DNA from: a virus | Direction: 5' to 3' (one strand) | IMG/VR virus record: IMGVR_UViG_3300013115_000353 | Coordinates: 1-64,000 of that record | DNA length: 64,000 nt | In this document: positions 1 through 64,000 of the stretch, piece after piece | Layout: each line of letters begins with the position of its first letter | How positions within the stretch are numbered: position 1 is the stretch's first letter | Notes under the pieces: model-generated | The model's database searches: none | What the model saw: the letters and a program-made list of their open reading frames with translations, nothing else | Told to the model about the DNA's origin: nothing | Translations under genes and position numbers: made by a program

Positions 1-468
1 AGCATTGAGCAGATCGATACCGCCAGTGATCTGGCTTGCTACCTCGGCGCCACCATAAATGGAACCAGTGTAGATGTTACCAAGTCGACCGCGACCCGTG
101 CCACCAGCGGTGGTACCCCCTGCGTCCGGTGAGAACACAAAGTCCAGGAAGAAGATAAGTCCGCTTGGCAGACTCATCGGCTGAACACTAACGAGATCGT
201 TGGCGATCAGCCCTGCGAAAACCCGACGGACAATAGGGAATGCGACGGCAGCAAAGCCCTCAACATCTCCAGCAGCCATGGTAGAGTTTTCTCGTAGAAG
301 CTCCTTTGCTTGGTTTTCAAGCAATCGAGCCATTGCGTTGCGGGAATGATCGGCGCCGATACCTTCCAGTAGACCGGTCCGCTCCCACTTATTTAATAAC
401 GCGTGACTTTCGGCACGCATATCACGATTGACCACGCCTTCGGTCAAACGTTCAATAATACTAGACAT
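1..468 (-). CDS. gp23: Major capsid protein, T4 gp23-like (N-terminal part; runs off window)
   Basis: Manual translation MSSIIERLTEGVVNRD...LLENQAKELL...FPIVRRVFAGLIANDLVSVQPMSLPSGLIFFLDF is the classic gp23 signature; SD GGAGGTGA at 475-482. Confidence 0.95.
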   Translation of the reverse strand, partial: MSSIIERLTEGVVNRDMRAESHALLNKWERTGLLEGIGADHSRNAMARLLENQAKELLRENSTMAAGDVEGFAAVAFPIVRRVFAGLIANDLVSVQPMSLPSGLIFFLDFVFSPDAGGTTAGGTGRGRLGNIYTGSIYGGAEVASQITGGIDLLNA

Positions 469-497
469 TAAAAATCACCTCCTTAATTGTAATTTGA

Positions 498-1688
498 TTA
501 TATTATTCCAGCTAACTTTTTCATCCGTTCCGTATGTGGATCGGCTGAAGGCTTCTCAGTTGCCCGAGATGCCCGGATGACAGAAGACCGCCGACCAATT
601 GCCTCGCTCAGTGATTGTGGGCTCTTCTTAGGAGTAGCCTCCACTGTGCTTTGAAGCGTATCATAGATCGTTCTTGCTTCTGTAACTGAACCGGCACTGG
701 AAATAGCTTCGGCAATTTTTGATTTTTGCCGCTCATTAAAGGAGGTATTTCTTAAAACACGGTTCGTGTAAAGCAAGCGAGCGTTAGAAAGATTTACATC
801 TTGTAAATTCTCCTTAAGCTCTTGAAATGCTTGCTTATATTGTGAGTTTTGCTCTGTGAGTTGTTTATTTTCGAAAACTAACTCTTCTTGAGCCTTCTTC
901 ATAACTTGTAATTCGTCTTCTATATCAGTACTGCGGCGGTGCGCTAGCGCTCTCGCGAGTTCATACTTGATATCTTCGGATGAGCGTCCCGCCCAACCGC
1001 TTAATTCGGCGCCCATGTCTACAGTGAGTCGCTCTACGATAGCGTCAACAAGATCATCGCGCGAAAGTTTCTCGCCTAGACCTTTTCCGCCATCAAATTC
1101 TTCTGTTTCTGCTGCTTCTTCTGCGGCGGTGGCTTCTCCGGCTGCACCGCTAGATTCAGGTGATGCCATTTCACCAGCTTCCTCAGTCCCGCCTTCAGCT
1201 TCTGTGTCGTCATCATCGGCCAACTCTAACAATGCGTCCAATTCTGCTTCGTTGATTTCAATTTCGTCTTCTTCAGAAAGCTTTTCGATGGCTTCTTGAA
1301 GGGCTCCTAAATCAATAGACAATTCCACATCCTCGCCACTAGCCGGGAAGTTCTTAAGATTCTTTCCTTCTAATTCTCCAAAGTCGTTGGTCGCTCCGAG
1401 CGGAATATCATCTTCCTCGTCCAGAGCTTCGACTTCTTCGCCGGTACCACCTTCTTCTCCTGCGGGCGCGAGAGGATCCGCAACGGGATCCGGAACGGCT
1501 GCAGCAGGATCTACGGCTGCTTCGGCGCCGCCGACATCAAAGCCCAGATCTTCTTGTTCTAATAACTGCTCTAAAGTGCTCTTAACTTCTTCTGAATATT
1601 TTTCGATAACAACGGTTTCTGCATTCTTTAACGCAGCCTGACGCAAGGCGGTCGCGTCGACAATTGCTTCGTTGAGAAGGTTTGACAT
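498..1688 (-). CDS. Prohead core/scaffolding protein (gp22-like)
   Basis: Very acidic, coiled-coil C-terminus ending RMKKLAGI, many [LI]xE sites, directly upstream of capsid gene; start MSNLLNE at 1688 has SD GGAG. Confidence 0.8.
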   Translation of the reverse strand: MSNLLNEAIVDATALRQAALKNAETVVIEKYSEEVKSTLEQLLEQEDLGFDVGGAEAAVDPAAAVPDPVADPLAPAGEEGGTGEEVEALDEEDDIPLGATNDFGELEGKNLKNFPASGEDVELSIDLGALQEAIEKLSEEDEIEINEAELDALLELADDDDTEAEGGTEEAGEMASPESSGAAGEATAAEEAAETEEFDGGKGLGEKLSRDDLVDAIVERLTVDMGAELSGWAGRSSEDIKYELARALAHRRSTDIEDELQVMKKAQEELVFENKQLTEQNSQYKQAFQELKENLQDVNLSNARLLYTNRVLRNTSFNERQKSKIAEAISSAGSVTEARTIYDTLQSTVEATPKKSPQSLSEAIGRRSSVIRASRATEKPSADPHTERMKKLAGII

Positions 1689-1765
1689 AAATTGACTCCT
1701 AATTTGACAATAGTTCAAAAATAAGTAGTATTATGGTAGCGTAAAATCCATTTTTAATGGTGGCA

Positions 1766-4700
1766 TCACCACGTATCAATCGCCACCCTCTTCCATGTGT
1801 CAGTAGCAACACAAATATAAATATAACTTGCGTCCCATCGAATCTCGCCTTGGACTCCTAAATCACTTGCGCTAGAAGGGGTGCCCGCGGTCCTGATACG
1901 TATTGCGTTAGCATTAACATCCAACGTCATTGATGGGTCTGTTGTCCCAATTCCAACTTTTCCGGCTACATATACATCTCCACTTCCGCTCGCATAAAAA
2001 GCGGGGTTTTTGGTATCACTTTTAAGAGAAATCAGTTTATCTGTATCCGAGCCGCTTACATTTAACTTGGCGTCAAGGTGTAAGCCGCCAACTACAACTT
2101 GGCCCGAGCCAGTTATAGCCATCGCAATTGGATTTGAAGGCGTTTCGAAAATTGCTAAAACCGAACTATCAGAACCACTGACATGAATCTTCGCGTCCGA
2201 ATCGATGCCCGTACCAATATCAACGGTAGCATCAACAATTAAATCCGATGTCACTCTAGTTGTTACAGATGATGTAATGGCGTTCGTTCCGCCATCCATC
2301 CGGAGATATTCCGTAGCCAGCGTACCTCCGGTTGTCACCTCAAAAGTCATGAAGCCCGCTTCAGATGTGTTAGTAGGGCTTCCGACTTTGGTGGTTATCT
2401 TTCCATACTGAGTACCAGTAGCAGTGCTGTCTTGCGCCATGAAGACAACCCCTCCGCAGAAATCATTCGCTTGTCCAGCGTTACTACCTGCGCGGGTGTT
2501 TTGAAGCCTAAGCAGAGAACCGTACGCATCATTCGCTGTGTTGGCCAAGCGTCCCGCGGCGGGTGAAGTGCTCTGTACATCTAAGGGGAGTGTTGGTGTC
2601 CCACCAATTCCCAGATCGGAATTAAACACTGCCGTACCTGCTGGATCTAAAGTCATATTTCCATCGATTGTAAATGTAAGGTCAGCAGCGGCAGCGTCAT
2701 CATCAACCGTTGTGATCGTGGTTGCGCCGTGGGTGGTGGTTTGAATCTGGAAATAATCGCCGCTATCGGCTGAGCTTTCAATTCTAAGATCAACGCCACC
2801 GTCCTCGACATCAAGCTGAAGTCCGTAGTTGACATCACCGCCGCCTGCTTCGATCCTTGCACCTTGAACTAAGCTACTGCCGTTTGTTCCGCCTTGCGCG
2901 TTAATAAACGCACCGTATAGAAAGGCACCTCCAGCATCAGCAGCGTGCGTAAGCGTCGGCGTGACGTGTAAGCCATACATGTAGTTGTTGCCATTGGTGG
3001 CTGTGGTGTTGTCCATATCAAGCTGGATACCATACATGGTATTGTCTGACGTGGAAGCGCCGGTCTTATCCCAGTCTATATGCAAGCCGGTTATTGAGGC
3101 TTCAGTGAGATCCGAGTAATTCTTGTCTAGTTTTATTCCTGTTGTGCCGCCGTCTGACTGAACTGCTAATGCTTGGGCGTTAATTGCTGCAGCATTATTC
3201 TGAATTATGAGGGCGGTATTTCTTGTTCCTGTGTTAGCTGAATTGTCATCAACATAAAGAGCATTACCGGTGGTTAAACCATCGGCGCCAATAGCAAGAA
3301 CTCTTGCTGTTGTTACATCGTTTGCTGTTATGTTAACTACATTTGCGTCAATATTGCCAGCATTAATATCAACACATTGTTGGTCAGTGTCGTTGTTGTT
3401 TAGTTGCAGAAGGGGCACTCCAAAGGCGCCGGCAGAAGCATGATTTTTTATTTCCACTGTGGCGCCAGGAGATCCTGTGTTGTCGCCAATACTCATCCTA
3501 TTGGAAGAGCCCTCAATAAAAAGCATATGGGATTCATCAGCAGTTTCAACTCTAAAGTCAATGTCAACGCCGGCCTCATTAAAAGTTACTTCGTTTTGAG
3601 TATCCTCAGTGAGATCTAGAAAATTGACGCCGCCGGCTTGAAAGTTTATGTCGTCAGTTGTAAAGGTGATATATGTATCTGGATCGCCAGTATGAACTAT
3701 TTGATCTTCGACGTAGAAAGCAGATGCTGAAATGTTTATCGAAGCTGAAAGATTGCCGTCAACGATAACATTACTTCCGGCAGGGTCTAAAACAATATTT
3801 CCATCAACACTACATGTAAGATGAGCAGCGGCAGCATCAGCATCGTTAGTACTCAGCGTCGTCGCACCGGCCGCCCCAACCGAGATCTTAAACTGATCGA
3901 GTAGATGATCTGGTGATCGTGCTACAAGATGAGTACCGTCATTGGGTACGGTGATATCAATCCCGGTATTAGTGTCAGCACCGGCCAGATTTATAGCCAC
4001 ACCCTTCATGGACTGCGTGCCCGATGCTCCACCAGTCATTTTGCAATCTATTCCAGTTGACTCAAGCGTACCTACTTGCGTTGCTGAATCCTGATTAAAA
4101 TGAATTGCTAGGGCATCATGAATTGCTGTTTGGCCCGTTGCAACTATACCAGTGACATCATAATCAATAAGCAAGCCCTGCGGATCGGTTGTATAATTGC
4201 CGATACTTGTAGTGCCAGTATAATCTCTGTCAATTTTTATAGCTGGTATAGCGGTGTTAGAAGCATTTGTCGCTGTTAAAGTATTACCATCAAAAGTCAT
4301 ATTAGCTTCCACATCAGCCTGCGTGGCGCCACCATAGGTAACCACACCATTAGCAGTAGAACCATTAAAAGAAATACCACCCCCAGCCGATTCAGTTAAT
4401 ACTAGTTTACCGACAGCATCTACACTCACAAAACTACCAGGGCCTGCCGCTGAGCCGCTTGCAAGTCCTTGAAATGTTACGTCTGTTCCTGCTTTTAATG
4501 TGCCGGATCCTGAAATATTGTTAAAAGTAGAGGTACCAGTAGATGTGATAGCTCCACACCCAACAGTGCCTAATGTTGCAATGTTTTTACTACCATCAAC
4601 GACAACAGCTTTATTTGCTGTAGCAGTTCCGTCAGTGATACCATCAAGTTTTTCTAAATCAGTTTCATTTATATTCGCACTACCAATAATAAAGCTATTA

Positions 4701-5224
4701 CCCGCTGTAACAGAACCAGTAACAAAAACAGAAGCACCAAACTTTGCGGCCCCAACATTCTTTAATACTCCAGAGCCTGAAATATCACCTGCAACCGTTA
4801 ATTCATCTGTTGGGCTTGCGATACCGATGCCGAGTTTACCCTCACCAGTCAGTTTGAGTAATGATGTTGATCCAGCGGCATTGTCTACTATCAATGCAGC
4901 ATCGGAAGAGTTCGTACCTGCGCGCACATAAGGACCATAAGATTGCCCTGTAGTGGTGCTAGCTCTAAAGCTGGCTACGTATTGGTTTGCATCGCCATTA
5001 ACTTGCAGACCCTCAACCCCAGAATTCGAATCAATTTGTAAAGTGTGGGAAGGGTTCGTCGTCCCAATACCAACATTGCCAGCGGATCCAGAAATAGCGA
5101 GGCGAGTGGTGCCCCCAGTCTTTAGACCAATGTAATCTTCTTCCCAATCTAATTGAGTATCTGTGTCTGTTTCGTACTTTAAATCGCCAAAATCACGCGA
5201 TCCCGATGATTGATTATATGCCAT
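1766..5224 (-). CDS. Long tail fibre / virion structural protein
   Basis: 1152 aa G/S/T/A/D-rich; repeated GNVGIGTTxP and SGS motifs; C-terminal YIYICVATDTWKRVAI typical of phage fibre ends. Confidence 0.75.
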   Translation of the reverse strand: MAYNQSSGSRDFGDLKYETDTDTQLDWEEDYIGLKTGGTTRLAISGSAGNVGIGTTNPSHTLQIDSNSGVEGLQVNGDANQYVASFRASTTTGQSYGPYVRAGTNSSDAALIVDNAAGSTSLLKLTGEGKLGIGIASPTDELTVAGDISGSGVLKNVGAAKFGASVFVTGSVTAGNSFIIGSANINETDLEKLDGITDGTATANKAVVVDGSKNIATLGTVGCGAITSTGTSTFNNISGSGTLKAGTDVTFQGLASGSAAGPGSFVSVDAVGKLVLTESAGGGISFNGSTANGVVTYGGATQADVEANMTFDGNTLTATNASNTAIPAIKIDRDYTGTTSIGNYTTDPQGLLIDYDVTGIVATGQTAIHDALAIHFNQDSATQVGTLESTGIDCKMTGGASGTQSMKGVAINLAGADTNTGIDITVPNDGTHLVARSPDHLLDQFKISVGAAGATTLSTNDADAAAAHLTCSVDGNIVLDPAGSNVIVDGNLSASINISASAFYVEDQIVHTGDPDTYITFTTDDINFQAGGVNFLDLTEDTQNEVTFNEAGVDIDFRVETADESHMLFIEGSSNRMSIGDNTGSPGATVEIKNHASAGAFGVPLLQLNNNDTDQQCVDINAGNIDANVVNITANDVTTARVLAIGADGLTTGNALYVDDNSANTGTRNTALIIQNNAAAINAQALAVQSDGGTTGIKLDKNYSDLTEASITGLHIDWDKTGASTSDNTMYGIQLDMDNTTATNGNNYMYGLHVTPTLTHAADAGGAFLYGAFINAQGGTNGSSLVQGARIEAGGGDVNYGLQLDVEDGGVDLRIESSADSGDYFQIQTTTHGATTITTVDDDAAAADLTFTIDGNMTLDPAGTAVFNSDLGIGGTPTLPLDVQSTSPAAGRLANTANDAYGSLLRLQNTRAGSNAGQANDFCGGVVFMAQDSTATGTQYGKITTKVGSPTNTSEAGFMTFEVTTGGTLATEYLRMDGGTNAITSSVTTRVTSDLIVDATVDIGTGIDSDAKIHVSGSDSSVLAIFETPSNPIAMAITGSGQVVVGGLHLDAKLNVSGSDTDKLISLKSDTKNPAFYASGSGDVYVAGKVGIGTTDPSMTLDVNANAIRIRTAGTPSSASDLGVQGEIRWDASYIYICVATDTWKRVAIDTW

Positions 5225-5277
5225 TTATTTTCCTCTTTAGCTATAAGTAGTCTCTTGATGAATAGAAGTTTTATTTA

Positions 5278-8200
5278 TCAGGCTCTCAATAGCTCTTCAA
5301 CCTCAAATAATTTTTGTTCTTCCAAACCGAGTTCTCCTGGCGCAGCTTGACTGGCTACTTTCGCCTGGCGTGCCGCCCATATAAACGTTTTCTTTACGAC
5401 ATCATGAACCTCATTGTGCCAATCATCCCAATGTTCTACGAGGGCTTTTAATACTTCTACGAGTCCATCTGGATCGTCCATCGAGGCATAATACTCAATT
5501 CTTATAAAAATCTCAGTTGGCGATACTGAAAGTGTTTCTGTCTCTATGGGCGGATAATACGACTTGTTAACTGCTTCTTGTGCTGGTGTTGACATAGCTT
5601 TTCTCAAGGCAATTCGAAACTGCCGGCTTTCTGCTATTGCTGGTGCCGTCTCTTCGTTAACGCCTTTGAAATTTGCGCCGACGCCGGCTATCGCATCATT
5701 AATATCAGCATAAGAAACAGTAACGTCGGTGGTAAATCTTACGCTTTCCATTTCTCCATATTCATAACCTTCTTCGGCTTCGGCATCCCATTCAGAAGAA
5801 CTATATTCTCCGTTTAACACTTCCTGTCCCAGTTCTACAATAGCACCGCCTTCCATCCATCCTTCACGTTTAAAGAACACTTCACAAATCTGTTTTACAC
5901 CAGCGCCCTTGTCATCGCATTCGGTATCGACTAGCTGTGCGAACTCTTCGAAATTCTCCGGAGCCCAAGCATATTCTTGTCCGTTGAACCCTACAAGCTT
6001 TTGAGGAAGAATCTTGAAAGTTAGTACAATGTTGTGATTCTGGGCTCCAATATCTGATAGCTGAGCCCACGAATAACCTATGTCATTTAATTCGTATTCT
6101 ACGTACTCAGCTTGATTTTTATTGGGTAATGACTTCCATTCGCTTTTGCTCCATTTCAACATCATCGTTGCGTCTATATCAATAGCAACGCCGCCATCTC
6201 CATCGTCAAAAGCGCTTCCTTCTACCTCACAATATCTCATTCTATTGTTATATGTCTCGGTAAGATCATTGACAGCTTCTTGATATTGATCAACGAGCGC
6301 AACGCTCATCAAACTTGCATCTAGTCTGTCTTCTGTGTTGGTGTCTTGAACAATTCTGCCGTTAAATCCGAAGTTCTCATCTTCAGGCCATAAATTCTTT
6401 ATGAGAGAATTAACGAGATTATCTTGATATGAGCCGCCAAACTTTATGAACTGATCTAGATCGATCTGTTTAGTGCCGCCCCTAGTTGTCATATATATTG
6501 GCGCGCCCTCTATTTGTTCTTTTTGGTTCTCTTTTGCCCAGTCAAGGATTCTTTTCGCGAAGCCTGGAACTCCCCCCGCGCTTACAGCAGGATACGTGCG
6601 AATCTCTGGAATAGCCAACTCTATCCCCTCATAAGGGTTTCTACCAGCATATGTCTCCGGATCTTTGGTGTGTTCATAATATTTCACTTGACGCAATCGT
6701 ATTCTGGCGACAGGAAGAATCATTCCTGTGTCCACTAGTGGGCGTTCATCATCAAAAAATATTTCACCATCTTGGATTGCCCGTTCGGCACTTTCAATGT
6801 CATCAGTTTTAGTAGTTTCTAACAAGTTTTTTGTTTTCACCACATATGCAACTGCTCCGTGTCCGTGTGCTTCGGCAACAGCGCACTTATACTCAGCCGA
6901 TCCGCCACCCCTGGATGGAGGCGAGTGGCATGATTGGATATTTTCGAAATCGCTCATACGCAATACATCAATAGGGTGACGAGTAATGATGATAGAATAC
7001 TTGTCACTACCCTCCTTAGCTTTCGAAGCTTCTTTCTTGATAAACGCTGCGTTGTCTCGCCAATACTTAATAAGTTTTTGTATAGATTGCACAGATTCCA
7101 ATTGTGGAGGAAATGCCGCTATATCAGAACGCGCCATCATATAAATATAAGATTCTAGCCTATAATAGCTTTTAAGTTCTTCTTCGCTTAGTGCCTTTGC
7201 TATTTGGTTTCCGGTAAAACCGGCCGGCGGCCTCGGGCCTTCTTTAGAATAATAGTCTTCTACTTTTTGCCTTAATGCCTGGTATTTGGTTTGATATCCT
7301 AAAAGCTTAGCTAGCCATTTGCCGATTTTCATATTGATTTTTTTAGTCTGTGGCCCACCTTTGCCTGAGCCCATATCCAAAATTTGACTAGCAAAACCAG
7401 CGGGGCTAACATCTCGCAAGCGCCTATCGCCGCTTACCGTACCTTTATCCCAATCCACTGTATAGCCCATAATTCTCCATAAATCAATAAATTGTCCAAT
7501 CTCTGTAGATGTATCAAGTGTAGGAAAATTAATTACCAATCGGAGCTTTTCGTCGAAGAGTCTATTGAACGCTAAGTCTTTTGGATCCATTCCATTAAGA
7601 ATATCAGCAATGTGCCCAATCTCATCTACAGTAACTTCTTTGATCAGTCTCTCTGTATTTTCCAAAAGTTGTTCTTCCAGTGCATCAACCTCATATTCTT
7701 CAGCACCCATTTCTTGTGCGGTGGCGTGTCGCGCAGTCTTTCGAGATTGTAGTTCTACTTTACATTTTTCATAAACCGTCTTCACACGCGATACCTCTGG
7801 ATCGAGTTTTGTTTCGGCTTTCTCATCTAATTGTACTTCGTACATGCTTGGATTATCATAAAAGGAAGCAACTAAAGCGTCTAGATATAATATTTTATTT
7901 TTACATCCTAATCCGGGGGCAGCATCATAAGGAAAAAGCCATTTAAATTTAGCATGCATAATTCGATTCTGTGTCTCCGATACCGGTGGTGATCGTTTCC
8001 ACCCTTGCTTGGTTGTGTAAGTTTTAAATTTTTTAAAAAATGTATTACTGGGATCATCGAGATTCCACATAAAGTCAACAAACATATTATGATTGTCTTT
8101 GAACTCCTCAAGCTCGGGATCCCGTTCCGGTGGTACAGGGGGCCCGTGTTTTTCGAAATGAGGATGCTCAGGATCCCCTTCAAAGTGTTCCAATGCCGAT

Positions 8201-8919
8201 TGGTATTTAAATTCTTGAGAACGCTCTTGATCCATTAATCTTTTTATTTTCTTCCACGTGGGAGTTCTTTTGTGTGCCGTGGGGTTACTATACCCAGTCG
8301 TGTCCAGATCTGGCTCTACATCCCAATCACTCAATCTTTCATTTACCATCTGTTCTTCTATCTCCTCCGCGTATCCAACACGCCTAGCATCGATTTTAAC
8401 ATCGGGGTATTTTTCTTTTAAGCCAAGTACTGCTTCGACATTTTTTCCTGAGTCATCAAGGAACAGAACGTCCGTGGCGCCAGTTCTAATCTTGTCTTCA
8501 ATCCATCTGCTTTTTGCTATTGGGGCGCTATCTCCCAACAACACAAAATCAATCTTCGAAATATCAATTCCAATCTCTTCAAGATAATCTTGAATCGGAG
8601 CTTCCGCCACAGGATCTCTTGCTGTTAGTACAACATTTTGGCGCCCATCTGTTCCGGCGCCGATAACGTTTCTTAAAATATTCGTAACTTTTTTAACTTC
8701 ACGAGGATTGATAAGCTTATCAAATTCTGAGAAATCATATTCATTACGCGAATCTTTTTCGTGAGTAGCGTATTCCCCTGGTGTTAAAGTGGATTGTTTC
8801 CCGCCAGGATCCGTTACTTTGATTTTTGAATCTGATTTCACTAAAGTATCATCAAAATCAAAAACACGTAATTTTGTTTCAGTTAAATAGTTACGCCATA
8901 TATTGTTAAAATTCTTCAT
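5278..8919 (-). CDS. Large multidomain protein with N-terminal HAD-like domain; paralog of 41295..45620
   Basis: HAD motif I VFDFDDTL and FLDDSGKN; central SIIITRHPIDVLRMSD..SCH block shared with 41295..45620; start MKNFNNIWRNYLTE. Confidence 0.7.
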   Translation of the reverse strand: MKNFNNIWRNYLTETKLRVFDFDDTLVKSDSKIKVTDPGGKQSTLTPGEYATHEKDSRNEYDFSEFDKLINPREVKKVTNILRNVIGAGTDGRQNVVLTARDPVAEAPIQDYLEEIGIDISKIDFVLLGDSAPIAKSRWIEDKIRTGATDVLFLDDSGKNVEAVLGLKEKYPDVKIDARRVGYAEEIEEQMVNERLSDWDVEPDLDTTGYSNPTAHKRTPTWKKIKRLMDQERSQEFKYQSALEHFEGDPEHPHFEKHGPPVPPERDPELEEFKDNHNMFVDFMWNLDDPSNTFFKKFKTYTTKQGWKRSPPVSETQNRIMHAKFKWLFPYDAAPGLGCKNKILYLDALVASFYDNPSMYEVQLDEKAETKLDPEVSRVKTVYEKCKVELQSRKTARHATAQEMGAEEYEVDALEEQLLENTERLIKEVTVDEIGHIADILNGMDPKDLAFNRLFDEKLRLVINFPTLDTSTEIGQFIDLWRIMGYTVDWDKGTVSGDRRLRDVSPAGFASQILDMGSGKGGPQTKKINMKIGKWLAKLLGYQTKYQALRQKVEDYYSKEGPRPPAGFTGNQIAKALSEEELKSYYRLESYIYMMARSDIAAFPPQLESVQSIQKLIKYWRDNAAFIKKEASKAKEGSDKYSIIITRHPIDVLRMSDFENIQSCHSPPSRGGGSAEYKCAVAEAHGHGAVAYVVKTKNLLETTKTDDIESAERAIQDGEIFFDDERPLVDTGMILPVARIRLRQVKYYEHTKDPETYAGRNPYEGIELAIPEIRTYPAVSAGGVPGFAKRILDWAKENQKEQIEGAPIYMTTRGGTKQIDLDQFIKFGGSYQDNLVNSLIKNLWPEDENFGFNGRIVQDTNTEDRLDASLMSVALVDQYQEAVNDLTETYNNRMRYCEVEGSAFDDGDGGVAIDIDATMMLKWSKSEWKSLPNKNQAEYVEYELNDIGYSWAQLSDIGAQNHNIVLTFKILPQKLVGFNGQEYAWAPENFEEFAQLVDTECDDKGAGVKQICEVFFKREGWMEGGAIVELGQEVLNGEYSSSEWDAEAEEGYEYGEMESVRFTTDVTVSYADINDAIAGVGANFKGVNEETAPAIAESRQFRIALRKAMSTPAQEAVNKSYYPPIETETLSVSPTEIFIRIEYYASMDDPDGLVEVLKALVEHWDDWHNEVHDVVKKTFIWAARQAKVASQAAPGELGLEEQKLFEVEELLRA

Positions 8920-9065
8920 AGTTTGTCCATCCACTCATATACAACAATTACCAATACAACTTGAGAAATACAAAATGTTAAATACACTAAGCACGCCTTA
9001 ATATCTCCATAATAATCATAACCATCGTTCCAGAACTCTTTCCAAAATTCACGAACTTTGTTCAT
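8916..9065 (-). CDS. Small membrane protein (49 aa, not in ORF track)
   Basis: MNKVREFWKEFWNDGYDYYGDIKACLVYLTFCISQVVLVIVVYEWMDKL; fills the gap with an ATGA overlap. Confidence 0.5.
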   Translation of the reverse strand: MNKVREFWKEFWNDGYDYYGDIKACLVYLTFCISQVVLVIVVYEWMDKL

Positions 9066-9525
9066 CTTTAAGTTTTTCCATAGCCTTACTCAATATATAG
9101 TTTGGAATAATCGATTGTTCTAACTCTTTTATCTCGTCAATTGCCGCCCATTTGTAATCATCATGTTCGATTATGTCCGTTTTTGGGTTTGGTTTTAGCT
9201 CAATTTCCCCCGTCCAATTTGTTGCAACAAAAATATATCGTATCGCTTTTTCGAGATCGCGTTTAGCAACATACGTTAAATCATTTAGAGCGACAGTCAA
9301 CCCTGCCTCTTCATGAAGCTCTCTGGCTGCTCCAGCTTCTATAGAATTATCCGAAGGATCTATATGCCCCCCTGGTAAATCCCAAGACATAGGCTTGTGT
9401 TTGTCCGTTTTTGATCTCCGTAAAATCAAAATTTGCTGTTTGTCGTTAACGCATATAATTGATGCAATATTTTTCTTTTTATCTTCATTTAAAACTTCCT
9501 GCCAATTTTCAAGTAGGAGTTTCAT
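9049..9525 (-). CDS. NUDIX hydrolase with MKLLLENW leader
   Basis: Nudix box WDLPGGHID...AARELHEEAGL. Confidence 0.9.
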   Translation of the reverse strand: MKLLLENWQEVLNEDKKKNIASIICVNDKQQILILRRSKTDKHKPMSWDLPGGHIDPSDNSIEAGAARELHEEAGLTVALNDLTYVAKRDLEKAIRYIFVATNWTGEIELKPNPKTDIIEHDDYKWAAIDEIKELEQSIIPNYILSKAMEKLKDEQSS

Positions 9526-9920
9526 TCAGCCGGCCCCGTTATAGCCACTCCTACTCCACTGCCCAGGGCGGCTTTTAGAGTAACAGGTTTTCCCAACGCA
9601 ATTTTTTCCGCTAATTTGGGCTTTCCTGTTGCTGCGACAGAAAGAGATATCGCCCATACCGTTACCGCTTGGGCACTCTTAGGTATATATTTTTGAATAA
9701 ATTTGTTCACTGGCATTGTCATATCAGAGACTTTTCGAGAAGTTTTTATAAATTGCTCCAGAGCATCATCATAGATTTTCTCTTTAAGTTTCGCAGCGGC
9801 AGTCACAGAATCTTTGATAAAATCCCATATCTTTCCCTCTTCTAAAAGCTGTTTTTCAAAGTCATATTGAGAACAATCTTCGTTTAAATACTCTCGCCAA
9901 TTTTCAAGTAGGAGTTTCAT
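9522..9920 (-). CDS. Hypothetical (probable virion) protein with MKLLLENWREYLNE leader
   Basis: Same N-terminus as the NUDIX gene; 26-nt identical DNA at 9501-9526 and 9896-9921. Confidence 0.6.
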   Translation of the reverse strand: MKLLLENWREYLNEDCSQYDFEKQLLEEGKIWDFIKDSVTAAAKLKEKIYDDALEQFIKTSRKVSDMTMPVNKFIQKYIPKSAQAVTVWAISLSVAATGKPKLAEKIALGKPVTLKAALGSGVGVAITGPAE

Positions 9921-11188
9921 TTAGTCACCACGTTGCCGAGATATTCCCAAGTTGGATAAGCTGTTGTGTTTCCAGAAATAGTGCCAAAAGTCCCGTGATT
10001 ACCGTTTCCTGAATGATCTTTAACAGTAATTCCTTTTCCTTCGTTAAATTTCCAATATCCTACAAGGCCACCTTCATTTGATAAATCTAGTTTTTTCTTA
10101 TCGGTGTTATATACACTTGAAACCCAATCGGCATCTTTTGCTGTATCAAAAATGGCTACTTGATCAAGAGCACAAGCCCATCCGTTGTTATAACTATTGC
10201 TTACATTACGAGCACCAAAATACATGCCACCAGTTGAACCACCCGTATCATCCCAATTAATAGTGTCAGTCTGATGAAGCACGCCGTTTACATATATTTT
10301 ACGATCCGTACCTGAAGATGTATCTGAGCGGTCATCATAGGTTACTACAAAATGATACCAAGTACCATCTGTTTTTAGATTCCAGTAGCTGCCGTCCTGA
10401 ACTAACATGGATTCTGGCACTGGGGTGTCCATATTAACCCACGCTTTTATTCCTTGACTTGAACCAATACCGAAGTATGATTGACGTTTTCTGTAGATAC
10501 CAAACACAAATCGTTGGTTGCTATTGTGCTTTCTACCGAATGCAAACATACTATTTCCTACTTCATCTGGTCTAACCCAATAAGAAACAGTAAATCCCAA
10601 ATTAAGATTAAAATCATCAGGATTAAAGTCAGTTGTTACATAATTATAGGTTCTTGTAGCTACATCTGAATTTCCGGTGAACACTAAAGCATATTTGGGG
10701 GTGGCTTTCTTCGGCTTCCCATGCGTCCTCTTCCGTCGTTTTGCTAGCAGGTTATCGCGCTTAAACATTTCCATCGCGTAATCAAAATCTAAAGCAGCTA
10801 GTTTTTGATTAAGGGGATCGGATAACCAACTATCCCAATCAAGCTCTTGAAGAGAAGGTTCACGATTTTGGATTATAACCCTTATTTCTTCAAGCTTATC
10901 ATACTTTTGGGATCGATCCTTTATCTGAGCTAATAAAGTGTCAAACTGTTTATCCCATTTTTGTTCTGCTAATTTTTCTTTTCTTTGAATATGTTTCTGA
11001 CGAAGACGTTCATCTTCTTGTTGTTCTAGAAGAAGTTTTTCTCGCGCAGCGATCTCTTCTTGCTCGCGAGCTTCGGCTTCTATTTTAGCAACTCGTGCCG
11101 CTTCTTCTTTAGCTTCCAATTCAGCAGCGCGTTTTCTTTTTCTTTCCAACTGCTCTTGTTTGCGCTTCATATATTCTATGGTTATCAT
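9917..11188 (-). CDS. Coiled-coil + LamG/concanavalin-A-like domain protein
   Basis: FTVSYWVRP, WYHFVVTYD, KIYVNG, LVGYWKFNEGKG LamG motifs. Confidence 0.8.
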   Translation of the reverse strand: MITIEYMKRKQEQLERKRKRAAELEAKEEAARVAKIEAEAREQEEIAAREKLLLEQQEDERLRQKHIQRKEKLAEQKWDKQFDTLLAQIKDRSQKYDKLEEIRVIIQNREPSLQELDWDSWLSDPLNQKLAALDFDYAMEMFKRDNLLAKRRKRTHGKPKKATPKYALVFTGNSDVATRTYNYVTTDFNPDDFNLNLGFTVSYWVRPDEVGNSMFAFGRKHNSNQRFVFGIYRKRQSYFGIGSSQGIKAWVNMDTPVPESMLVQDGSYWNLKTDGTWYHFVVTYDDRSDTSSGTDRKIYVNGVLHQTDTINWDDTGGSTGGMYFGARNVSNSYNNGWACALDQVAIFDTAKDADWVSSVYNTDKKKLDLSNEGGLVGYWKFNEGKGITVKDHSGNGNHGTFGTISGNTTAYPTWEYLGNVVTK

Positions 11189-11207
11189 TTATACCTCTTA
11201 AGTTTCA

Positions 11208-11495
11208 TTACTTGTTCCATTCAAATGTTTCACGAATATATTGTAACACATTTTTTATATCTTCTTCAGAAAAAAGAAAACCCCACGCTGGCATTTGTCC
11301 TTTTCCTTCGCGTATACTTTTTGATAGCTCTTCATCGGACTTGACAAGTCTTTCCGATATCTTAAAGTTAGCTATAGCTGAGCCCTCTCCGTTGGTACCA
11401 TGACACGAAGCACAATATGTTTTAAAAAGAGCTTCCCCATTAACATCGGCATATGCTGGTTGCGATAACACCATAAACACCATTAAAAATTTCAT
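11208..11495 (-). CDS. Class I cytochrome c (c6/c553-like)
   Basis: Signal peptide (AYA), GEALFKTYCASCHG haem motif, GKGQMPAW axial Met. Confidence 0.9.
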   Translation of the reverse strand: MKFLMVFMVLSQPAYADVNGEALFKTYCASCHGTNGEGSAIANFKISERLVKSDEELSKSIREGKGQMPAWGFLFSEEDIKNVLQYIRETFEWNK

Positions 11496-11507
11496 TATAT
11501 TTCTCCG

Positions 11508-12290
11508 TTACCTACAAGCTTTAGGCTTATTATTTAGTGCCATACATAAAGTATTTAACGAAGTTTCTAAATTAATATTTCTAATGGGGGAAATCCACAC
11601 CATATTGTCGATAACTTGAAATGATGGACGACGCTCAACATCAATTCCCCAGAGTATACCAACAATTCTTCCTTTTGAGTCGTATACCACAGAGCCAGAG
11701 CACCCAAACCATCCGTGAGTATGAATTATAATTTGAGTCCCTCTAGGATCTAAGGTTTCATAACCGGCTACAGATCCCCTAATCGTCATCAGGCGATGAT
11801 CTGACGGGTATCCAGAATATGTAATCTCTGTTCCAACATCTGCTATTCCTTCCAGTGGATCGTATTTCATTGGTTTGGCATCTCTGAGTGGATTTGGCAT
11901 ATATAAAATAGCGATATCGTGTAACGCATCAGAATAAATCAATACTCCAAGTTGAGATTCACTGTCTTTTGAGATAACATAAAAATCTCCTGGAAGTCCC
12001 TCCGCAACGTGTTGTGCTGTTAATACTAAAATAACATCTTTATATGCAATAACCGACCCCGATCCGTGGCCAGTAGAAGACGAAACTTTCACGGCGGCGT
12101 CACGTACTTTCTTTTCGATAACTGTCATCGAAGATTTAACTTCTTCGGTTTTTTTCTCTACTGTAGTATTGTAGCTGCTTTCTGTTTCTGTCGCGTGTGT
12201 GGGCACGACCAATACAAACAACGAGGCAACAAACAAAGATAATAATTTATTCATGATTATACTCCTGTATCTTCTGTGTCTTCTGGACAA
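11508..12290 (-). CDS. Secreted trypsin-like serine protease
   Basis: LTAQH, HDIAIL, FGCSGS triad motifs; signal peptide (true start probably MNKLLSLF). Confidence 0.85.
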   Translation of the reverse strand: MSRRHRRYRSIIMNKLLSLFVASLFVLVVPTHATETESSYNTTVEKKTEEVKSSMTVIEKKVRDAAVKVSSSTGHGSGSVIAYKDVILVLTAQHVAEGLPGDFYVISKDSESQLGVLIYSDALHDIAILYMPNPLRDAKPMKYDPLEGIADVGTEITYSGYPSDHRLMTIRGSVAGYETLDPRGTQIIIHTHGWFGCSGSVVYDSKGRIVGILWGIDVERRPSFQVIDNMVWISPIRNINLETSLNTLCMALNNKPKACR

Positions 12291-13876
12291 TCTGATATTG
12301 GTGAGTAACTTATAAGTATTGATACTCCTGCTGTCGGCACGTGCCCCTCGGCAAAGCTAATTGCGTTGGTAGATGAATCATATGTCCAATTAGATTCTTC
12401 CACTCCATCCACGACAACAGTAATTGTTTCTTCCACCGGATCACGATCCAGGGTAAAAGAAGATTTAAGAATCGATTCATTTGCTAGTATTTCAAGGGGT
12501 GTGCCCCAGTCATCTTCGCAAATCGACAAAAACGTTCCATTGAGATAGGTTACAACAGTAAAATACTCTAGTCCTTCTTGGGCGCCACCGTTTGTAGTAC
12601 AGCCACCTGGATAGTCTCCCGCTACGGCATGCGCAACAACATAGTCTGCACCGCCCTTGGCAGATATCGTATATGTTTTGATACTAGTGGGGGTAATACC
12701 CGAAGAAGAATCATCTTCGTCCGATACGTAAATAATTACTAGTTTAGCATGCTCGCGCCAGAAATCACTGCCTGGGCCAAAATCATACCCTGTTTGTAGA
12801 GCGTAATAAGAATAATAAAGGCCCCGCTCAGTTGAACTTCCGTGTGTTCCTATATCGTCTATTATTTGAGCGACCTCAGCAACCGGATCTGGCGTGGCTG
12901 TTGTTATAAGAGAGCCTTCCATATCAGAACTATCAGTGGTAATAAAACCAATCTGATAATCGATTGCTGATGCATCAAATACGTTCATAAACGTGTCAAA
13001 ATTATTTGCCAGTTGTGTTTGCTTGTCGTTCATTGAACAAGAGTTATCGATAACAAATAAAATATCAACCGCATCTATTTCTTCTTGTTTGTGAGATTCC
13101 TCATAAGTTGAAGAATAAATACCTTGAGCCCCATGGGTTGCTTCGGCAGTGGGAGTATACGGATCGTTAGATTGAACTTCTAATATTCCAGAATCTAAAT
13201 CTACATCACTTGGACAATACTCAACCTCTAATATTATAGAGTCTCCTGGTTCTAAAACCCATGGCATCGGCCCATACGTATTCTCATAATCTTCAATGGA
13301 AAAATCCGCTGGATATGAAACATAATAATCAACTTGACTGATTGTCAAATCCACATTTCCTACGTTAGATATTGTAACATCTAAATCATCATCACAGCCC
13401 ACTAATACGTTTTCAAAATCATATGAGTCAGGATCTATACTAATAACAGGTGCTTCACTGTCTCCTACTAGGGGCACTGAGACAAAACCATCTTCTGGAT
13501 CATCAGATGTAATAACTACCGAATTATTGTCCGTACTGTATGTTTCCGGATTATACATTACGATAATGTATGCTTCTTCATCTGGTTCAAGCTCATCGTC
13601 GCTTAAATTAGATAAAGTATATACTGTCGAAGTGTTGCTTAAATCAGCACTAGCAATGTTTAATGTGTCAGATCCTTTGTTTTTAATTGTTATAGTTTTA
13701 AGAGAAACTTCGCCGTCCGCATTTAGCGTACCAAAATTAAGAGATGACGGCGTTACCTCTATGTTGGGGACTTCTATTGGGGATCCTGATGGTTCTTCAT
13801 AGGATTTAAGATTGTAATCACTGCACGCCCCCAAACACAACACAAACGTACAGAGTAAATTTATATATCGCCCCAT
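12257..13876 (-). CDS. Lipoprotein with Ig-like (ASPM/choice-of-anchor-D) repeats and vWA domain
   Basis: Lipobox LGAC; two PxIxxxPxSxxFG Ig repeats; VDILFVIDNSCSM MIDAS motif, IIYVSDEDD. Confidence 0.8.
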   Translation of the reverse strand: MGRYINLLCTFVLCLGACSDYNLKSYEEPSGSPIEVPNIEVTPSSLNFGTLNADGEVSLKTITIKNKGSDTLNIASADLSNTSTVYTLSNLSDDELEPDEEAYIIVMYNPETYSTDNNSVVITSDDPEDGFVSVPLVGDSEAPVISIDPDSYDFENVLVGCDDDLDVTISNVGNVDLTISQVDYYVSYPADFSIEDYENTYGPMPWVLEPGDSIILEVEYCPSDVDLDSGILEVQSNDPYTPTAEATHGAQGIYSSTYEESHKQEEIDAVDILFVIDNSCSMNDKQTQLANNFDTFMNVFDASAIDYQIGFITTDSSDMEGSLITTATPDPVAEVAQIIDDIGTHGSSTERGLYYSYYALQTGYDFGPGSDFWREHAKLVIIYVSDEDDSSSGITPTSIKTYTISAKGGADYVVAHAVAGDYPGGCTTNGGAQEGLEYFTVVTYLNGTFLSICEDDWGTPLEILANESILKSSFTLDRDPVEETITVVVDGVEESNWTYDSSTNAISFAEGHVPTAGVSILISYSPISDCPEDTEDTGV

Positions 13877-13911
13877 ATTAGTAACTATGTTTTAGCTAGC
13901 TTTAAAGGAGA

Positions 13912-14079
13912 CTACTCTGGAATTTTTATTCCAACAATACCAAGAAGTAGAATATTTACAATTGATAACATTGTTAATTCGAAATTGCCTGTCATTCTGG
14001 CAAAAAATAAAAGAGCTATATTAATTCCAATCGCTATCCATGCTGAACAGACAAATAATTGGCTAATACGCTCCTTCAA
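13912..14079 (-). CDS. Small two-TM membrane protein (not in ORF track)
   Basis: 55-aa hydrophobic ORF with TTG start filling the intergenic gap. Confidence 0.4.
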   Translation of the reverse strand: MKERISQLFVCSAWIAIGINIALLFFARMTGNFELTMLSIVNILLLGIVGIKIPE

Positions 14080-14104
14080 ACATTGTATCCTCTATTAGTA
14101 TATA

Positions 14105-14326
14105 TTATTCAGAAATTAAATCCATATCTCCTCCCCAAATTGTTTCTATAGTTTTGGTATTAAAGACATATACATCATAGAAGGGAAATAAGTTTGCTTG
14201 TCTTCCGTTGTGAATTTCAAGGACAATGCCGGTATTCTTTTCTTTTGCAACTGCCGCCTTGTAGTACCGATTTATTTTTACTAGATTGCCTTTTTTCAAT
14301 ATTGGCTCATCTGTTCTTTTAGCCAT
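14105..14326 (-). CDS. SH3/KOW-like small protein (GDLV family)
   Basis: LKKGNLVK...GIVLE...MDLISE. Confidence 0.6.
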   Translation of the reverse strand: MAKRTDEPILKKGNLVKINRYYKAAVAKEKNTGIVLEIHNGRQANLFPFYDVYVFNTKTIETIWGGDMDLISE

Positions 14327-14760
14327 TCGTCAGCCCTCGGCGCAGATTTAAATTGAGGGGACAGCCCTTTAAGGTATTTTAAGGTTGCCGGCTCCAGCGC
14401 TGCCCATTGCCACTTCCACTCCGATTCTTTGCAAAAGACGAGCCCGGCACAAATATTGTTGGGAAGTTGTCCCGCGCGCATCGCCAATTTCCCAAGAAAA
14501 GAATTTTTTTTTCTTGATAAGTCATTTTCCTTTTCTAAATTTTTTTCATGTTCTCGTTCTTGAGACATGTCCGTCCGCACGAACGTCCACGAAGAAAGTT
14601 TAGTTTGAGAAGAATTATCCTTGTCAAGATGCTCGTCTAAAAATTTTTCTTTCGCTATTCTATCGTTTGCAGCTTCTACCACACAAAACGGTGCTTTCGC
14701 CCGTTTACCGTTTTTAAATAATTTGTATACATTCCATTTATGGCTCATAAGTTTCTCCAT
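14296..14760 (-). CDS. Hypothetical protein
   Basis: 154-aa ORF in the operon. Confidence 0.6.
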   Translation of the reverse strand: MEKLMSHKWNVYKLFKNGKRAKAPFCVVEAANDRIAKEKFLDEHLDKDNSSQTKLSSWTFVRTDMSQEREHEKNLEKENDLSRKKNSFLGKLAMRAGQLPNNICAGLVFCKESEWKWQWAALEPATLKYLKGLSPQFKSAPRADEWLKEQMSQY

Positions 14761-15031
14761 TTATTGAGTGCCAGCGATATACCCCTATCACAATAGAAAG
14801 TTTAAGCCCTTCTTCCTCTAATATTGGAGGAATCGGAGCATCTTCGTAATGTTCTTTCACAACATTATTCAACCATTTAACTTCCCATATATACACATCG
14901 TCTTCTACCATATCGATATAACGACGACGTTCAACCAGCAAACCAATATGGCCACCAATTGTATCGATAATAATATCACCTATAGATAGTATAACACTAC
15001 TTGTCTCACCATGCAAGATTTTATATGACAT
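14738..15031 (-). CDS. GDLV-family small protein
   Basis: LSIGDII...IGLLV...WEVKW. Confidence 0.55.
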   Translation of the reverse strand: MSYKILHGETSSVILSIGDIIIDTIGGHIGLLVERRRYIDMVEDDVYIWEVKWLNNVVKEHYEDAPIPPILEEEGLKLSIVIGVYRWHSINGETYEP

Positions 15032-15100
15032 ATAATAAATATTTTTATATCATATGAAACGGAAAGCGCAATAGGTACGTAACTATCAAATGAACAGTAA

Positions 15101-15340
15101 TTATCGTTTATGGAGAACAAACAGGCCGCTTTCTACTAGTTGTTTAAGGCCGCTTTCGGTGTAATCTTCAACGTTGGTATAATATGTTTGTGGCATTCCA
15201 CCACACCATCGTATTTCCCATGCCCAATGTTGAACGCTACCGGTGTAGGTTAAATCTTTATGCAACAAGTCATATCGGCGCACTAACACACCAACTTCTC
15301 TTGTTGTCGGGTCTATGACAAGATCACCAATCTCAAACAT
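15101..15340 (-). CDS. GDLV-family small protein
   Basis: MFEIGDLV...VGVLV...WEIRW. Confidence 0.65.
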   Translation of the reverse strand: MFEIGDLVIDPTTREVGVLVRRYDLLHKDLTYTGSVQHWAWEIRWCGGMPQTYYTNVEDYTESGLKQLVESGLFVLHKR

Positions 15341-15346
15341 CTACTC

Positions 15347-15610
15347 CTAAATAGGAAGCCATGCAGACGAACGGTCAGTACATACCATAATATACTCTTC
15401 GATTTTCTTAGCGTTATTAATATCGCTTTTAGGAAATTCAATGTTACAATGGCTATTTTGGCTATTGCGTGGGCCAATGTGTTCAATATTAATAGGTGCC
15501 GGAATAAAAGTTTCCGTTTCGGTATCCTTAAAGACAAAAGGAACGCAGGCTATTAAAAAGCCGCCAATAATGGCGGAAATAAGATATCGCATAATGTTTT
15601 TCACCTCCAA
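15347..15610 (-). CDS. Hypothetical membrane/lipoprotein
   Basis: Hydrophobic N-terminus ending LIAC; SD GGAGGTG. Confidence 0.5.
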   Translation of the reverse strand: MEVKNIMRYLISAIIGGFLIACVPFVFKDTETETFIPAPINIEHIGPRNSQNSHCNIEFPKSDINNAKKIEEYIMVCTDRSSAWLPI

Positions 15611-15669
15611 TAGTGAACGCTTATAAATAGTACCACATTTCCAGTTAAGCCTATAAAAAAAGAGTATTT

Positions 15670-16320
15670 TTATACCTTAATCCGATCAATGATATATGGA
15701 TGGTGGAATGACAAGTCTTTATAAAGTCTTTTCATCACCTTTTTAGTGATATCAGTGATGTCGTCTTTAACCGCTTTGGTTTTAAGAACCTTCGAAAGCT
15801 CATCTTCCACAACTTTCTTGACACTTTTCGCAATTTCCGTTTGAGATGAGGAAATTTCTTTCGATATCAGCTTTTTAATATCAGTTTCATCAGTCTTGGT
15901 TAGTTCTTCTCGAATCATATACGTAAGTGCGCGTTCTCCAAGTGGCATTGTTCTATCAGCGCCCCCTGCCGACGCAAAACCTGCCATTCCACTGAGAGGT
16001 TTACGACGGGGACGACGAGGAGCAGGTGGTGGACTAGCCAGGCGCCCTGCCATGGCTTCGCGCTCAGCCTTACATGCGCGCAATCGATCTGAATGTTTTC
16101 CTTCTACAGAGTATGCATCGTCCACTGCATCATGTATCTCTAAATAATCGTCCCATGATTGTCCGGACTGCTCCGCGCGCGCAATAACAATATCTCGTAT
16201 TGATTCAATATCCATACCCAAACCGGCCATAGGGGAAAACTCGGCTATACATTCAGCCTCTATTCGCGAAAGCGCCTCTCGAATGAGCCTTTTAAGCTCT
16301 CTATCTGATAATAAATTCAT
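15670..16320 (-). CDS. Hypothetical probable virion protein
   Basis: LIREAL / MIREEL motifs; preceded by ACTAATTATA motif; start MNLLSD. Confidence 0.55.
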   Translation of the reverse strand: MNLLSDRELKRLIREALSRIEAECIAEFSPMAGLGMDIESIRDIVIARAEQSGQSWDDYLEIHDAVDDAYSVEGKHSDRLRACKAEREAMAGRLASPPPAPRRPRRKPLSGMAGFASAGGADRTMPLGERALTYMIREELTKTDETDIKKLISKEISSSQTEIAKSVKKVVEDELSKVLKTKAVKDDITDITKKVMKRLYKDLSFHHPYIIDRIKV

Positions 16321-16336
16321 TTGTTCCTGCTTATAA

Positions 16337-16594
16337 TTAGTATACCCAATCCAAATGGGTCGCAAAAGTTTCTGAAATTCGTTTCGTTCTGAACCAATAA
16401 ACCCTAAACGTTCTTCCTTTATAATAGCCAGTTACGTCTCCTATTATAATCCCCAAATCAAGTCTCTTTTGATACTGATGTACTCTTCCTAAAATATAAC
16501 TCGGTGGTATGAGTGGGCCGCCGATACCGTACCCTGTAAATCTCACCAACTCACCAACTTGAAACATGCGCTTTTCATCGTCGTTATTTTTCAT
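16337..16594 (-). CDS. GDLV-family small protein
   Basis: FQVGELV...LGIII...FRVYW. Confidence 0.65.
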   Translation of the reverse strand: MKNNDDEKRMFQVGELVRFTGYGIGGPLIPPSYILGRVHQYQKRLDLGIIIGDVTGYYKGRTFRVYWFRTKRISETFATHLDWVY

Positions 16595-16832
16595 TATTTT
16601 TTTGGGCGATTTTTTCTATTAGCTCTTTTCGCTCGTCCTCGGTTAACTGTTCGAAATATTCCAATATGGCATGCTCACCTGCCTCAATCATTATGAGCCC
16701 ATTCTCATCGCAATACGGGCACCTCTTCCACTTGTATGGATCCAATGGACTGTGAAAGGATGCGTTGTGCATAAACCGCTCTCCTCTACAAGATAAACAT
16801 TTGATTCGAACATACAATTTATCGAACGGCAT
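16584..16832 (-). CDS. Zinc-finger protein
   Basis: CLSCRG...CPYCDENG. Confidence 0.65.
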   Translation of the reverse strand: MPFDKLYVRIKCLSCRGERFMHNASFHSPLDPYKWKRCPYCDENGLIMIEAGEHAILEYFEQLTEDERKELIEKIAQKNNEK

Positions 16833-16839
16833 GTTGTAA

Positions 16840-17079
16840 CTATGATGCTCGATTTATTAATCTCAAGAATCGGGAATTGATTGTTCGTACACTGGGCGTT
16901 GTGTGTCTTAAACCATGCTCCACTGAATCGTCTTTAAACCAAAATACCCTAATTCTGTTACTGTACTTTCCGTTGTTCTCTAGAATCTCCAACACAACCC
17001 CTAGCGATTCGGGTGGTTGGTGACGGCGTCTGGCAGCTGCCTTAGATACTAAGTCTCCGACTTCGAATTGCTTGTCCAT
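16840..17079 (-). CDS. GDLV-family small protein
   Basis: FEVGDLV...LGVVLE...IRVFW. Confidence 0.65.
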   Translation of the reverse strand: MDKQFEVGDLVSKAAARRRHQPPESLGVVLEILENNGKYSNRIRVFWFKDDSVEHGLRHTTPSVRTINSRFLRLINRAS

Positions 17080-17199
17080 GCATTAAGTATGCGGGGGTTT
17101 TCTGAAAGTCAAATATCTGAAATTTTTAGGCGCAGATCTAGAACGTACTTAGCTGGCGTATATAGGCATACGCATACAGTGTGACATAGATCCCGAGCA

Positions 17200-17219
17200 G
17201 GGGGGTAGGGGGTGGGGGG
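17200..17219 (+). repeat. G-tract GGGGGG-TA-GGGGG-T-GGGGGG in a non-coding gap (17080-17315)
   Basis: Seen directly; I noticed no comparable tract elsewhere in the window. Confidence 0.85.
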
Positions 17220-17315
17220 TGCTACGTGAGAGTCAGCGTTACAAGCGCATTATCAAATGGTGTTACATAAGCAGGTTACGTATGTTAAGTGAGTGTCAAG
17301 TGTTACTGTGTTATA

Positions 17316-17462
17316 CTATTCTTTTTTTGTATTACTCTCGGAAGGTTTCCGTCTGCAATGATAACGTAGCCCAGCAATCTGTATAGCTATAGCCACCGCA
17401 GTCCAGAACACAAACTCTTCTGCTGTGTAAATAGCCTTACGTATTCTCTTTACTCTTGACAT
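17316..17462 (-). CDS. Small membrane peptide (48 aa, not in track)
   Basis: MSRVKRIRKAIYTAEEFVFWTAVAIAIQIAG...; SD GGAGG. Confidence 0.4.
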   Translation of the reverse strand: MSRVKRIRKAIYTAEEFVFWTAVAIAIQIAGLRYHCRRKPSESNTKKE

Positions 17463-17562
17463 GATTTCCTCTCCCTCCAAGGGCAACCGTAACTCACGCT
17501 ATGTTACGGGGCGATTCTGTAGTATGAATAAGTCTTGACATGCAGTGAATAAATATACATTA

Positions 17563-17697
17563 CTACTCTCGCACTGCCGGCGCGTGTATGTTTGTATACG
17601 TTGGCGGTTCGATAGTGTATGCTATTGTATACCATAGCAGAAAGCACAGAGCCAACGCAAAGCAACCGAAGCCATCGAATATAGTATCATCGTTCAT
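17563..17697 (-). CDS. Small membrane peptide (44 aa, not in track)
   Basis: MNDDTIFDGFGCFALALCFLLWYTIAY... Confidence 0.35.
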   Translation of the reverse strand: MNDDTIFDGFGCFALALCFLLWYTIAYTIEPPTYTNIHAPAVRE

Positions 17698-17881
17698 CGT
17701 ACCGTATCCCTTTTGATAGGTTGACAGGGAAGCACACCGTATGTATACTTAACACCAAGCGCATTACAGGCACATTCTCTCACAGTGTACTGATACATAT
17801 ACTCTTTATCTTTATAACTCTGCATATTCTATCTACCTCTATCCACTATACGTATATGTATATATTTTAGTAGTCTCGCCA

Positions 17882-18187
17882 TTAAAATGGTAGCTCGCCA
17901 ACGTGTTCAGTAATGGCTGGTGAGTTTTCAAACACTAACGGATGCCAAACGGAGTCAGCATAACGGGCAGCGATACCCACGTGGCAACTCGTTGTGTGCG
18001 TTGTAAAGTGTTTGGTGCGTGCTGTGTAGTCACCCACGATAGTGTAACCAGACTTAAGGCGCAACCCAATCAACTTACCGTATGACATCAAGTGTGTACC
18101 ATCTGTTGATAGTGAATGATTGCCGGTGCGGGCTTTGTTGCCTTGCGTCCATGCGTATACAACATCTACTCTTTTCTTAATACTCAT
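17882..18187 (-). CDS. Phage early-region hypothetical protein
   Basis: LSTDG..LMSYGKLIG..T.TTSCH pattern. Confidence 0.65.
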   Translation of the reverse strand: MSIKKRVDVVYAWTQGNKARTGNHSLSTDGTHLMSYGKLIGLRLKSGYTIVGDYTARTKHFTTHTTSCHVGIAARYADSVWHPLVFENSPAITEHVGELPF

Positions 18188-18396
18188 TTACTTATCCTCT
18201 CCATATGCCTAAGCAGTCCACGATCAAACAGGCGTGGCTGACTATCACCCACTAACAATACCTTATGATTCGTTATAGTAACTCCATCGTCGCGATGGAT
18301 AATGTCTTCGCCCAGATAGATACCCGTGCGACGGTTAAGATCATGGGTGTGCCCATTGATGTAACCAAGTTTAAATAGATCACCGGCTTGTAACAT
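18184..18396 (-). CDS. GDLV-family micro-gene
   Basis: MLQAGDLF start within junction repeat 18376-18406. Confidence 0.7.
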   Translation of the reverse strand: MLQAGDLFKLGYINGHTHDLNRRTGIYLGEDIIHRDDGVTITNHKVLLVGDSQPRLFDRGLLRHMERISK

Positions 18397-18613
18397 TAAC
18401 CACCTCGTAATACCTTGCGTTAAAACCTCTGTCGCTGAGTCCATCGCGAAGGTATCGCCGTTCCAGGTCTGTCACCACCATTAGGTTACCTGATATATCG
18501 TCTCTTATAGACAACACCAAACCCACGCGCCCGTCCATTTCAGGGAACATGCGTTTACCATTATCACACATACTGCTGATGTCTTTGAAACGTACCAGAT
18601 CACCGACTTTCAT
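18380..18613 (-). CDS. GDLV-family micro-gene
   Basis: MKVGDLV...YEVVNVTSR. Confidence 0.75.
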   Translation of the reverse strand: MKVGDLVRFKDISSMCDNGKRMFPEMDGRVGLVLSIRDDISGNLMVVTDLERRYLRDGLSDRGFNARYYEVVNVTSR

Positions 18614-18815
18614 TTACAACCTCGATATCATCAATGTTCACGATGTGAGTGTGACCGCTACCCCACGCAACGAGCCAGTGATGTCCGCGTGCATGATCCA
18701 GACGATGAAGGCCCATATCATCATCTGCTGGACGAATGACAACGCCAACAGTATCACTATAAAGCCTCCATGCCTCATCTGTTACAATCTCTTTTACTAA
18801 ATCACCGACTTGCAT
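18600..18815 (-). CDS. GDLV-family micro-gene
   Basis: MQVGDLV...IEVVNESR. Confidence 0.75.
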   Translation of the reverse strand: MQVGDLVKEIVTDEAWRLYSDTVGVVIRPADDDMGLHRLDHARGHHWLVAWGSGHTHIVNIDDIEVVNESR

Positions 18816-19404
18816 TTACAACCTCCAGGTTTTTAGCAGGATCCCAGAACGTACCGTAGCCGCCCCAGTTAACTTGCACGAGGCGTCTGCTTGCCACGTG
18901 ACCGGCAACATTGTCATCTATTGCGATGATAATACCCATACGCTTGGCTTGTGAAGCCCTGATCGCCTCGGTTCGCTTTGCTCGCTCTGGATTGGACTTG
19001 TACGTCACAAGCGCACCCACGGTGAAAGGGTCTACTGTGCTCTCCGTTAGGGTTGCTGTTGCAATCTTTTCGTCCCACGCCCTACCCGCGGCCTTCGCTT
19101 GCCAGATTGCATATGCGTTTTCAATATCTTTTCTGTGATCTTCGCTACCTTCCGTAATACGGATCCGGCTACGTGTTTTATTGTCCCACTCTGCGATACC
19201 CGCAAGGATCAACATCTCGCACGCAGTGTTACCGCTTGCATACGTTTGTGGGCCCATATCGGTGCCGGAAGATGGGCCACGCCGGTGTGCTTCAGTCGCA
19301 GCTTCCGCAACCGTCATTGACTTTACAGTCAACAACACAAACGCAATCAGCAACTCAGCCACGGTTAGCAGCGTGGGCCCGATCTTGATTAGGTTGTCTT
19401 TCAT
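18802..19404 (-). CDS. Hypothetical protein with C-terminal GDLV-family domain
   Basis: C-terminal FTVGALV...GIII...VQVNW...LEVVNASR. Confidence 0.65.
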   Translation of the reverse strand: MKDNLIKIGPTLLTVAELLIAFVLLTVKSMTVAEAATEAHRRGPSSGTDMGPQTYASGNTACEMLILAGIAEWDNKTRSRIRITEGSEDHRKDIENAYAIWQAKAAGRAWDEKIATATLTESTVDPFTVGALVTYKSNPERAKRTEAIRASQAKRMGIIIAIDDNVAGHVASRRLVQVNWGGYGTFWDPAKNLEVVNASR

Positions 19405-19611
19405 TTATGCCTCTACCGTGTCGGTAATCTCGGCAGCGAAGACCAACATAGCCTCCACCTGCTCAGGGGAAAGTGCCGCATCGGGTTGCGACTGCGCCAT
19501 CTGCGCATACAACGCAAGCTGGATAGCCATCACGTTACGGGTTGCTGCGCGTTGCTCCATTGGAGTCATCACGCGGGTAGTCTCAGGGGAATCGAGGACG
19601 AAATCAAACAT
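19405..19611 (-). CDS. Hypothetical protein
   Basis: SD AGGAG; abuts next gene. Confidence 0.55.
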   Translation of the reverse strand: MFDFVLDSPETTRVMTPMEQRAATRNVMAIQLALYAQMAQSQPDAALSPEQVEAMLVFAAEITDTVEA

Positions 19612-19622
19612 TATAGCTCCTT

Positions 19623-19910
19623 TTAGCCTTGCGCCAAGATTGCGGCCAACTCGCTCGCGGACAACTTATCCGCAGCCTTCTCGACGGTCGCGTTGAACAC
19701 GATGTCAGCGCCCGGCTTGCGGGTTGCGGTGACGCTGCCACCTTCGACGCCCAGAAGCAGAACGCCTCGGTTCGCCTTGCGCGGACGGAAGAAACCAACG
19801 GCTTTCATGCCGTTAGCGCGGACAGCCGTGCGGATCTGCGTTTTCGCGTCCTTCCACGTCACGCAGGAAGTGTCAGGGGTGGTCTTGAGGGTTCCGAGAG
19901 TCTTGGTCAT
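19623..19910 (-). CDS. Hypothetical basic early protein
   Basis: First gene after promoter 19941-19994; SD AAGGAG. Confidence 0.6.
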   Translation of the reverse strand: MTKTLGTLKTTPDTSCVTWKDAKTQIRTAVRANGMKAVGFFRPRKANRGVLLLGVEGGSVTATRKPGADIVFNATVEKAADKLSASELAAILAQG

Positions 19911-19940
19911 TGATAAGCTCCTTTCTTTAACTTATACTCT

Positions 19941-19994
19941 ATTATCTCATACGCGAGAGATGAAGTCAAGCCGGTTGTGTCAAGGGAATGTCAA
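19941..19994 (-). promoter_or_regulatory. Triple-TTGAC early promoter module
   Basis: TTGACA-N5-TTGACA-N8-TTGACT-N17-GATAAT. Confidence 0.8.
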
Positions 19995-20029
19995 AGGTGG
20001 AAAAATATTTTTAGGGTCCTGGAAGGCTC

Positions 20030-20065
20030 TGTGCTGGCTCCTGCCATCTCGGTCGAGCCAGCACA
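20030..20065. terminator. Hairpin, possible terminator
   Basis: TGTGCTGGCTC-N14-GAGCCAGCACA perfect 11-bp inverted repeat between a gene end and the next promoter. Confidence 0.45.
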
Positions 20066-20077
20066 CCAGCACACCAG

Positions 20078-20395
20078 CTACGAGCCACCACGGGCGCTCT
20101 CAGACGCCTCTGTGTCGGTGCTGTCGGCCTCTGCCATGATCTCGGCCACCTCACCCAGCGTCAACTGTCGATCCGCCTTCCGGCGCTTGTTGTAGGCGCG
20201 CTCCAGCTTGCCATACCGGCGACTGTTAACAGGGTGCTCGCACAGATGGATGTTCTCGATCCCCATGCGCTTGAACCGCTTAAGCTGCGCAACAGCGTTA
20301 GAAAATGAATCGGGACGGGTAAGGACATTTTCATATCCTGTAACCTTTCCATTTTCATTTAGAGTAACATAGGTTTTGGTAATGTAATACTTCAT
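20078..20395 (-). CDS. Hypothetical protein
   Basis: Start MKYYITK with SD GGAGG, just after the vWA gene stop. Confidence 0.6.
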   Translation of the reverse strand: MKYYITKTYVTLNENGKVTGYENVLTRPDSFSNAVAQLKRFKRMGIENIHLCEHPVNSRRYGKLERAYNKRRKADRQLTLGEVAEIMAEADSTDTEASESARGGS

Positions 20396-20396
20396 T

Positions 20397-21647
20397 TTAG
20401 CCCTCCACGGCAATGATGCGTTCGTTAGTTTGAAAGTATGGACGTGCAGCATAGGCTGGCGTCGTCATCCACATACGCTGACACCGACTGCCGATAGGCT
20501 TAGGTGCGCACAGATCAGTCAAGACGATATGCCCATCAAAATCACGCTCATTAACGTACTTGGTGGGCGGATCGAAGTCTGTGCCACCACACATTACACG
20601 TTCCCACGGGCGAGTCTGTCCTTTCTTCCAAACATAAATCTTATCCTCTCCAACCTCGGAGTCGAATGGGATAACAGTAAACTCGGCAATGTCTGACAGC
20701 TTGTTCAACTCAGCGAAGAACAGCGCCAGCATGCCGTCGTCCACCGATCCGCTCTGATCGATGCTGATCGCGATCTTCGCTTGACGGCGAACACGCTTGC
20801 CAGGATGCACACGAGGATAACGCTTGTTAAGGCGTCGGGGCGTGCTTCGCTTGTCGGCACGTTGTGACGTTTTAACAAAGTAACGCAGTACCTTGCGCCA
20901 ATCGACCTTAGTCGTGATCGAGTCCATGATCTGCTTACGCATCTGGCTCGACACGGATCCCCAGCTTCGCGCCTTGTCCGCTTCTTCTGCTGCCTTGCGT
21001 AGCGTTTCCTTCAAACGCTCTTTAGCGATCTCGTTGACGGTTCCGTCCGTCTCACCAAAATGCTGGTGATCATCGAAGCTATCAGCATCACCGATGCCGT
21101 TGCCTCCACCTTCACCAGGCTCGCCACCTTCGCCGTCACCGTCGCCCTTACCTTCGCCCTCATCCTCCAGCTTCGCCTTGTACCACTCGTATGTCTTACC
21201 AGCAGGGAGATGTGCGAATGGACCTTCGCCGGGCAGACAGCCCAGCATAGGCTTACCTGAAGGCATCATAGGACCGGGATCGCTCTCACTTGGCAGCTTG
21301 CCCTTCATTTCGGGCAACCCGTTGATAGACAGGTCCATAGCCACGTTGTCGATGCGCGTGATGCCGCCTTCCGGCATACGTCCCGTAACGTGCTGAAAGA
21401 TGATGTGATAGAACTCGTGCATAATGACGCCCAGACGATGTTCGTCTTTCAGTTGCGCCATGAACTTAGGGTTATACATTAGCTCAAACTGTGCACGTTC
21501 CTGGTTCACTCGCACGGCAGCAGTCGGAATAGACTCGGTGCGCGTCTTGTCGATGCGCCGTGAGAGCGCAGCAAAAAACGGCTCGCGCATGAGCAAACGG
21601 GCAGTGTGCTTGTTGAGATCAAAATCGAGGGTTTTGTCATCGGACAT
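20397..21647 (-). CDS. HEXXH metallopeptidase + vWA domain protein (DUF2201-like)
   Basis: MHEFYH; ISIDQSGSV MIDAS; GGTDF; LTD. Confidence 0.85.
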   Translation of the reverse strand: MSDDKTLDFDLNKHTARLLMREPFFAALSRRIDKTRTESIPTAAVRVNQERAQFELMYNPKFMAQLKDEHRLGVIMHEFYHIIFQHVTGRMPEGGITRIDNVAMDLSINGLPEMKGKLPSESDPGPMMPSGKPMLGCLPGEGPFAHLPAGKTYEWYKAKLEDEGEGKGDGDGEGGEPGEGGGNGIGDADSFDDHQHFGETDGTVNEIAKERLKETLRKAAEEADKARSWGSVSSQMRKQIMDSITTKVDWRKVLRYFVKTSQRADKRSTPRRLNKRYPRVHPGKRVRRQAKIAISIDQSGSVDDGMLALFFAELNKLSDIAEFTVIPFDSEVGEDKIYVWKKGQTRPWERVMCGGTDFDPPTKYVNERDFDGHIVLTDLCAPKPIGSRCQRMWMTTPAYAARPYFQTNERIIAVEG

Positions 21648-21670
21648 AAAAGTTTTCTCCTTACTCTATA

Positions 21671-21724
21671 AATATACACGCAAACGGGACAGAAGTCAAT
21701 AGCCAAATGTCAAGAACTCGTCAA
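21671..21724 (-). promoter_or_regulatory. Triple-TTGAC early promoter module
   Basis: TTGACG-N5-TTGACA-N8-TTGACT-N17-TATATT. Confidence 0.8.
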
Positions 21725-21938
21725 GAGTGATCCAGTCGATTCCGATCTTCATTTCATCCACCCATTCATTCTTTCGTGTGTCCTTTGCCCACACCTTATA
21801 TTCCATTCGTTTTTCGATTGTTCCGTATCGTGGTTTGCGTGTGGGGCGCACTTCTAAAACGATACCCGTCTCTGCGTTGCCTATAATGGGGGTGCGAAAT
21901 AAAAGATCGCCCGTTCCTATGCCTTTGCGCTCCGTCAA
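21696..21938 (-). CDS. GDLV-family micro-gene (divergent)
   Basis: GTGDLL...TGIVLEV...YKVW. Confidence 0.6.
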   Translation of the reverse strand: MTERKGIGTGDLLFRTPIIGNAETGIVLEVRPTRKPRYGTIEKRMEYKVWAKDTRKNEWVDEMKIGIDWITLDEFLTFGY

Positions 21939-22162
21939 CTTATAACTTCCAAGTCTCGCGTATCGTATGCCAGCGTTCCAGCCTTCACGGCACGTGCAGG
22001 TTTAATAAACCGCAACAACACAAACCGTTCACGCTCATTAGGGATGGAACCATCCCACTCTTCTGCGCCATCACGCCACCCGACAACAAGTGCCAGGTTA
22101 GGCGTATGCATCCGGGTAACCGTCACAAGGTTACCCGGCTTTGCGGATACGCTACTCATCAT
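21935..22162 (-). CDS. GDLV-family micro-gene
   Basis: KPGNLV...LALVV...DLEVIS. Confidence 0.65.
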   Translation of the reverse strand: MMSSVSAKPGNLVTVTRMHTPNLALVVGWRDGAEEWDGSIPNERERFVLLRFIKPARAVKAGTLAYDTRDLEVIS

Positions 22163-23235
22163 CCACCCAAGATTTCCACAAGGTGCTCGCTCACCTTGGT
22201 GCCCGATGCCGTCTCAGCCTGGTGCAGTCGCACCACATTGTCAATGACATCAGCGTCACCCAGCACCGTCCACAACTTCATTGCAACCTCTGACGGAAGC
22301 TGCACAAAGTAGTTAGCGAGGTTAGTGATACGCTCGTCTGACAACTCAGCCTTGAATACCTCTGATGCCTCAAACTTCTCGATCATCGCGCTGTGATCGT
22401 TGATGCCCCACTGCTCCGTCTTTTCAAGGGCACCATCATCAAGGATATCCTCAATAGTCACCTGCCATTCGTACTTGTCAACGAAGTCACGCAATGCAAC
22501 CGCAGCTTCAAAGCCCAGGAACGCACAAGCGAGGTTGTACAGCAGATCGGAATCGCCTTCCTTCTCGAAAACGCCCGTATCGGCTACGGTATCGTTAAAC
22601 CGCTTCCACGAGCGACGAGACGGGTACACCTTGTTAGGCTCAAACTCGCCCTGATGCTCCAGGTGGGCATGGTTGTGGTTAACAAAATCCCACACAACCA
22701 CATTGACGTTACTCTTTGCCCACTTCAGCCAGTCTTCCACAGTCGGCTCGACATCGAACACCGCCCAGCGATCAAGCTCGGCAGGATCCATCTCACCCAC
22801 TTGGTACTGCGCACCGTGTTCGCCACCGTTGACGGCAGCGATGATCAGCGTCTCAGGGTGCAGACGCCAGCCGTTGATCTTGCGGCTATCCGTCAACTCG
22901 AAGAGGCCCTGACGGACTTCCATCGTCGCGCGGTCCACCTCGTCAAGGAACAGCACCACCGGCTGCTCACAGGCAGTCACGAGCCAGTCTGGAGCGTTCC
23001 ACGTTGTCGCCTTGCGCCCATTGATCGAAGTCTCAGCGGTATCGGGCAGACCCAGAAGGTCACCCTCTGTCATCTGTGACGCTCGACGCTCGACAACGGG
23101 TAGCGTCATCTTGTCAGCGATCATGTAGACCACCTCAGATTTACCAAGTCCGTGCTTGCCGCGAATGAGTACGGGCAGCTTCGCTTTCAGAATGAAAGGA
23201 ACGGAACCGAGAAAAGTGTTAAAGTCTACTGCCAT
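22159..23235 (-). CDS. MoxR-like AAA+ ATPase
   Basis: Walker A GKHGLGKS, Walker B LFLDEVDR, AAVN sensor, DPAELDRW, PSRRSW. Confidence 0.9.
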   Translation of the reverse strand: MAVDFNTFLGSVPFILKAKLPVLIRGKHGLGKSEVVYMIADKMTLPVVERRASQMTEGDLLGLPDTAETSINGRKATTWNAPDWLVTACEQPVVLFLDEVDRATMEVRQGLFELTDSRKINGWRLHPETLIIAAVNGGEHGAQYQVGEMDPAELDRWAVFDVEPTVEDWLKWAKSNVNVVVWDFVNHNHAHLEHQGEFEPNKVYPSRRSWKRFNDTVADTGVFEKEGDSDLLYNLACAFLGFEAAVALRDFVDKYEWQVTIEDILDDGALEKTEQWGINDHSAMIEKFEASEVFKAELSDERITNLANYFVQLPSEVAMKLWTVLGDADVIDNVVRLHQAETASGTKVSEHLVEILGG

Positions 23236-23278
23236 GTGATTGTCTCCGGGGAGGATGAAAAGTTTTGCTTACTCTATA

Positions 23279-23333
23279 AATATATACCCGATGGGCCTAA
23301 AAGTCAAGGTGTTTCTTGTCAAGTAAATGTCAA
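23279..23333 (-). promoter_or_regulatory. Triple-TTGAC early promoter module
   Basis: TTGACA-N5-TTGACA-N9-TTGACT-N17-TATATT. Confidence 0.85.
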
Positions 23334-23551
23334 TCGTTGCAAGGGGGGTGAGACCAGTTCTCACATTGCCAATCGCTGATCTGTCCGTCGCGACACAGAT
23401 TGTCTGTCCAGTTGTTCCAGCACTCCCGACGAGCGGGATAGTCAGGCTCTCCGTCCTGCTCATAATCCTGCTGGATATAGGGCAGAAGATCAAGGGTGAA
23501 AATCTCGCACGCTTGTGCGAAAGTCATGACGGTGTCGAGGTTTGATGGCAT
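23330..23551 (-). CDS. Phage hypothetical protein
   Basis: D.PARRE.WNNWTD.LCRDG.IS.WQ..NW pattern. Confidence 0.65.
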   Translation of the reverse strand: MPSNLDTVMTFAQACEIFTLDLLPYIQQDYEQDGEPDYPARRECWNNWTDNLCRDGQISDWQCENWSHPPCND

Positions 23552-23580
23552 CGGGGTAACTCCTTTCTTGATGATGTCTT

Positions 23581-23634
23581 ATTATCTCATATGCGAGAAG
23601 AAAGATCAAGGGTTTTTTGTCAAGTAAATGTCAA
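23581..23634 (-). promoter_or_regulatory. Triple-TTGAC early promoter module
   Basis: TTGACA-N5-TTGACA-N8-TTGATC-N17-GATAAT. Confidence 0.8.
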
Positions 23635-24425
23635 CCCTTCTTGTCGTCAAAATGCCTGTCGGTAACCCTGGAAGAACCTGCGTAATAATCGGCAGGGATT
23701 TTATCCCACCCGTTCGCTGGCGCTCTTGTCACGAGCGTGCGAGCGTCGTAACCGTCTGGATCTCCATCGGTCGCCCAAGAGCCCATCTGTCGCCCACCAG
23801 AAATCTTAACACCTGTCTTGTCGTCTTCTTCGTAAAGGTGTGGCAGCGGAAAACTGGTTGTGCCTCGACTGCCCACCTTACACACTTGATCCAACCGGCG
23901 CACCATAAGCGGCTGCGGGTTTCGCACTTGATCAGTGATGTTGTCCCAGTTAATAGAAACAACCATATAGGGATAGTTACGTGCTTCATATACCTGATCG
24001 CCGTTACCATCGGGATAATAGCCATAGCTATTATAGCTAATGGTAGCGCCAACGCCAATACCTTCACGCTTCAGGGCAGCAACCACCTTCTTACGCACGA
24101 TGCCATTTTGTTTTGCTGCTTCCTTTCGATCCTTCTTAAGTTGCTTGCACGTGCGGCGAGTGTGCCCGATGCCTTCATCACCCCACGAGCCATGCACAAA
24201 CTTACAATAGGAGCAACGCCGAACGATACCCGCTCTGCGGTTCACCTTTGCGCCAGTGCGGGGATCGGTGCCGGTACGCTTGGCAAGTAGCTCACCCCAG
24301 TGATCGATAGAGGCTTGCTGCTTATCCTCAACTGCCATATCATAACGCTGTTGCAACCTCTCAGTAATCTGAGGGCAGGTGCGCTTGTTGTGTCCATATT
24401 TCCAGCACGATGAGCATCGATTCAT
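23631..24425 (-). CDS. Double zinc-knuckle protein
   Basis: CSSCWKYGHNKRTC and CSYC...GHTRRTC. Confidence 0.75.
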   Translation of the reverse strand: MNRCSSCWKYGHNKRTCPQITERLQQRYDMAVEDKQQASIDHWGELLAKRTGTDPRTGAKVNRRAGIVRRCSYCKFVHGSWGDEGIGHTRRTCKQLKKDRKEAAKQNGIVRKKVVAALKREGIGVGATISYNSYGYYPDGNGDQVYEARNYPYMVVSINWDNITDQVRNPQPLMVRRLDQVCKVGSRGTTSFPLPHLYEEDDKTGVKISGGRQMGSWATDGDPDGYDARTLVTRAPANGWDKIPADYYAGSSRVTDRHFDDKKG

Positions 24426-24456
24426 GTTTTCTATCCTTTCTCAAAGGTTATGCTCT

Positions 24457-24510
24457 ATTCTCTCATAGATCAGAGGAGAAGTCAAGCGGTAAATGTCAAG
24501 TGAATGTCAA
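24457..24510 (-). promoter_or_regulatory. Triple-TTGAC early promoter module
   Basis: TTGACA-N5-TTGACA-N8-TTGACT-N17-GAGAAT. Confidence 0.8.
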
Positions 24511-25316
24511 GCCTTCTTTGGGGCTTTGAAAGTTTTAATGTGTCGCTCCTCGATCTCGACTGGCGCAACAGCACCAACGGGGAGAACTTTGTAACGCTTC
24601 GCGCCGTTAGCTGCGGAAATGATGGGAAGATTAGACGCGATGACGATACCGCCCTTAGCGAGTGCTCGCTTTGCTGCCCAGCTTGCGCTTGCACGGTGAG
24701 ATACCATCGAACCAGTCGAATACTTAGGCTCTGCATACCAAGCCGCCAGAACCTTCTGGGCGAACTTGTTAGTGTGTAGCTTCATAAAAAACCGCTTTGG
24801 AGGCACATAATCGCCATTATCTTGAACTTTGCGCACGAAATCGCGATAGTACGAGGTATGAGCGTAATAGTTAGCGAGCACAACAGCATCAGTCCGATAC
24901 ATATCTCGATAGACAGTTGGCCACTTCTCGCGTGCCGCAAGTGCCTCGTTAGTGTACTCGCCGGCAATATCTTTCAACTTGCTCGTTTGCTTGTCAGTAA
25001 GCGTGTAACCGGACATAGCCTGTTCACGCAGCGAGCCAATAAAGCCCATATTCCAGCTTGAAGCATCGGATTCGGGCATACGAGCGATCAAAGCGTCGAT
25101 TTCCTGCACGATTTCAGGCTTTTCTGTCTTTTCAAGGATCTGCCGCGTCTCGATCATCTCTTCGAGCTTGTCAACCCAAACACGTCGGCCCTGCGTAAGC
25201 ATGCGCTTGCGCTCATAAAACGCCAGAAGCGATTTAGCGAAGTTCAGCTTTGAAGCAGGCAGATACGGACTATCCACGATAGTTTGAAGTCTGTCACCAA
25301 GGGTGATGCGGGGCAT
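24507..25316 (-). CDS. Hypothetical protein with C-terminal SH3-like domain
   Basis: Helical N-terminal part; C-terminal PKYSTGSMV...GIVI...YKVL...EERHIK. Confidence 0.65.
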   Translation of the reverse strand: MPRITLGDRLQTIVDSPYLPASKLNFAKSLLAFYERKRMLTQGRRVWVDKLEEMIETRQILEKTEKPEIVQEIDALIARMPESDASSWNMGFIGSLREQAMSGYTLTDKQTSKLKDIAGEYTNEALAAREKWPTVYRDMYRTDAVVLANYYAHTSYYRDFVRKVQDNGDYVPPKRFFMKLHTNKFAQKVLAAWYAEPKYSTGSMVSHRASASWAAKRALAKGGIVIASNLPIISAANGAKRYKVLPVGAVAPVEIEERHIKTFKAPKKA

Positions 25317-25336
25317 GTTTTTCTCCTTACTCTCTA

Positions 25337-25391
25337 AATATACACCCGAACAGGGCAGAAGTCAAGTTCTTTCTTGTCAAGTAAATGTCAA
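25337..25391 (-). promoter_or_regulatory. Triple-TTGAC early promoter module
   Basis: TTGACA-N5-TTGACA-N9-TTGACT-N17-TATATT, then AGTAAGGAG SD. Confidence 0.85.
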
Positions 25392-25594
25392 GACTCTTCT
25401 GACTCGTAAACCGGCTCGAATCTGTCTGCTCGATCATAAACCTGAGACAGTTTAACATCTCCGACAGGCTTAACAAACTTTACTTTGTACGCTCCCCAGT
25501 CAGCATCCCACATTATGTGTTCCATAACGAGCCCGATGCCACCGGTGCGTTTGTGTCGCACGAGCGATCCAACTGTAATACGTCTACGATTCAT
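25388..25594 (-). CDS. GDLV-family micro-gene
   Basis: MNRRRITVGSLV...; ATGA overlap with the upstream gene. Confidence 0.7.
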   Translation of the reverse strand: MNRRRITVGSLVRHKRTGGIGLVMEHIMWDADWGAYKVKFVKPVGDVKLSQVYDRADRFEPVYESEES

Positions 25595-25770
25595 TTTATA
25601 ACCTCCAAGTTTTCCCCTAAACACGAGAAACTATGACCGTCGAGCGCATGACACTCGTAGATAAGGCGCGTTTCACCAGCGGAATCCTCCGCTGAATGAC
25701 GGATCCGCACAATCAAAGCCATAATCATATCGGGGTGTGTTTTAACATAAACCAAATCACCTACCTGCAT
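25591..25770 (-). CDS. GDLV-family micro-gene (59 aa, not in track)
   Basis: MQVGDLVYVKTHPDMIMALIV...ENLEVIK. Confidence 0.75.
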   Translation of the reverse strand: MQVGDLVYVKTHPDMIMALIVRIRHSAEDSAGETRLIYECHALDGHSFSCLGENLEVIK

Positions 25771-25939
25771 GCGTCACCACATAAGCTGATGCCTGCACCC
25801 ATTCATTGCCTTCGTCCGCCAGCTTTATCCAGCCGGGTGCCGTGCGGACTACCAAATATACCCTTCCTACACGCAGAGGCGGGGGCTTAGTATGTTCTAC
25901 CAGATCGCCTATCTGTATTCTCGGATTACGCAGTCCCAC
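25757..25939 (-). CDS. GDLV-family micro-gene
   Basis: IQIGDLV...VVTHAGR. Confidence 0.7.
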   Translation of the reverse strand: MGLRNPRIQIGDLVEHTKPPPLRVGRVYLVVRTAPGWIKLADEGNEWVQASAYVVTHAGR

Positions 25940-26108
25940 TGATCACCTCCAAATCTCGTGATAGTAAGCGGACTGTACGTCCGTTTGTAAACTGTATTTC
26001 AAAGACCAAGGTGTTGCCGTGCGTGAAGTGACGCACAATCAAGCCAACCGAGCCTTTTGGTAGCCCGATAGATGCGCGTTTGATCTTTACTAAGTTACCG
26101 ACTTGCAC
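25926..26108 (-). CDS. GDLV-family micro-gene
   Basis: MQVGNLV...DLEVISGTA. Confidence 0.75.
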   Translation of the reverse strand: MQVGNLVKIKRASIGLPKGSVGLIVRHFTHGNTLVFEIQFTNGRTVRLLSRDLEVISGTA

Positions 26109-26262
26109 TTATAACCTCACACTTCCACGCTGTAAAGCCTGTTCTCACACGCCCTGTCTTTAAAAACCTTAAATCTACATATAGAAAGTTCCCGATCTGT
26201 ACCCTATCGAGCACAATCGCAAGGTTACCCTTTTGGGTTTTTACCAAGTCACCGACTTTCAT
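26095..26262 (-). CDS. GDLV-family micro-gene (55 aa, not in track)
   Basis: MKVGDLVKTQKGNLAIVLDRVQIGNFLYVDLRFLKTGRVRTGFTAWKCEVISASR. Confidence 0.8.
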   Translation of the reverse strand: MKVGDLVKTQKGNLAIVLDRVQIGNFLYVDLRFLKTGRVRTGFTAWKCEVISASR

Positions 26263-26425
26263 TTATAACCTCCAGGTCACGCTTAGGGTTACTGGTACGC
26301 AAGTTGTTTTCTTTATTCCACTGAACAACTTGCGTCTCATCGGTCCCTGGTATTTGTTTAATCACAATACCGACCCAATGAGCCCAATCCTCGTGTTTAT
26401 ATTTTACCAGATCACCGACTTTCAC
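26249..26425 (-). CDS. GDLV-family micro-gene (58 aa, not in track)
   Basis: MKVGDLVKYKHEDWAHWVGIVIKQIPGTDETQVVQWNKENNLRTSNPKRDLEVINESR. Confidence 0.8.
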   Translation of the reverse strand: MKVGDLVKYKHEDWAHWVGIVIKQIPGTDETQVVQWNKENNLRTSNPKRDLEVINESR

Positions 26426-26579
26426 TGATCACCTCGCATTGAGCGCCCCAAAAGCCTGTTCTGAGGTATCCGGTTTTTAAGAACATTATATTCACATATA
26501 GCTGACCGGCAATCATATACCTCTCTACAACAATCGCAAGGTTACCCTTGTGAGTTTTTACCATATCACCGACTTTCAT
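26412..26579 (-). CDS. GDLV-family micro-gene (55 aa, not in track)
   Basis: MKVGDMVKTHKGNLAIVVERYMIAGQLYVNIMFLKTGYLRTGFWGAQCEVISESR. Confidence 0.8.
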   Translation of the reverse strand: MKVGDMVKTHKGNLAIVVERYMIAGQLYVNIMFLKTGYLRTGFWGAQCEVISESR

Positions 26580-26769
26580 TTATAACCTCGATCTCGTTAA
26601 GGGGCAACCACCCGAACCATTCGCCCGAACGCAGAAAGATACACCTGACACCCGCAAAGCAGATCGGCTCGTCTTCTCGCACCAGCTTGAACACCGGTCC
26701 ATGCTCGCGCAAACGGTTACGTGTGCGGGAAGATGCGCGGGGTGCGGCCTTGATAGTAATCAACTTCAT
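26566..26769 (-). CDS. Small protein ending in the junction repeat; probably leaderless
   Basis: MKLITIK...IEVINESR; ATG 6 nt after the -10 box. Confidence 0.7.
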   Translation of the reverse strand: MKLITIKAAPRASSRTRNRLREHGPVFKLVREDEPICFAGVRCIFLRSGEWFGWLPLNEIEVINESR

Positions 26770-26775
26770 ACCAAT

Positions 26776-26830
26776 AATATACACCCGATAGCCCTAAAAG
26801 TCAAGTGCTGTCCTGTCAAGTAAATGTCAA
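26776..26830 (-). promoter_or_regulatory. Triple-TTGAC early promoter module
   Basis: TTGACA-N5-TTGACA-N9-TTGACT-N17-TATATT. Confidence 0.85.
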
Positions 26831-27033
26831 GACTCGTTTAATAACATCAGAGCCCTCGTATCTTCTCCGTCGTACACTTTTCCTTCGTCAAGCCAGTACA
26901 CATCCACACTATGACCCCCGTGAGCGGTTGGGGTTTCGGGATAGGTGCGAGTAATGACGCCCATAGGAATCTTATCCTCGCATTCTCGCAACCATTCAGG
27001 ACTAATCCGAACCAGATCACCAACTTTAAACAT
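26827..27033 (-). CDS. GDLV-family micro-gene
   Basis: MFKVGDLV...VDVYW...LLNES. Confidence 0.75.
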   Translation of the reverse strand: MFKVGDLVRISPEWLRECEDKIPMGVITRTYPETPTAHGGHSVDVYWLDEGKVYDGEDTRALMLLNES

Positions 27034-27275
27034 TATCCTACTTTCTCCCACCTGAACTCGTGTATTATTAAATATAACTGTCCGCGCCTCAAAACGCAAA
27101 GATCGCCTGTATTCAATGGAATAGATGCGGGTAGTGGCGCGCCGGCATCGTCTCCTAAACAATGCTGCATTACGTCATACCGGCTAAGATCACGCACCAT
27201 GCCCTCACGAGCAACGATCACGATGCCGATGTCACCGCTCGGCAAATGTTTTAATATATCGCCAGCTTTAAACAT
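27033..27275 (-). CDS. GDLV-family micro-gene
   Basis: MFKAGDIL...IGIVI. Confidence 0.7.
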   Translation of the reverse strand: MFKAGDILKHLPSGDIGIVIVAREGMVRDLSRYDVMQHCLGDDAGAPLPASIPLNTGDLCVLRRGQLYLIIHEFRWEKVG

Positions 27276-27492
27276 CTTCGCTCCGTGCGCTCGATAGAAT
27301 CCTTACAAAAGATGCTAAATGCCAGTCATGATCGATATATGGCGCTTTGATCTTTACATATTTAATGTTTTTATGGAAAGAACCACGAAAACGCACATCT
27401 GTGATCAAGCCTATATATCCCGTTGGTAGCCCACCAGCATTATAAACCTCCACAAGATCGCCTACGTCTGCGTGATCGCCGTGATTGTTCAT
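27268..27492 (-). CDS. GDLV-family micro-gene
   Basis: DVGDLV...IGLIT. Confidence 0.7.
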   Translation of the reverse strand: MNNHGDHADVGDLVEVYNAGGLPTGYIGLITDVRFRGSFHKNIKYVKIKAPYIDHDWHLASFVRILSSARSEDV

Positions 27493-27782
27493 CCTTCCAC
27501 CTTTGTTTTGATCACTTCAGATTCATAGTTAAAGTGGTCCCAGGTGCGCTCGGACCACAGTCTGTATACCTGTGTAAGCCGCTCGCTATCCATTTCGTCT
27601 AACTGTTCCTTTCTCCACGGTGGGTATTCCTTTTCGTCTCTGTCGTCATCAAAATACTCTTCGTAGATGCCAAGATAGTCGAGAACATCACCAACAGCCA
27701 CGAGCAATGCACCCTTCAGTGTGAGATGGGTCGAAACAGATAGCTCGCCATCGTATCTAACCACAAACGTCCAGATGTTCAT
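27489..27782 (-). CDS. Hypothetical protein
   Basis: ATGA overlaps on both sides. Confidence 0.65.
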   Translation of the reverse strand: MNIWTFVVRYDGELSVSTHLTLKGALLVAVGDVLDYLGIYEEYFDDDRDEKEYPPWRKEQLDEMDSERLTQVYRLWSERTWDHFNYESEVIKTKVEG

Positions 27783-27991
27783 GAAACCACCTCAAACTTG
27801 CTCGCCATGAAGTGCGATTCGCGGGCGGCGGATCCTGCATAGACGGGATGGGGTTTAAACCACTTCACTGCCAGGTGCAGCGCGCCCGTGTCGCGGTTTT
27901 TTGCGCACCTCAACACATACCCACAATGCCCCACAAACTCAGGATACTGATCATGAGAGCTATCAACAAATCTGACTATTTTTCCTATCAT
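27779..27991 (-). CDS. GDLV-like micro-gene; probably leaderless
   Basis: MIGKIV...AVKW...FEVVS; ATG 6 nt after the -10 box. Confidence 0.65.
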   Translation of the reverse strand: MIGKIVRFVDSSHDQYPEFVGHCGYVLRCAKNRDTGALHLAVKWFKPHPVYAGSAARESHFMASKFEVVS

Positions 27992-27997
27992 GACTAT

Positions 27998-28052
27998 AAT
28001 ATACACCCCGTGGCCCTAAAAGTCAAGGGCAACCGTGTTAAGAGAATGTCAA
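27998..28052 (-). promoter_or_regulatory. Triple-TTGAC early promoter module
   Basis: TTGACA-N5-TTAACA-N9-TTGACT-N17-TATATT. Confidence 0.8.
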
Positions 28053-28249
28053 GACTCGCTGATGACTTCCAGTTCTGGTTGGTATACCCAGCCCTGTGTG
28101 TTATTCGCCCAGCTAACATAATATACATTTTTCCCGTGCGGTGCATCCCGTTTAATCTCTATCACAACGCCTATTTTGCCTCGTTTGTCAGTGTGTGGTT
28201 GTAACCACGCGGCTACTTTCCGTAACCTCACCATGTCACCCACTTTCAT
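28049..28249 (-). CDS. GDLV-family micro-gene
   Basis: MKVGDMV...IGVVIE...YYVSW...LEVISES. Confidence 0.75.
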   Translation of the reverse strand: MKVGDMVRLRKVAAWLQPHTDKRGKIGVVIEIKRDAPHGKNVYYVSWANNTQGWVYQPELEVISES

Positions 28250-28556
28250 CTTCAAACCTCCTTAATCCAGTGTAACCTTCCTTGTATCCAATGATTTTAC
28301 CATCTTTCCAAACCCTATTTAAAAGTTCGTGTTTCTCCTCTGGTGTGATATAATAATATGATGGGTCTTCGATGATGCCCTCTATGGGATGGTGTACTTT
28401 ATAAACTGGATAGTCGGCTTGTATCCAGCCCTTCGGGCTGGGGTTTTCTGCGTCCCACTCTATTACTTCAAGCACCACGCACCATCCACCTGGCATCCTT
28501 TCCTGCCAAATCACATCACCGGCATTTACAATGTGCATTGTGTCAACATACTTCAC
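28236..28556 (-). CDS. GDLV-family protein (extended)
   Basis: NAGDVI...VVLEV. Confidence 0.65.
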   Translation of the reverse strand: MKYVDTMHIVNAGDVIWQERMPGGWCVVLEVIEWDAENPSPKGWIQADYPVYKVHHPIEGIIEDPSYYYITPEEKHELLNRVWKDGKIIGYKEGYTGLRRFEDESG

Positions 28557-28737
28557 TTACCACCTCCAGATTCGTCCAGTTGTGCAAGGTTTGTGTTCCA
28601 TCGGGCGAAAGGTCGGGCCCATTATGGAGCAGAATCCACGTACTACCCTCGACTTTAACCACGAGAAACACCCCTTTCTCAGACTCACGGTATGGGTATC
28701 GGAATCTCACCAAATCGCCAGCTTTAAAGGGTGTCAT
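28543..28737 (-). CDS. GDLV-family micro-gene
   Basis: FKAGDLV...LEVVSEVC. Confidence 0.75.
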   Translation of the reverse strand: MTPFKAGDLVRFRYPYRESEKGVFLVVKVEGSTWILLHNGPDLSPDGTQTLHNWTNLEVVSEVC

Positions 28738-28925
28738 TTAGCACCTTTCCACGCCAATAGTTCATCTTCCACGCCAGCAACCAAAGTGTAATCCCATACC
28801 CACGTCAAACTACAGTCCATTCCCTGCCAGAGAACCAGCACACGTTGTGCGTGCGGCGAACCAAACTTAATAATGATACCATAACGAGAATCTCGCTTCT
28901 CGCGAACCCAATCACCTGCTTTCAC
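28734..28925 (-). CDS. GDLV-family micro-gene
   Basis: MKAGDWV...YGIII...VLVLW. Confidence 0.75.
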   Translation of the reverse strand: MKAGDWVREKRDSRYGIIIKFGSPHAQRVLVLWQGMDCSLTWVWDYTLVAGVEDELLAWKGAK

Positions 28926-29100
28926 TTATCACCTCTATATCACTCGCTGCCATATATTCCATTTCGCCGTCACGCCATCGGACCTGATACATTGTCAGCG
29001 GTGCAACGCCTTCAATAGCCTCAATGATTATACCAACTTGCCCGTTTCCATTGTGAAACGACTCAGGCATCAGACTTTTAACCAGATCACCTAACTTCAC
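28912..29100 (-). CDS. GDLV-family micro-gene
   Basis: MKLGDLV...YQVRW...IEVISESR. Confidence 0.8.
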   Translation of the reverse strand: MKLGDLVKSLMPESFHNGNGQVGIIIEAIEGVAPLTMYQVRWRDGEMEYMAASDIEVISESR

Positions 29101-29272
29101 TTACCACCTCAAACAGCCCCGCAAAGGCACTATCTTCAAGCCAATCATCAAGCCACACAAAATCAATATAGTTATAAACAGATTCGTTAATGGTTCCTTT
29201 TGATATACGACTACGCAATACGATCCCTAAATGTCCACTCGATATATGTCTAATCAGATCACCGGGTTTCAT
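29087..29272 (-). CDS. GDLV-family micro-gene
   Basis: MKPGDLI...FEVVSEVR. Confidence 0.8.
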   Translation of the reverse strand: MKPGDLIRHISSGHLGIVLRSRISKGTINESVYNYIDFVWLDDWLEDSAFAGLFEVVSEVR

Positions 29273-29444
29273 TTAATAGCTCCAATACACCAGCGGTGCA
29301 ACGACTTCTCCCCAGATGTGTGGGGATCCACTGCACGCTATATTCAGGTGCAAGTGTCGCGTTGAGAGGTAGATACTCTCTGACGATGACACCCATTAAA
29401 TACGTGTCTTGTCTCTTGTGTTTCACCAAGTCACCGACTTTCAT
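29259..29444 (-). CDS. GDLV-family micro-gene
   Basis: MKVGDLV...YSVQW...LELLNETR. Confidence 0.8.
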   Translation of the reverse strand: MKVGDLVKHKRQDTYLMGVIVREYLPLNATLAPEYSVQWIPTHLGRSRCTAGVLELLNETR

Positions 29445-29614
29445 TTAACCACCTCTATCTTTGATACGCTCCAACTGCCTTTTCCGTGGCGCGTCATCAC
29501 GGTAACATGATCAATAGTGAGCAGTGCCCCTGTTATTCTCGATGGTATCTCGATGATCAGTGCCACCTCTTCGCGCCCGTTAATGGTGCGCTTTACCAGA
29601 TCACCGATTTTCAT
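29441..29614 (-). CDS. GDLV-family micro-gene (57 aa, not in track)
   Basis: MKIGDLVKRTINGREEVALIIE...SKIEVVK. Confidence 0.75.
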   Translation of the reverse strand: MKIGDLVKRTINGREEVALIIEIPSRITGALLTIDHVTVMTRHGKGSWSVSKIEVVK

Positions 29615-29759
29615 CTAACTGCCCCTTGTGCTTCACCTGACGGACGTAGCCGCGCTTGCTGTGGTATCCGGCGCCACGCCTACCCGTTAGCCCCTTGGAG
29701 TGAACCACGAGCCAGTTACGAGCCTTGGGGGGCTTGTTCTTGTTGCGCTTTCGAGCCAT
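29601..29759 (-). CDS. Small very basic protein (52 aa, not in track), possibly ArfA-like
   Basis: MARKRNKNKPPKARNWLVVHSKGLTGRRGAGYHSKRGYVRQVKHKGQLDENR; first gene after promoter, SD AAGGAG. Confidence 0.6.
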   Translation of the reverse strand: MARKRNKNKPPKARNWLVVHSKGLTGRRGAGYHSKRGYVRQVKHKGQLDENR

Positions 29760-29778
29760 AATATCTCCTTACTCTCTA

Positions 29779-29832
29779 AATATACACCCCAGAGAGCTAA
29801 AAGTCAAGGGGTAGATGTCAGGTAAATGTAAA
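29779..29832 (-). promoter_or_regulatory. Triple-TTGAC early promoter module (degenerate upstream boxes)
   Basis: TTTACA-N5-CTGACA-N8-TTGACT-N17-TATATT; abuts tRNA-Thr CCA. Confidence 0.75.
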
Positions 29833-29833
29833 A

Positions 29834-29909
29834 TGGAGCCCAAGATCAGAATCGAACTGATGACCTTTTCCCTACCAAGGAAATGCTCTGCCAACTGAGC
29901 TACCTGGGC
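29834..29909 (-). tRNA. trnT: tRNA-Thr(GGT)
   Basis: GCCCAGGTAGCTCAGTTGGCAGAGCA-TTTCC-TT-GGT-AG-GGAAA...TTCGATT...CTTGGGCTCCA; full cloverleaf with CCA. Confidence 0.95.
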
Positions 29910-29910
29910 G

Positions 29911-30027
29911 CTAATCTTTAAGTTTGTTTTTTAAGTTTTCAATCAGTTTTTGAAAATGTTTAATAGCATTTTCATATGCTTCAATACTTTCTTCGACTTG
30001 TTTTGTTTCTTCTTTTGTTAATGACAT
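29911..30027 (-). CDS. Small coiled-coil peptide (38 aa, not in track)
   Basis: MSLTKEETKQVEESIEAYENAIKHFQKLIENLKNKLKD; SD GGAGGA. Confidence 0.55.
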   Translation of the reverse strand: MSLTKEETKQVEESIEAYENAIKHFQKLIENLKNKLKD

Positions 30028-30056
30028 CTTTCCTCCTTTAAGTTATAAATGTAAAT

Positions 30057-30193
30057 AAGAGGATCCCCGTTGTGCGATCTTGCTCACACTGCTAACCTCC
30101 CTTTAACTGTTTGTTGCTGTCTCACTTCAGACATGCTTGTGGTTCGTAGGAGATATTGAACCACTCCACTTATAAGTTATCGGGGATCCTCTT
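30057..30193 (-). ncRNA. Candidate structured ncRNA (13-bp closing stem + three internal hairpins)
   Basis: AAGAGGATCCCCG/CGGGGATCCTCTT; internal GTGGTTC/GAACCAC, TGTCT/AGACA, GTGTGA/TCGCAC. Confidence 0.55.
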
Positions 30194-30201
30194 TAAAATA
30201 G

Positions 30202-30423
30202 TCACTTTGTTACGGCTCCATTTATCACCTCAATCTCATAGTTGTTTTCGTTAATAACACCCTGCACCGTGCCGGTCCTGGTGCATCGTCCAGGTATCAA
30301 TATATCCCATAGTCCATCATCGGGGGGCGGATACTTACGCATTACCAGACAAGGCCCCACCCATAAATCATACGGCGGTGGCTGAAAGTTGGCCTTGTAC
30401 CTAATCAAATCACCTACCTTCAC
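30202..30423 (-). CDS. GDLV-family micro-gene
   Basis: MKVGDLI...IEVING. Confidence 0.75.
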   Translation of the reverse strand: MKVGDLIRYKANFQPPPYDLWVGPCLVMRKYPPPDDGLWDILIPGRCTRTGTVQGVINENNYEIEVINGAVTK

Positions 30424-30616
30424 TGATTACCTCCACCTCTGCTCTTTTAAACCACATCTCTCTCACCCATTTACTCTCAATGGTAATATGGGGTCTGTGG
30501 AAATGTACCAATATATAATCGCCCTGAACACTTGTTGCTCTTTCCCATTTAACTATTACACCCACCATATGATGCCCAGTTCGTCTATATGGCCGCACCA
30601 GATCACCTATTTTCAC
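30410..30616 (-). CDS. GDLV-family micro-gene
   Basis: GTG start MKIGDLV...VEVISEGR. Confidence 0.75.
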   Translation of the reverse strand: MKIGDLVRPYRRTGHHMVGVIVKWERATSVQGDYILVHFHRPHITIESKWVREMWFKRAEVEVISEGR

Positions 30617-30818
30617 TAAGCACCTCCAAGAACTCATCATCGGACAGGTATTCAGCGGAAAATGTCCCGTGATCGGGACACGTCCAGTGAATCGTGATGA
30701 CCTCGTTGTACGCATACTGTACGCATTTTGTTATAATACCTTTCCAGTCGCCACAATACGCAAAACCGGGATCCAGCACGTGCTCTGTTGTAAACCTAAC
30801 CAAATCACCTACTTTCAT
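30603..30818 (-). CDS. GDLV-family micro-gene
   Basis: MKVGDLV...LEVLSENR. Confidence 0.8.
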   Translation of the reverse strand: MKVGDLVRFTTEHVLDPGFAYCGDWKGIITKCVQYAYNEVITIHWTCPDHGTFSAEYLSDDEFLEVLSENR

Positions 30819-30984
30819 TTATAACCTCGTATTCATATGATGCCTTCGGAAAATGCAGTTCGATTCGCTTGGACTCATTCAAAATAATAAACTTGTTTGG
30901 ACGATCTTCAACCAGATACCCGATGTGCTCTGAGTTGGAAAGGTTGTCTTTCAGTCTGATTCTAATCTTTGGAAAGTCTTTCAT
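30805..30984 (-). CDS. Small protein ending in the junction repeat (59 aa, not in track)
   Basis: MKDFPKIRIRLKD...YEYEVINESR. Confidence 0.7.
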   Translation of the reverse strand: MKDFPKIRIRLKDNLSNSEHIGYLVEDRPNKFIILNESKRIELHFPKASYEYEVINESR

Positions 30985-31178
30985 TTTATAACCTTTAGCT
31001 GATAGCTGTTTTGTTGTTTGATTCTACCCTGAAGAAAGTTCCACGATACCCAAACGGGATAAGTTACACTAATAGGGCAGTTCTGCACATCGACAACTAT
31101 TCCTAATGATAGCGGACACTTATGAGAGTCACGCGCTGCTCCATCCATCTTAAGAGTTACTAAATCACCCACCTTCAT
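30981..31178 (-). CDS. GDLV-family micro-gene
   Basis: MKVGDLV...VWVSW...LKVIK. Confidence 0.8.
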   Translation of the reverse strand: MKVGDLVTLKMDGAARDSHKCPLSLGIVVDVQNCPISVTYPVWVSWNFLQGRIKQQNSYQLKVIK

Positions 31179-31419
31179 TTATAACCTCCACATGAACCGC
31201 ATACCGTCGAATCCTCTTTCCTTCTGTGGTTAGAATAAACATAGTACGAACAGGTGCCTCTGCAATCTGCTCTGCCGTATATGCTTCTGGAGAACGATTG
31301 TGTGTTTCAAGAACAATACCATATGTGTACGGAGGCATAACGCATCGCTTCTTCGTACACCATCCTTCTCGCACCAGATCGCCCACTTGTGCGCAGTGTC
31401 CCGGTTTAACTGCCTTCAT
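31165..31419 (-). CDS. GDLV-family micro-gene
   Basis: QVGDLV...VEVINEGG. Confidence 0.75.
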   Translation of the reverse strand: MKAVKPGHCAQVGDLVREGWCTKKRCVMPPYTYGIVLETHNRSPEAYTAEQIAEAPVRTMFILTTEGKRIRRYAVHVEVINEGG

Positions 31420-31597
31420 TTATAACCTTCAATAACATTCTTTTAAACCAGCCCTTGTCTGCGTTTTTGTTTGCCCATATAATAAGACACTCATTCCCTC
31501 GACATTGAACAACCAAACCGGGACAAAAAATATCACGGCTCACGTCATTCAAATGAACGATTAGATCGCCTACACTGGGGGCACCGCTACTTTTCAC
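31406..31597 (-). CDS. GDLV-family micro-gene
   Basis: SVGDLI...LKVINEGS. Confidence 0.75.
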   Translation of the reverse strand: MKSSGAPSVGDLIVHLNDVSRDIFCPGLVVQCRGNECLIIWANKNADKGWFKRMLLKVINEGS

Positions 31598-31784
31598 TTA
31601 TAACCTCCACTTCGCTTTCATACGTCACAGATGTTCCATCTCTTAATGTCCATTTTGGGTTAGCCCATAAGACCGCCCATCTCGCATCGCCATCGTCGTC
31701 ATCGAAAAGAAACTTAACCACCAGCCCAATACCAAAGTCCTGTCCAGGGCCCTCAACACGCTGTACTAAATCACCCGGTTTCAT
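31587..31784 (-). CDS. GDLV-family micro-gene
   Basis: MKPGDLV...WAVLW...VEVISEK. Confidence 0.75.
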   Translation of the reverse strand: MKPGDLVQRVEGPGQDFGIGLVVKFLFDDDDGDARWAVLWANPKWTLRDGTSVTYESEVEVISEK

Positions 31785-31893
31785 CTGGCTGACTCCACAA
31801 GTATTTAATGTATGCGCCCAGAAAAGGCAGCGAAGAACCCCATAGAACGAGAAACGATAGCTCCTGATGGCAGTTAGCAAACAAGTGTTCCAT
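31771..31893 (-). CDS. Small membrane peptide (40 aa, not in track)
   Basis: MEHLFANCHQELSFLVLWGSSLPFLGAYIKYLWSQPDETG; overlaps both neighbours. Confidence 0.5.
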   Translation of the reverse strand: MEHLFANCHQELSFLVLWGSSLPFLGAYIKYLWSQPDETG

Positions 31894-32267
31894 TAAATAG
31901 CAATGCTCCGTTCAATATAAATATTTTCAAACCCCCAGCCGCGATGTACATTATCGTCTGAGTCCTCGCCTATGCGAACAAAACGATAAAAGTTAACAGC
32001 CTCGTGTTCGTCGCCATCGACATCGATATGTTCGCCATCGCACCAGTCCATAAAGTCAACGATAGCATCGATCTCTTCGTAGCCCTCAAACCATTTGATA
32101 CTGGACCAGTTAAACAGGATGTTACCATCTCCGTCATAGTCTTTGATCATCCTATCTGTCCCTGAAAAACACATCTCACGTGCTTCCGGCGACTTTGCCA
32201 TTGTGGCTAAGAACTGTGGCATCACCTCTTTGGCGACGATAAAAACGACTTCTGAACGATAGCCCAT
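31893..32267 (-). CDS. Phage hypothetical protein
   Basis: MGYRSEV...IKW...FVRIGED..D pattern. Confidence 0.7.
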   Translation of the reverse strand: MGYRSEVVFIVAKEVMPQFLATMAKSPEAREMCFSGTDRMIKDYDGDGNILFNWSSIKWFEGYEEIDAIVDFMDWCDGEHIDVDGDEHEAVNFYRFVRIGEDSDDNVHRGWGFENIYIERSIAI

Positions 32268-32268
32268 T

Positions 32269-32433
32269 TTAAACCCCTGCTTCTTTATTAAGTTTTGTCA
32301 ACAGTTCGTTGAGCGATTCGATCTCGCTTTCGAGGTAGTCGGCATCGCCATACATAGCGCAGGTTTCCAGATCATCGATCCGATTGTTGACACAATCGAT
32401 CAGCGAAATGATTTCATCGGTTGTCAGATTCAT
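32269..32433 (-). CDS. Small acidic protein (54 aa, not in track)
   Basis: MNLTTDEIISLIDC...; first gene after promoter, SD AAGGAG. Confidence 0.6.
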   Translation of the reverse strand: MNLTTDEIISLIDCVNNRIDDLETCAMYGDADYLESEIESLNELLTKLNKEAGV

Positions 32434-32452
32434 TTTTTCTCCTTACTCTATA

Positions 32453-32507
32453 AATATAGCACCGGACGGCACCAAAGTCAATAGGGAAGTTGTTAAGTAG
32501 ATGTCAA
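32453..32507 (-). promoter_or_regulatory. Triple-TTGAC early promoter module
   Basis: TTGACA-N5-TTAACA-N9-TTGACT-N17-TATATT. Confidence 0.8.
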
Positions 32508-32764
32508 GCCTTGCTGACTAATACAAGTTCGTGTGAAAGGTATACCTGATGGAGAGATCCGAATAAAACTGTGATACGATACATATCATGCACGTTTTCT
32601 GTTATCATAACTATTCCTACAGGTTCCGGTGGCACCCAATCGCCTTGAGCGCGGTGTATTTCGATCAGTTTCGGATCCAAACGAACCAGATCCCCTATTT
32701 GGTAAACTCGTCCGATAACATTTCCTCTAACGAGACGTAAAATGCCCTGCTCTCTGGTGGGCAT
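32504..32764 (-). CDS. GDLV-family micro-gene (start uncertain)
   Basis: YQIGDLV...VGIVM...ELVLVSKA. Confidence 0.65.
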   Translation of the reverse strand: MPTREQGILRLVRGNVIGRVYQIGDLVRLDPKLIEIHRAQGDWVPPEPVGIVMITENVHDMYRITVLFGSLHQVYLSHELVLVSKA

Positions 32765-32898
32765 TCATCTAAAATATCATTAACCAAATCTATTAACTTG
32801 GCTATTTCCTCCCTCTCTTTCTTCTGTCGGTATTCGTCTAAATCAACGACGTTATCATCACCCGACCACCCTATCTTAATATCGAAATCGTAGCACAT
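32695..32898 (-). CDS. Hypothetical protein
   Basis: NVVDLDEYR motif. Confidence 0.55.
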   Translation of the reverse strand: MCYDFDIKIGWSGDDNVVDLDEYRQKKEREEIAKLIDLVNDILDECPPESRAFYVSLEEMLSDEFTK

Positions 32899-32937
32899 TA
32901 ACGGTGTTTCCTTGTGTGTAAAAATGTTTTGTATACT

Positions 32938-33129
32938 CTAAGATGATGTAGCTTTTTTCAAGAACATCGCGTGAAACTTTAGCTCGGCACGATTGGGAAA
33001 CAAAACGATATAACTGTTCTTATGGTTCCCTTCTCGCACAATGAGCCCCGTGCGATGATCGGGGATCTCTTCTTGGTTTGTGCCGTCTGTAATGACAACC
33101 AAATCACCTGGCTTAAAAGTTTTCATCAC
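32938..33129 (-). CDS. GDLV-family micro-gene
   Basis: FKPGDLV...TGLIV...YIVLF. Confidence 0.75.
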   Translation of the reverse strand: MMKTFKPGDLVVITDGTNQEEIPDHRTGLIVREGNHKNSYIVLFPNRAELKFHAMFLKKATSS

Positions 33130-33134
33130 TTATA

Positions 33135-33188
33135 AGTATGCCACTCTTTCTTAAAAGATGCAAGCAATATATGTCAAGTCGCTGTCAA
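33135..33188 (-). promoter_or_regulatory. Triple-box early promoter module
   Basis: TTGACA-N5-TTGACA-N8-TTGCAT-N17-CATACT. Confidence 0.7.
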
Positions 33189-33581
33189 GTATGGAATACC
33201 TGGAGGCAGTTCGCCTGACACGATACCTCCGTGTTTGGCAACCACGAGGGTGATCTGTGTTGCTGGCACATATCCATAAACCGTTTCGGTAGGTTTTTCG
33301 GGGCTTTCTGCCCATTCCATTAACAGATTCTCTTTCTGGTTTGGATACCCCACTTCCACCGCTGTGTATTTAGCGGCTTTGTCAATGCGTGGCGTACAGT
33401 ACGCACCCTCATTAGCTTGGACGCTCATAGTGAAGCCATCCTTGCAGGTAACTTTTTTATTAAGTCTTCGTGTCAAAGCTCTCTCCTTTTTTCTTCTGAC
33501 TTCGTTGATGCTGTCAACTCGTTGAGATACACTGGGTGATCGCCAGGTACGAGTGCCACCACATTTACGCCGGGTGGCCAA
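33174..33581 (-). CDS. Phage hypothetical protein (true start probably near 33476)
   Basis: CKDGFTMSVQA...YCTPR...VEVGYP...VYGYVP...HGG pattern. Confidence 0.65.
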   Translation of the reverse strand: MATRRKCGGTRTWRSPSVSQRVDSINEVRRKKERALTRRLNKKVTCKDGFTMSVQANEGAYCTPRIDKAAKYTAVEVGYPNQKENLLMEWAESPEKPTETVYGYVPATQITLVVAKHGGIVSGELPPGIPYLTAT

Positions 33582-33712
33582 AAGCGCCCAAACTTCTCTT
33601 GAGCCTCCCTTAGTGCTTTTTGGCTATCGTTATCCCCATAAAATGTTTGTTTAATGTACGTATCTCCATTGTATAAAATAGCTGTCCAAGTCATTTTTCT
33701 CTCCTTATGCAA
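33473..33712 (-). CDS. Hypothetical protein
   Basis: ORF in the operon. Confidence 0.55.
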   Translation of the reverse strand: MHKERKMTWTAILYNGDTYIKQTFYGDNDSQKALREAQEKFGRFWPPGVNVVALVPGDHPVYLNELTASTKSEEKRREL

Positions 33713-33921
33713 ATAACTTCTGATTCTGTTTCAATCCACACGCGCGCCCCACACGATAACGGTTTGTCGGGCGAATATATCACTTTACATGGCCCATTTA
33801 TCACAGCTTCGTGGCAGTAATCGTTTGATTTATAGGTTTTAACCGTCAATACTGCCTCTTGTTCTTTGTTCTTCCGATTGGATCGGATTTTGTGTTGATT
33901 TACGTGTATTCTTTTTTTCAT
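33691..33921 (-). CDS. Phage hypothetical protein
   Basis: MKKRIHVNQHKIRSN...PLSCGARVWIET. Confidence 0.75.
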   Translation of the reverse strand: MKKRIHVNQHKIRSNRKNKEQEAVLTVKTYKSNDYCHEAVINGPCKVIYSPDKPLSCGARVWIETESEVICIRREK

Positions 33922-33933
33922 TGTTTCTAAATA

Positions 33934-34018
33934 TGGTAGGGGCGGTGGGACTTGAACCCACATGCACCAGTTACCCAAGTTTCATGCACCGCTTATAAGA
34001 CGGCTGGGATACGCCCCC
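33934..34018 (-). tRNA. Atypical tRNA-like RNA, anticodon TAT (Ile), no D-arm, long variable region
   Basis: GGGGGCG-TATCCCA-GCCGT-CT-TAT-AA-GCGGT-GCATGAAACTTGGGTAACTGGTGCAT-GTGGG-TTCAAGT-CCCAC-CGCCCCT-ACCA. Confidence 0.75.
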
Positions 34019-34019
34019 T

Positions 34020-34094
34020 TGGTAGGTCCACCAGGAATCGAACCTGGAACGAAAGATTAGAAGTCTTTTGTGATATCCCTTTCACCATAGACCC
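34020..34094 (-). tRNA. trnR: tRNA-Arg(TCT)
   Basis: GGGTCTA...AAAGA-CT-TCT-AA-TCTTT...CCAGG-TTCGATT-CCTGG-TGGACCT-ACCA. Confidence 0.92.
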
Positions 34095-34097
34095 ATG

Positions 34098-34574
34098 TTA
34101 TTGTTCCAGGTTTAAGGTGCCGTGTGGCGTTTTAACGCTCACGTCCCAACCACCCAGAAGGGGGGTATTATGAATAAGATTGGCTACCGGAATCTGCACA
34201 ACGGCAGTAAGGGTGGTGAAGCCCCGTTTATGATCGTACCTCTCCGTTGAACTCTCAACGATTTCAGTATCATAGAAGTTTTCGTTAATAGTCTCGATAA
34301 GGTATTCAGCGAATGTATTATCGCGTTCGTAGTCTTCAAGGTAGCCATCCTCTCGCAAAGTATCTAAGATGCTGCTTCCACTCCAGCAGTCGCGCACGTC
34401 TAAACCAGGCGTGGCAAGCAGATTGCTCAAGTAATATACCACATCGGTTTCTGCCAGTGCGGTTTCTATCTCAGTTTCGTTGTGGATAAAAACATCAGTT
34501 CCCTCACTACATGTAAGGACTGCCATCGTATCTTCCGGCAGATTAAGTTGTTTCAAAGTATCATATACAGACAA
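34098..34574 (-). CDS. Hypothetical acidic protein
   Basis: 158-aa ORF after a sigma70 promoter; SD GAGGAGG. Confidence 0.65.
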   Translation of the reverse strand: MSVYDTLKQLNLPEDTMAVLTCSEGTDVFIHNETEIETALAETDVVYYLSNLLATPGLDVRDCWSGSSILDTLREDGYLEDYERDNTFAEYLIETINENFYDTEIVESSTERYDHKRGFTTLTAVVQIPVANLIHNTPLLGGWDVSVKTPHGTLNLEQ

Positions 34575-34614
34575 GTTGCCTCCTCAAAAATTATTATTTT
34601 GTCTAACTTTTAAA

Positions 34615-34643
34615 ATAATAACACCCTTTTATGACGAAGTCAA
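34615..34643 (-). promoter_or_regulatory. sigma70-type promoter
   Basis: TTGACT-N17-TATTAT. Confidence 0.7.
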
Positions 34644-34660
34644 GAACTTTCTTAAAAAAA

Positions 34661-34802
34661 CTGGAACCTTCCCAACACTATCTACACCACCCATCACATC
34701 ATCGTGTTGACTATTACTCCTTGACGGGCATACCACACTGGTAGCTTGCAGTTGCAGGCGAACGCCACTTCGCCGCTGAGACGGAAGGCAGGCTATTTCC
34801 AG
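34661..34802 (-). ncRNA. Candidate structured ncRNA with possible pseudoknot, followed by T7
   Basis: CTGGAA/TTCCAG and CCTTCC/GGAAGG closing stems; GGCGAA/TTCGCC, TACCA/TGGTA, GCCCGTCA/TGATGGGT, CAACAC/GTGTTG. Confidence 0.5.
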
Positions 34803-34904
34803 TTACTCCGTAGCAACGACATATGCAAAAAATATACCGCACGCTACAGCAGCGGCGAATGCAAATATCATCATGATTTATCTCCTTTAATAGTAGCAAA
34901 TAGG

Positions 34905-34978
34905 TGGGCCTTCTGGGACTTGAACCCAGGACCATCCGGTTATGAGCCGGGTGCTCTGACCAACTGAGCTAAAAGCCC
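34905..34978 (-). tRNA. tRNA with CAT anticodon, most likely tRNA-Ile2 (lysidine-type); CCA not encoded
   Basis: GGGCTTTTAGCTCAGTTGGTCAGAGCA-CCCGG-CT-CAT-AA-CCGGA...GGCCCA; lacks initiator features. Confidence 0.88.
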
Positions 34979-34984
34979 ATTGAT

Positions 34985-35013
34985 AGTATAACATTTAGTA
35001 TCAATGAAGTCAA
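34985..35013 (-). promoter_or_regulatory. sigma70-type promoter for the CAT tRNA
   Basis: TTGACT-N17-TATACT, 6 nt before the tRNA 5' end. Confidence 0.75.
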
Positions 35014-35369
35014 TAACTTTTTAGCCATTCAATAGGATACCACGCCTCGGGTGCGAATACTGCTTTCATCGTGTAATCTGAAGGCTTTTTCATCCATTTT
35101 ACATATGCAAACTTCAACTTAGGTTTGCTCGCCCATCCAGCATTATAATAAAATGCCTGATCAAGAAACTCCGTATCGCCGCAGCGTTGATAGGCGTTTT
35201 TAAATATCTGTGCTCTATCTGTGTAGCTTATGATGTCTTTTGTTTCCTCTAAGATTTTCGTTATATTGACCCCGCCTTCCCTGGCTAAATCGTCAGAATA
35301 TTTAATAACGATGCCTATACCCCGCTCTCGCCGTCGTGGCATGCACACCAAATCGCCCACCTTTATCAT
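35010..35369 (-). CDS. GDLV-family protein with internal insertion
   Basis: MIKVGDLV...IGIVI...AYVKW...WYPIEWL. Confidence 0.7.
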   Translation of the reverse strand: MIKVGDLVCMPRRRERGIGIVIKYSDDLAREGGVNITKILEETKDIISYTDRAQIFKNAYQRCGDTEFLDQAFYYNAGWASKPKLKFAYVKWMKKPSDYTMKAVFAPEAWYPIEWLKSY

Positions 35370-35370
35370 A

Positions 35371-35655
35371 TCATACCTTTCCTTTTAATACGCTCACATA
35401 GCCAATAGGCACCTTCACAATAACAGAGCGCCAGCCCATGTATTTACCACGAAGTTCCAGAATCGGATGCTCTACGTCCATGGTATCGGAAGGATCATTA
35501 ACCTCTACATTTACTTCTAATATCTGTCCCCCATCATCCGATGTAAACCGCGCATGATAAACGATTGTAGGGCACCTTTCGTTAACGAATCTTTCAATGG
35601 TTTTTAGCACATCTGATCGAGACTCTTTTTTTCCACCGAAATGTATATTAGCCAT
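35371..35655 (-). CDS. Hypothetical protein
   Basis: ORF in the operon. Confidence 0.6.
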   Translation of the reverse strand: MANIHFGGKKESRSDVLKTIERFVNERCPTIVYHARFTSDDGGQILEVNVEVNDPSDTMDVEHPILELRGKYMGWRSVIVKVPIGYVSVLKGKV

Positions 35656-35685
35656 TTTAAATTATCCCCTTAATGTATTTCATTT

Positions 35686-35922
35686 TCAATCTCCATTACT
35701 TAGTATCTCAAACTCTTCGTTTTTGATGTTTATCAATGTCCATTTGTAATCGGTACAATCATAGCAAAAAACAATCATAGAGACAGGATCATCGCCGGTG
35801 GCTATCTCCATAACGATTCCATGACGGTATATAGGATGAAACCCAACAAGTCCATCTGGATATGCTGCATATGTCTCATACTCACTAACCCACCTTATTA
35901 AACACCCCGGCTTTATCTCCAT
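35686..35922 (-). CDS. GDLV-like small protein
   Basis: IKPGCLI...HGIVME...FEILS. Confidence 0.6.
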   Translation of the reverse strand: MEIKPGCLIRWVSEYETYAAYPDGLVGFHPIYRHGIVMEIATGDDPVSMIVFCYDCTDYKWTLINIKNEEFEILSNGD

Positions 35923-35929
35923 ATACTAA

Positions 35930-36163
35930 TTATGAAGCAAGATGGTGTACTAACTCCTTGTAACCGCCAATAATTTCTTCTTTTTCATTTATTATTATAA
36001 CAATGATTGGGTAAGTTGTCCAGTCAAATTTTTGTTTGATCATTTCGCGGTAATCTTTGGCGAAATCCATTTCAATAAAAACATACTCTTTGTCTCTTTC
36101 CATCAGATCGGCGCATGCCCGCAGACAATGAGGACAATCGCTAACGCCATAGATTAAAAACAT
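35930..36163 (-). CDS. Glutaredoxin
   Basis: IYG..DCPHC, TTYPII, IGGY.EL. Confidence 0.85.
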   Translation of the reverse strand: MFLIYGVSDCPHCLRACADLMERDKEYVFIEMDFAKDYREMIKQKFDWTTYPIIVIIINEKEEIIGGYKELVHHLAS

Positions 36164-36166
36164 TCA

Positions 36167-36436
36167 TTATTCCTTGAGCTTCATTTTAAGAATCTTCGCT
36201 ACGTGCGAGCCGCATCTATAGAACACGCGCACATCGCATGCTCCTTTAAAAGCATTCCGCAACCCTGTTAAGGTGGCTCGATCTGTCTTGTTCACGAAAG
36301 GCGCAACCATAGTTACCTCGGCGGTGCCTTTATTTGCCAACTTCAGGGCATCACGATGAACGGCTTTTAAAGAGGAATATACGCCATAAAATGTATCCTG
36401 TCTATCAAAAAGACAGTAAATATAGATTTTTGTCAT
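36167..36436 (-). CDS. Hypothetical protein
   Basis: ORF in the operon. Confidence 0.6.
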   Translation of the reverse strand: MTKIYIYCLFDRQDTFYGVYSSLKAVHRDALKLANKGTAEVTMVAPFVNKTDRATLTGLRNAFKGACDVRVFYRCGSHVAKILKMKLKE

Positions 36437-36705
36437 GAAATTGAAGGTATAGTGCCAAAAGTAGTGATCAGGGTGGCATTAAAAGTGGAGCGCAACATAT
36501 CTAATTCTTGTTTATAAAGCACCATATTTTCTTCATCATCTAATGCCAATGCGCTAAGATAAAGTTGCTCTAACTTCTTCTGTTTTTCCATAATCTCTAA
36601 TATGGCATAAGACAAGTACATATTAGAACCAAAGTCTGCGATTGACTCTCGATAGGTAGCGAAAGGACCAATCTCAAAAAACTTTTTAGACGATTTAAAT
36701 ATCAT
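36433..36705 (-). CDS. Hypothetical protein
   Basis: SD GAGGTG. Confidence 0.55.
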   Translation of the reverse strand: MIFKSSKKFFEIGPFATYRESIADFGSNMYLSYAILEIMEKQKKLEQLYLSALALDDEENMVLYKQELDMLRSTFNATLITTFGTIPSIS

Positions 36706-36745
36706 TATTCACCTCTTTTAATTAAATAGAATACTTCTCAAGATA

Positions 36746-36982
36746 TTACCCCTTACATCCCTTACAACGTGATATCACCTTGTCCTTCTGTTCTTGAACT
36801 GATAATTTAATCTTTTTAAAATTTTCAATTCGATCTTCCATGAGGCGGCCGCGGGCCAATGCCTTAATAAAACCCTCCTTCCGATTGAACGCTCCACACA
36901 ATACGATCTGTTGAGAAGGTTGATGTAGTATATATTCACCGGGGTGTACCTTAAGTTCGTCGCTAATCTCTTGAAACTCCAT
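36746..36982 (-). CDS. Hypothetical protein
   Basis: C-terminal CKGC. Confidence 0.55.
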   Translation of the reverse strand: MEFQEISDELKVHPGEYILHQPSQQIVLCGAFNRKEGFIKALARGRLMEDRIENFKKIKLSVQEQKDKVISRCKGCKG

Positions 36983-37919
36983 TTAAGGACATCTCCTCAT
37001 CTTCTGCTTTTTGTTTAATTTTGTTGATTTCGCCCAATGTTCCTTCGCGTCTTAAAATCTTAAACGCAACATTCTCAGGAGAATATTCACTGCGGGGGCT
37101 TTTCAGCCCCGCCATTCTCATTCTGCGAATTTTATCTTTTATACTGTTAATGCTCGAAATAACTTTTTTATAATCACCGTCCATCATATACCGTTTAATT
37201 AAATTCACACGAGTGATGATATTGTCGCTTTTACGTCGAGCAGTGGCAACATCCACCTTCTCTTCATAGCGAACTGGCTCTGCGAGCCATCTATCTTCGG
37301 TAAGAGAATATACGCCTGATGAAAGATGAGTCTCATTAGCGTCCTCCACATAAATTTCCACCTCATATCCATGGACTTTAATGTTGTGTAGATCATTCCA
37401 TAATGCACGCTTCGCATCAAAAAATCCTTTAATTATATCGGTAGGAGATTTAAAGCGAGAAAAATCTACTACCAAATGGAGATCGATATCTGAGTAATTA
37501 GACCAATTATAGTTTGCCAGTGAGCCAGTTATTCTCACATCCTCTACGTCTACTTCCACATCCAGATTGTCAATAAAACTATCAGCTATATCTTTTAGTC
37601 GGCGCATGACAGCAGGATCGAGCTTTCCGTTAGGCCAAATAAGAGGCTCTAAGGTTTCTTTTATGTCGAAACTTTCGGCTTCTACTTCCTCTTCCAGCGC
37701 GCCGCCGGCTCCAGCCACGCCACCGCCACCTGGGGCGCTTGGCGGGGCACTTACTTTGTCAATATCACGTGGAAGTTTCTTTCGCTTCTTTTTAAACGGA
37801 GGTCCAGGATCCTGGGGCCCTTGTCCCAACAAATCATCCATATCGCTATTTAAACTTTTAATACGTTTCCGAAAGTTCTCTGCTTCTCTCAATTTTAATA
37901 CATATTCATTCCAACTCAT
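36963..37919 (-). CDS. Pol-beta-superfamily nucleotidyltransferase
   Basis: ITGSLANYNWSNYSDIDLH (GS..DxD), EVEIYVED. Confidence 0.85.
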   Translation of the reverse strand: MSWNEYVLKLREAENFRKRIKSLNSDMDDLLGQGPQDPGPPFKKKRKKLPRDIDKVSAPPSAPGGGGVAGAGGALEEEVEAESFDIKETLEPLIWPNGKLDPAVMRRLKDIADSFIDNLDVEVDVEDVRITGSLANYNWSNYSDIDLHLVVDFSRFKSPTDIIKGFFDAKRALWNDLHNIKVHGYEVEIYVEDANETHLSSGVYSLTEDRWLAEPVRYEEKVDVATARRKSDNIITRVNLIKRYMMDGDYKKVISSINSIKDKIRRMRMAGLKSPRSEYSPENVAFKILRREGTLGEINKIKQKAEDEEMSLNGVSRD

Positions 37920-37930
37920 AATACATTCCT

Positions 37931-39022
37931 TTAGTATGAACCATTGTTTGTCCCAGCACCAATCACATCACAGGCAATACAGCTAAGTTGACGAGTGGTG
38001 TTCGATGTTCGCACCGTCCAGGTGTCCCCGTCCGTGCTTGTTTGAATCATGCCACTCGACCCTACCGCCACAATAGTTGTATGATCTGTAGCCACCGCTC
38101 TAAGAGCTTTCGTATCATCATATGACGATGCTTCTGTCCAGTTGAGCCCATCAGGACTGTGATGTATTTGTCCCGCTGTAGTCACTATTATAAATTTGTT
38201 CACAGTTCCTTTCATATACACTGCACCATATACAGTGCCGGCACCAGATATGTTTCCTTCTGTGTTGTTGTCCCAATCATCAGTGCTATAATAAACATTG
38301 GACAAAGATAAGCCTGCCAACCATTTGCTGCTTCCATCGTAACATATGGCATTAACATCTCTGGTTCCTTCTAATGTTGTCTTATCCGTCCAACCTATCC
38401 CGTCATTAGTAGATACCCACATATGAGATTGATGTCCCAATGACCATATTTGTCCTGTTCCCTTGTAGCAGATGGCTGCGGCATTATCATTAACAGTGCT
38501 TCCGTGATCTACGGATGTCCAAGTAATCGCCCCATCAGTTGATCGCATAATCGTTCTATATGAATCGCCGTCGTGGATACGTTTACCAGTAGACATCCAT
38601 ACGTTATTGCCCCAAGCCACTCCGGGGCCTCCGTTGACGCCAATATAGTTTGTGCCAAAGTTTACTGTTGTCCAGTTTCCTGCTGTTGTTAAATCGGCAG
38701 ATGCGCTAATATAATTGATTTCGGCAGCATTAGTAGCCGCAAACACCACCCATCTTTTTTCGCCTAACTCATCTTTTCCAATAGCGACACCTCTAAAAGT
38801 TTCAGTACCAATATCAACCAACTCTTCCCATCCGGCCGAAGCATTTGAAGTAGTTGTATGATAAAGCTTGCCTGAATCCGCTCCAACTATCCATCTTGTA
38901 GCTGTGGTGGTTCCGCTAGGTTTATCTACGCCTGCCACGTTAGATATATTGGCTGCAGCCACGCCGCTCACACTATCGATACTTGCGTTGGCAACACCCG
39001 ATACTTTACTAATATCTGCCAT
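37931..39022 (-). CDS. Beta-propeller (BNR/Asp-box) structural protein
   Basis: Repeated S.DG..W boxes. Confidence 0.7.
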   Translation of the reverse strand: MADISKVSGVANASIDSVSGVAAANISNVAGVDKPSGTTTATRWIVGADSGKLYHTTTSNASAGWEELVDIGTETFRGVAIGKDELGEKRWVVFAATNAAEINYISASADLTTAGNWTTVNFGTNYIGVNGGPGVAWGNNVWMSTGKRIHDGDSYRTIMRSTDGAITWTSVDHGSTVNDNAAAICYKGTGQIWSLGHQSHMWVSTNDGIGWTDKTTLEGTRDVNAICYDGSSKWLAGLSLSNVYYSTDDWDNNTEGNISGAGTVYGAVYMKGTVNKFIIVTTAGQIHHSPDGLNWTEASSYDDTKALRAVATDHTTIVAVGSSGMIQTSTDGDTWTVRTSNTTRQLSCIACDVIGAGTNNGSY

Positions 39023-39846
39023 TATGCGATTTCCACCCAGTTTCCGCTGGGGTTAAAATAAATTACGTTAGCTACGTCGGTAGCCCACCCGACAACACGC
39101 ACTACGTCGCCTGTTCCGCTGGGGGCGGTAAAGTCTATATCACCCGCGTTCTCTGAAACATAACACGTGGCTCCTTTGACAAACGTGCCTTGGATGGTTG
39201 CCGCATCAAAAAACCCACGCAACAAAATTCCATCGCTAACGCTTGTTCCCAGAGCTATTCCTAACAAAACCGCTCCACTGGTGGCAACTGCATCGGCATC
39301 AGCATATTTCCAATCCCCTCCCGAATGTAGATACATCAATTTGCCAGCCGCCAATGAGTCACTCCCATCTTCACCCCCAAATGTAACAACTTCTCCACCA
39401 CCCGTATTGTCTGCCAATCCAGTTGGATCGTGATGAACATCGAATGCATTTTTTGGAGCGCTTGTTCCAACGCCTATTTCGCCAGTACCCAATATGATCA
39501 TCCGGTCGTCGTCTACTGTAAAGAAACGTAGCTCGCTGGTGTTGGCAGGCTGCCAAACCCACGCAGAATCGCCGGTACCTCCTTTTACATTAAGAGCGCC
39601 ATAATATCCTGGTGCGCCCTGAACCCTTAAAGTTGTATTTCCCGAACCAGAAACGTGCAGGTTCTGGGTGGGAACTAGTGTGCCAATCCCGACTTTTGTA
39701 GCTTCGGCATATAAAATTGCACTTCCGCTGGGACGCAGGGTAATAGTATCCATTCCAAAATCAATATAAGTTGCCGCACCAGAGCGATCATCTTCAAAGT
39801 ATATATCGCCGCGACGAACAGAGCCGGTACTATATTTATAACTCAT
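39022..39846 (-). CDS. Tail/capsid-fibre-related structural protein
   Basis: VGIGT motifs; N-terminus resembles that of 1766..5224. Confidence 0.65.
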   Translation of the reverse strand: MSYKYSTGSVRRGDIYFEDDRSGAATYIDFGMDTITLRPSGSAILYAEATKVGIGTLVPTQNLHVSGSGNTTLRVQGAPGYYGALNVKGGTGDSAWVWQPANTSELRFFTVDDDRMIILGTGEIGVGTSAPKNAFDVHHDPTGLADNTGGGEVVTFGGEDGSDSLAAGKLMYLHSGGDWKYADADAVATSGAVLLGIALGTSVSDGILLRGFFDAATIQGTFVKGATCYVSENAGDIDFTAPSGTGDVVRVVGWATDVANVIYFNPSGNWVEIA

Positions 39847-39852
39847 TATATA

Positions 39853-40218
39853 TTATCCCATATCCTCATAAATAGTTTGCTCGCCATCGTCCCAAGTAAT
39901 AATTGTATTATTTTTAGGATGAGGCTTGATGTGAATGCTAATGAAATCATTAAAGCTGTTAAAAATGGCTAACGACCCCAACGGGGCAGGCGTTAGCCAG
40001 TGAATAACTGTGTGTCCTGTCGCAAACATACATCCTTCAATAACAACACCATCACCTGATATTCCTGTTTCGTCATTTTGACGGCAGACGGTAAATGTTC
40101 GTACACCTTCGGGCGCTTTGTTGGATATCTTTTTAGGCTTTAAGTCCTCTGGCTCAGTAGCCATTGGCTCTGCTAAATGTATGGTATCATCCGAATCGGT
40201 TTTCACTACCATAATCAT
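39853..40218 (-). CDS. Phage hypothetical protein
   Basis: DETGISGDGVVIEG..F..G..VIHW pattern. Confidence 0.65.
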   Translation of the reverse strand: MIMVVKTDSDDTIHLAEPMATEPEDLKPKKISNKAPEGVRTFTVCRQNDETGISGDGVVIEGCMFATGHTVIHWLTPAPLGSLAIFNSFNDFISIHIKPHPKNNTIITWDDGEQTIYEDMG

Positions 40219-40470
40219 TTATGCCTCGCCTTTAGAATCGATTTCCAACAAACTCTCTAAACAAATATCTCGTACTGCTTCCATAGCTGCCGCGTCTGCA
40301 TCAAGCTCATCTTGGCATATTTCTAGTTCCTCTAATTTTTCTTCGCTACTTGTTTCTAGAAACGTCTTTTTCAAATCTGCCAGTGAGTTTCTTATTTCTC
40401 CAATTTTTGTTTCAATCATATCTATTTGTTCCGTTAAGTTATTATAACATCCTTTTTGTTTTATTCCCAT
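40219..40470 (-). CDS. Hypothetical coiled-coil protein
   Basis: SD AAGGAG. Confidence 0.55.
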   Translation of the reverse strand: MGIKQKGCYNNLTEQIDMIETKIGEIRNSLADLKKTFLETSSEEKLEELEICQDELDADAAAMEAVRDICLESLLEIDSKGEA

Positions 40471-40482
40471 GAGATTTCTCCT

Positions 40483-41283
40483 TTAATCAATAACACCCAA
40501 ATCAATCTGATAAGAAGGGGCGACTATCAATATATTTTCCTGTACATCTTCTCCAAACTCGCTGTTTCCTATATCCACTGCTAATACATAGCCAATGATT
40601 TTACCATCGGGGGTAAAAATAGCACTCCCAGAGGATCCAGCCCAAGCATAAGAACGAATATAAATCAAACCATCCGGCGCATACCCAATTATTTCTCCAC
40701 TTAGACTTAAAGGGCCCACGTTATTAGGGTATCCAGTAAAATAAACAGGACTAAGGATTGCCAAAGCGTCTTTCCATTCGCTCCCTGTGGGGATGGTTGT
40801 TAAAATATCTATTGCCTCTCTAGTGGGAATTTCATTTACTTCTATGATAGCATAATCTGAAATATAATTCAACTCAATAAACTCCATACAACGAAAAAAT
40901 TTCCCGTCTACATTAATTTTGGTGTATTGACACTCGCCCGTTACTCCATGATTAACTGTCAAAACGAAATATCTCCCATTATAAGTAAAATAAGTACCCG
41001 TTGCCACAGAAAATAACTGTTGCTCGGGTGCAAGGGACACCACTTTAACGGTGCTGGCGCGTGATTTATGAACTGTATCTTGCGTTCCAAAAGATAAATA
41101 AGAAGAAACATTGTCCATTGCTTTAATTTCTGCGAGGCTAGGGATAGTAGTGAGCCATTCTATTTTTTTGAATGTCCAAATGCCGGCGGCGCCCCCAACA
41201 AGCATACAGAACACAACAAGCAGAAAACTTTTAAACAGTTGTTTTGTTCTGTTACTCATCTTCAGCTTATCTCTTAGTGACAT
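40483..41283 (-). CDS. Membrane-anchored trypsin-like serine protease
   Basis: TM segment; LTVNH, DYAII, AGSSGS; paralog of 11508..12290. Confidence 0.8.
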   Translation of the reverse strand: MSLRDKLKMSNRTKQLFKSFLLVVFCMLVGGAAGIWTFKKIEWLTTIPSLAEIKAMDNVSSYLSFGTQDTVHKSRASTVKVVSLAPEQQLFSVATGTYFTYNGRYFVLTVNHGVTGECQYTKINVDGKFFRCMEFIELNYISDYAIIEVNEIPTREAIDILTTIPTGSEWKDALAILSPVYFTGYPNNVGPLSLSGEIIGYAPDGLIYIRSYAWAGSSGSAIFTPDGKIIGYVLAVDIGNSEFGEDVQENILIVAPSYQIDLGVID

Positions 41284-41294
41284 CTTTTAATTCC

Positions 41295-44200
41295 TTAAAC
41301 TTGTTTTTGATAACTTATAAACACAGGCAGTTGCTCCAAACCGGCTTTTTTGGCAAACCACACCAAGTCCTCGTTGCCGGTAATCTTAATTCTTCCATTC
41401 ATTCCAAGTGCAATGTATACAGGCTGTAATGCTCCATCTCGGATAAATTCTTGATAGGCGTTCATTTTATCATCAAAAACATCCTTGGGCGCCCTAAATT
41501 CGCGCGAAGCATAGCGCCATAATTCTTTAACCGACATCATGACATGATACCGCATATCGTTTGTGTTCATGGGCATATCATATACCTGCACCCCTCCGTC
41601 CATCCAGTCTTGAGCCACACTTTGTAAGCTCACTTCGGGGGTAACCATGGGACGCGTCTGAGGAGGAGCAGGCATCGCTTCTTTCAGGGTGCGCTCTACG
41701 GGTTCGGGGCGGCTCCAATCTTCTATTTCAATTCCCGGCATTCGTTTGATGGCAGGCAATAACTCAAATCTAATAAAGTCTTCTCGTGGAATAATGCCTT
41801 TCTGTTCGTACTTTAGCTCAAACACAATTCTCTGTGCATCCCCGATGCTGCGCTTCGTTAGCGTTCTCACTGTTGTGCAATGCTCAATACCTCGGATCCT
41901 GTTTTTAAGATCATCAGTTTCACGCCCTTCTATATCACGAACAACTAACTGAATCTGCATTTTATATAATCTTAGATCAAATATCTCATTAAGCATATTA
42001 TCGACTTTTAAAATCTGTTCTTCCATCGGGCGGTCACCGCCTCTCGCTGCCTTACGTGCTTTCGCAGCTTCTTTTGCGCGTTTATAAGCATCACCAGGCT
42101 TGTCTTCCTCCTCCGATGCTTGAACAATGCGTGTAAACTCTTCTCTGTCGCCAGCAACCAAAGCATCCATCGCAGCAGAACGTTCCGGTTCGCTTAGTCC
42201 TGCTAATGCATCTGCCCTATTTCTTGGTCTTTGTTGCGCGGGTTCTTCTGATTCTGCATCGGGGCCCCAAATCTCGCTTGCAGTCTCTATTGTTCCGCGT
42301 GCCTGTTCTATCTCGCGTGCTCTGCGACCTCTATCATAATATCCTACACCCTCGCCGGGTTGCCCCTCATGTCCCGGCTCATCAGCGAACCGCTCTAGAT
42401 CAGGGATCTCAGTTATAACCAACTTCCAATCCGCATCAGACCATCCGGCTGGACGGATAGGTCCGCCGTGGTCTGGTCCGTGCTCGTTGCGATACAACCA
42501 AGCCAAGACTTTAGCGCGTTCTTTTTGTACATCACTTAGCCCAGCTTGATCAGAATCAGGATGGTGTGTTGCCCACGAATAACCTCTCCAAACGCTTGGA
42601 GGGGCGCCGAACTCTGAGCCGCGCATCTTTGACTGTACAAGGCTGTTCCAGTTAAGAGGAAGATCCGACATAGCACTCCACGAGTTTCGTGGATGCAGAC
42701 TGCCATTTATTAGTGGGCGCAGATAGCTATCAACTAAAGTATACTTCTCTACTTTACTCATCTCCTCCCAGTTATCGCGTCCCCACATTGCGACTAGTAT
42801 TGCTTGTTCTGCGTCAGTGTTTCCCAGATCGGATTGAGCCTCAAACTTACTTCGGATCCGCTCATACATCCTCCAGAACGTAGTGCCATCTTCCATCTTT
42901 ACGTTTCGTGCTTCTACGTATTCTGCATACTCGCTCATAAATACTTTAAAGTTGTCTCGGATACCTTTAATAATCTCATCAGGAAACTGATCAATGTATT
43001 TCATAAAAGTTAGAGCACCTTCGATCTCTTCTTTAGACTCTGTAGATTTAATATCAAGTTTTAAATACATCTCAACAGGCCTAGGTTTGCCCTCTTCTGC
43101 TGCTTGTGCCAATCTAAACCTTAACTGAGCGTTTTCCGCAAACTTAATACCCTCAAATGTAGGGCGAGAATATTTATCACCAAAGTTAAAATCCAATTGA
43201 CTCTTGGCATATCCATTGGCTTGTTCTACTAAATCTGATAAAACAATATCTAGGCGCTGCATAAATGCTTCTCCTGGCCATACTTGCCCAGGTCCACTAA
43301 AGCCGGCGCCTCCACCTACACGCCCTTCATCTTTAAAAATCTTCTCCAACGCATAAGGAGTGTTTCCAAGTTCTGGGGGGAAGGAAACGCCCATTGGAAT
43401 AACGCCGCTTTGTCTTCCCCCATCACCAACCGGCTCGAAGTAAAAAGTAACCTCGCCTTCGTATTCGTCTTCATCGAGTCCATATCCGCGCCAGTTTTCT
43501 AACTCTTCGTTGGATTCTTTGATGTCGTCAAACAGTGCGTCCCAATCGTTAGGGGGCAAGTATCCTTCATCCACTAACTCTCGACGGGTTTTTTCATATA
43601 TCTCGTCATACTTATCATCGATTTCGTTCACAAGCTCATTAGCAAAGCTATCGAAATAGTCTACATCATAGCCGCAGTCATCGCAATTAAACTGCATATG
43701 CACGCGCAACTCAAACCCTGAGCCAAGCGCAGGCTCAACGTTCCAATCGGTATCCTGGGAATAAAAATTGATATGCCTTTCAAGGATTGAGGAAAATGCT
43801 CTTCTAGATTGGTAGTCTGAGCCGCCATATACTTTGGGTATTGTTTTAACATCGCGCTCTTCATCAGGAAAATAATATCCCGTCTCCCTAGGTATCACAT
43901 TTCCTTCCCATCCGACAGGGAAAGTAAAGGTAACCTCCCCAGAACCGTTAATATAAATATTTTCACCATAGTCATCTATTTCTGCTTCGCCATAAATCAA
44001 TACGTGTTCGGCGCGATTACTAGTTGCCTGCACTATCTCTTCTACTACGTCTTGCATCTCCTCAAGCTGTGCTTCCAGAGCGGCCATGCCGCCTTCCTCT
44101 TCTGTTCCCGTATTTTGGCGCATATTGGTGGCACTGTACTCTCTAAATTTGTCATGGGTTTCATCTGGGCGCGCCTCATCAAAGAAATAGTTTAATATTG

Positions 44201-45620
44201 TTCCATCTTTCGTATCTTCGTATGAGCCGCCAAAGCGTGTTAAGTCTTGTGGGCGCGGCGGACTCAGTTCGCCATCGTCGTCTACAAATAAATCTTTTTG
44301 ATTGTCCCAAGCCCAACTTGTTACCACATTAACAAACCCTGGCTGCTTAGCACCATATGGAACACGCTCAGGTACCACAAAGTATTGATGGTTTGCTGCA
44401 TCATAAAACTTTCTCATGCGCACACGCTCGTTAGCAATGATACCGGTAACATCCCGATCTGTGTCATGGAATATTTCTTGATCATCAAAGTCGGATAGAG
44501 GCTTTAACTCTGCATCGGGGTTTATGTCTGGTGCTGGCCATGGCTCGTCATCAAGTTTGGCGCGGATAGCCTCACGCACCATATCATAAGTTATAGCTGC
44601 TTTTACGTCTTTGTTTACACTGTACCACTGTCGCTTATTGGCATCCACCCCAAACTCGAAAGCATCAGCATCATTGAGATGCTTGTGTAAAACATCAAAA
44701 ACGTTTTTATTTCCCAATATATGCTTACGAACAATGGTTTGTGCTCTTTCTTTGACTGGACCCTTGTCGCCTAAAAGCTTGTTCAACTCATCAGTATACA
44801 AACGATAAGCAACAATACCGTGCCCTCTGGCTTCTTCTCGGGCGCATTGAAAATATTCCCCACCCTCTCTGTGGCAAGAAGTAATACTTCCAATGTCGCT
44901 CATTCGTAGGATATCTATAGGCGCACGGGAAACAATAATGGAGTATTTGTGTTCCGTGGAAGTCATATCAAACAACTCTTGAACGTCTTCCCATTTATTA
45001 TCGTTAGTGTAATAGATCTGCTTCTGATTCCACCACTCTAAGAGTTCGTCATCTATCTTGCCTTGTTTCGCGAGCTTGCCGATGGCGCGGGACATTGTGG
45101 TTTTATCCGTCTTTTTAATTTTTTCGCCTTTTCGCGGGCCAGCAGGTATAGTGAAGTCATAAGTCTTTTCTAGGTTCAACTCTGCTATCCATTTGTCCTC
45201 ATAGTATTCCTCAACAGGACGCGGATCGGGGTTGGTTTGAGGATGTGGCATGCCAAAGTCGGGAGGTAACTCCCCAACACGGCGCTTGCCTTTTTGTTTG
45301 ACTTCTTTTGTTTTAAATTTCTTGACGCCAGCGTTGTTTATGCGTGGAGGGTGCCAACTCTCACTCATCAGAGCACTAACAATCTGTGCTAGGTTGCGGC
45401 CGTCTTGTCCAGCCATAGGAAACGCAACGCGCATCTTGCCGCGTCCACCAAAGAGATCATCCAACTCGGGATTGATATCTCCCTGGTTCATTATCCAGGT
45501 TGTTAGACTTTCGTGTTCCTCTCGGGAAATCTCGGTGAAAAGTGTCTTACATTTCGGCTTTTTCGGCTTTTCTTTACTCTCTCTAAGGTATTTAAACCAC
45601 GTTCCAGTAGCAATGTCCAT
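41295..45620 (-). CDS. Giant multidomain (probable virion) protein; paralog of 5278..8919
   Basis: SIIVSRAPIDILRMSDIGSITSCH...ARGHGIVAY, FGGSYED; WFKYLRE leader; preceded by ACTATTTATA. Confidence 0.7.
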   Translation of the reverse strand: MDIATGTWFKYLRESKEKPKKPKCKTLFTEISREEHESLTTWIMNQGDINPELDDLFGGRGKMRVAFPMAGQDGRNLAQIVSALMSESWHPPRINNAGVKKFKTKEVKQKGKRRVGELPPDFGMPHPQTNPDPRPVEEYYEDKWIAELNLEKTYDFTIPAGPRKGEKIKKTDKTTMSRAIGKLAKQGKIDDELLEWWNQKQIYYTNDNKWEDVQELFDMTSTEHKYSIIVSRAPIDILRMSDIGSITSCHREGGEYFQCAREEARGHGIVAYRLYTDELNKLLGDKGPVKERAQTIVRKHILGNKNVFDVLHKHLNDADAFEFGVDANKRQWYSVNKDVKAAITYDMVREAIRAKLDDEPWPAPDINPDAELKPLSDFDDQEIFHDTDRDVTGIIANERVRMRKFYDAANHQYFVVPERVPYGAKQPGFVNVVTSWAWDNQKDLFVDDDGELSPPRPQDLTRFGGSYEDTKDGTILNYFFDEARPDETHDKFREYSATNMRQNTGTEEEGGMAALEAQLEEMQDVVEEIVQATSNRAEHVLIYGEAEIDDYGENIYINGSGEVTFTFPVGWEGNVIPRETGYYFPDEERDVKTIPKVYGGSDYQSRRAFSSILERHINFYSQDTDWNVEPALGSGFELRVHMQFNCDDCGYDVDYFDSFANELVNEIDDKYDEIYEKTRRELVDEGYLPPNDWDALFDDIKESNEELENWRGYGLDEDEYEGEVTFYFEPVGDGGRQSGVIPMGVSFPPELGNTPYALEKIFKDEGRVGGGAGFSGPGQVWPGEAFMQRLDIVLSDLVEQANGYAKSQLDFNFGDKYSRPTFEGIKFAENAQLRFRLAQAAEEGKPRPVEMYLKLDIKSTESKEEIEGALTFMKYIDQFPDEIIKGIRDNFKVFMSEYAEYVEARNVKMEDGTTFWRMYERIRSKFEAQSDLGNTDAEQAILVAMWGRDNWEEMSKVEKYTLVDSYLRPLINGSLHPRNSWSAMSDLPLNWNSLVQSKMRGSEFGAPPSVWRGYSWATHHPDSDQAGLSDVQKERAKVLAWLYRNEHGPDHGGPIRPAGWSDADWKLVITEIPDLERFADEPGHEGQPGEGVGYYDRGRRAREIEQARGTIETASEIWGPDAESEEPAQQRPRNRADALAGLSEPERSAAMDALVAGDREEFTRIVQASEEEDKPGDAYKRAKEAAKARKAARGGDRPMEEQILKVDNMLNEIFDLRLYKMQIQLVVRDIEGRETDDLKNRIRGIEHCTTVRTLTKRSIGDAQRIVFELKYEQKGIIPREDFIRFELLPAIKRMPGIEIEDWSRPEPVERTLKEAMPAPPQTRPMVTPEVSLQSVAQDWMDGGVQVYDMPMNTNDMRYHVMMSVKELWRYASREFRAPKDVFDDKMNAYQEFIRDGALQPVYIALGMNGRIKITGNEDLVWFAKKAGLEQLPVFISYQKQV

Positions 45621-45664
45621 TTAAATTATACTCCAACACTATAAATAGTTAGTTATTTCCTATT

Positions 45665-46015
45665 TCATCTCCAGAACAATTGGATGGAGGCAATTATAAA
45701 GGCTAAGAATACACATGTCATAGTTTTTGCGGTAAACATACTCTCACCTAGGAAATGCCAAGTAAGCAAAGGAAAGGTAAGATAGGACAGGGCGAAGATT
45801 AAAAACCTAGGGCCCCATATTTCCCCCATCTCGGCATATGCTAACTGCATCCCATACCAAAAGCACAAAGAAGCTGGAAAGGTGAACACCACAATGGGCA
45901 AAATAGGCTTATCTCTCCACCACTCCCATACAAACTGAGAGTTGAGATGGAACCATCCGAATAGCTGTCCGATAGTAAACAACAAACATGCTAATAATAT
46001 CTTAGAAGTTGGCAA
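45665..46015 (-). CDS. Four-TM membrane protein (SMR/EamA-like size)
   Basis: 116 aa with four hydrophobic segments. Confidence 0.6.
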   Translation of the reverse strand: MPTSKILLACLLFTIGQLFGWFHLNSQFVWEWWRDKPILPIVVFTFPASLCFWYGMQLAYAEMGEIWGPRFLIFALSYLTFPLLTWHFLGESMFTAKTMTCVFLAFIIASIQLFWR

Positions 46016-46766
46016 TTATCATTTCCTCGCACTGTTCTTTTTCTTGAGTTTCTCGTCCATACTTATCAATCATGCGGATGTTGCAATCTTTGTAGAGAGT
46101 GTGCGCTTGGGGATGGTATTTATAAAGTACAATCCACTTGTCTTTTACTTCTTCAAGCGCTTCTCTAAATCGTTTATGATAAACTCGTGTCATTTCTAGT
46201 CCTGTGTTTCTGCCGTATTCTAATAAGTTATAATTAAATTGTCCAATGGGGAAGAGCCTATAATCGCTCTGAGGGGAGCCTTGAGGGAGTGTCTCTATCA
46301 AGGTGGGACTATCATCAAAGGTAAGAAAAAAATTTTTAGGGGAAAACTTTTTCAAATAGGAGAATGCGATAGGATTAAGATTTTCATCATTAAACCGTCC
46401 TGCCGAAATCCAACCGCTCTCCGAGCAGCGATTAAGTAAAAAAAACAATGCCGATCTCGCGTATTCGTCTTTATAAGTGTGCCACTGAGCTTGAAAGGTG
46501 TGAAATGCTTCACTGGTGCCAATAGGATAAAGATATCGAGCCATAGCTTCTATTTTTACAGGATCCTCTAAAGCACATTTCCAAAATTCATACACCACAT
46601 ATTTGTTGGTGTGTCCAATAACAAATCGTTCCGCTTCAGCTAATTTAAACTCTAGCTCTCCTGAAAACAGAAAATAAGAGTCTATCACGCTTCCCTTGGG
46701 AATCAACTCTTTTAAAACAGCCAAAGATTTAAATCTATTAATATTTTCTTTAATCGGTGACTTCAT
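46002..46766 (-). CDS. Dam (D12-class) methyltransferase-like protein, catalytic motifs degenerate
   Basis: ARSALFFLLNRCSESG..GRFN and terminal EEMIIANF resemble Dam; no DPPY or FxGxG. Confidence 0.55.
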   Translation of the reverse strand: MKSPIKENINRFKSLAVLKELIPKGSVIDSYFLFSGELEFKLAEAERFVIGHTNKYVVYEFWKCALEDPVKIEAMARYLYPIGTSEAFHTFQAQWHTYKDEYARSALFFLLNRCSESGWISAGRFNDENLNPIAFSYLKKFSPKNFFLTFDDSPTLIETLPQGSPQSDYRLFPIGQFNYNLLEYGRNTGLEMTRVYHKRFREALEEVKDKWIVLYKYHPQAHTLYKDCNIRMIDKYGRETQEKEQCEEMIIANF

Positions 46767-47145
46767 CGTAGGGATTTACATCGGCAACCGTGCTTTTAAA
46801 GTCTTCGATAGATTCATCTAGTGTGGGAGACGACTGCTCAGGATCCGAGTTAACCACTGTATTGGGTACCGAGGGCGGTTGAGCCTGATATTGAACATAA
46901 CTGGCAATAAGAGTGGATATATCTGTTAAAGAATGATCTACTTTTTCTAGCTTTTCTCTTGTGGCATATAACTCACGTACTGTATTCAAAGACAAAATGT
47001 CTCCATCGGCGTCTCTTCCAATAATATGTCTCAGCCATGCAGCCGTTTCCTCCACATTTTCTGCAGCCTGACTCACCAAACGCGATATCTCTAGCCCCAA
47101 ATCGTCCAAATCAATTGAATATTGAATAGTAATTCTCTGTCCCAT
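46750..47145 (-). CDS. Hypothetical protein
   Basis: ORF in the operon. Confidence 0.6.
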   Translation of the reverse strand: MGQRITIQYSIDLDDLGLEISRLVSQAAENVEETAAWLRHIIGRDADGDILSLNTVRELYATREKLEKVDHSLTDISTLIASYVQYQAQPPSVPNTVVNSDPEQSSPTLDESIEDFKSTVADVNPYDEVTD

Positions 47146-47149
47146 TTTT

Positions 47150-47446
47150 TTAACCTCTTATTACTTGTTTTGTTTTAGTCTTATTTAGCGCCGTTTCAAT
47201 AGTTTCTGGCGCGCCTACCACTACAATCTCAGAGCCGGTGTGGCCGCGATTAATGCTTAACTTCGAAAATCTGTGGTTTTTATTTAGCTCAGACGGTAGC
47301 TTTCCTTGTTCATTTAATTGTTTCATTCGTGATTCTTCACGGATCATTACTACATGTTCGGGATTAATAAAAATCTCTCGTAAAGTATAAGTTTGCTGTG
47401 ATGTAATAGCATTATTGTTACACACTTCGGTTAGCTTGATTAACAT
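47150..47446 (-). CDS. FlbD-like small protein
   Basis: MLIKLT...IFINPEHVVMIRE...IVVVG..E.I pattern. Confidence 0.5.
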   Translation of the reverse strand: MLIKLTEVCNNNAITSQQTYTLREIFINPEHVVMIREESRMKQLNEQGKLPSELNKNHRFSKLSINRGHTGSEIVVVGAPETIETALNKTKTKQVIRG

Positions 47447-47666
47447 TTACTTCCTCCACGTTCATTGGATACACTTGCTCTCTTGAAACATACCATTGTG
47501 AGCCTTGAAAAAATACTTTTATCCACGTGGGCGTCACGAAATCGTCAATGACAATCGCCGCCTGTGGTTTTAAAGTTTTAATATATTCTGATGGAGCTTT
47601 TTCAAGCTCATTAAGCAATGTAACATCTTGTGGGATGTAGCATAAATCTCCTTTTGTTATTTTCAT
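47418..47666 (-). CDS. GDLV-like small protein
   Basis: ITKGDLC...AIVI...IKVF. Confidence 0.55.
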   Translation of the reverse strand: MKITKGDLCYIPQDVTLLNELEKAPSEYIKTLKPQAAIVIDDFVTPTWIKVFFQGSQWYVSREQVYPMNVEEVNVNQANRSV

Positions 47667-47669
47667 TTT

Positions 47670-49241
47670 TTATCCTGTTTGTATGATACCATAATTAGTT
47701 GTGATGAGAGTGCCAGCACAACTAGCGGCATTCTGTAAAGCAACTCTCGTTACTTTAACGGGATCTATAATACCGTCCACTAACATATCTGTCAATTTTC
47801 CATTTTTAAAATCCCAACCTTTTTCTTCTCCGGATTCCAATATCTTATTAATAATCAAATCTGGAGATTCGTTAGCGTTCAGAGCCATCTGCCTGATGGG
47901 CTCTTTGCATGCAGCTTGTACAATGGCTGCGCCTATAGCGATGTCTCGTTCTTTAGCTGTAATCACTAAAGTATTAGAGGCGCGCAACAATGCACACCCT
48001 CCTCCTGCAATAATCCCCTCTTCCTGCGCAGAGCGTACTGCCTCCAGGGCATCTTCTATCCTATGTTTCTTTTCTGTCATTTCCACTTCGGTTGTGCCTC
48101 CAACACGAATCACTGCTACTCCCGATGCCAGGCGCACAATTCTTTCTTGAACTGCTGTACATTCTTTCAAATCTTCGGTGTCTTTAATTATGTTTTTCAA
48201 CGTTTCTATGCGCTGCTCTACTATTTCAAAATCACATTTACCACCCACTACGGTAGTATTATATTTATTACTCTCAATAAATTTTGCACTGCCTAAATGA
48301 ATCATTTTTACATCTTTAAGTTTGATGCCCGATTCACGAGTAATAAATGTGGCACCAGTAGAAACGGCAAGATCCGAAAGAGTAGTTCGGCGCTCTTCGC
48401 CATAATGGGGAGCCTTAATCGCTGCCACCTTAAGAGTGCCACGCATTGCGTTCATAATCATTGCTGCCAATGCTTGTCCGTCGATGTCTTCCGCTACCAC
48501 CACCAGCGGCCTAGCCTCTCTAGCTGTCATTTCTAGCAAAGGGAGAATCTGTTCTACTGCATCAATCTTGTAATCTGTTACCAGAAGCAACGGATCATCG
48601 TGGTGCATAGTAGCACGACGCTCGTCAGTGATGAAAGCATTAGCGCAATAACCACTATTAAGCCGGAACCCCTCTGTAACATCTAATGAAGTCTCCAAAG
48701 ATCGCGACTCTTCAATAGTAATAGATCCATCTTGACCCACACGATCAACAGCAAGAGCGATAAGTTTTCCGATTGATTCATCATTGTTGGCAGAAATGGT
48801 CGCAACATGAGCGATCTCATCTGAACTTCTAACTGGGCGCGCTTGTGTTCTAAGCTTTTCTGTAATTTCTTTAGTTGCAAGTTCTATTCCTTTTTGTAAA
48901 TCGTAAGGCGAGACACCTGAAGCGACATATTTCTGTGATTCTCTTAAGATTGCTCTCGCCAGTACGGTGGACGTGGTCGTCCCGTCGCCAGCAGTGTTAT
49001 TAGTTTCTACTGCTGCTTGTTTGATAATTTGTACTCCAGCATTTTCAAAGGGATCGTCTAACGCAACAAAGTGCGCCACAGTTACACCGTCCTTAGTAAT
49101 AAATGGTGTCTTTCCTTTCTCCTGTAAAAGTACATTGCGCCCCTTGGGGCCTAGTGTGGAAGCTACGTTGTCAGCAAGAACGTTTACTCCCTTCATAATT
49201 TTCTGTTGTAGAGTTTGTTTGCTGTCATAATCTCTAGTCAA
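47670..49241 (-). CDS. groEL: Chaperonin GroEL
   Basis: TLGPKGRNV, ITKDGVTVA, AGDGTTT, GIIDPVKVTR; no GGM tail. Confidence 0.97.
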   Translation of the reverse strand: MTRDYDSKQTLQQKIMKGVNVLADNVASTLGPKGRNVLLQEKGKTPFITKDGVTVAHFVALDDPFENAGVQIIKQAAVETNNTAGDGTTTSTVLARAILRESQKYVASGVSPYDLQKGIELATKEITEKLRTQARPVRSSDEIAHVATISANNDESIGKLIALAVDRVGQDGSITIEESRSLETSLDVTEGFRLNSGYCANAFITDERRATMHHDDPLLLVTDYKIDAVEQILPLLEMTAREARPLVVVAEDIDGQALAAMIMNAMRGTLKVAAIKAPHYGEERRTTLSDLAVSTGATFITRESGIKLKDVKMIHLGSAKFIESNKYNTTVVGGKCDFEIVEQRIETLKNIIKDTEDLKECTAVQERIVRLASGVAVIRVGGTTEVEMTEKKHRIEDALEAVRSAQEEGIIAGGGCALLRASNTLVITAKERDIAIGAAIVQAACKEPIRQMALNANESPDLIINKILESGEEKGWDFKNGKLTDMLVDGIIDPVKVTRVALQNAASCAGTLITTNYGIIQTG

Positions 49242-49260
49242 TAATCACCTCTCTAGTAAT

Positions 49261-49289
49261 AGTATAATCTCTTTTTGATTATATGTCAA
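49261..49289 (-). promoter_or_regulatory. sigma70-type promoter for groEL
   Basis: TTGACA-N17-TATACT. Confidence 0.75.
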
Positions 49290-49298
49290 GTCTTTATT

Positions 49299-50882
49299 TT
49301 ATGCTTCGCGGGGATCCGCCTTCAAAGTTTTAACTATTTCTTCGCCTTGTTTTTGAGCCGTAGAATTAGCTGCGGTAGCCTCACTGCGTTCTTCAGTGCT
49401 ATAGTATTTGCCAATATTTTCTGTAAATTCCTTTGTAAGCGTCAGTAAGGAGATTAAGTCTTTACCCAGTTTATCAGTATATATCTTTGCTATCTTTTTA
49501 ATATTCTCTGACGACAAGTTTATTTCGCCATAATGCTCGGTGAGGAGAAGTCCCGTCATTGCAGTCATTTGTGTTCTACTTATCCCCCATTGACTTCCAC
49601 CTTCACTTTTTCCCGCTTCCAATAGAAGCAACTCTTCTTTCATCATTCTTTTTTCATCTTCATGAAAACACCCAAAGTAGCCCATAGATTCTGCTACGGG
49701 TTCTTGTGTGGCCCGGGCAGCGATGTCTTCAAGTCCCTTTGCATAGCCCTCTTCATATCTCTTTCTTAGCACTCTCAATGCCTTCGGATCAACATCAGGC
49801 TCAGACTCAGGGGTAAACACAGATTCATCTGGAGCTTCCCCACTGAGTGCGGCTTGTCTTCCGACATTATAAGCTTCTACTTGACTGCCCTGCTGTAGTA
49901 CACGAGCATAAGACTTTTTCTTTTGTGCGCTAGTGTCACGTTTGCTTCCGGCATCCTCATCAAATTCACCCGTCTCATCAACATTCTTATAAAACATGCC
50001 TTTGTTTTTGGTATAGCCTGGAACTCGCTGCAAGACATCGAACATATCTTGTCTCCACTTGCTAGCTAACTTGGGATCCTGTGGGTATGCTTTTATTTGT
50101 ACCCTAAGATCCTCTGCCGCGTCACCTAGAAGATGGCCGTTCTTCGCACCCAACATCGCATCAACGAAATTCTCGCGAGTAATTTCAAAAGCAAAGAGAG
50201 TCAACTTAGAAACATTGTCGCCTTCTGTGTCTTTAAGGGCAATCAAGTATTTAATCGAAGGAACACCTCCTCCTCCTCGGAGGAAAAGATAGTCAATGAG
50301 ATTAGTAAAGCTACCGTGAATAACCGTATCAGGGCTCAAAAGTTTTAAACTAACATTTTCGCCGGCGCCGGTGATAAAATCTTCAATTGGGAGAGTGCCG
50401 CCAACGCGACCAGCTTCTTGTCTGCCTCCCGTAAGTGCTGCCATAAATGCTTCAAATACAAATCCGGAAGATGCCTCGTTATAATCGTTGAGCGTTGCTT
50501 GTAGTGCTTCGATAATCATCATCATATTCAAGAGCGTGTTCGTCTGGCCGCCGGGCGCCTTGCGTTTAGCCGCCGCTGGGTCCAAAAAAGAATTAACGTG
50601 TGCAATTCGCGCTCTCATATTGCCACCGCCCGTAACAGAAGCAAAAATTCTCTCAACTTCTTGACGGGACTGACTACCAGGGTCTCCCCAAGACTCAGTT
50701 GGAATCAACTTTGGAAGATCAATATCAACACTAAATCGATGGCCATCTTCCTCTGATATCACCTCTGGCTCAATGGCATCATACAGCTGCTCAACCATTT
50801 CCATTAACATAGAAAAGTCAATAGGCTTCTTTTCTTCTTTCTTTTTATATTCTTTTCTCAAAATCTCAGATAGTTCAGACAT
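49299..50882 (-). CDS. Hypothetical probable virion protein, possible nuclease-like fold
   Basis: SGFVFEAF...IEDF...VSLKLL resembles a PD-(D/E)xK variant; multiple LxE sites. Confidence 0.5.
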   Translation of the reverse strand: MSELSEILRKEYKKKEEKKPIDFSMLMEMVEQLYDAIEPEVISEEDGHRFSVDIDLPKLIPTESWGDPGSQSRQEVERIFASVTGGGNMRARIAHVNSFLDPAAAKRKAPGGQTNTLLNMMMIIEALQATLNDYNEASSGFVFEAFMAALTGGRQEAGRVGGTLPIEDFITGAGENVSLKLLSPDTVIHGSFTNLIDYLFLRGGGGVPSIKYLIALKDTEGDNVSKLTLFAFEITRENFVDAMLGAKNGHLLGDAAEDLRVQIKAYPQDPKLASKWRQDMFDVLQRVPGYTKNKGMFYKNVDETGEFDEDAGSKRDTSAQKKKSYARVLQQGSQVEAYNVGRQAALSGEAPDESVFTPESEPDVDPKALRVLRKRYEEGYAKGLEDIAARATQEPVAESMGYFGCFHEDEKRMMKEELLLLEAGKSEGGSQWGISRTQMTAMTGLLLTEHYGEINLSSENIKKIAKIYTDKLGKDLISLLTLTKEFTENIGKYYSTEERSEATAANSTAQKQGEEIVKTLKADPREA

Positions 50883-50891
50883 ATGTTATCC

Positions 50892-51563
50892 TCATAATAT
50901 TTCGTCAGCGATTCCTAACTTAATTGCTTGCTCTGCAGATAAATAGACATTCACTTTACGTTTTAACATTTTTTTAAGTTGAGATTCCGTCATTTTTGTT
51001 TCCTCTACTAAACAATTTATGTACATTTTTTGTAGTTCTTCGACCGCCTCTAATTCGTTAACGAGATCATGAATATTTCCCTGGTTGCCGGCACTTACTG
51101 AATGAATCATAATACGGCAGTTCTTTGCAATCCTACGCTTGCCCTTTGTTCCGCAAGCAAGCAGTGGTACGCCGGCCGACATAACCTTTCCAACACCTAC
51201 GGTATGAATCTCTGTTGTCTTCTGGATATTTTTCATTATATCATATAATGCAAACATATCATCAGCAGAGCCACCGTAGGTAGACAGATAAAACTCAATA
51301 GACTCTTTGTCTTCTTCTTCTTTGCCTTTGTTCGTTTCATTCATATATAAAAGCGCATGAACTAATTCGGCTATGGGCTCCTCTAGTATGTCAGAGAACA
51401 AGCCGATTGTCCTCAAGTTAATCTCTGGCTCCCCTCCTTGCAACTTGGAAGGATCAACCAGCACTATTTTTTTCTCTTCAGGTTTTTCCTCAGTCGCTTC
51501 AAAAAAGTTTCGCAGCTTTTCTTTTAATATGTCTAATACATTACTCTTCAGCGAGGAATGCAT
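50892..51563 (-). CDS. clpP: ClpP-like protease
   Basis: LSTYGGS, GKVMSAG, IMIH, YLSAEQA..GIADEI. Confidence 0.9.
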   Translation of the reverse strand: MHSSLKSNVLDILKEKLRNFFEATEEKPEEKKIVLVDPSKLQGGEPEINLRTIGLFSDILEEPIAELVHALLYMNETNKGKEEEDKESIEFYLSTYGGSADDMFALYDIMKNIQKTTEIHTVGVGKVMSAGVPLLACGTKGKRRIAKNCRIMIHSVSAGNQGNIHDLVNELEAVEELQKMYINCLVEETKMTESQLKKMLKRKVNVYLSAEQAIKLGIADEIL

Positions 51564-51939
51564 GAGCCACCTCCTTATGTTGTTCTAAAAAGTCCATCCC
51601 TGATTCCCAATCGTTAAAATCTAAAATCTCCTTAAAAAACTTGGAGTGCTGTTCCACAATATGCTTTATTGCTTTTTTTTTATACGACTCGATAGCCAAA
51701 TCAATGTTGATAGTATAAGCATTAATATTCTGTTCACTCGCGTTGCTTTCTTGGAGGGTGAGAATTTTGTAAGTTCGTGAGAAGGCAAAGTTTTCCATTG
51801 ACTTTGCGAGGATGGCTAGGCTAATAACTTGGGCGCTTTTTACTATTACTATTCCAGTTCTATTAGCATGAAAAAAATAAAACGTCTTACACGTCAGATA
51901 TCCAAAACCAAAAGCCAGAAAATATAAAAGCCACTCCAT
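51541..51939 (-). CDS. Hypothetical membrane protein
   Basis: N-terminal TM segment. Confidence 0.6.
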   Translation of the reverse strand: MEWLLYFLAFGFGYLTCKTFYFFHANRTGIVIVKSAQVISLAILAKSMENFAFSRTYKILTLQESNASEQNINAYTINIDLAIESYKKKAIKHIVEQHSKFFKEILDFNDWESGMDFLEQHKEVAHAFLAEE

Positions 51940-51959
51940 TCATCACCTTTCACAAAATA

Positions 51960-51983
51960 ACCACCAGTATTTCTACTGATGGC
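51960..51983 (-). terminator. Intrinsic terminator-like hairpin
   Basis: GCCATCAGTA-GAAA-TACTGGTGGT followed by TATTTT. Confidence 0.55.
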
Positions 51984-51986
51984 TTA

Positions 51987-52015
51987 ATTATAACAGCTTG
52001 TAGTTTTTTTGTCAA
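51987..52015 (-). promoter_or_regulatory. Consensus sigma70 promoter
   Basis: TTGACA-N17-TATAAT. Confidence 0.8.
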
Positions 52016-52624
52016 CTACTTTACTAGCAATCTTTTCATAATTCGTTCTGTTAGTGTGTCAGCCATCTTTGCGCGACGAGACTCCCGCATCAAACGTGCA
52101 GCCACTCGCCGTGCCACTTCGGCTACCATCTCTTCTTCGTCCGCTACAACCTCTTCTCCACCTTCGGGAGATATGTCAGCGTCGATGTCCATTTCCATCT
52201 CTTCTCCCCCTGGCTCTTCGAGTTCAGCGTCCATCTCTAATTCTTCGTCGCCGCCTTCGGAGCGCTCAGCATCCATCACGACACCATATGGTTCTAAGGC
52301 ACTTCCCATGGCATCAAGCATGGTTTCTAGTGCGTCTTCTACGGCAGAAACAGCTTCGGGAGCTAACTCTTCAGCACCCTCTTCATCCATACCCATATCC
52401 ATCTCGCCTTCAGGCTCAACATCCATTTCCATTTCATCTTCGACAGCTACTTCTTCGTCGCCGCCCATATCAAATTCCTCTTCCGCTTCAACGGCTTCGT
52501 CATCCATCACAGGCTGCTCAGAAAGCGTGCCCATCCTATCGCTACCAATAGCAGGCATGCTAGCCAGCTTCATAAATCTCCGAATCTCGGATTCGGTTAG
52601 CAAAGTCTTTCGAGCCATTATCAA
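52016..52624 (-). CDS. Highly acidic probable head/internal protein
   Basis: LLTESEIRRFMKLA leader, D/E-rich core; preceded by ACTATTTATA. Confidence 0.65.
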   Translation of the reverse strand: MIMARKTLLTESEIRRFMKLASMPAIGSDRMGTLSEQPVMDDEAVEAEEEFDMGGDEEVAVEDEMEMDVEPEGEMDMGMDEEGAEELAPEAVSAVEDALETMLDAMGSALEPYGVVMDAERSEGGDEELEMDAELEEPGGEEMEMDIDADISPEGGEEVVADEEEMVAEVARRVAARLMRESRRAKMADTLTERIMKRLLVK

Positions 52625-52680
52625 ATCTCCTTAAAATATACAAACTCAAATATAAATAGTGTTGTGTTTTAATAAAGGCA

Positions 52681-52941
52681 TTAAAAAAGCACATTTGCAT
52701 TTGAGAGGCGTTTTTTGAGTTTTTCTAAAGCTTTAACTTCTATTTGTTTTACTCTTGCAAAAGATATACCCAAACGTTCCGCTGCCTCTCTGAGAGTCAT
52801 TCTGCCATTTTCATAAACAGATATTAAACAACAATTGTGTTCCTTTTCATAATCTACCCAAAGACGACACTCTGTTATAGGACACGCAACTTCCTTTTCT
52901 AAACAATACTTTGAGCACTCTAGTAATCCGTTTCCTTTCAT
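52681..52941 (-). CDS. Free-standing sigma70 region-4 HTH protein with Cys-rich N-terminus
   Basis: MTLREAAERLGISFARVKQIEVKALEKLKK. Confidence 0.8.
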   Translation of the reverse strand: MKGNGLLECSKYCLEKEVACPITECRLWVDYEKEHNCCLISVYENGRMTLREAAERLGISFARVKQIEVKALEKLKKRLSNANVLF

Positions 52942-53270
52942 AGTTCTGGGTGCTCCTCTTCTAGCAAGTCAAAAATGTTTTCAATATCACCCTCGCTAAG
53001 CGCAAAATCTTTAAGGGTGTTTTTTCCTTTTTGGCGCAGCTGCGCAGATTTTGCCTTTTTGATTTTAGACTGATCTTTTACTTCATCAACATACCCTTGA
53101 ATTCTATGATCGCCTGTGATATATGCAGTTATCATGTGGCGGAAAAAAGCAGACTGTGTAAGTCCGTCCTGTTTTAATCTAATTAAAAGTTGTGCTTGCC
53201 TGTGATCATTGTCTGTGAAAATTATTCGTTTTGTTAGGTTTCCATAATCTATATCCGTAGACATCACCAC
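52938..53270 (-). CDS. Hypothetical protein (possible DNA-binding)
   Basis: LKQDGLTQSAFFRHMI is RHH-like. Confidence 0.5.
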   Translation of the reverse strand: MVMSTDIDYGNLTKRIIFTDNDHRQAQLLIRLKQDGLTQSAFFRHMITAYITGDHRIQGYVDEVKDQSKIKKAKSAQLRQKGKNTLKDFALSEGDIENIFDLLEEEHPEL

Positions 53271-54310
53271 TCCCTCGTTTTAATATGGGTATGGCTCTCT
53301 GACAAGCCAGAGTGTGTTTGTCGAACAAACCGCGATCTAGCATGCAATTCATTAATGGAGCGACAGCCGCTATACGATAAACCGGATCGCATGCCTCGCT
53401 CTAAGTCTTCCAGGATGGATTTAACCGAACCTCGATAGGGCACCCTGGCGGCAACACCCTCAAAAGAACTATACCTACCACGCCAACTGACTTGAGCCTC
53501 TTTGCTTGCCATGCCGCGATACGACTTCCAATGCAAGCCATCAGAATCCTCAAGGACTTTTCCTGGTGTTTCATCTGTGCCTGCTAGCAACGAACCACAC
53601 ATTACGGCGTGAGCGCCAGCAGCAAGAGCTTTTACGATATCACCGGAGTTTCTAATGCCTCCGTCAGCAATAATAGCTACATCTCTGTCTGTCTGAGCAC
53701 ACTCCATAATGGTTTGAAGTCCCGGCATGCCATGTCCCGTCTGGATACGAGTCGAACAAATAGAACCTCCTCCAATATTACAACGGACGCTATCGGCTCC
53801 CCAATCAGCCAAGTCATTTATACCCTGAAGCGTAGCTACATTACCTGCCATAATATGAAAATTATCAGAACATAGCTTTCTTAATTCTTGGAGGGCTTCT
53901 TTCATAACGATATGATGGCCGTGTGCCACATCAATACATAAAAAATCTACGCCGGCATCTAATAGTTCAGCTGCGCGTTCAAGATAATCACCGGTGACGC
54001 CAATAGCTGCCCCTACGTTGTGCTCTATACGTGGCAAAAAAGTTAGACTCATAACACTGCAAACGTTCTTAACACACAGCGCCTGCTCATCAACGCTGTT
54101 ATAACGATGAATAATCCCAGTACCGCCAAACGATGTCATGGCAATTGCCATCCTGCTTTCCGAAATGGTGTCCATGGGCGATGAAATAATGGGAAGCTGT
54201 AACGTTACCCCTTTTCCTAAATTAGACAAAATATCTACTTCGCTTCGGGTACGGATATCTGAATACTGGGGCACTAATAATACATCATCATATGATAAAA
54301 CTTCTTTCAT
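53264..54310 (-). CDS. guaB: IMP dehydrogenase / GMP reductase family (no CBS domain)
   Basis: LSYDDVLLVP, SSPMDT, IDVAHGH, IGGGSICSTR, IADGGI, YRGMAS. Confidence 0.9.
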   Translation of the reverse strand: MKEVLSYDDVLLVPQYSDIRTRSEVDILSNLGKGVTLQLPIISSPMDTISESRMAIAMTSFGGTGIIHRYNSVDEQALCVKNVCSVMSLTFLPRIEHNVGAAIGVTGDYLERAAELLDAGVDFLCIDVAHGHHIVMKEALQELRKLCSDNFHIMAGNVATLQGINDLADWGADSVRCNIGGGSICSTRIQTGHGMPGLQTIMECAQTDRDVAIIADGGIRNSGDIVKALAAGAHAVMCGSLLAGTDETPGKVLEDSDGLHWKSYRGMASKEAQVSWRGRYSSFEGVAARVPYRGSVKSILEDLERGMRSGLSYSGCRSINELHARSRFVRQTHSGLSESHTHIKTREW

Positions 54311-54675
54311 TTCTTCTCCTTTTCAATAAACTGTTCAATGTCCGACAGATGATACCATGTATCTTTATTGGGCTCAGTCGGATCTTTTAAAATACGAATC
54401 TTAGGCTGTCGCACTCCCGTCTTCAACATGGTAATAGTGGGAACACCATCAAACCCCAATACCTTCTCTGCTTGAGGGTAATCGGCAATATTAAATGCAA
54501 AAAAATGAATATCCGAAAACTCTTTTTTATCAGCTATATCCTTGTAAGGAGCGCTCAACTTGTGGCACAAATGACATCCATTGGAATAAAACTTAATAAC
54601 ACATGTAGCTGCTTCTTTAACCTGTCCGGATAATAGCTTTTGCAATGCCGGCTTAGACAATCGATCAATCGACAT
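54307..54675 (-). CDS. Thioredoxin-like protein
   Basis: KFYSNGCHLC, GVPT. Confidence 0.8.
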   Translation of the reverse strand: MSIDRLSKPALQKLLSGQVKEAATCVIKFYSNGCHLCHKLSAPYKDIADKKEFSDIHFFAFNIADYPQAEKVLGFDGVPTITMLKTGVRQPKIRILKDPTEPNKDTWYHLSDIEQFIEKEKK

Positions 54676-54922
54676 TTTCTGTCTCCTTTAAGGCGTCTCT
54701 AGTTTTATCAATGCATTCGGGACAAAACAGACGTACAGTTTTATTAGCCTCGCGAACCACGACTGACCACGATGATACCATCTCTCGATCTGTTTTGTCA
54801 AAATCCTTGTGGCAGGCAGTACACATACTCGGTAATTCTCCAAACATGGCAACCTTATTTGCCATGGCTTTTTCAGCAGGGGATGCCCTATCTAGGGCCC
54901 GTCTTTGTTTCCTGTTCATCAT
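54665..54922 (-). CDS. Zn-binding hypothetical protein
   Basis: CTAC...CPEC. Confidence 0.6.
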   Translation of the reverse strand: MMNRKQRRALDRASPAEKAMANKVAMFGELPSMCTACHKDFDKTDREMVSSWSVVVREANKTVRLFCPECIDKTRDALKETENVD

Positions 54923-55404
54923 CGCTCCATCGTGTATACTGAAGGGTATAAATTACGTACATAAGAAGTACCCGGATTAAACACTACTACTGCAGATGGA
55001 AAGGGAGCAGAGTTCTTAGAGTCGCCAAACTTGAGGCGCCCCTTGATAAAGTGAATCTCTGTGGCGCGCATTACATAATTGTGCCAGTACTTGGTGTCAG
55101 TTCTCGCAGGGATAAGCATTACTACCTTAGTATCATCCTTCTGGCTTTCTCTATATCCCTTCTCTACCCACTCTGAGAGGTTGCTGTAGGGAGGATTAAC
55201 GAAAACAGTTTCCCCTTTCCAGTCTTGTTCCAGTCCATTGTCTTCAAGAGTGTAGTACTTCTTCGTCTTATGGTTCTCCGACGTGGCACAGGGATCCAAA
55301 GTAAACTTTCCAAATCTCCAATCAAGTTTATTAAAAAACTCAGTTGGGGTTGCCCATTCGCCTGTCTTGGAACTAAATAATGTTTTTTGTGTTGTTTTAT
55401 TCAT
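54919..55404 (-). CDS. Phage N6-adenine DNA methyltransferase
   Basis: EWATP, FTLDPCA, FVNPPYS, LIPARTDT, GRLKF, SAPFPS. Confidence 0.92.
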   Translation of the reverse strand: MNKTTQKTLFSSKTGEWATPTEFFNKLDWRFGKFTLDPCATSENHKTKKYYTLEDNGLEQDWKGETVFVNPPYSNLSEWVEKGYRESQKDDTKVVMLIPARTDTKYWHNYVMRATEIHFIKGRLKFGDSKNSAPFPSAVVVFNPGTSYVRNLYPSVYTMER

Positions 55405-56247
55405 TTAACTTGCTCTCTTTTTTTTTATCATTTCTAAACGTTCACGTGCAATATCACAATAGTCTTGGGAAATATCAATCCCAACATAGTTTCTCTCATT
55501 CATAGCTGCCATCTTTGTAGTCGTTCCAGAGCCATTAAAAGGATCCAGAACCACATCCCCTGGTTCAGTCCAGGTTAAGATATGATCAGCTGCTAGCTGT
55601 TCCGGAAAGATGGCTGGGTGACCAAATGCAATCTTGTCCTTCGTAGAATAGTTCTTCCCGGTGTTGTACTTCCAAATATTATTACGTGGAGAAAATTCCG
55701 GGATGGGCTTGATATTCCGCTCAATCAATTCGCCCTTCTTGTTACGAATGCTGCCCTTTCCAAAGTGGGTGTAACCTGCCCATCTGTTAGGTTTATCACA
55801 AATCAGATTTGCAGTCTTAGGCTTCGCGCCGTTACTGAATACAAACATATATTCAAAGAGTTGAGAGTAACGATTGCCGTCGCGACGAGCAGGGAAAGAA
55901 CTTCCATTCTTTTCATAAATCATCGTGTCATGCAGCTTGAAACCCTTCTCCATGAAGTATAAAGCCTGTCGAAAAGAGGAGCCAGTTTCGCCACCTTTCA
56001 TGACAGCATCCCCCACTACCCATACGACTACACCACCTTTCTTTACAACTCTGGCTAGCTCGCCAGCAATCTGTTCAAAAGGAAACGAATATCCGTTGTA
56101 CTCTTCCTTCATATCATCAATTAAATCTTGATACGCTCTCAGATTATCATAAGGGGGCGATGTTACCACCATGTCCACTGAGTTGTCTGGTAGTCCTTTA
56201 AGCACTTCAATGCTGTCTCCACAGATGATTTGATTAAGCTGCTTCAA
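55405..56247 (-). CDS. Beta-class N4-C/N6-A DNA methyltransferase
   Basis: VTSPPY precedes HPAIFP and VLDPFNGSGTT. Confidence 0.92.
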   Translation of the reverse strand: MKQLNQIICGDSIEVLKGLPDNSVDMVVTSPPYDNLRAYQDLIDDMKEEYNGYSFPFEQIAGELARVVKKGGVVVWVVGDAVMKGGETGSSFRQALYFMEKGFKLHDTMIYEKNGSSFPARRDGNRYSQLFEYMFVFSNGAKPKTANLICDKPNRWAGYTHFGKGSIRNKKGELIERNIKPIPEFSPRNNIWKYNTGKNYSTKDKIAFGHPAIFPEQLAADHILTWTEPGDVVLDPFNGSGTTTKMAAMNERNYVGIDISQDYCDIARERLEMIKKKRAS

Positions 56248-56935
56248 TTTCTACTCCTCGGTATTGTGCGATGTCTTCTCTGAGACATTTACACCACTTC
56301 GTCTTTGGGTATACAGAGCCGAGAGAGATGGACTTGCGGTATTCATCAACAAAGTTGACGTGTATCTTGCCCGTGGTGCTGCTGTTGTTGTCTGTTGCCT
56401 CTCCGTTCCAAGCAACGGCACAGTTGTCCAATACTGAGAAATGGACTGCCTTGATAACGTTGGCGAAGGAGAAGGTGTTCTTTGGGATGGGAAGTTCGTA
56501 ATCAAGCTCGTAGCTGACTAAGACATAGCTTTCTGCCTTTCCTTTTCCCTTGGAATGAGTTGAACCCGTCCAGCCGTCAGCGCTCTGGGTGGTTTTCACC
56601 TCAAATGGGATAATGCCGTCGTCTGACGTTATTACACGGAAGTCGTGTCCTGGTGCGTCACCTTCTTCTTTGCCGAGAACGGCAATGCCGAAGTCTTTAC
56701 AGGCTCTGACGAGTGCGAACTCAAAGTCATAGGCAAAACGAACACTTACTGCTGATGTCTGCTGACGCTTTCGCTCTTCGATGGCTTCTGCCCAGTCACG
56801 GATGGTGACGATGCTGTCGTCCATTAGGGCGGCAGGTGCGAAGTGTGCTGCTGCGGTTCTCTCGACGAGGTTGATGACGTGGAGTGCGAACTCCTTGCTT
56901 CTCAAAATTTCAAGTGATTCTTTAAGACTTTTCAT
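56234..56935 (-). CDS. Putative PD-(D/E)xK (restriction-like) endonuclease
   Basis: FEFAL...GHDF...PFEVKTTQ; adjacent to two MTases. Confidence 0.55.
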   Translation of the reverse strand: MKSLKESLEILRSKEFALHVINLVERTAAAHFAPAALMDDSIVTIRDWAEAIEERKRQQTSAVSVRFAYDFEFALVRACKDFGIAVLGKEEGDAPGHDFRVITSDDGIIPFEVKTTQSADGWTGSTHSKGKGKAESYVLVSYELDYELPIPKNTFSFANVIKAVHFSVLDNCAVAWNGEATDNNSSTTGKIHVNFVDEYRKSISLGSVYPKTKWCKCLREDIAQYRGVEIEAA

Positions 56936-57392
56936 CTGTGCTCCCTAGTGCTCCTGCGCCTCTGGCGCTCATTGTAATTGGATATTCATATAATTCGCCA
57001 TCTCTTCGCCTGATGGCTCTAAAGTGGACCACAGGCACCATCACAACTTGTGCGATCTTTGTGCCTGCTTCGATAGTTTGTGTCGTGTTTCCTACATTAT
57101 GAAGATTGATAAACACCTCTCCATCATAACCTGAATCAACAACACACGCCCCCACCAGCAAGCTACGCTTAGCTGCTACGCTAGAACGATTCTTTACTTC
57201 CAACATATAACCATGCGGGACTCCGAATCGTAAACCAGTAGAGAGAATCTTACTCTGTCCTGGGGCAATAGACACTGCCTTGTGTAAGTCGCCGGGCGGG
57301 GGTGAGTACCGCACGTCCAACCCGGCATCCGATGGATTGGCGCGGGCTGGTTCGTTAGCGGTTGGGTGGACTAATGCGTATTCAAGCAGCAT
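56922..57392 (-). CDS. dut: dUTPase
   Basis: DAGLD, RSS, GACVVDSGYDGE, KIAQ, RGAGALGST. Confidence 0.95.
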   Translation of the reverse strand: MLLEYALVHPTANEPARANPSDAGLDVRYSPPPGDLHKAVSIAPGQSKILSTGLRFGVPHGYMLEVKNRSSVAAKRSLLVGACVVDSGYDGEVFINLHNVGNTTQTIEAGTKIAQVVMVPVVHFRAIRRRDGELYEYPITMSARGAGALGSTDEKS

Positions 57393-57645
57393 TGGTGTTC
57401 CTCTTCTTATTCAGAATAAGATTGTAAGCATCATAGAATTCATCGACGTTCAATTCGCTCTTCATAAAACGATATGCCTTTACGGCAGTGCGAATCTCAT
57501 CGGTGGACAACCACCCGTTGTCACGAAACTCCTTGCGAAGTTCCCTCTTCTGCTCCTTGTATGGTTCCATCGCTTCTTCGATGGCGTTTAATGATCGAAC
57601 ATATTCCAAAATATAACGATCCTTGTCTGTGTTGTTTGTGGCCAT
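57382..57645 (-). CDS. Small helical DNA-binding-like protein (GapR/T4 DsbA-like)
   Basis: EYVRSLNAIEEAM...KRELRKEF...IRTAVKAYR pattern; start MATNN with SD GGAGG. Confidence 0.5.
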   Translation of the reverse strand: MATNNTDKDRYILEYVRSLNAIEEAMEPYKEQKRELRKEFRDNGWLSTDEIRTAVKAYRFMKSELNVDEFYDAYNLILNKKRNTNAA

Positions 57646-57715
57646 ATATGCCTCCTTTTGTATTATTAATATATCAGACTGAAGCGCCTGTGTCAAGCTT
57701 TTTGTGAGGTTTTAT

Positions 57716-58408
57716 TTAAATTAACACTAATCCAAAAAGCTGATTCATAAAGCTTTTAATTACTTGATCTTTTTCATTGTCCGTCTCACACTCACCGAAC
57801 AAATAATTGAACGTTCTCTTTTCATGGGCTACCTCTTGATAGAGTTTTTCGCTTTCCATCTTCATCCATCTTATTTGTTGTGCATAGTTCTTGGGGGTAG
57901 CAATATTATATCTGTCGGCATATTCCAACAGTACAAAATATTGTCTTTTCTCAAATGCGGCATTAATCTTTTTAAAAGATCCTATCTTCTCATAATATTC
58001 TTTATGCGGGAGAGAGGCATCTATCTTATCGGGATGCAAGATCATTGCCAGTTTCTTATACAGCTTGGTAAACGCTTCACGAACTTCTAAATCATCCTGC
58101 GTACTTTGATATTCATTATCTAAGTTATCGTCGGTGTCCATGTAAATCGATAAAGAGCCCGTAACATCGGGAGGGGGCGCTTCAAAGGAAGATACATCTT
58201 TGACATTATAAACATCTTTGATTCTTTCACGATGTTCTTTATTGAGTTTTTTCACATCAATATCGTTCTTTGCACAATATTGGTGGTAATATATTTCAAA
58301 ATCTGGGGCAGTCTCCTGATTTACTTCCTTAACCAGCTTAAGCTCCTCATGCAAATATTTAAGAGTATGAATACTCCTCTTCCATTTAAGTTTATGCGCA
58401 ACGCCCAC
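57716..58408 (-). CDS. J-domain-containing protein
   Basis: LYKKLAMILHPDK...FKKINAAF. Confidence 0.75.
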   Translation of the reverse strand: MGVAHKLKWKRSIHTLKYLHEELKLVKEVNQETAPDFEIYYHQYCAKNDIDVKKLNKEHRERIKDVYNVKDVSSFEAPPPDVTGSLSIYMDTDDNLDNEYQSTQDDLEVREAFTKLYKKLAMILHPDKIDASLPHKEYYEKIGSFKKINAAFEKRQYFVLLEYADRYNIATPKNYAQQIRWMKMESEKLYQEVAHEKRTFNYLFGECETDNEKDQVIKSFMNQLFGLVLI

Positions 58409-58421
58409 ATTTTATTCCTCG

Positions 58422-59027
58422 TTATTTGAATTTAAATTCAACTTTTACGTTAATATTTAGAGTAGGAACGTGTAAATGATTAACTAAATTATGACGCCTG
58501 CATTCGTGGGGCGCAAGATACCAGTCGGCATGCCCCCTCTGATGTATAATATCTAAAAAATGTTCTTCGGGCTTTCCGCAATTTTCTGCCATCATCAAAA
58601 AGATCTTTTTATTCAATCTTTCCGTTTCGGCGGCGTCTGATTTGATCTCTTCTACTTTTCCGCCTACCATCGAACTAACATCGTGAATCATTACAGTGGC
58701 ATCAGCATCCATATATCTTTTACCTTCGGCGCCAAAGCTTGCCAATACTGCGCCACATGACATTGCTTTGCCTTGAATAATGGTGGCTACGGGGATTTTA
58801 GAATGTTTAATATCAGATATCATTGACATTAATGAATATACCTGCCCCCCATAACTATCAATTATAATGGGTATAATTGGTTGTCCGGTATTCTGTGCCT
58901 TGCACATCTGTTTCGCAAACTCATTGGCGCTGCTTTCATCAAATTTTCTGACACGAATCACCACTGGCAAGTCTTCCACCAGTTCTTGATCTTTTATCAG
59001 TGGACTAAAGTATTTAATTATATTCAT
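58422..59027 (-). CDS. clpP: Second ClpP-like protease
   Basis: IDSYGG, GKAMSCG, VMIH, DWYL. Confidence 0.88.
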   Translation of the reverse strand: MNIIKYFSPLIKDQELVEDLPVVIRVRKFDESSANEFAKQMCKAQNTGQPIIPIIIDSYGGQVYSLMSMISDIKHSKIPVATIIQGKAMSCGAVLASFGAEGKRYMDADATVMIHDVSSMVGGKVEEIKSDAAETERLNKKIFLMMAENCGKPEEHFLDIIHQRGHADWYLAPHECRRHNLVNHLHVPTLNINVKVEFKFK

Positions 59028-59052
59028 TGCGTGTCCCTCCTTAAATAATTAG

Positions 59053-62000
59053 TCAACTCAATCTCTTAAATGTTTTCCCAATAGCGTAAGTTGAGAAGCC
59101 CCACTGTTCATCATATTTCAGCTTTGCCATATATGGTTTATTAAGCAAGATCCTATCTTTCTCGGGCTTGATTCCCCAGCATCGAATTCTTGTCTGTTCG
59201 TTGTTGCTATCGATAACTTCAACAATCCAATAATCTTTACCGTTCTTAGTCTTCTTCGGAACAATCTTGCGGGGAATAAACCAACACACATTCAATAAAC
59301 TATCGAATTCTGAAATCGGTGGAATATATTTGTCGCTCAATTTCTTCAGCATTTTGTCGTCTACCACCAGATTCAAGGGAAAAACTCCCGTAAGATCGGT
59401 TCTAAACTGAATAATTTCTTCCTCTGTGAAGTGTCCTTCCGGACGATAAAGTTCGATATTATCTGCGAGCTTCTTTGTTGTCTTTGGCCGTTCCACAATA
59501 CAGGCAGACCAAAAGTGTTTCATGCCCGTAAATCTGTCATCAATTAAACCCTCCAACGCTCCTCCTCGACAAAGAGCATCCAACGATTTCTTGTTCAGTT
59601 TGCTGTATTTAACGCCTTCTTTGAACAAGAGATCCTCTGCGTTCTCAAATGGACGGTTGTTTAAAATCTGATCAATAGCTGACATCCCCAAGCCTTTGAT
59701 AGAGGTAAGCGGTTGAATCAATGTCTTTCCATCAGCGCTAATCTCCCAGATAACACCCGACTTATTGATGTCGAGCGGTTCGATCTCATACCCATACTTC
59801 TTCGCAACGTTAATTGCTTTTTCTTTTCTACTCTCTGGTTCTTTGTCCAAGAACGCAGCTAGCCACTCTACGGGATAATATGCAAATAGGAAAGCGCACT
59901 GATAAGACAACACACTATAGGAAACAGCATGAGACTTATTAAAACCGTAGCCTGAAAAGTATTCAAAGTTATTCCATAGAGTTTGCGCGCTATCCTTGCT
60001 AATTCCTTTTTCTTCGCATCCTGCGATGAACTTGTTATAAATCTTTCTCTTTGCTGCATTTCCTTTACCTGTTCCTTTCTTTGTTAAAAGCTTGCGTAGT
60101 TTATTTCCCTCGTCCAAAGACAGATCCTTGCCCAACGTGTGGGCAATCTTGGCGATCTGTTCTTGGAAGATCAGGAAACCATATGTTTCCTCCGTAATCT
60201 CCCGTACCTCATCTGTAAGATAAGAGATACGATGTGGATGCTCTCGTGCCTCCATAAAGTCATCGTGCACATTGGCAGCTAGTGGCCCTGGACGGAAGAT
60301 GGAAGTAACAGCGGAGATATCAATAATGTTTCTCGGCTTCACTCTCTTACAGAACTTCTGCGATCCTGGCTCTGTGAACTGAAAGATTCCAGCCCACTTG
60401 CCTGCGTGGAAAATGTCTTCATACACCTTCTGATCATCCAAGTCAATAACATCTGGATGGAGGTGATTATTATAATACGCCTTCACATCTTCAAACGTGG
60501 GCTCTGCGATGTCATGATGACGCTTCAAGATGTGACGAATACACTCCTCAATCATCTTAAGCGTGGAGAGTCCCAAGATATCGAACTTAATGAACCCCAT
60601 AGGCTCCAAGTGTCGAACGTTCTGCCCTTCGCTCCAAGGCGTCTGTCTCACGCCACCAGAGTTAATCAGCGGCATGTAACGGTCTAGATTCTCCGCGACC
60701 ACCACACCCCCAGCATGACGGGAGCAAGAGCGCACCTGTCCCACCAATGCTTCAACGTGAGTCTTGATGTTCGGATATGTTCTCAAAAATTCCTGAAGGG
60801 ATGAACTAAACTCCATAACCTCTTCCCACGTCGGAGCGTATACTCCGGACTTAATACCATGGCGACGTTTGGCTTCGGGTGTTGCCTCGTAGATCATCTT
60901 ACCTGTTACGTTATTAACTTCGGTGTATGGAATACCATACAACTTGGAGATATCCTTAATGAGCGAGCGCAACTGCAGCGTGTTCCAATTCGAGATAGGA
61001 GCAACAGTATCTTCTCCCCACTCCTCAATCAGTGCCTCCTTCAGAGCCATCGGATCCGCTACATCATAGTCGATATCCGGATAATCCGTTGCGTCTGCTC
61101 GTAAGAAACGAGAGAACAGCAGTCCATATTTAATAGGATCGATCTGAGTAATGTTCAGCGCATACGCCACCAATGAGCCTGCAGCTGATCCTCGTCCTGG
61201 GCTCGTGAGCATCGTGCCCAACGCACGATCAGAGATCGCCTTCATGGTAAGGAAGTACTTAGAAAACCCGCGATCATCGATGACCTTGAGTTCGTGCTTA
61301 AGGCGGTTGAGATATTCGTTATTATAAATGAATCCCAACTCCTTTAATCCGTCCATCGAAAGCTTTACCAACGCGTTGGTGGCTGTCATGCCAGCTGGCA
61401 CAACAAAATCCGGCAATCGAACTGTATTATCTGGAAGAAACGCTTCAATCCGATCATGGGCAATTCGATGAGTTTCGGTAATTGAATTTAAAACTAACTC
61501 GTCATCGTAATCATAGTCCTTAGAATACTCCTTGTATGACTCCCACATCTGATCGCCGTTCTTAGGATACAGTTCGTATCCAATCTCCTCTACGCCGGCA
61601 GGAAGCTCATTTCCATCTGCCCAGTCTGGCGTACCCTTACCAAGCCAACCAAGACGCTTGTAAAGCTCGCGATCCTTCCAAGCGTCAGGGTTGGGGTAAT
61701 GGCTATCGGCTGTCGAAATCAGTCCAATGCCAAACTCTTGTGCAGTCTGAATAATATATTGATTCAGTTGATGTTGTTCCTTAATGTTGTTCCATTGAAG
61801 CTCTGCGTACCAGCGATCTCCAAAGATGTCTACCATGCGCTTACTTGTGTCGCGCATTGCAGCTAGCACGGCTTCGTCGCCCTCTTCTCGGTTCTCCCAG
61901 AAGTTGCCGGCATACACACCACCCAGACAAGCAGATGCAGCAATGATGCCTTCTCCATACTTCTCCAACAATGCGTAATCCACGCGAGGGTACCGATAAA

Positions 62001-62469
62001 AATTCTCGGCTTTATAACTCTCGGAGATCAATTTAAAGAGGTTATTTAAGCCCGTCTGGTTCATCGCTAACAGGACTAAATGTCTACGCCTACGTAGGAT
62101 GTCCTGTGTCTTTTTGCTGGCGCCCTCGTCCTCTACAGTGGCGCCTGACGCCTTGTCTGCTTTAAGACTTCGGGCTTTCTTCTTATCTTCCATGGCATTG
62201 GTGTACTCTTCTTTCCACTCTGCGATGGAAGGGATAAAATACGCCTCACAACCAAAGATAGGTTTGAAGTCTTTACCTTCCGCCTGCATCTTCTTGGCGT
62301 GTAACACCTGATACGCCAGCCCGTTCATGTTCCCATGATCAGTTAGCGCTAAGGCATCACTGCCATTCTCATACGCGAAGTCCATATGCGCTTGTGGATA
62401 CCCAATGGCATCAAAAATTGAACCCGCTACACTATGGGCATGTAGCCCAACAAATTTAATATTTTTCAT
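59053..62469 (-). CDS. dnaE: DNA polymerase III alpha subunit
   Basis: PHP HAHS/TDHG/DSHY; GRGSAAGSLVAY, PDIDYD, RHAGGV, KFDILGL, FQEQ, YGFNKSHA. Confidence 0.97.
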   Translation of the reverse strand: MKNIKFVGLHAHSVAGSIFDAIGYPQAHMDFAYENGSDALALTDHGNMNGLAYQVLHAKKMQAEGKDFKPIFGCEAYFIPSIAEWKEEYTNAMEDKKKARSLKADKASGATVEDEGASKKTQDILRRRRHLVLLAMNQTGLNNLFKLISESYKAENFYRYPRVDYALLEKYGEGIIAASACLGGVYAGNFWENREEGDEAVLAAMRDTSKRMVDIFGDRWYAELQWNNIKEQHQLNQYIIQTAQEFGIGLISTADSHYPNPDAWKDRELYKRLGWLGKGTPDWADGNELPAGVEEIGYELYPKNGDQMWESYKEYSKDYDYDDELVLNSITETHRIAHDRIEAFLPDNTVRLPDFVVPAGMTATNALVKLSMDGLKELGFIYNNEYLNRLKHELKVIDDRGFSKYFLTMKAISDRALGTMLTSPGRGSAAGSLVAYALNITQIDPIKYGLLFSRFLRADATDYPDIDYDVADPMALKEALIEEWGEDTVAPISNWNTLQLRSLIKDISKLYGIPYTEVNNVTGKMIYEATPEAKRRHGIKSGVYAPTWEEVMEFSSSLQEFLRTYPNIKTHVEALVGQVRSCSRHAGGVVVAENLDRYMPLINSGGVRQTPWSEGQNVRHLEPMGFIKFDILGLSTLKMIEECIRHILKRHHDIAEPTFEDVKAYYNNHLHPDVIDLDDQKVYEDIFHAGKWAGIFQFTEPGSQKFCKRVKPRNIIDISAVTSIFRPGPLAANVHDDFMEAREHPHRISYLTDEVREITEETYGFLIFQEQIAKIAHTLGKDLSLDEGNKLRKLLTKKGTGKGNAAKRKIYNKFIAGCEEKGISKDSAQTLWNNFEYFSGYGFNKSHAVSYSVLSYQCAFLFAYYPVEWLAAFLDKEPESRKEKAINVAKKYGYEIEPLDINKSGVIWEISADGKTLIQPLTSIKGLGMSAIDQILNNRPFENAEDLLFKEGVKYSKLNKKSLDALCRGGALEGLIDDRFTGMKHFWSACIVERPKTTKKLADNIELYRPEGHFTEEEIIQFRTDLTGVFPLNLVVDDKMLKKLSDKYIPPISEFDSLLNVCWFIPRKIVPKKTKNGKDYWIVEVIDSNNEQTRIRCWGIKPEKDRILLNKPYMAKLKYDEQWGFSTYAIGKTFKRLS

Positions 62470-63356
62470 TCCTTACCCTCATAAGCTATCTTACTATGTT
62501 TGTGTGTCTGTGTCAAGCCTTCTTCTGGCTTTTTTATAATATTTTTTGAACCTAAAAAGTCGCAGTATTCTCGCCACTTAGAGAGATCATAGAACCACTC
62601 CAATTCAAGGCGTGTTGCGTTCTTTTCCCCCACCTCACCGAACACATCTTTAAAATCAAAATGCCGTGCTGACCATCGTTCTTCCAACGGTAGTTTCTCT
62701 GATGGCATTTCACCTGCCGGGGGGTTAACAAATGTCCTAGTTGTCTTTTTGTTTACTGCAGTGCGGCAGGCTTTAAAATCATCTCCAAACATGGTGAAAG
62801 CAAGCGGCAAGTTGTCTTTTGCTGTCTTGCCATCGTGTGTTAGGAAAAAGTTTTCTTTCATACTGGAGATTTGGATCCTGTGCTCTCTCAAGTTATAAAT
62901 GTCATACGCGGACATAGGGAAAGTAATATAATACTTATCAGGCAACAGCCACTTAGATATTTTATATGCCACCTTCCAAGCAGCAAGAATACCATATAAT
63001 GCCCCCCACCCATACGAGTCGCGTCTATCACGATCCTTCGGATGGACAGGTACATAATAAATAGGAATCTCTTTTCTCACACCTTGATAAAATTGAGTAA
63101 ATTTTCGAGAATAATATACAGGATCATATACCCACTCTCCCACCCTCTTTCTGACGATGGGCGCCAAATCATCGTTGGCAACAATCCAGATGGTTTGACA
63201 TCCAGCGATGGCGCACTCGAATACTGCCTTTTGGATAGCTGTGTAGCCAGCATCCACAGGCATCATGACGGCAGGAACATCCATATCGAAATCTGTCTTA
63301 AGGTTTGCCACTGGGATAATACCTGCCAAATGAGAATGGCGCGGAATAGTCGTCAA
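62466..63356 (-). CDS. Sugar-nucleotidyltransferase-like protein (degenerate)
   Basis: LAGIIPVA...P..MMPV...AGCQTIWIV NTP-transferase N-terminus without the GxGTR motif. Confidence 0.6.
   Translation of the reverse strand: MTTIPRHSHLAGIIPVANLKTDFDMDVPAVMMPVDAGYTAIQKAVFECAIAGCQTIWIVANDDLAPIVRKRVGEWVYDPVYYSRKFTQFYQGVRKEIPIYYVPVHPKDRDRRDSYGWGALYGILAAWKVAYKISKWLLPDKYYITFPMSAYDIYNLREHRIQISSMKENFFLTHDGKTAKDNLPLAFTMFGDDFKACRTAVNKKTTRTFVNPPAGEMPSEKLPLEERWSARHFDFKDVFGEVGEKNATRLELEWFYDLSKWREYCDFLGSKNIIKKPEEGLTQTHKHSKIAYEGKE
62488..62516 (-). promoter_or_regulatory. sigma70-type promoter for dnaE
   Basis: TTGACA-N17-TAAGAT. Confidence 0.6.
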
Positions 63357-64000
63357 AAATGCCTCAAAAATCTATCGTAGGCCATACTAGCCGAATGTAG
63401 ATCTCTGAGTAGATCTTCTTCTTTAAGTTCTGGCATCTCGATAGAATTCTGCCTTTTCCACGACGGATCTTTCTCTTTGCGCTTTGTCCTTGTGATAGAC
63501 GTTGTTCTAAATTTATAATATTTTGGTTTGCCATTTGGTCCGTACCCATTAAATACTCCTTTCATACCTCGGGTTTCCATTTCGGAAATTAGTTTAAATC
63601 GCGCCATTGTTTCGGAAAAATCAAAATCGAGCAAATCTTCTTCCTTGATTCTCGAAACGACGCATGCATCCTTTACCGGGGTGTCTCCATCAATTCTGTC
63701 CGAAGGATAGAACCACACCTCGTTAACGAAGGGGTCTTCTAATTTGATGTAATCAATGTCATGCTTCCCTCCTCGATTGAATGCTATCCAATCATAACAT
63801 ATATAATCTTGTTTCGCAAGTGTTTTTTCTTTCATTCCTGAACAATTTTGATCTCCGAAAAAATAGCAAGTTTCAAAATTTATTTGGGCAATTTTTGAGT
63901 ACTCGTTTGAACATATAACTTTATTCTCGTGCAGTCTCATGCTTTTACATAAATTAGAAAAAGGAACTTTTCCATCGAGTGACAAGAAGAAAAGAAGACG
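63353..64000 (-). CDS. Hypothetical protein (5' end off window)
   Basis: Frame stays open to the window edge. Confidence 0.6.
   Translation of the reverse strand, partial: RLLFFLSLDGKVPFSNLCKSMRLHENKVICSNEYSKIAQINFETCYFFGDQNCSGMKEKTLAKQDYICYDWIAFNRGGKHDIDYIKLEDPFVNEVWFYPSDRIDGDTPVKDACVVSRIKEEDLLDFDFSETMARFKLISEMETRGMKGVFNGYGPNGKPKYYKFRTTSITRTKRKEKDPSWKRQNSIEMPELKEEDLLRDLHSASMAYDRFLRHF

Follow-up and report, generated by a model that had tools for sequence, protein, structure and literature searches.

How can a phage exchange whole genes within rows of small, overlapping genes and leave every gene in the row translatable? The question is raised by a stretch of 64,000 nucleotides (the window) from an uncultured marine phage with a genome of about 190 kb, of which the 85-kb contig that holds the window represents 44%. 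This contig carries about 35-40 copies of one gene family, whose members meet at a short repeated boundary sequence, the junction. The phage is not T4-like; its polymerase is of the DnaE type, and its capsid protein is not recognised by PHROGs. Among GenBank phages the array has no DNA match and a cassette no tblastn match, and an Rfam scan of the array returned nothing besides tRNAs. Our reading, to which we assign a probability of roughly 0.68, is that a lineage-wide, hyper-diverse family of SH3/KOW-like micro-proteins is encoded in translationally coupled chains, and that its cassettes are turned over by recombination at the junction.

A gene boundary read in two frames

A preliminary description of this locus had placed about 19 near-full junctions on the minus strand. 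The degenerate pattern of about 30 nt gave 11 matches at three or fewer mismatches, all on the minus strand (0 in 100 dinucleotide shuffles), and 16 copies, again all on that strand, at eight or fewer; repeat finding likewise returned 16 (family D1). Thus, the strand is as described and the number slightly high, unless weak partial junctions (18371-18403, 25748-25780 and 27011-27040) are counted, since both approaches give 16. Read in one frame, GAG GTT ATA AAT GAA AGT CGG TGA yields EVINESR*; in the other, ATG AAA GTC GGT GAT CTG GT yields MKVGDLV, with an overlap of 14 nt. The proposed dual reading, in which one element supplies the upstream stop, the Shine-Dalgarno (SD) sequence and the downstream start, is therefore correct: the junction encodes ...EV(I/V)(N/S)ESR*, a GGAGG SD and the MKVGDLV of the next gene. 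Lineage-wide, the logo of 484 distinct junctions is TGGAGGTnATcA[A/G]TGAAAGTCGGTGA. Among about 670 pairs of adjacent family genes, from 124 loci and the present genome, the overlap is exactly 14 nt in 512, 4 nt in 73 and 10 nt in 29.

The genes lie in runs of 5-9 overlapping members downstream of TTGACT-17-TATATT modules, promoters predicted by consensus scan only, which are underlain by repeat families D3, D5 and D6 (55-71 nt; Table 1). The positions previously given as starts (26108/26262/26425/26579; 28925/29100/29272/29444/29614; 30423/30616/30818) do mark start codons, the ORFs being 55-77 aa long and on the minus strand, and the three ORFs singled out as lacking a GDLV start (26566-26784, 30805-30984 and 18802-19404) all terminate in a junction. 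In the last of these, of 200 aa, the family domain is C-terminal (residues 129-200; HMM E 3e-6). The gene at 18184-18396 starts with MLQAGDLF and has an overlap of 17 nt. Unit D shows an A-B-A' pattern, with 84% column identity between 26412-26579 and 26095-26262 and an unrelated cassette exactly in between. Unit C also holds a conserved gene from outside the family (27489-27782), with orthologues in many relatives.

Table 1. Positions of family genes, junctions and predicted promoter modules in the window
Feature	Position	Strand	Evidence and remarks
Type junction copy, GAGGTTATAAATGAAAGTCGGTGACTTGGT	26243..26272	minus	0 mismatches; Glu-Val codons = SD (GAGG); ATG at 11-13; TGA at 22-24
Outlying block, four chained family genes	18184..19404	minus	ORFs, HMM matches; junctions 18594-18623, 18796-18825; weak copy 18371-18403
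Genes of outlying block	18802-19404 (200 aa), 18600-18815, 18380-18613, 18184-18396	minus	ORFs, HMM
Transcription unit D, eight chained cassettes	25388..26784	minus	ORFs, HMM; junctions 26560-26589, 26406-26435, 26243-26272, 26089-26118
Unit D cassettes	26566-26784, 26412-26579, 26249-26425, 26095-26262, 25926-26108, 25757-25939, 25591-25770, 25388-25624	minus	ORFs, HMM
Transcription unit C, diverged members	26827..28006 (27779-28006, 27268-27492, 27033-27275, 26827-27033)	minus	ORFs, HMM
Transcription unit B	28049..29759	minus	ORFs, HMM; junctions 29595-29624, 29425-29454, 29253-29282, 29081-29110, 28906-28935
Unit B genes	29601-29759 (basic 52-aa ORF), then 29441-29614, 29259-29444, 29087-29272, 28912-29100	minus	ORFs, HMM
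Unit B, later cassettes	28734-28925, 28543-28737, 28236-28556, 28049-28255	minus	ORFs, HMM
Transcription unit A	30202..31784	minus	ORFs, HMM; junctions 31159-31188, 30799-30828, 30597-30626, 30404-30433
Unit A cassettes	31587-31784, 31406-31597, 31165-31419, 30981-31178, 30805-30984, 30603-30818, 30410-30616 (GTG start), 30202-30423	minus	ORFs, HMM
Scattered diverged members	14105..17079 (14105-14326, 15101-15340, 16337-16594, 16840-17079)	minus	HMM E 6e-4 to 0.2; outside the range first described
Further scattered diverged members	21935-22162, 32504-32764, 32938-33129, 35010-35369		HMM E 6e-4 to 0.2
Sigma-70-like promoter module TTGACT-17-TATATT heading unit A	32453..32481	minus	consensus scan
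Sister promoter modules	29807->29779, 28026->27998, 26804->26776, 25365->25337, 23307->23279, 21699->21671	minus	consensus scan
Weaker promoter modules	19969, 24485, 23609		consensus scan

The DNA between junctions is open yet variable, as had been stated, and encodes an unnamed, fast-diversifying family of 55-75 aa proteins, whose paralogs within the window are 25-40% identical in amino acids. The AF2 model of a cassette (pLDDT 91) has five strands, at 6-9, 18-25, 31-36, 43-47 and 51-55. Its best structural match is the Spt5 KOW domain (4zn3_A; Z 10.0, rmsd 1.9 over 57 residues), followed by NusG KOW and PsaE (Z 8.4-8.6) and 5ycq (TM 0.78). The cassettes are thus predicted to share a five-stranded SH3/KOW-like beta-barrel of about 55 residues, in which the first strand (MKVGDLV) and the last (LEVI) are conserved. 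This predicted fold is the likeness to SH3/KOW/Tudor-like barrels (Spt5/NusG KOW, PsaE, NdhS, HspQ, R67 DHFR); the cassettes differ from them in lacking a sequence-family match, and a common fold says nothing on function. KOW (PF00467) had no match at E<=1 among ten members, no Pfam or NCBI-style family was matched (the best sub-threshold Pfam hit, Spin/Ssty at E 0.002, failed its own cut-off), and PHROGs likewise gave sub-threshold matches only. The ESM Atlas returned unnamed viral clusters only, and literature searches found no description of a tandem SH3-like micro-gene family in marine phages. An exhaustive HMM search of public data (E<=1e-3) recovered 3,269 family representatives, counted as clusters at 50% identity, and fusions of 2 and 5 domains; longer fused forms were not picked up by a word-based search. 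The median dN/dS of cassette interiors is 0.14 (115 pairs), which indicates that each cassette is under purifying selection and that the cassettes are real proteins.

Cassette turnover among related phages

For comparison we used 124 related loci, gathered with a single protein as query and all from metagenome assemblies. In two of these, L002 and L044, the flanks are 98.9% identical over 9,148 nt, yet cassettes are reordered, inserted and deleted, their order mapping as -,1,12,-,0,-,5,-,-,6,-,7,8,9. The pair L001 and L032 behaves in the same way, and L033 and L092 combine a collinear backbone with cassette indels. Blocks of high identity end inside a junction in 188 of 245 cases on the left and 149 of 209 on the right (71-77%, versus about 13% for random positions), which places the crossover only within about 35 nt, because all junctions are alike and alignments run into them by default. 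Retention of the neighbouring cassette falls with cassette identity, from 58% (98-100% identical) through 17-20% (90-98%) to 3% (80-90%); for cassettes 90-98% identical and at least 1.5 kb from the locus ends, the homologous neighbour is kept in 2 of 33. Part of this loss could stem from exchange within shared cassettes and not at junctions. There are also islands of 93-100% identity that comprise a single cassette, start codon through stop; the flanks on either side are unalignable (about 30-45% identical in the alignment).

The idea that whole genes are inserted, deleted and reordered by recombination at junctions, with frame and coupling left intact, is supported, since relatives differ by whole cassettes, shared blocks are bounded by the junction, and the identity islands lie between unalignable flanks. 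Three outcomes had been named that would speak for ordinary paralogs instead: identical gene order in related phages, breakpoints away from junctions, and junction conservation explained by coding and SD constraints. The comparisons with relatives show neither of the first two. Contigs from other studies contain the array of the window in collinear form (25 differences across 27883-29432, in unit B). Nor are rearrangements seen in strains that match the window at 98-100% identity, which means that none was observed under way.

Such mosaics could also be counterfeited by assemblers that switch strain or cassette at the repeated junction of about 30 nt. The arrays of L002 and L032 terminate at contig ends, the least reliable zone of an assembly, and k=31 contigs from four read runs contained many junction-to-junction 'joints' of very high depth whose sides measure 20-33 nt. 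At k=31, contigs should break at junctions in any case, and the joints, given their short sides and depth, are junction k-mers of other phages and no evidence for circles or deletions. However, when two junctions of the same locus are compared, their longest exact match is mostly 9-16 nt (median 13 nt, maximum 36), much shorter than the reads and k-mers from which the source assemblies were built. Arrays of 9-18 cassettes recur in records from different collections or assemblies (L024 and L086, L037 and L038, L022 and L083, each pair 100% identical), and the neighbour result stands for cassettes 1.5 kb or more inside the locus as well as for complete genomes of 190 kb. Nor can a chimera yield a 99% identical cassette in genomes with backbones about 80% identical. 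We therefore consider an assembly artefact quite unlikely.

Junction conservation and the search for dedicated machinery

The third outcome did occur. Whether the junction is conserved beyond the needs of dual coding had been posed as a check; SD, start codon and dual coding account for its conservation. The Gly4 codon is GGT at 463 of 463 overlapped starts, versus 207 of 325 non-overlapped ones, and free synonymous sites vary. GTG initiates 49% of overlapped genes versus 9% of non-overlapped ones, and the Glu codon at the SD position is GAG in 388 of 396 overlapped junctions. The GTG share, the GAG bias and the unstructured junction are sequence evidence for translational coupling.

This pattern of conservation would also fit old tandem paralogs, that is, ancient duplications now inherited vertically, with a junction held by protein and SD constraints and without a role in rearrangement; so would the low identity of the window's paralogs and the collinearity of near-identical strains. 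Vertical descent is at odds with the changes in cassette order and content between nearly identical flanks, the loss of neighbours at 90-98% cassette identity, the single-cassette islands and the clustering of block ends in the junction, and we regard it as unlikely.

A specific enzyme that uses the junction as a site to move cassettes, in the manner of an integron, DGR or CRISPR-like system, might explain the extremely uniform register (the 512 junctions with a 14-nt overlap) and the slightly greater likeness of junctions within one locus than between loci (0.763 vs 0.742, about 8 sd). However, a tyrosine integrase (PF00589) had no match in the contig or in five complete relatives (191-195 kb), control genomes all being positive, and no serine resolvase was found in the 85-kb contig. 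Reverse transcriptase (PF00078) also had no match there, which is weak evidence because the contig is only 44% complete. The earlier remark that neither integrase nor reverse transcriptase is visible thus holds for the contig and, for the integrase, extends to the complete relatives. No hairpin or palindrome is shared by the junctions (eight junction-centred 70-mers, z -1.7 to +1.1), which are unstructured as single strands, and conservation relaxes where dual coding is absent. A dedicated system is thus highly improbable, and the suggested likeness to CRISPR or integron arrays does not extend to mechanism. Among individual candidates, a CRISPR array was rejected, as the 'spacers' here are ORFs with dN/dS 0.14 that fold in AF2 as beta-barrels and the repeat is coding in two frames; an integron, as the contig and five complete relatives have no IntI match and the eight junctions folded have no attC-like site; a DGR, as PF00078 is without a match in the 44% of the genome covered; and programmed frameshifting, as the junction consensus has no visible slippery site.

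A proposed route of exchange and its known counterparts

We propose that the genes are chained by translational coupling behind sigma-70-like early promoters. The last codons of a gene, GAG-GT, double as the SD of the next, whose ATG/GTG-AAA-GTC-GGT-GA supplies in the other frame the tail (N/S)ESR and the stop. Because end codons double as SD and start codons as tail and stop, all gene boundaries are one sequence of about 35 nt in one register, which would link the genes by short homology. If junctions recombine, be it inside a single genome or between relatives in a co-infection, one entire gene per exchange would be removed, duplicated, inserted or swapped, and the product would retain frame, SD, start and coupling. 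Such exchange is likely to be driven by proteins of the phage itself (a RecA/UvsX-like recombinase, a gp32-like SSB and a FEN nuclease) or by template switching in replication; the phage carries genes for RecA (PF00154, 1.5e-36), a gp32-like protein, a 5'-3' exonuclease and a DnaB-like helicase. Homology as short as that between junctions is marginal for RecA-type exchange. By analogy with the PeSL elements discussed below, short-homology recombination by phage RecA/UvsX and gp32-like proteins is the likely mechanism. The outcome would be fast cassette turnover on a slowly changing backbone, with a population pool of more than 3,000 variants and 4-40 per genome.

In T4-type phages, PeSLs, non-coding elements of about 100 bp with a promoter and a stem-loop terminator around unrelated ORFans, mediate modular shuffling in hyperplastic regions; general homologous recombination was proposed, and the products remain expressible (Arbiol et al. 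2010, PMC2839356; Comeau et al. 2014, PMC4122927). Both systems repeat a short conserved motif at gene boundaries (those of small, mostly early, non-essential ORFs for PeSL; 16 copies in the window here), and in both, closely related phages have inserted, deleted or replaced single ORFs, the points of exchange lying in the motif. The present junction differs in being coding, unstructured and about 35 nt long, comprising C-terminal strand and tail, SD, start and N-terminal strand. It contains neither sigma-70 promoter nor stem-loop terminator, the promoter modules being separate from the cassette boundary, and it keeps translational rather than transcriptional continuity, linking members of one protein family. 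Excised mini-circles of one ORF and one chimeric motif are a further feature of PeSL shuffling, on which the k=31 joints with their short sides carry no information.

With integrons the arrays share a single gene with its repeated bounding site as the unit of gain, loss and reordering, and a pool held by the population; rows of small promoterless genes read from an upstream promoter would be a further likeness, the runs of 5-9 overlapping genes lying behind promoter modules predicted by consensus scan. They differ in having no IntI-type integrase and no attC-like folded site, and their genes overlap and are all homologous, exchange presumably relying on short homology. Viral gene accordions and expansions of tandem paralogs, such as poxvirus K3L, change copy number by repeat recombination under host pressure and are transient runs of near-identical copies of a single gene. 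Recombination between repeated units is common to both, but here the copies are ancient and varied (25-40% identity), and it is different family members that turnover trades between genomes.

The cassettes probably form a repertoire of host-protein binders for host takeover or counter-defence; the earlier label of an effector library is conjecture. More tentatively, and in our view doubtfully, second-order selection may hold the junction in register, its benefit being that the phage population could reassort thousands of single-domain binder genes. Each genome would sample 4-40 cassettes, new combinations arising from short-homology exchange in co-infections; the arrays would be an integrase-free, translation-level counterpart of integrons, and the cassettes host-specific takeover or anti-defence factors or adaptors of the phage AAA+/ClpP.

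T4-type phages are known to shuffle small early genes via conserved motifs at gene boundaries; in the present case the motif is coding sequence itself. A single stretch of about 35 nt combines the roles of protein terminus, ribosome-binding site, stop and start, and a working gene chain results from any exchange inside it that stays in register. The locus offers a concrete example of accessory genes turning over far faster than the phage backbone diverges. With it comes a very large family of SH3/KOW-like micro-proteins, so far unnamed, that exceeds 3,000 clusters at 50% identity and belongs to a marine phage lineage (genomes of about 190 kb) that is abundant and uncultured. Should the cassettes be host-directed binders, the arrays would be both a record of phage-host arms races and a natural library on a minimal scaffold.

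Junction structure and coding constraint

The junction, i.e., the repeated element of ~30 nt that joins the chained cassettes, combines the end of one gene, a Shine-Dalgarno (SD) site and the start of the next. A degenerate 30-mer representing this element gave 11 matches in the window with at most 3 mismatches, all on the minus strand, and none in 100 shuffles. Allowing up to 8 mismatches raises the number to 16, which is also the count of an independent repeat finder (family D1); the figure of about 19 in the preliminary description is attained only by counting weak partials. The tandem positions identified there are start codons of chained ORFs (Table), and its dual reading of the junction was confirmed: one frame gives E-V-I/V-N/S-E-S-R-stop and the other M-K-V-G-D-L-V, with an overlap of 14 nt.

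The alternation of N and S in the upstream reading corresponds to the alternation of ATG and GTG as the next start (AAT-G versus AGT-G), and the stop codon TGA is built from the GGT-GA of Gly4-Asp5 of the next gene. The residues (N/S)ESR at the tail thus arise as a by-product when the first five codons of the gene that follows are read in the upstream frame. Family members with no member after them end shortly past EVI, with short and variable tails.

Using one cassette as query, we collected 44 related loci from IMG/VR and 80 from metagenomes, all marine, with 1,147 family genes across the loci fetched. The overlap is exactly 14 nt in 512 of ~670 adjacent family gene pairs, 4 nt in 73 and 10 nt in 29, and the logo of 484 distinct junctions reads TGGAGGTnATcA[A/G]TGAAAGTCGGTGA[T/C][T/C]T[G/A]GT. 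Of the cassettes that overlap an upstream cassette, 49% start with GTG, versus 9% of those first in a run (all loci), a pattern that would be expected if the internal genes were translated by coupling.

The preliminary description had proposed to check whether the junction is more conserved than dual coding requires; for the most part it is not. Synonymous sites without a second constraint are near-freely variable (-5 and -2 in the upstream frame; +14, +17 and +20 in the downstream frame), with an information content of 0.18-0.46 bits at -5, -2 and +20, and the third positions that are constrained are explained by the SD site, the start codon and dual coding. The Glu codon is GAG in 388/396 overlapped junctions because it is the SD site; it is also GAG in 177/210 genes without a recognised member after them. 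Gly4, whose codon has to supply the T of TGA in overlapped starts, is encoded by GGT in 463/463 of them versus 207/325 non-overlapped starts, and Val3 is GTC in 72% versus 36%. Junctions are only slightly more alike within one locus (0.763) than between loci (0.742). Judged from its sequence, then, the junction demands no nucleotide-level recombination signal, in that coding and the SD site suffice to explain it; conservation of this kind is what the preliminary description had named as speaking against its proposal.

Cassette turnover between relatives

The backbone is syntenic between the relatives and this genome, with protein identities of 57-80% for MoxR and 52-74% for VWA, and backbone genes at 75-87% nucleotide identity are collinear over 6-16 kb. 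Complete members of the lineage measure 191-195 kb, one of them with terminal repeats.

Two related loci, L002 and L044, share 9,148 nt of backbone at 98.9% identity. Placed on L044, the successive cassettes of L002 fall in the order -,1,12,-,0,-,5,-,-,6,-,7,8,9, at identities of 92 to 100%. Between L001 and L032, whose backbones are 86.7% identical, the cassettes are scrambled likewise, and L033 and L092, with a collinear backbone, differ by insertions or deletions of single cassettes. In an all-against-all comparison of blocks at least 85% identical, 188/245 left ends lie at -20 to +9 of a family start codon and 149/209 right ends at +10 to +29, where random positions would give ~13%; because the junctions all look alike, a crossover is located only to ~35 nt. 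A homologous neighbour is kept by 58% of cassettes with 98-100% interior identity, by 17-20% at 90-98% and by 3% at 80-90%. For cassettes at least 1.5 kb from the locus ends, at 90-98% identity, the count is 2/33, from 14 locus pairs.

The same comparisons reveal islands of identity, i.e., single cassettes 93-100% identical, whose identity goes up at the start codon and drops again at the stop (cassette pairs L034#14/L042#7, L005#8/L009#10, L033#9/L092#3 and L032#6/L044#2), with flanks that are only ~30-45% identical in alignment, that is, unalignable. Such islands are present even where the genome backbones are only ~80% identical. This is the case for L034 7039-7224 and L042 9998-10186, a cassette that is ~99% identical, which suggests that one gene of 186 nt was recently transferred horizontally. 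Within the window, the cassettes 26412-26579 and 26095-26262 are related to each other at 84% column identity, and the one lying exactly between the two is unrelated.

The relatives are all known from metagenomes assembled with short reads, and the contig stops at the end of the array in two of the best cases. Assembly chimeras are an alternative but unlikely explanation of the apparent shuffling: the exact runs common to junctions mostly measure 9-16 nt, identical arrays of 9-18 cassettes occur in three pairs of records that come from different collections or assemblies, the window array is collinear in contigs of other studies at ~98% identity, and the result stands in complete genomes as well as at a distance from contig ends. 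No rearrangement was seen in strains with 98-100% identity to the window. Many junction-to-junction 'joints' appeared against the window in contigs assembled at k=31; their sides measure 20-33 nt, and as repeat k-mers they were rejected as evidence of rearrangement. The reordering between L002 and L044, the block ends within junctions, the loss of neighbours and the identity islands all support the movement of whole cassettes with breakpoints at junctions, as initially proposed. Thus, we conclude that, on present sequence evidence, cassette shuffling is real.

The cassette protein family

An HMM made from 15 clear members finds ~35-40 family copies in this genome at 14 to 36 kb, including N-terminally extended forms; a 200-aa ORF has the domain at its C-terminus. 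No named family for the cassettes was found in Pfam, PHROGs or ESM Atlas. AlphaFold2, with 108 homologues, predicts a five-stranded barrel (pLDDT 91), for which the best structural match is Spt5 KOW (Z 10.0, rmsd 1.9 over 57 residues), followed by PsaE and NusG KOW (Z 8.4-8.6) and by Tudor and R67-DHFR-like barrels; the best Foldseek match is the Lon specificity factor 5ycq (TM 0.78). For the predicted model, these matches settle the fold of the family, not its function. The first (GDLV), second (G-x-V-I) and last (LEVI) strands are conserved, and the intervening stretches differ in sequence as well as in length.

A word-based search for the family gave 693 matches. When 1.84 billion representatives were scanned in full with the HMM, 3,269 clusters at 50% identity were obtained (E<=1e-3), and a few of these combine two or five family domains in one reading frame. 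Such fusions from public metagenomes comprise one protein of 370 aa with five tandem domains and EEEKVMKFKVGD linkers, and two with two domains (P0124, P0121, P0122), so that a chain of cassettes can take the form of a repeat protein as well. Cassette interiors are under purifying selection (median dN/dS 0.14, 115 pairs), which means that their diversity is renewed as working genes turn over rather than as genes decay.

Genomic setting, mechanism and possible role

The window covers the first 64 kb of a virus record of 85,455 bp in IMG/VR, whose completeness is estimated at 44% and whose genes are almost all on the minus strand. The phage has no close relative among cultured phages, and its capsid protein is without a PHROG match. 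Genome 64001-85455 (L125) and window 47670-59027 encode RecA/UvsX-like, gp32-like, FEN and DnaB-like proteins, class II RNR, a family-A polymerase fragment, GroEL, two ClpP genes and a MoxR ATPase with its VWA partner; together with the DnaE-type replicase, this set is an unusual combination.

Features of the phage contig and of the array region
Feature	Position	Remarks
DnaE-type polymerase, GroEL		Encoded by phage contig
MoxR ATPase, VWA-type partner		Encoded by phage contig
Two ClpP genes, Dam and N4/N6 methylases, IMPDH/GMP reductase		Encoded by phage contig
Class II RNR, DnaB-like helicase, 5'-3' exonuclease (FEN-type), RecA/UvsX-like recombinase (genome 72284-73435), gp32-like SSB (genome 74678-75445)		Encoded by phage contig
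Family-A polymerase fragment		Among genes of L125 and window 47670-59027
G+C-rich region	18001-26000	G+C 50-53% versus ~38-47% across most of remaining window; contains MoxR/VWA genes and first cassette blocks
Start codons of chained ORFs	26108/26262/26425/26579; 28925/29100/29272/29444/29614; 30423/30616/30818	Minus strand; 55-77 aa
Promoter-like module	19940-32507	Ten copies, 55-71 nt, intergenic, minus strand
tRNA-Thr (GGT)	29834-30200 (region)	Inside array; adjoins ~290-nt stretch without ORF or Rfam match
tmRNA/tRNA-like match	33934-34018	Sub-threshold (22 bits)
tRNA-Arg and tRNA-Met	34020-34094 and 34903-34978	

The G+C-rich region may have a separate origin. In each promoter-like module, TTGAC repeats occur together with a TTGACT-17-TATATT site, which resembles a promoter and lies on the coding strand, and the modules divide the array region into predicted transcription units.

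The layout had been likened to a CRISPR or integron array. A dedicated system of this kind is not supported, as searches of the contig for a tyrosine integrase, a serine resolvase and a reverse transcriptase gave no match, five complete relatives likewise gave none for an integrase, and the junction showed no secondary structure. The contig does carry genes for a RecA/UvsX-like recombinase, a gp32-like SSB, a FEN-type exonuclease and a replicative helicase. The best-supported mechanism would instead be short-homology recombination, or template switching, between junctions. Within one genome, such exchange would duplicate and delete cassettes; between co-infecting relatives, it would replace and insert them, and the uniform register of the junctions would guarantee a viable product. 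The same logic has been proposed for the promoter plus stem-loop element PeSL in T4-type phages (PMC2839356, PMC4122927). There, however, the motif is a non-coding promoter-terminator, whereas here the joint is coding and couples translation. The promoter-like modules might form a further set of sites for exchange, in the manner of PeSL.

The array represents a variant of two processes already known in phages, modular shuffling mediated by a motif and tandem expansion of a family. Hypothetically, the cassettes could constitute a repertoire of binders of host proteins: the barrel core is conserved and its loops vary, the genes lie behind putative early promoters, they turn over fast and their pool is huge, all of which would fit such a role.

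What the first reader, a model, noticed from the sequence alone, without database searches (positions are those of the whole stretch)
33934..34018. D-armless tRNA-like RNA with UAU anticodon and an alternative core helix
Seen: 7-bp acceptor stem with ACCA, canonical T-arm, and anticodon arm with CU-UAU-AA loop, but only 7 nt (UAUCCCA) where the D-arm should be and a 26-nt variable region. UAUCCCA can pair with UGGGUA in the variable region, followed by ACUGG, which could supply the GG that normally contacts the T-loop. It lies 1 nt from tRNA-Arg, so it is probably co-processed. UAU anticodons are rare in bacteria. Inference: a topologically rewired tRNA, a TilS-independent AUA decoder, or a decoy for anticodon nucleases, rather than a decayed pseudogene.
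Basis: partly seen in the sequence, partly recalled or inferred. Interest (0 to 1): 0.72.

Follow-up and report, generated by a model that had tools for sequence, protein, structure and literature searches.

The report
Rewired non-cloverleaf phage isoleucine tRNA
This 85-base gene in a marine phage is very probably a working isoleucine tRNA for the rare AUA codon; half of its D-arm sits after the anticodon arm instead of before it, a conserved non-cloverleaf layout that gene finders miss and that I found in no paper.

Summary
The element is real. It lies on the minus strand at 34018->33934, 1 nt after tRNA-Arg(UCU). It has a 7-bp acceptor stem, A73-CCA, a canonical T arm and a CUUAUAA anticodon loop, but no D hairpin.

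It is not a decayed gene. The 3 nt just 5' of the anticodon stem pair with the 3 nt just 5' of a conserved UARYUGG motif in the variable region. This pairing shows strong covariation: 107/120 fully paired against a shuffle mean of 27. RNAalifold predicts the helix unaided.

The motif behaves like D-loop positions A14-G19:
- The next base is A in 64/65 arginine-anticodon members and U in 52/56 isoleucine members, matching known position-20 identity rules.
- R15 covaries with the base before the T stem.

Members sit inside phage tRNA arrays. In one complete phage they fill three of the four Arg isoacceptor slots. They occur unannotated or mislabelled in E. coli, Salmonella and Streptomyces phages.

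The window's copy belongs to a subgroup with an extra 3-4 bp helix that crosses the first one, making a pseudoknot. Charging and decoding are inferred, not shown. This scan has already found the same Arg/Ile class on other DNA.

The parts
33934..34018 (-). Whole gene: rewired tRNA-Ile(UAU), 85 nt including the encoded CCA
   Evidence: Sequence read. Rfam tRNA 33.5 bits in the permissive scan. Family model R1 gives 92.3 bits, with the next hit in the genome at 24.5 bits.
34012..34018 (-). Acceptor stem, 5' strand (GGGGGCG, nt 1-7)
   Evidence: Pairs with 33938-33944. All 7 pairs covary in the family, 96.8% of cells paired.
34009..34011 (-). Connector U8 A9 U10. Proposed equivalents are U8, A21 and position 22.
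   Evidence: U8 and A9 are invariant and U10 is at least 90% conserved in 43 UAU members. The mapping to canonical positions is inference.
34005..34008 (-). Helix X, 5' strand (C11 C12 C13, plus A14), directly abutting the anticodon stem. Proposed equivalent of D-stem strand 23-25 and position 26.
   Evidence: Columns 11-13 pair with columns 46-44 in 99.2% of cells, and all three pairs change on both sides. RNAalifold predicts the helix unaided. 107/120 unique sequences are fully paired against a shuffle mean of 26.8.
33988..34004 (-). Anticodon arm (GCCGU CUUAUAA GCGGU). The anticodon UAU lies at 33995-33997.
   Evidence: The loop C U U A U A is invariant in the 43 UAU members. The C29-G41 pair is present.
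33984..33987 (-). Helix V, 5' strand (G32 C33 A34 U35)
   Evidence: MFE and centroid structures contain it. It covaries only in the long-linker subgroup of 17 unique sequences: 32:57 GC 9 / CG 5, 33:56 CG 9 / GC 5, 34:55 AU 11 / GU 4. It crosses helix X, giving a pseudoknot.
33974..33977 (-). Helix X, 3' strand (U42, G43 G44 G45). Proposed equivalent of D-stem strand 10-12.
   Evidence: Partner of 34005-34008.
33966..33973 (-). Relocated D-loop-like motif U46 A47 A48 C49 U50 G51 G52 U53, read as (13) A14 R15 Y16 Y17 G18 G19 U20
   Evidence: U, A, U, G, G are invariant in the family. The base after GG is A in Arg members and U in Ile members. R15 covaries with the base before the T stem. One member shows an A19:U56 change.
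33964..33966 (-). Helix V, 3' strand (U53 G54 C55)
33945..33961 (-). T arm (GUGGG UUCAAGU CCCAC)
   Evidence: 100% of cells paired in the family.
33934..33944 (-). Acceptor 3' strand (CGCCCCU), discriminator A73 (33937) and encoded CCA (33934-33936)
   Evidence: A73 is present in 56/56 Ile-anticodon members.
34020..34094 (-). Canonical tRNA-Arg(UCU) immediately upstream, with a 1-nt spacer. Probably co-transcribed as a dimeric precursor.
   Evidence: ARAGORN. Rfam 60.9 bits. No terminator-like site lies between the two genes on the minus strand.

Best explanation
The element is a functional phage tRNA-Ile with anticodon UAU. It is transcribed with the upstream tRNA-Arg(UCU), released by RNase P and 3' trimming, charged by the host IleRS, and used to read AUA without lysidine (no TilS needed).

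Its core is wired differently from the cloverleaf. After U8 the chain goes straight into one D-stem strand (C11-C13) and on into the anticodon arm. The other D-stem strand (G43-G45) and the D-loop (UAACUGG-U, read as A14...G19 U20) come after the anticodon arm. From there the chain runs into the T arm.

Helix X therefore stacks on the anticodon stem as the D stem does. The relocated GG can still dock on the T loop, so an L-shape with the usual tertiary core is kept. In this subgroup a further 3-4 bp helix (V: GCAU/GUGC) crosses helix X, giving a pseudoknot.

Shown here: the conserved family, the covarying helices and the identity-rule-like correlations.
Inferred: the 3D mimicry, processing, aminoacylation and decoding.
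For: 1. Family. A scan with the anticodon arm alone and two anticodon-free scans gave more than 120 unique sequences of this layout.

2. Helix X.
- 99.2% paired, with GC/CG/UA/AU exchanges.
- 107/120 fully paired against a shuffle mean of 26.8 and maximum of 43, in sequences chosen without any requirement on X.
- Predicted by RNAalifold unaided.
- It is part of the MFE structure of short-linker members.

3. D-loop mimicry.
- The motif UARYUGG is invariant at U, A, U, G, G.
- The following base is A in 64/65 Arg-anticodon members and U in 52/56 Ile members (Fisher 2.6e-32, uncorrected for relatedness). This matches A20 (Arg) and U20 (Ile) in the identity table of PMC9976931.
- R15:N48 is A:U in 115/116 and G:C in 4/6.
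- One member has A19 together with U56.

4. Identity. A73 in 56/56 Ile members and A/G73 in 58/66 Arg members. The window copy has A35, U36, A37, A38 and C29-G41.

5. Context.
- 146 of 159 occurrences have a canonical tRNA in the locus, at a median gap of 74 nt. 143 of these are on the same strand.
- In a CheckV-complete 138.5-kb phage the canonical Arg set is ACG only, and rewired genes supply CCG, UCU and CCU.
- In Streptomyces phage Yaboi the AGA and AGG readers are only rewired genes.

6. Demand. In this phage AUA is 24% of Ile codons, 15.3 per 1000.

7. Model R1, built from UAU members only, scores rewired Arg genes of E. coli and Streptomyces phages at 61-78 bits. Canonical tRNAs score at most 33.5 bits.
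Against: - No direct RNA evidence. The only RNA-library signal is a few short contigs of related strains over the element. These may be DNA carry-over and cannot show ends or charging.
- The Fisher tests ignore relatedness of the sequences.
- The E. coli Ile determinants C4-G69 and U12-A23 are absent: G4-C69, and C-G in helix X.
- An unmodified U34 could also read AUG.
- Yaboi carries a canonical Ile(GAU) as well as a rewired one, so rewired genes are not always the sole reader.
- A CAU tRNA 885 nt upstream could be a lysidine-type tRNA-Ile2, which would make this gene redundant.
- Earlier notes of this scan say that a later check of the same claim on other DNA found 'part of it fell', with no detail given. 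They also say nobody has seen such an RNA charged.
Confidence: 0.7

Rival explanations
1. It is a tRNA mimic that is not used in translation. It would act as a decoy or sponge for a host tRNA-targeting nuclease, toxin or modification enzyme, presenting an Ile-like anticodon arm and elbow.
For: Phage tRNAs are known counter-measures to tRNA-cleaving defences (my own knowledge; cf. PMC12851939, listed). Several carrier phages also encode tRNA-repair genes: RNA ligase and polynucleotide kinase in Yaboi. The unusual core could alter recognition by host enzymes.
Against: A decoy does not need a 7-bp acceptor stem, A73-CCA, isotype-specific position-20 and discriminator rules, or non-redundant filling of Arg isoacceptor slots. 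I know of no defence nuclease specific for a UAU tRNA-Ile, which hosts normally lack.
Confidence: 0.12
2. It is a working tRNA with a different coding role. It might be charged by another synthetase, or read AUG as well as AUA. It would then recode or tune translation rather than simply supply Ile at AUA.
For: U34 can wobble to G if unmodified. The E. coli Ile determinants C4-G69 and U12-A23 are missing. Non-serine anticodons, UAU among them, predominate among allo-tRNAs in metagenomes (PMC5389517).
Against: A73, A35, U36, A37, A38, C29-G41 and U at the position-20 equivalent all match the Ile set. GAU-anticodon members share the same U20/A73 pattern. Canonical phage tRNA-Ile(UAU) genes carry the identical anticodon arm.
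Confidence: 0.08
3. It is a decayed tRNA pseudogene, a tRNA gene fragment or an integration-site remnant. On this view the apparent core helix is chance.
For: It has no D hairpin. ARAGORN gives no call. The single-sequence folding energy is ordinary (z = -0.21). Partial tRNA genes are a known source of false tRNA calls (PMC9897764).
Against: More than 120 distinct homologues retain every helix through compensatory change. The loop and motif positions are invariant. The gene is full length with a paired acceptor stem and sits inside tRNA arrays of large virulent-type phages.
Confidence: 0.02

Closest known systems
Canonical phage and bacterial tRNA-Ile reading AUA: phage tRNA-Ile(UAU) and bacterial tRNA-Ile2(k2C-AU); Rfam RF00005
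   Same: It has the same acceptor/T branch (7/5 bp), A73 and T loop. Its anticodon arm CCGUCUUAUAAGCGG is identical to that of dozens of ordinary phage tRNA-Ile(UAU) genes. The presumed job is the same: supplying a reader for AUA.
   Different: There is no D hairpin. One D-stem strand and the D-loop lie 3' of the anticodon arm. This copy has an extra crossing helix. ARAGORN misses it and Rfam scores it at 33.5 bits, against 61-70 bits for the window's canonical tRNAs.
Rewired-D-arm phage tRNA-Arg genes (UCU, CCU, ACG, CCG, UCG). They are unannotated in E. coli and Salmonella Vequintavirinae phages and mislabelled tRNA-Val(aac) in Streptomyces phage Yaboi.
   Same: The architecture, connector UAU-XXX-N, helix X and UAAYUGG motif are the same. 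An Ile-type member is 78-82% identical to the E. coli and Salmonella phage Arg-type genes over 77 nt. R1, built from Ile members only, scores them at 61-78 bits.
   Different: They differ in the anticodon (position 35 C instead of A), in having A instead of U after GG, and in a discriminator that is mostly G or A. Most have an 8-nt linker and no helix V.
Metazoan mitochondrial D-armless tRNAs (for example tRNA-Ser(AGY)) and the synthetic mini HisT (PMC11551756)
   Same: Both lack a D hairpin between the acceptor and anticodon stems. Mini HisT shows that E. coli HisRS, EF-Tu and the ribosome can accept a D-armless tRNA.
   Different: Those molecules simply lose the D arm and the D/T elbow contact and become shorter and Y-shaped. 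This family keeps a D-stem-like helix and a GG-containing D-loop mimic, and is of normal to long length (76-86 nt). According to that paper, natural armless tRNAs were known only from mitochondria.
Class II tRNAs and allo-tRNAs with long variable arms (PMC5389517)
   Same: They have a long region between the anticodon and T arms. In this subgroup that region forms a short stem (helix V). Allo-tRNAs also often carry UAU.
   Different: Class II tRNAs and allo-tRNAs keep a normal D arm, and allo-tRNAs have 8/4 or 9/3 acceptor/T branches. Here the branch is 7/5 and the variable-region loop itself supplies the D-stem strand and D-loop.
Circularly permuted tRNA genes of Cyanidioschyzon merolae (from my own knowledge, not checked here)
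   Same: The gene order of tRNA parts departs from the cloverleaf order.
   Different: There the whole gene is circularly permuted and processing restores a normal cloverleaf tRNA. Here only the segment 10-20 is displaced, and no circular permutation of the molecule could restore the canonical order. The mature RNA itself must be non-cloverleaf.

Membership tests
tRNA, cloverleaf (Rfam RF00005) | 7-bp acceptor stem, discriminator, 3' CCA | tested here: met
   GGGGGCG/CGCCCCU, A73, encoded CCA.
tRNA, cloverleaf (Rfam RF00005) | 5-bp T stem with a UUCRANY loop | tested here: met
   GUGGG UUCAAGU CCCAC.
tRNA, cloverleaf (Rfam RF00005) | 5-bp anticodon stem, 7-nt loop with U33 and a purine at 37 | tested here: met
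   GCCGU CUUAUAA GCGGU.
tRNA, cloverleaf (Rfam RF00005) | D stem-loop (hairpin) between positions 9 and 26 | tested here: not met
   Only 7 nt lie there. Infernal deletes 15 model positions. ARAGORN gives no call.
tRNA, cloverleaf (Rfam RF00005) | Score at or above the gathering cut-off (29 bits) | tested here: inconclusive
   33.5 bits in the permissive scan of 401 nt, but not reported by the default gathering scan of the window.
Rewired-D-arm phage tRNAs (Arg/Ile class; undescribed in the papers searched) | 7-nt connector U8-A-N-XXX-N running directly into the anticodon stem | tested here: met
   UAUCCCA. 117 of 124 parsed sequences have 7 nt, including a few false parses.
Rewired-D-arm phage tRNAs (Arg/Ile class; undescribed in the papers searched) | 3-bp helix between XXX and the 3 nt immediately 5' of the motif | tested here: met
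   CCC/GGG here. Family covariation.
Rewired-D-arm phage tRNAs (Arg/Ile class; undescribed in the papers searched) | Motif U-A-R-Y-U-G-G followed by the isotype-specific base (U for Ile, A for Arg) | tested here: met
   UAACUGG-U with anticodon UAU. The rule is shown.
Rewired-D-arm phage tRNAs (Arg/Ile class; undescribed in the papers searched) | High score to a covariance model of the class | tested here: met
   R1 gives 92.3 bits. The window sequence is in the seed, so this is partly circular. Non-seed Arg members score 61-78 bits.
Bacterial tRNA-Ile identity set (PMC9976931, Table 1) | A73; A35, U36, A37, A38; C29-G41 | tested here: met
   All are present. The table was read.
Bacterial tRNA-Ile identity set (PMC9976931, Table 1) | U20 in the D loop | tested here: met
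   U53 follows G51 G52. This holds only under the proposed numbering. 52/56 Ile members have U.
Bacterial tRNA-Ile identity set (PMC9976931, Table 1) | C4-G69 and U12-A23 | tested here: not met
   G4-C69, and helix X is C-G at all three pairs. These determinants were defined in E. coli, and the host here is unknown.
Bacterial tRNA-Ile identity set (PMC9976931, Table 1) | Aminoacylation by IleRS | not testable with these tools
   Needs an in vitro charging assay.
Mitochondrial-type D-armless tRNA | Loss of the D arm together with loss of D-loop/T-loop elbow contacts, in a shortened molecule | tested here: not met
   The GG motif is conserved and the T loop is canonical. R15:N48 covaries and one member shows 19:56 covariation. 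Length is 85 nt.
Class II (long variable arm) tRNA | Normal D arm plus a self-contained variable-arm hairpin | tested here: not met
   There is no D arm. Helix V encloses a 16-nt loop that pairs outside it, and it exists only in a 17-member subgroup.

The most novel reading that the evidence does not exclude
The rewiring is adaptive, not neutral. These are fully working tRNAs that bacterial synthetases, EF-Tu and ribosomes accept. Their altered core makes them poor substrates for host tRNA-targeting defence nucleases, toxins or turnover pathways, or for a phage-made nuclease that removes host tRNAs. Phages would thereby keep decoding AUA, AGA and AGG while the host's own tRNAs are attacked.
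Probability: 0.15. Interest if true: 0.92.

Novelty: new variant of a known kind. Interest (0 to 1): 0.8.

Why it matters
A 2024 paper states that all known bacterial tRNAs are cloverleaves and that natural armless tRNAs exist only in mitochondria (PMC11551756). If these genes work, four things follow:
- They are a large natural class of non-cloverleaf tRNAs used by ordinary bacterial translation machinery. This would show that the L-shape can be built with a different strand order.
- They offer a natural test of what IleRS, ArgRS, RNase P, EF-Tu and the ribosome really read in the tRNA core.
- Phage tRNA inventories are systematically under-counted or mislabelled. ARAGORN overlapped only 10 of 159 occurrences, and one gene is deposited as tRNA-Val(aac).
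- Members in E. coli K-12 phages make the question directly testable at the bench.

Tried and rejected
1. Single-sequence thermodynamics. The MFE of the window RNA is no better than shuffles (z = -0.21). MFE structures of several members do not show helix X. This is not informative either way.

2. Helix V as a general feature: rejected. It is only 56% paired in the 43-sequence alignment. It is absent from the 8-nt-linker and short-linker groups and real only in the long-linker subgroup.

3. UA/UA pairing (U8 A9 with U46 A47). All four bases are invariant, so it cannot be tested by covariation.

4. A first BLAST of 601 nt against isolated phages found nothing over the element. Short queries were needed.

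5. Expression. RNA-labelled runs hold only a few short contigs of related strains over the element. Contigs cannot show ends, strand or level, and DNA carry-over is possible. I count this as no evidence.

6. Syntenic-allele test. Among 52 loci with a homologue of the upstream 158-aa gene, one close relative (L371, 86% identity) has the same Arg + rewired-Ile pair. One distant relative (L397) has Arg(UCU) followed by a canonical Ile(UAU), but its tRNAs are not alignable to the window's. This is loose synteny only.

7. Idea that tRNAs with a normal D arm plus a UAAUUGG-containing variable region are evolutionary intermediates: rejected. Their variable arm is a separate hairpin with a CAGAUAA loop. 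This is a different odd class.

8. 'Phage-only' claim. The genome scan found 19 hits, all on MAG contigs, many with dense tRNA arrays. I did not resolve whether those contigs are phage or cellular.

9. Literature. Seven full-text searches found no description. Subscription-only papers are not covered.

10. PHROGs gave no function for the flanking small ORFs.

Full report
**What is there.**
The element lies on the minus strand, 34018 down to 33934. As RNA it reads:

GGGGGCG UAU CCC A GCCGU CUUAUAA GCGGU GCAU GAAACU UGGG UAACUGG U GCAU GUGGG UUCAAGU CCCAC CGCCCCU A CCA

- The gene begins 1 nt after the CCA end of a canonical tRNA-Arg(UCU) at 34094..34020.
- ARAGORN does not call it, and the default Rfam scan omits it.
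- A permissive Rfam scan scores it as tRNA at 33.5 bits (cut-off 29), with the D arm deleted and a 23-nt insertion.
- Its folding energy alone is unremarkable (z = -0.21).

**Surroundings.**
- The window is part of an 85,455-bp IMG/VR virus record, 43.5% G+C, judged about 44% complete.
- Nearly all genes are on the minus strand. They include a family-B-type DNA polymerase (phrog_405) and a GroEL-like chaperonin.
- ARAGORN finds only Thr(GGU), Arg(UCU) and a CAU tRNA.
- No terminator-like site separates tRNA-Arg from the element.
- A 77-aa ORF starts 13 nt downstream.
- The phage uses AUA for 24% of Ile codons (15.3 per 1000) and AGA for 28% of Arg codons.
- Its DNA recurs in marine and seawater metagenomes of at least a dozen studies.

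**Homologues.**
- A scan of viral contigs with the 15-nt anticodon arm alone returned many ordinary phage tRNA-Ile(UAU) genes. It also returned 11 sequences with the same D-armless layout. By eye, all 11 had a complementary pair of triplets, in six different combinations.
- Two further scans used only the variable-region motif plus the T arm, with the anticodon left free. A motif-free structural scanner was also run. Together they raised the set to more than 120 unique sequences.
- Anticodons found are UAU and GAU (Ile); UCU, CCU, ACG, CCG and UCG (Arg); and one CUU (Lys?) candidate.
- In isolated phages, members are present but unannotated in E. coli and Salmonella Vequintavirinae (UPEC06, A5-4, A73, W70, SSBI34), as Arg-UCU.
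- About 37 Streptomyces phages also carry members. In Yaboi one is deposited as 'tRNA-Val(aac)' and two others are unannotated.
- A scan of one genome for each of 185,579 prokaryotic species gave 19 hits. All were on MAG contigs, many with dense tRNA arrays.

**The core helix.**
- In a MAFFT alignment of 43 unique UAU members, nt 11-13 pair with the 3 nt immediately 5' of the conserved U-A-R-Y-U-G-G.
- 99.2% of cells are paired, and all three pairs change on both sides: 12:45 is GC 17, CG 14, UA 7, AU 2; 13:44 is CG 24, GC 9, UA 5.
- RNAalifold, given no hint, predicts exactly acceptor + this helix + anticodon stem + T arm.
- In 120 unique Ile and Arg sequences chosen with no condition on this helix, 107 are fully paired. 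Shuffling the partners gives a mean of 26.8 and a maximum of 43 in 2000 shuffles. Eighteen triplet combinations occur.
The covarying core is CCC/GGG. A14-U42 is not conserved (23/120). The UA/UA part is invariant and untestable.

**The relocated D-loop.**
The motif after the 3' strand matches the D-loop consensus A14 R15 Y16 Y17 G18 G19. Three observations support that numbering:
1. The next base is A in 64 of 65 Arg-anticodon members and U in 52 of 56 Ile members (Fisher 2.6e-32, not corrected for relatedness). The scans that supplied these sequences did not fix the anticodon. A20 is the main bacterial ArgRS determinant and U20 is listed for bacterial tRNA-Ile (PMC9976931).
2. The R15 position covaries with the base just before the T stem, as the Levitt pair does: A:U in 115 of 116 and G:C in 4 of 6.
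3. One ACG member has UAAUUGA-A together with a UUUGACU T loop, that is A19 with U56. This is a single sequence and anecdotal.

Discriminators also follow the rules: A73 in 56 of 56 Ile members and G or A in 58 of 66 Arg members.

**Proposed wiring (inference).**
- Canonical order: 7-8-9-[10-13]-[14-21]-[22-25]-26-anticodon arm-44..48-T arm.
- Order here: 7-U8-A(21)-U(22)-[23-25]-26-anticodon arm-linker-[10-12]-U(13)-[A14..G19 N20]-2 to 9 nt-T arm.

Each new junction (8 to 21, 44 to 10, 20 to 48) joins residues that are neighbours in the canonical L-shape. The D stem can therefore still stack on the anticodon stem, and G18 G19 can still reach the T loop.

**What is particular to this copy.**
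- It belongs to a long-linker subgroup of 17 unique sequences.
- In this subgroup the 3-4 nt after the anticodon stem pair with N20 and the two bases after it: GCA/UGC, GGA/UCC, CCA/UGG, CCG/UGG.
- This helix V crosses helix X, so the core is an H-type pseudoknot.
- Helix V is absent from the 8-nt-linker group (most Arg genes) and from the short-linker group.

**Function.**
- Of 159 occurrences, 146 have a canonical tRNA in the same locus, at a median gap of 74 nt. Forty-eight lie within 10 nt and 143 are on the same strand. Only 15 share a locus with a canonical tRNA of the same anticodon.
- In a CheckV-complete 138.5-kb phage, all tRNAs lie in one region. The only canonical Arg gene is ACG. 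Three tandem rewired genes supply UCU, CCU and CCG. Together that is a non-redundant set for all six Arg codons.
- In Yaboi the AGA and AGG readers are only rewired genes. Ile(GAU) exists in both forms.
- Model R1, built only from UAU members, separates rewired genes (38.7-92 bits) from canonical tRNAs (at most 33.5 bits).
- Ile-type and Arg-type genes are 78-82% identical. They differ chiefly at positions 35 and 20, which suggests alloacceptor switching within one lineage.

I conclude that the window's gene is most likely a working AUA-reading tRNA-Ile (confidence 0.7). Transcription, processing, charging and decoding are not shown. RNA-library contigs over the element are too weak to count.

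**Rivals.**
- A non-translational decoy is possible but does not explain the acceptor, discriminator and position-20 rules or the slot filling.
- A different coding role is possible, because two E. coli Ile determinants are absent and U34 may wobble.
- A pseudogene or gene fragment is excluded by covariation.

**Comparison with what is known.**
- I found no description of this layout in seven full-text searches.
- A 2024 paper states that arm-size variation is the whole extent of structural diversity in cytosolic tRNAs. It also states that natural armless tRNAs are confined to mitochondria.
- Allo-tRNAs and mitochondrial D-armless tRNAs differ in defining features; see the membership table.
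- Earlier notes of this same scan report the same Arg/Ile class, and a Tyr analogue, on many other genomes, also without a paper. One note records that a later check of the claim on other DNA found 'part of it fell', with no detail. Another records that no one has seen such an RNA charged. These are leads, not support. My scores rest.

**Verdict.**
The element is a member of a large, apparently undescribed class of phage tRNAs with a transposed half D-arm: a new variant of a known kind.

Noticed in passing
L230:1495-1573 (Streptomyces phage Yaboi NC_048730.1 86686-86764); also 74543-74616 and 91004-91080 of that record: The gene deposited as tRNA-Val(aac) is a rewired tRNA-Arg(UCU). Two further rewired genes, Ile-GAU and Arg-CCU, are unannotated. 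The record has no canonical AGA or AGG reader.
   Followed up: partly
L228:3001-3077 (Escherichia phage UPEC06 MW250786.1 52220-52296), and phages A5-4, A73, W70, A7_1, LTH01, SSBI34: E. coli and Salmonella Vequintavirinae phages carry an unannotated rewired tRNA-Arg(UCU) about 20 nt upstream of a CAU tRNA. In A73 a hypothetical protein is annotated over it. These are lab-tractable carriers.
   Followed up: partly
L272 11003-11080 (-) (IMGVR_UViG_3300027902_000011): This is a rewired-layout gene with anticodon CUU (Lys), motif UAAUAGG-U and helix X CCU/AGG. It is the only non-Arg, non-Ile member seen, and its anticodon stem has one mismatch.
   Followed up: no
L162, L177, L205 and L208 (one shared sequence, anticodon ACG): The motif is UAAUUGA-A instead of ..UGG-A, together with T loop UUUGACU. 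That is a G19:C56 to A19:U56 double change at the presumed elbow pair.
   Followed up: no
25 unique sequences, e.g. L240, L244, L247, L253, L260: These are 87-88-nt tRNAs with a normal D arm, anticodon UAU, and a variable-arm hairpin whose loop CAGAUAA resembles the tRNA-Ile(GAU) anticodon loop. They seem to be the 'two anticodon arms' class noted earlier in this scan (e1-121598).
   Followed up: partly
L009, L086, L028, L032, L077, L104: These are phage tRNAs with a normal D arm, anticodon UAU and a long class-II-like variable arm. They may be related to allo-tRNAs with UAU (PMC5389517).
   Followed up: no
window 34903-34978 (-): This is a CAU-anticodon tRNA with G1-C72 and A73. It could be elongator Met or a lysidine-type tRNA-Ile2. 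If the latter, the phage would carry two AUA readers.
   Followed up: partly
window 33964-33992 (-): GGUGCAUG occurs twice as a direct repeat, 22 nt apart, flanking the relocated D-strand and loop. Its UGCA core is self-complementary and supplies both strands of helix V. It may be a trace of how the insertion arose.
   Followed up: no
window 47670-49241 (-): A phage-encoded GroEL-like chaperonin (phrog_5725, E = 5.5e-136).
   Followed up: no
L044 2881 (-) (IMGVR_UViG_3300031993_000244): A more divergent UAU member. It has a 6-bp long-range helix (CAUCUC/GAGAUG) and a GCGGUGCCC segment instead of UAAYUGG.
   Followed up: no
L423 3866-3943 and 4339-4764 (complete 138.5-kb phage G002): ARAGORN reports a tRNA with a 2-base anticodon call ('ct') and a permuted tmRNA in the same tRNA region as the three rewired Arg genes.
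   Followed up: no
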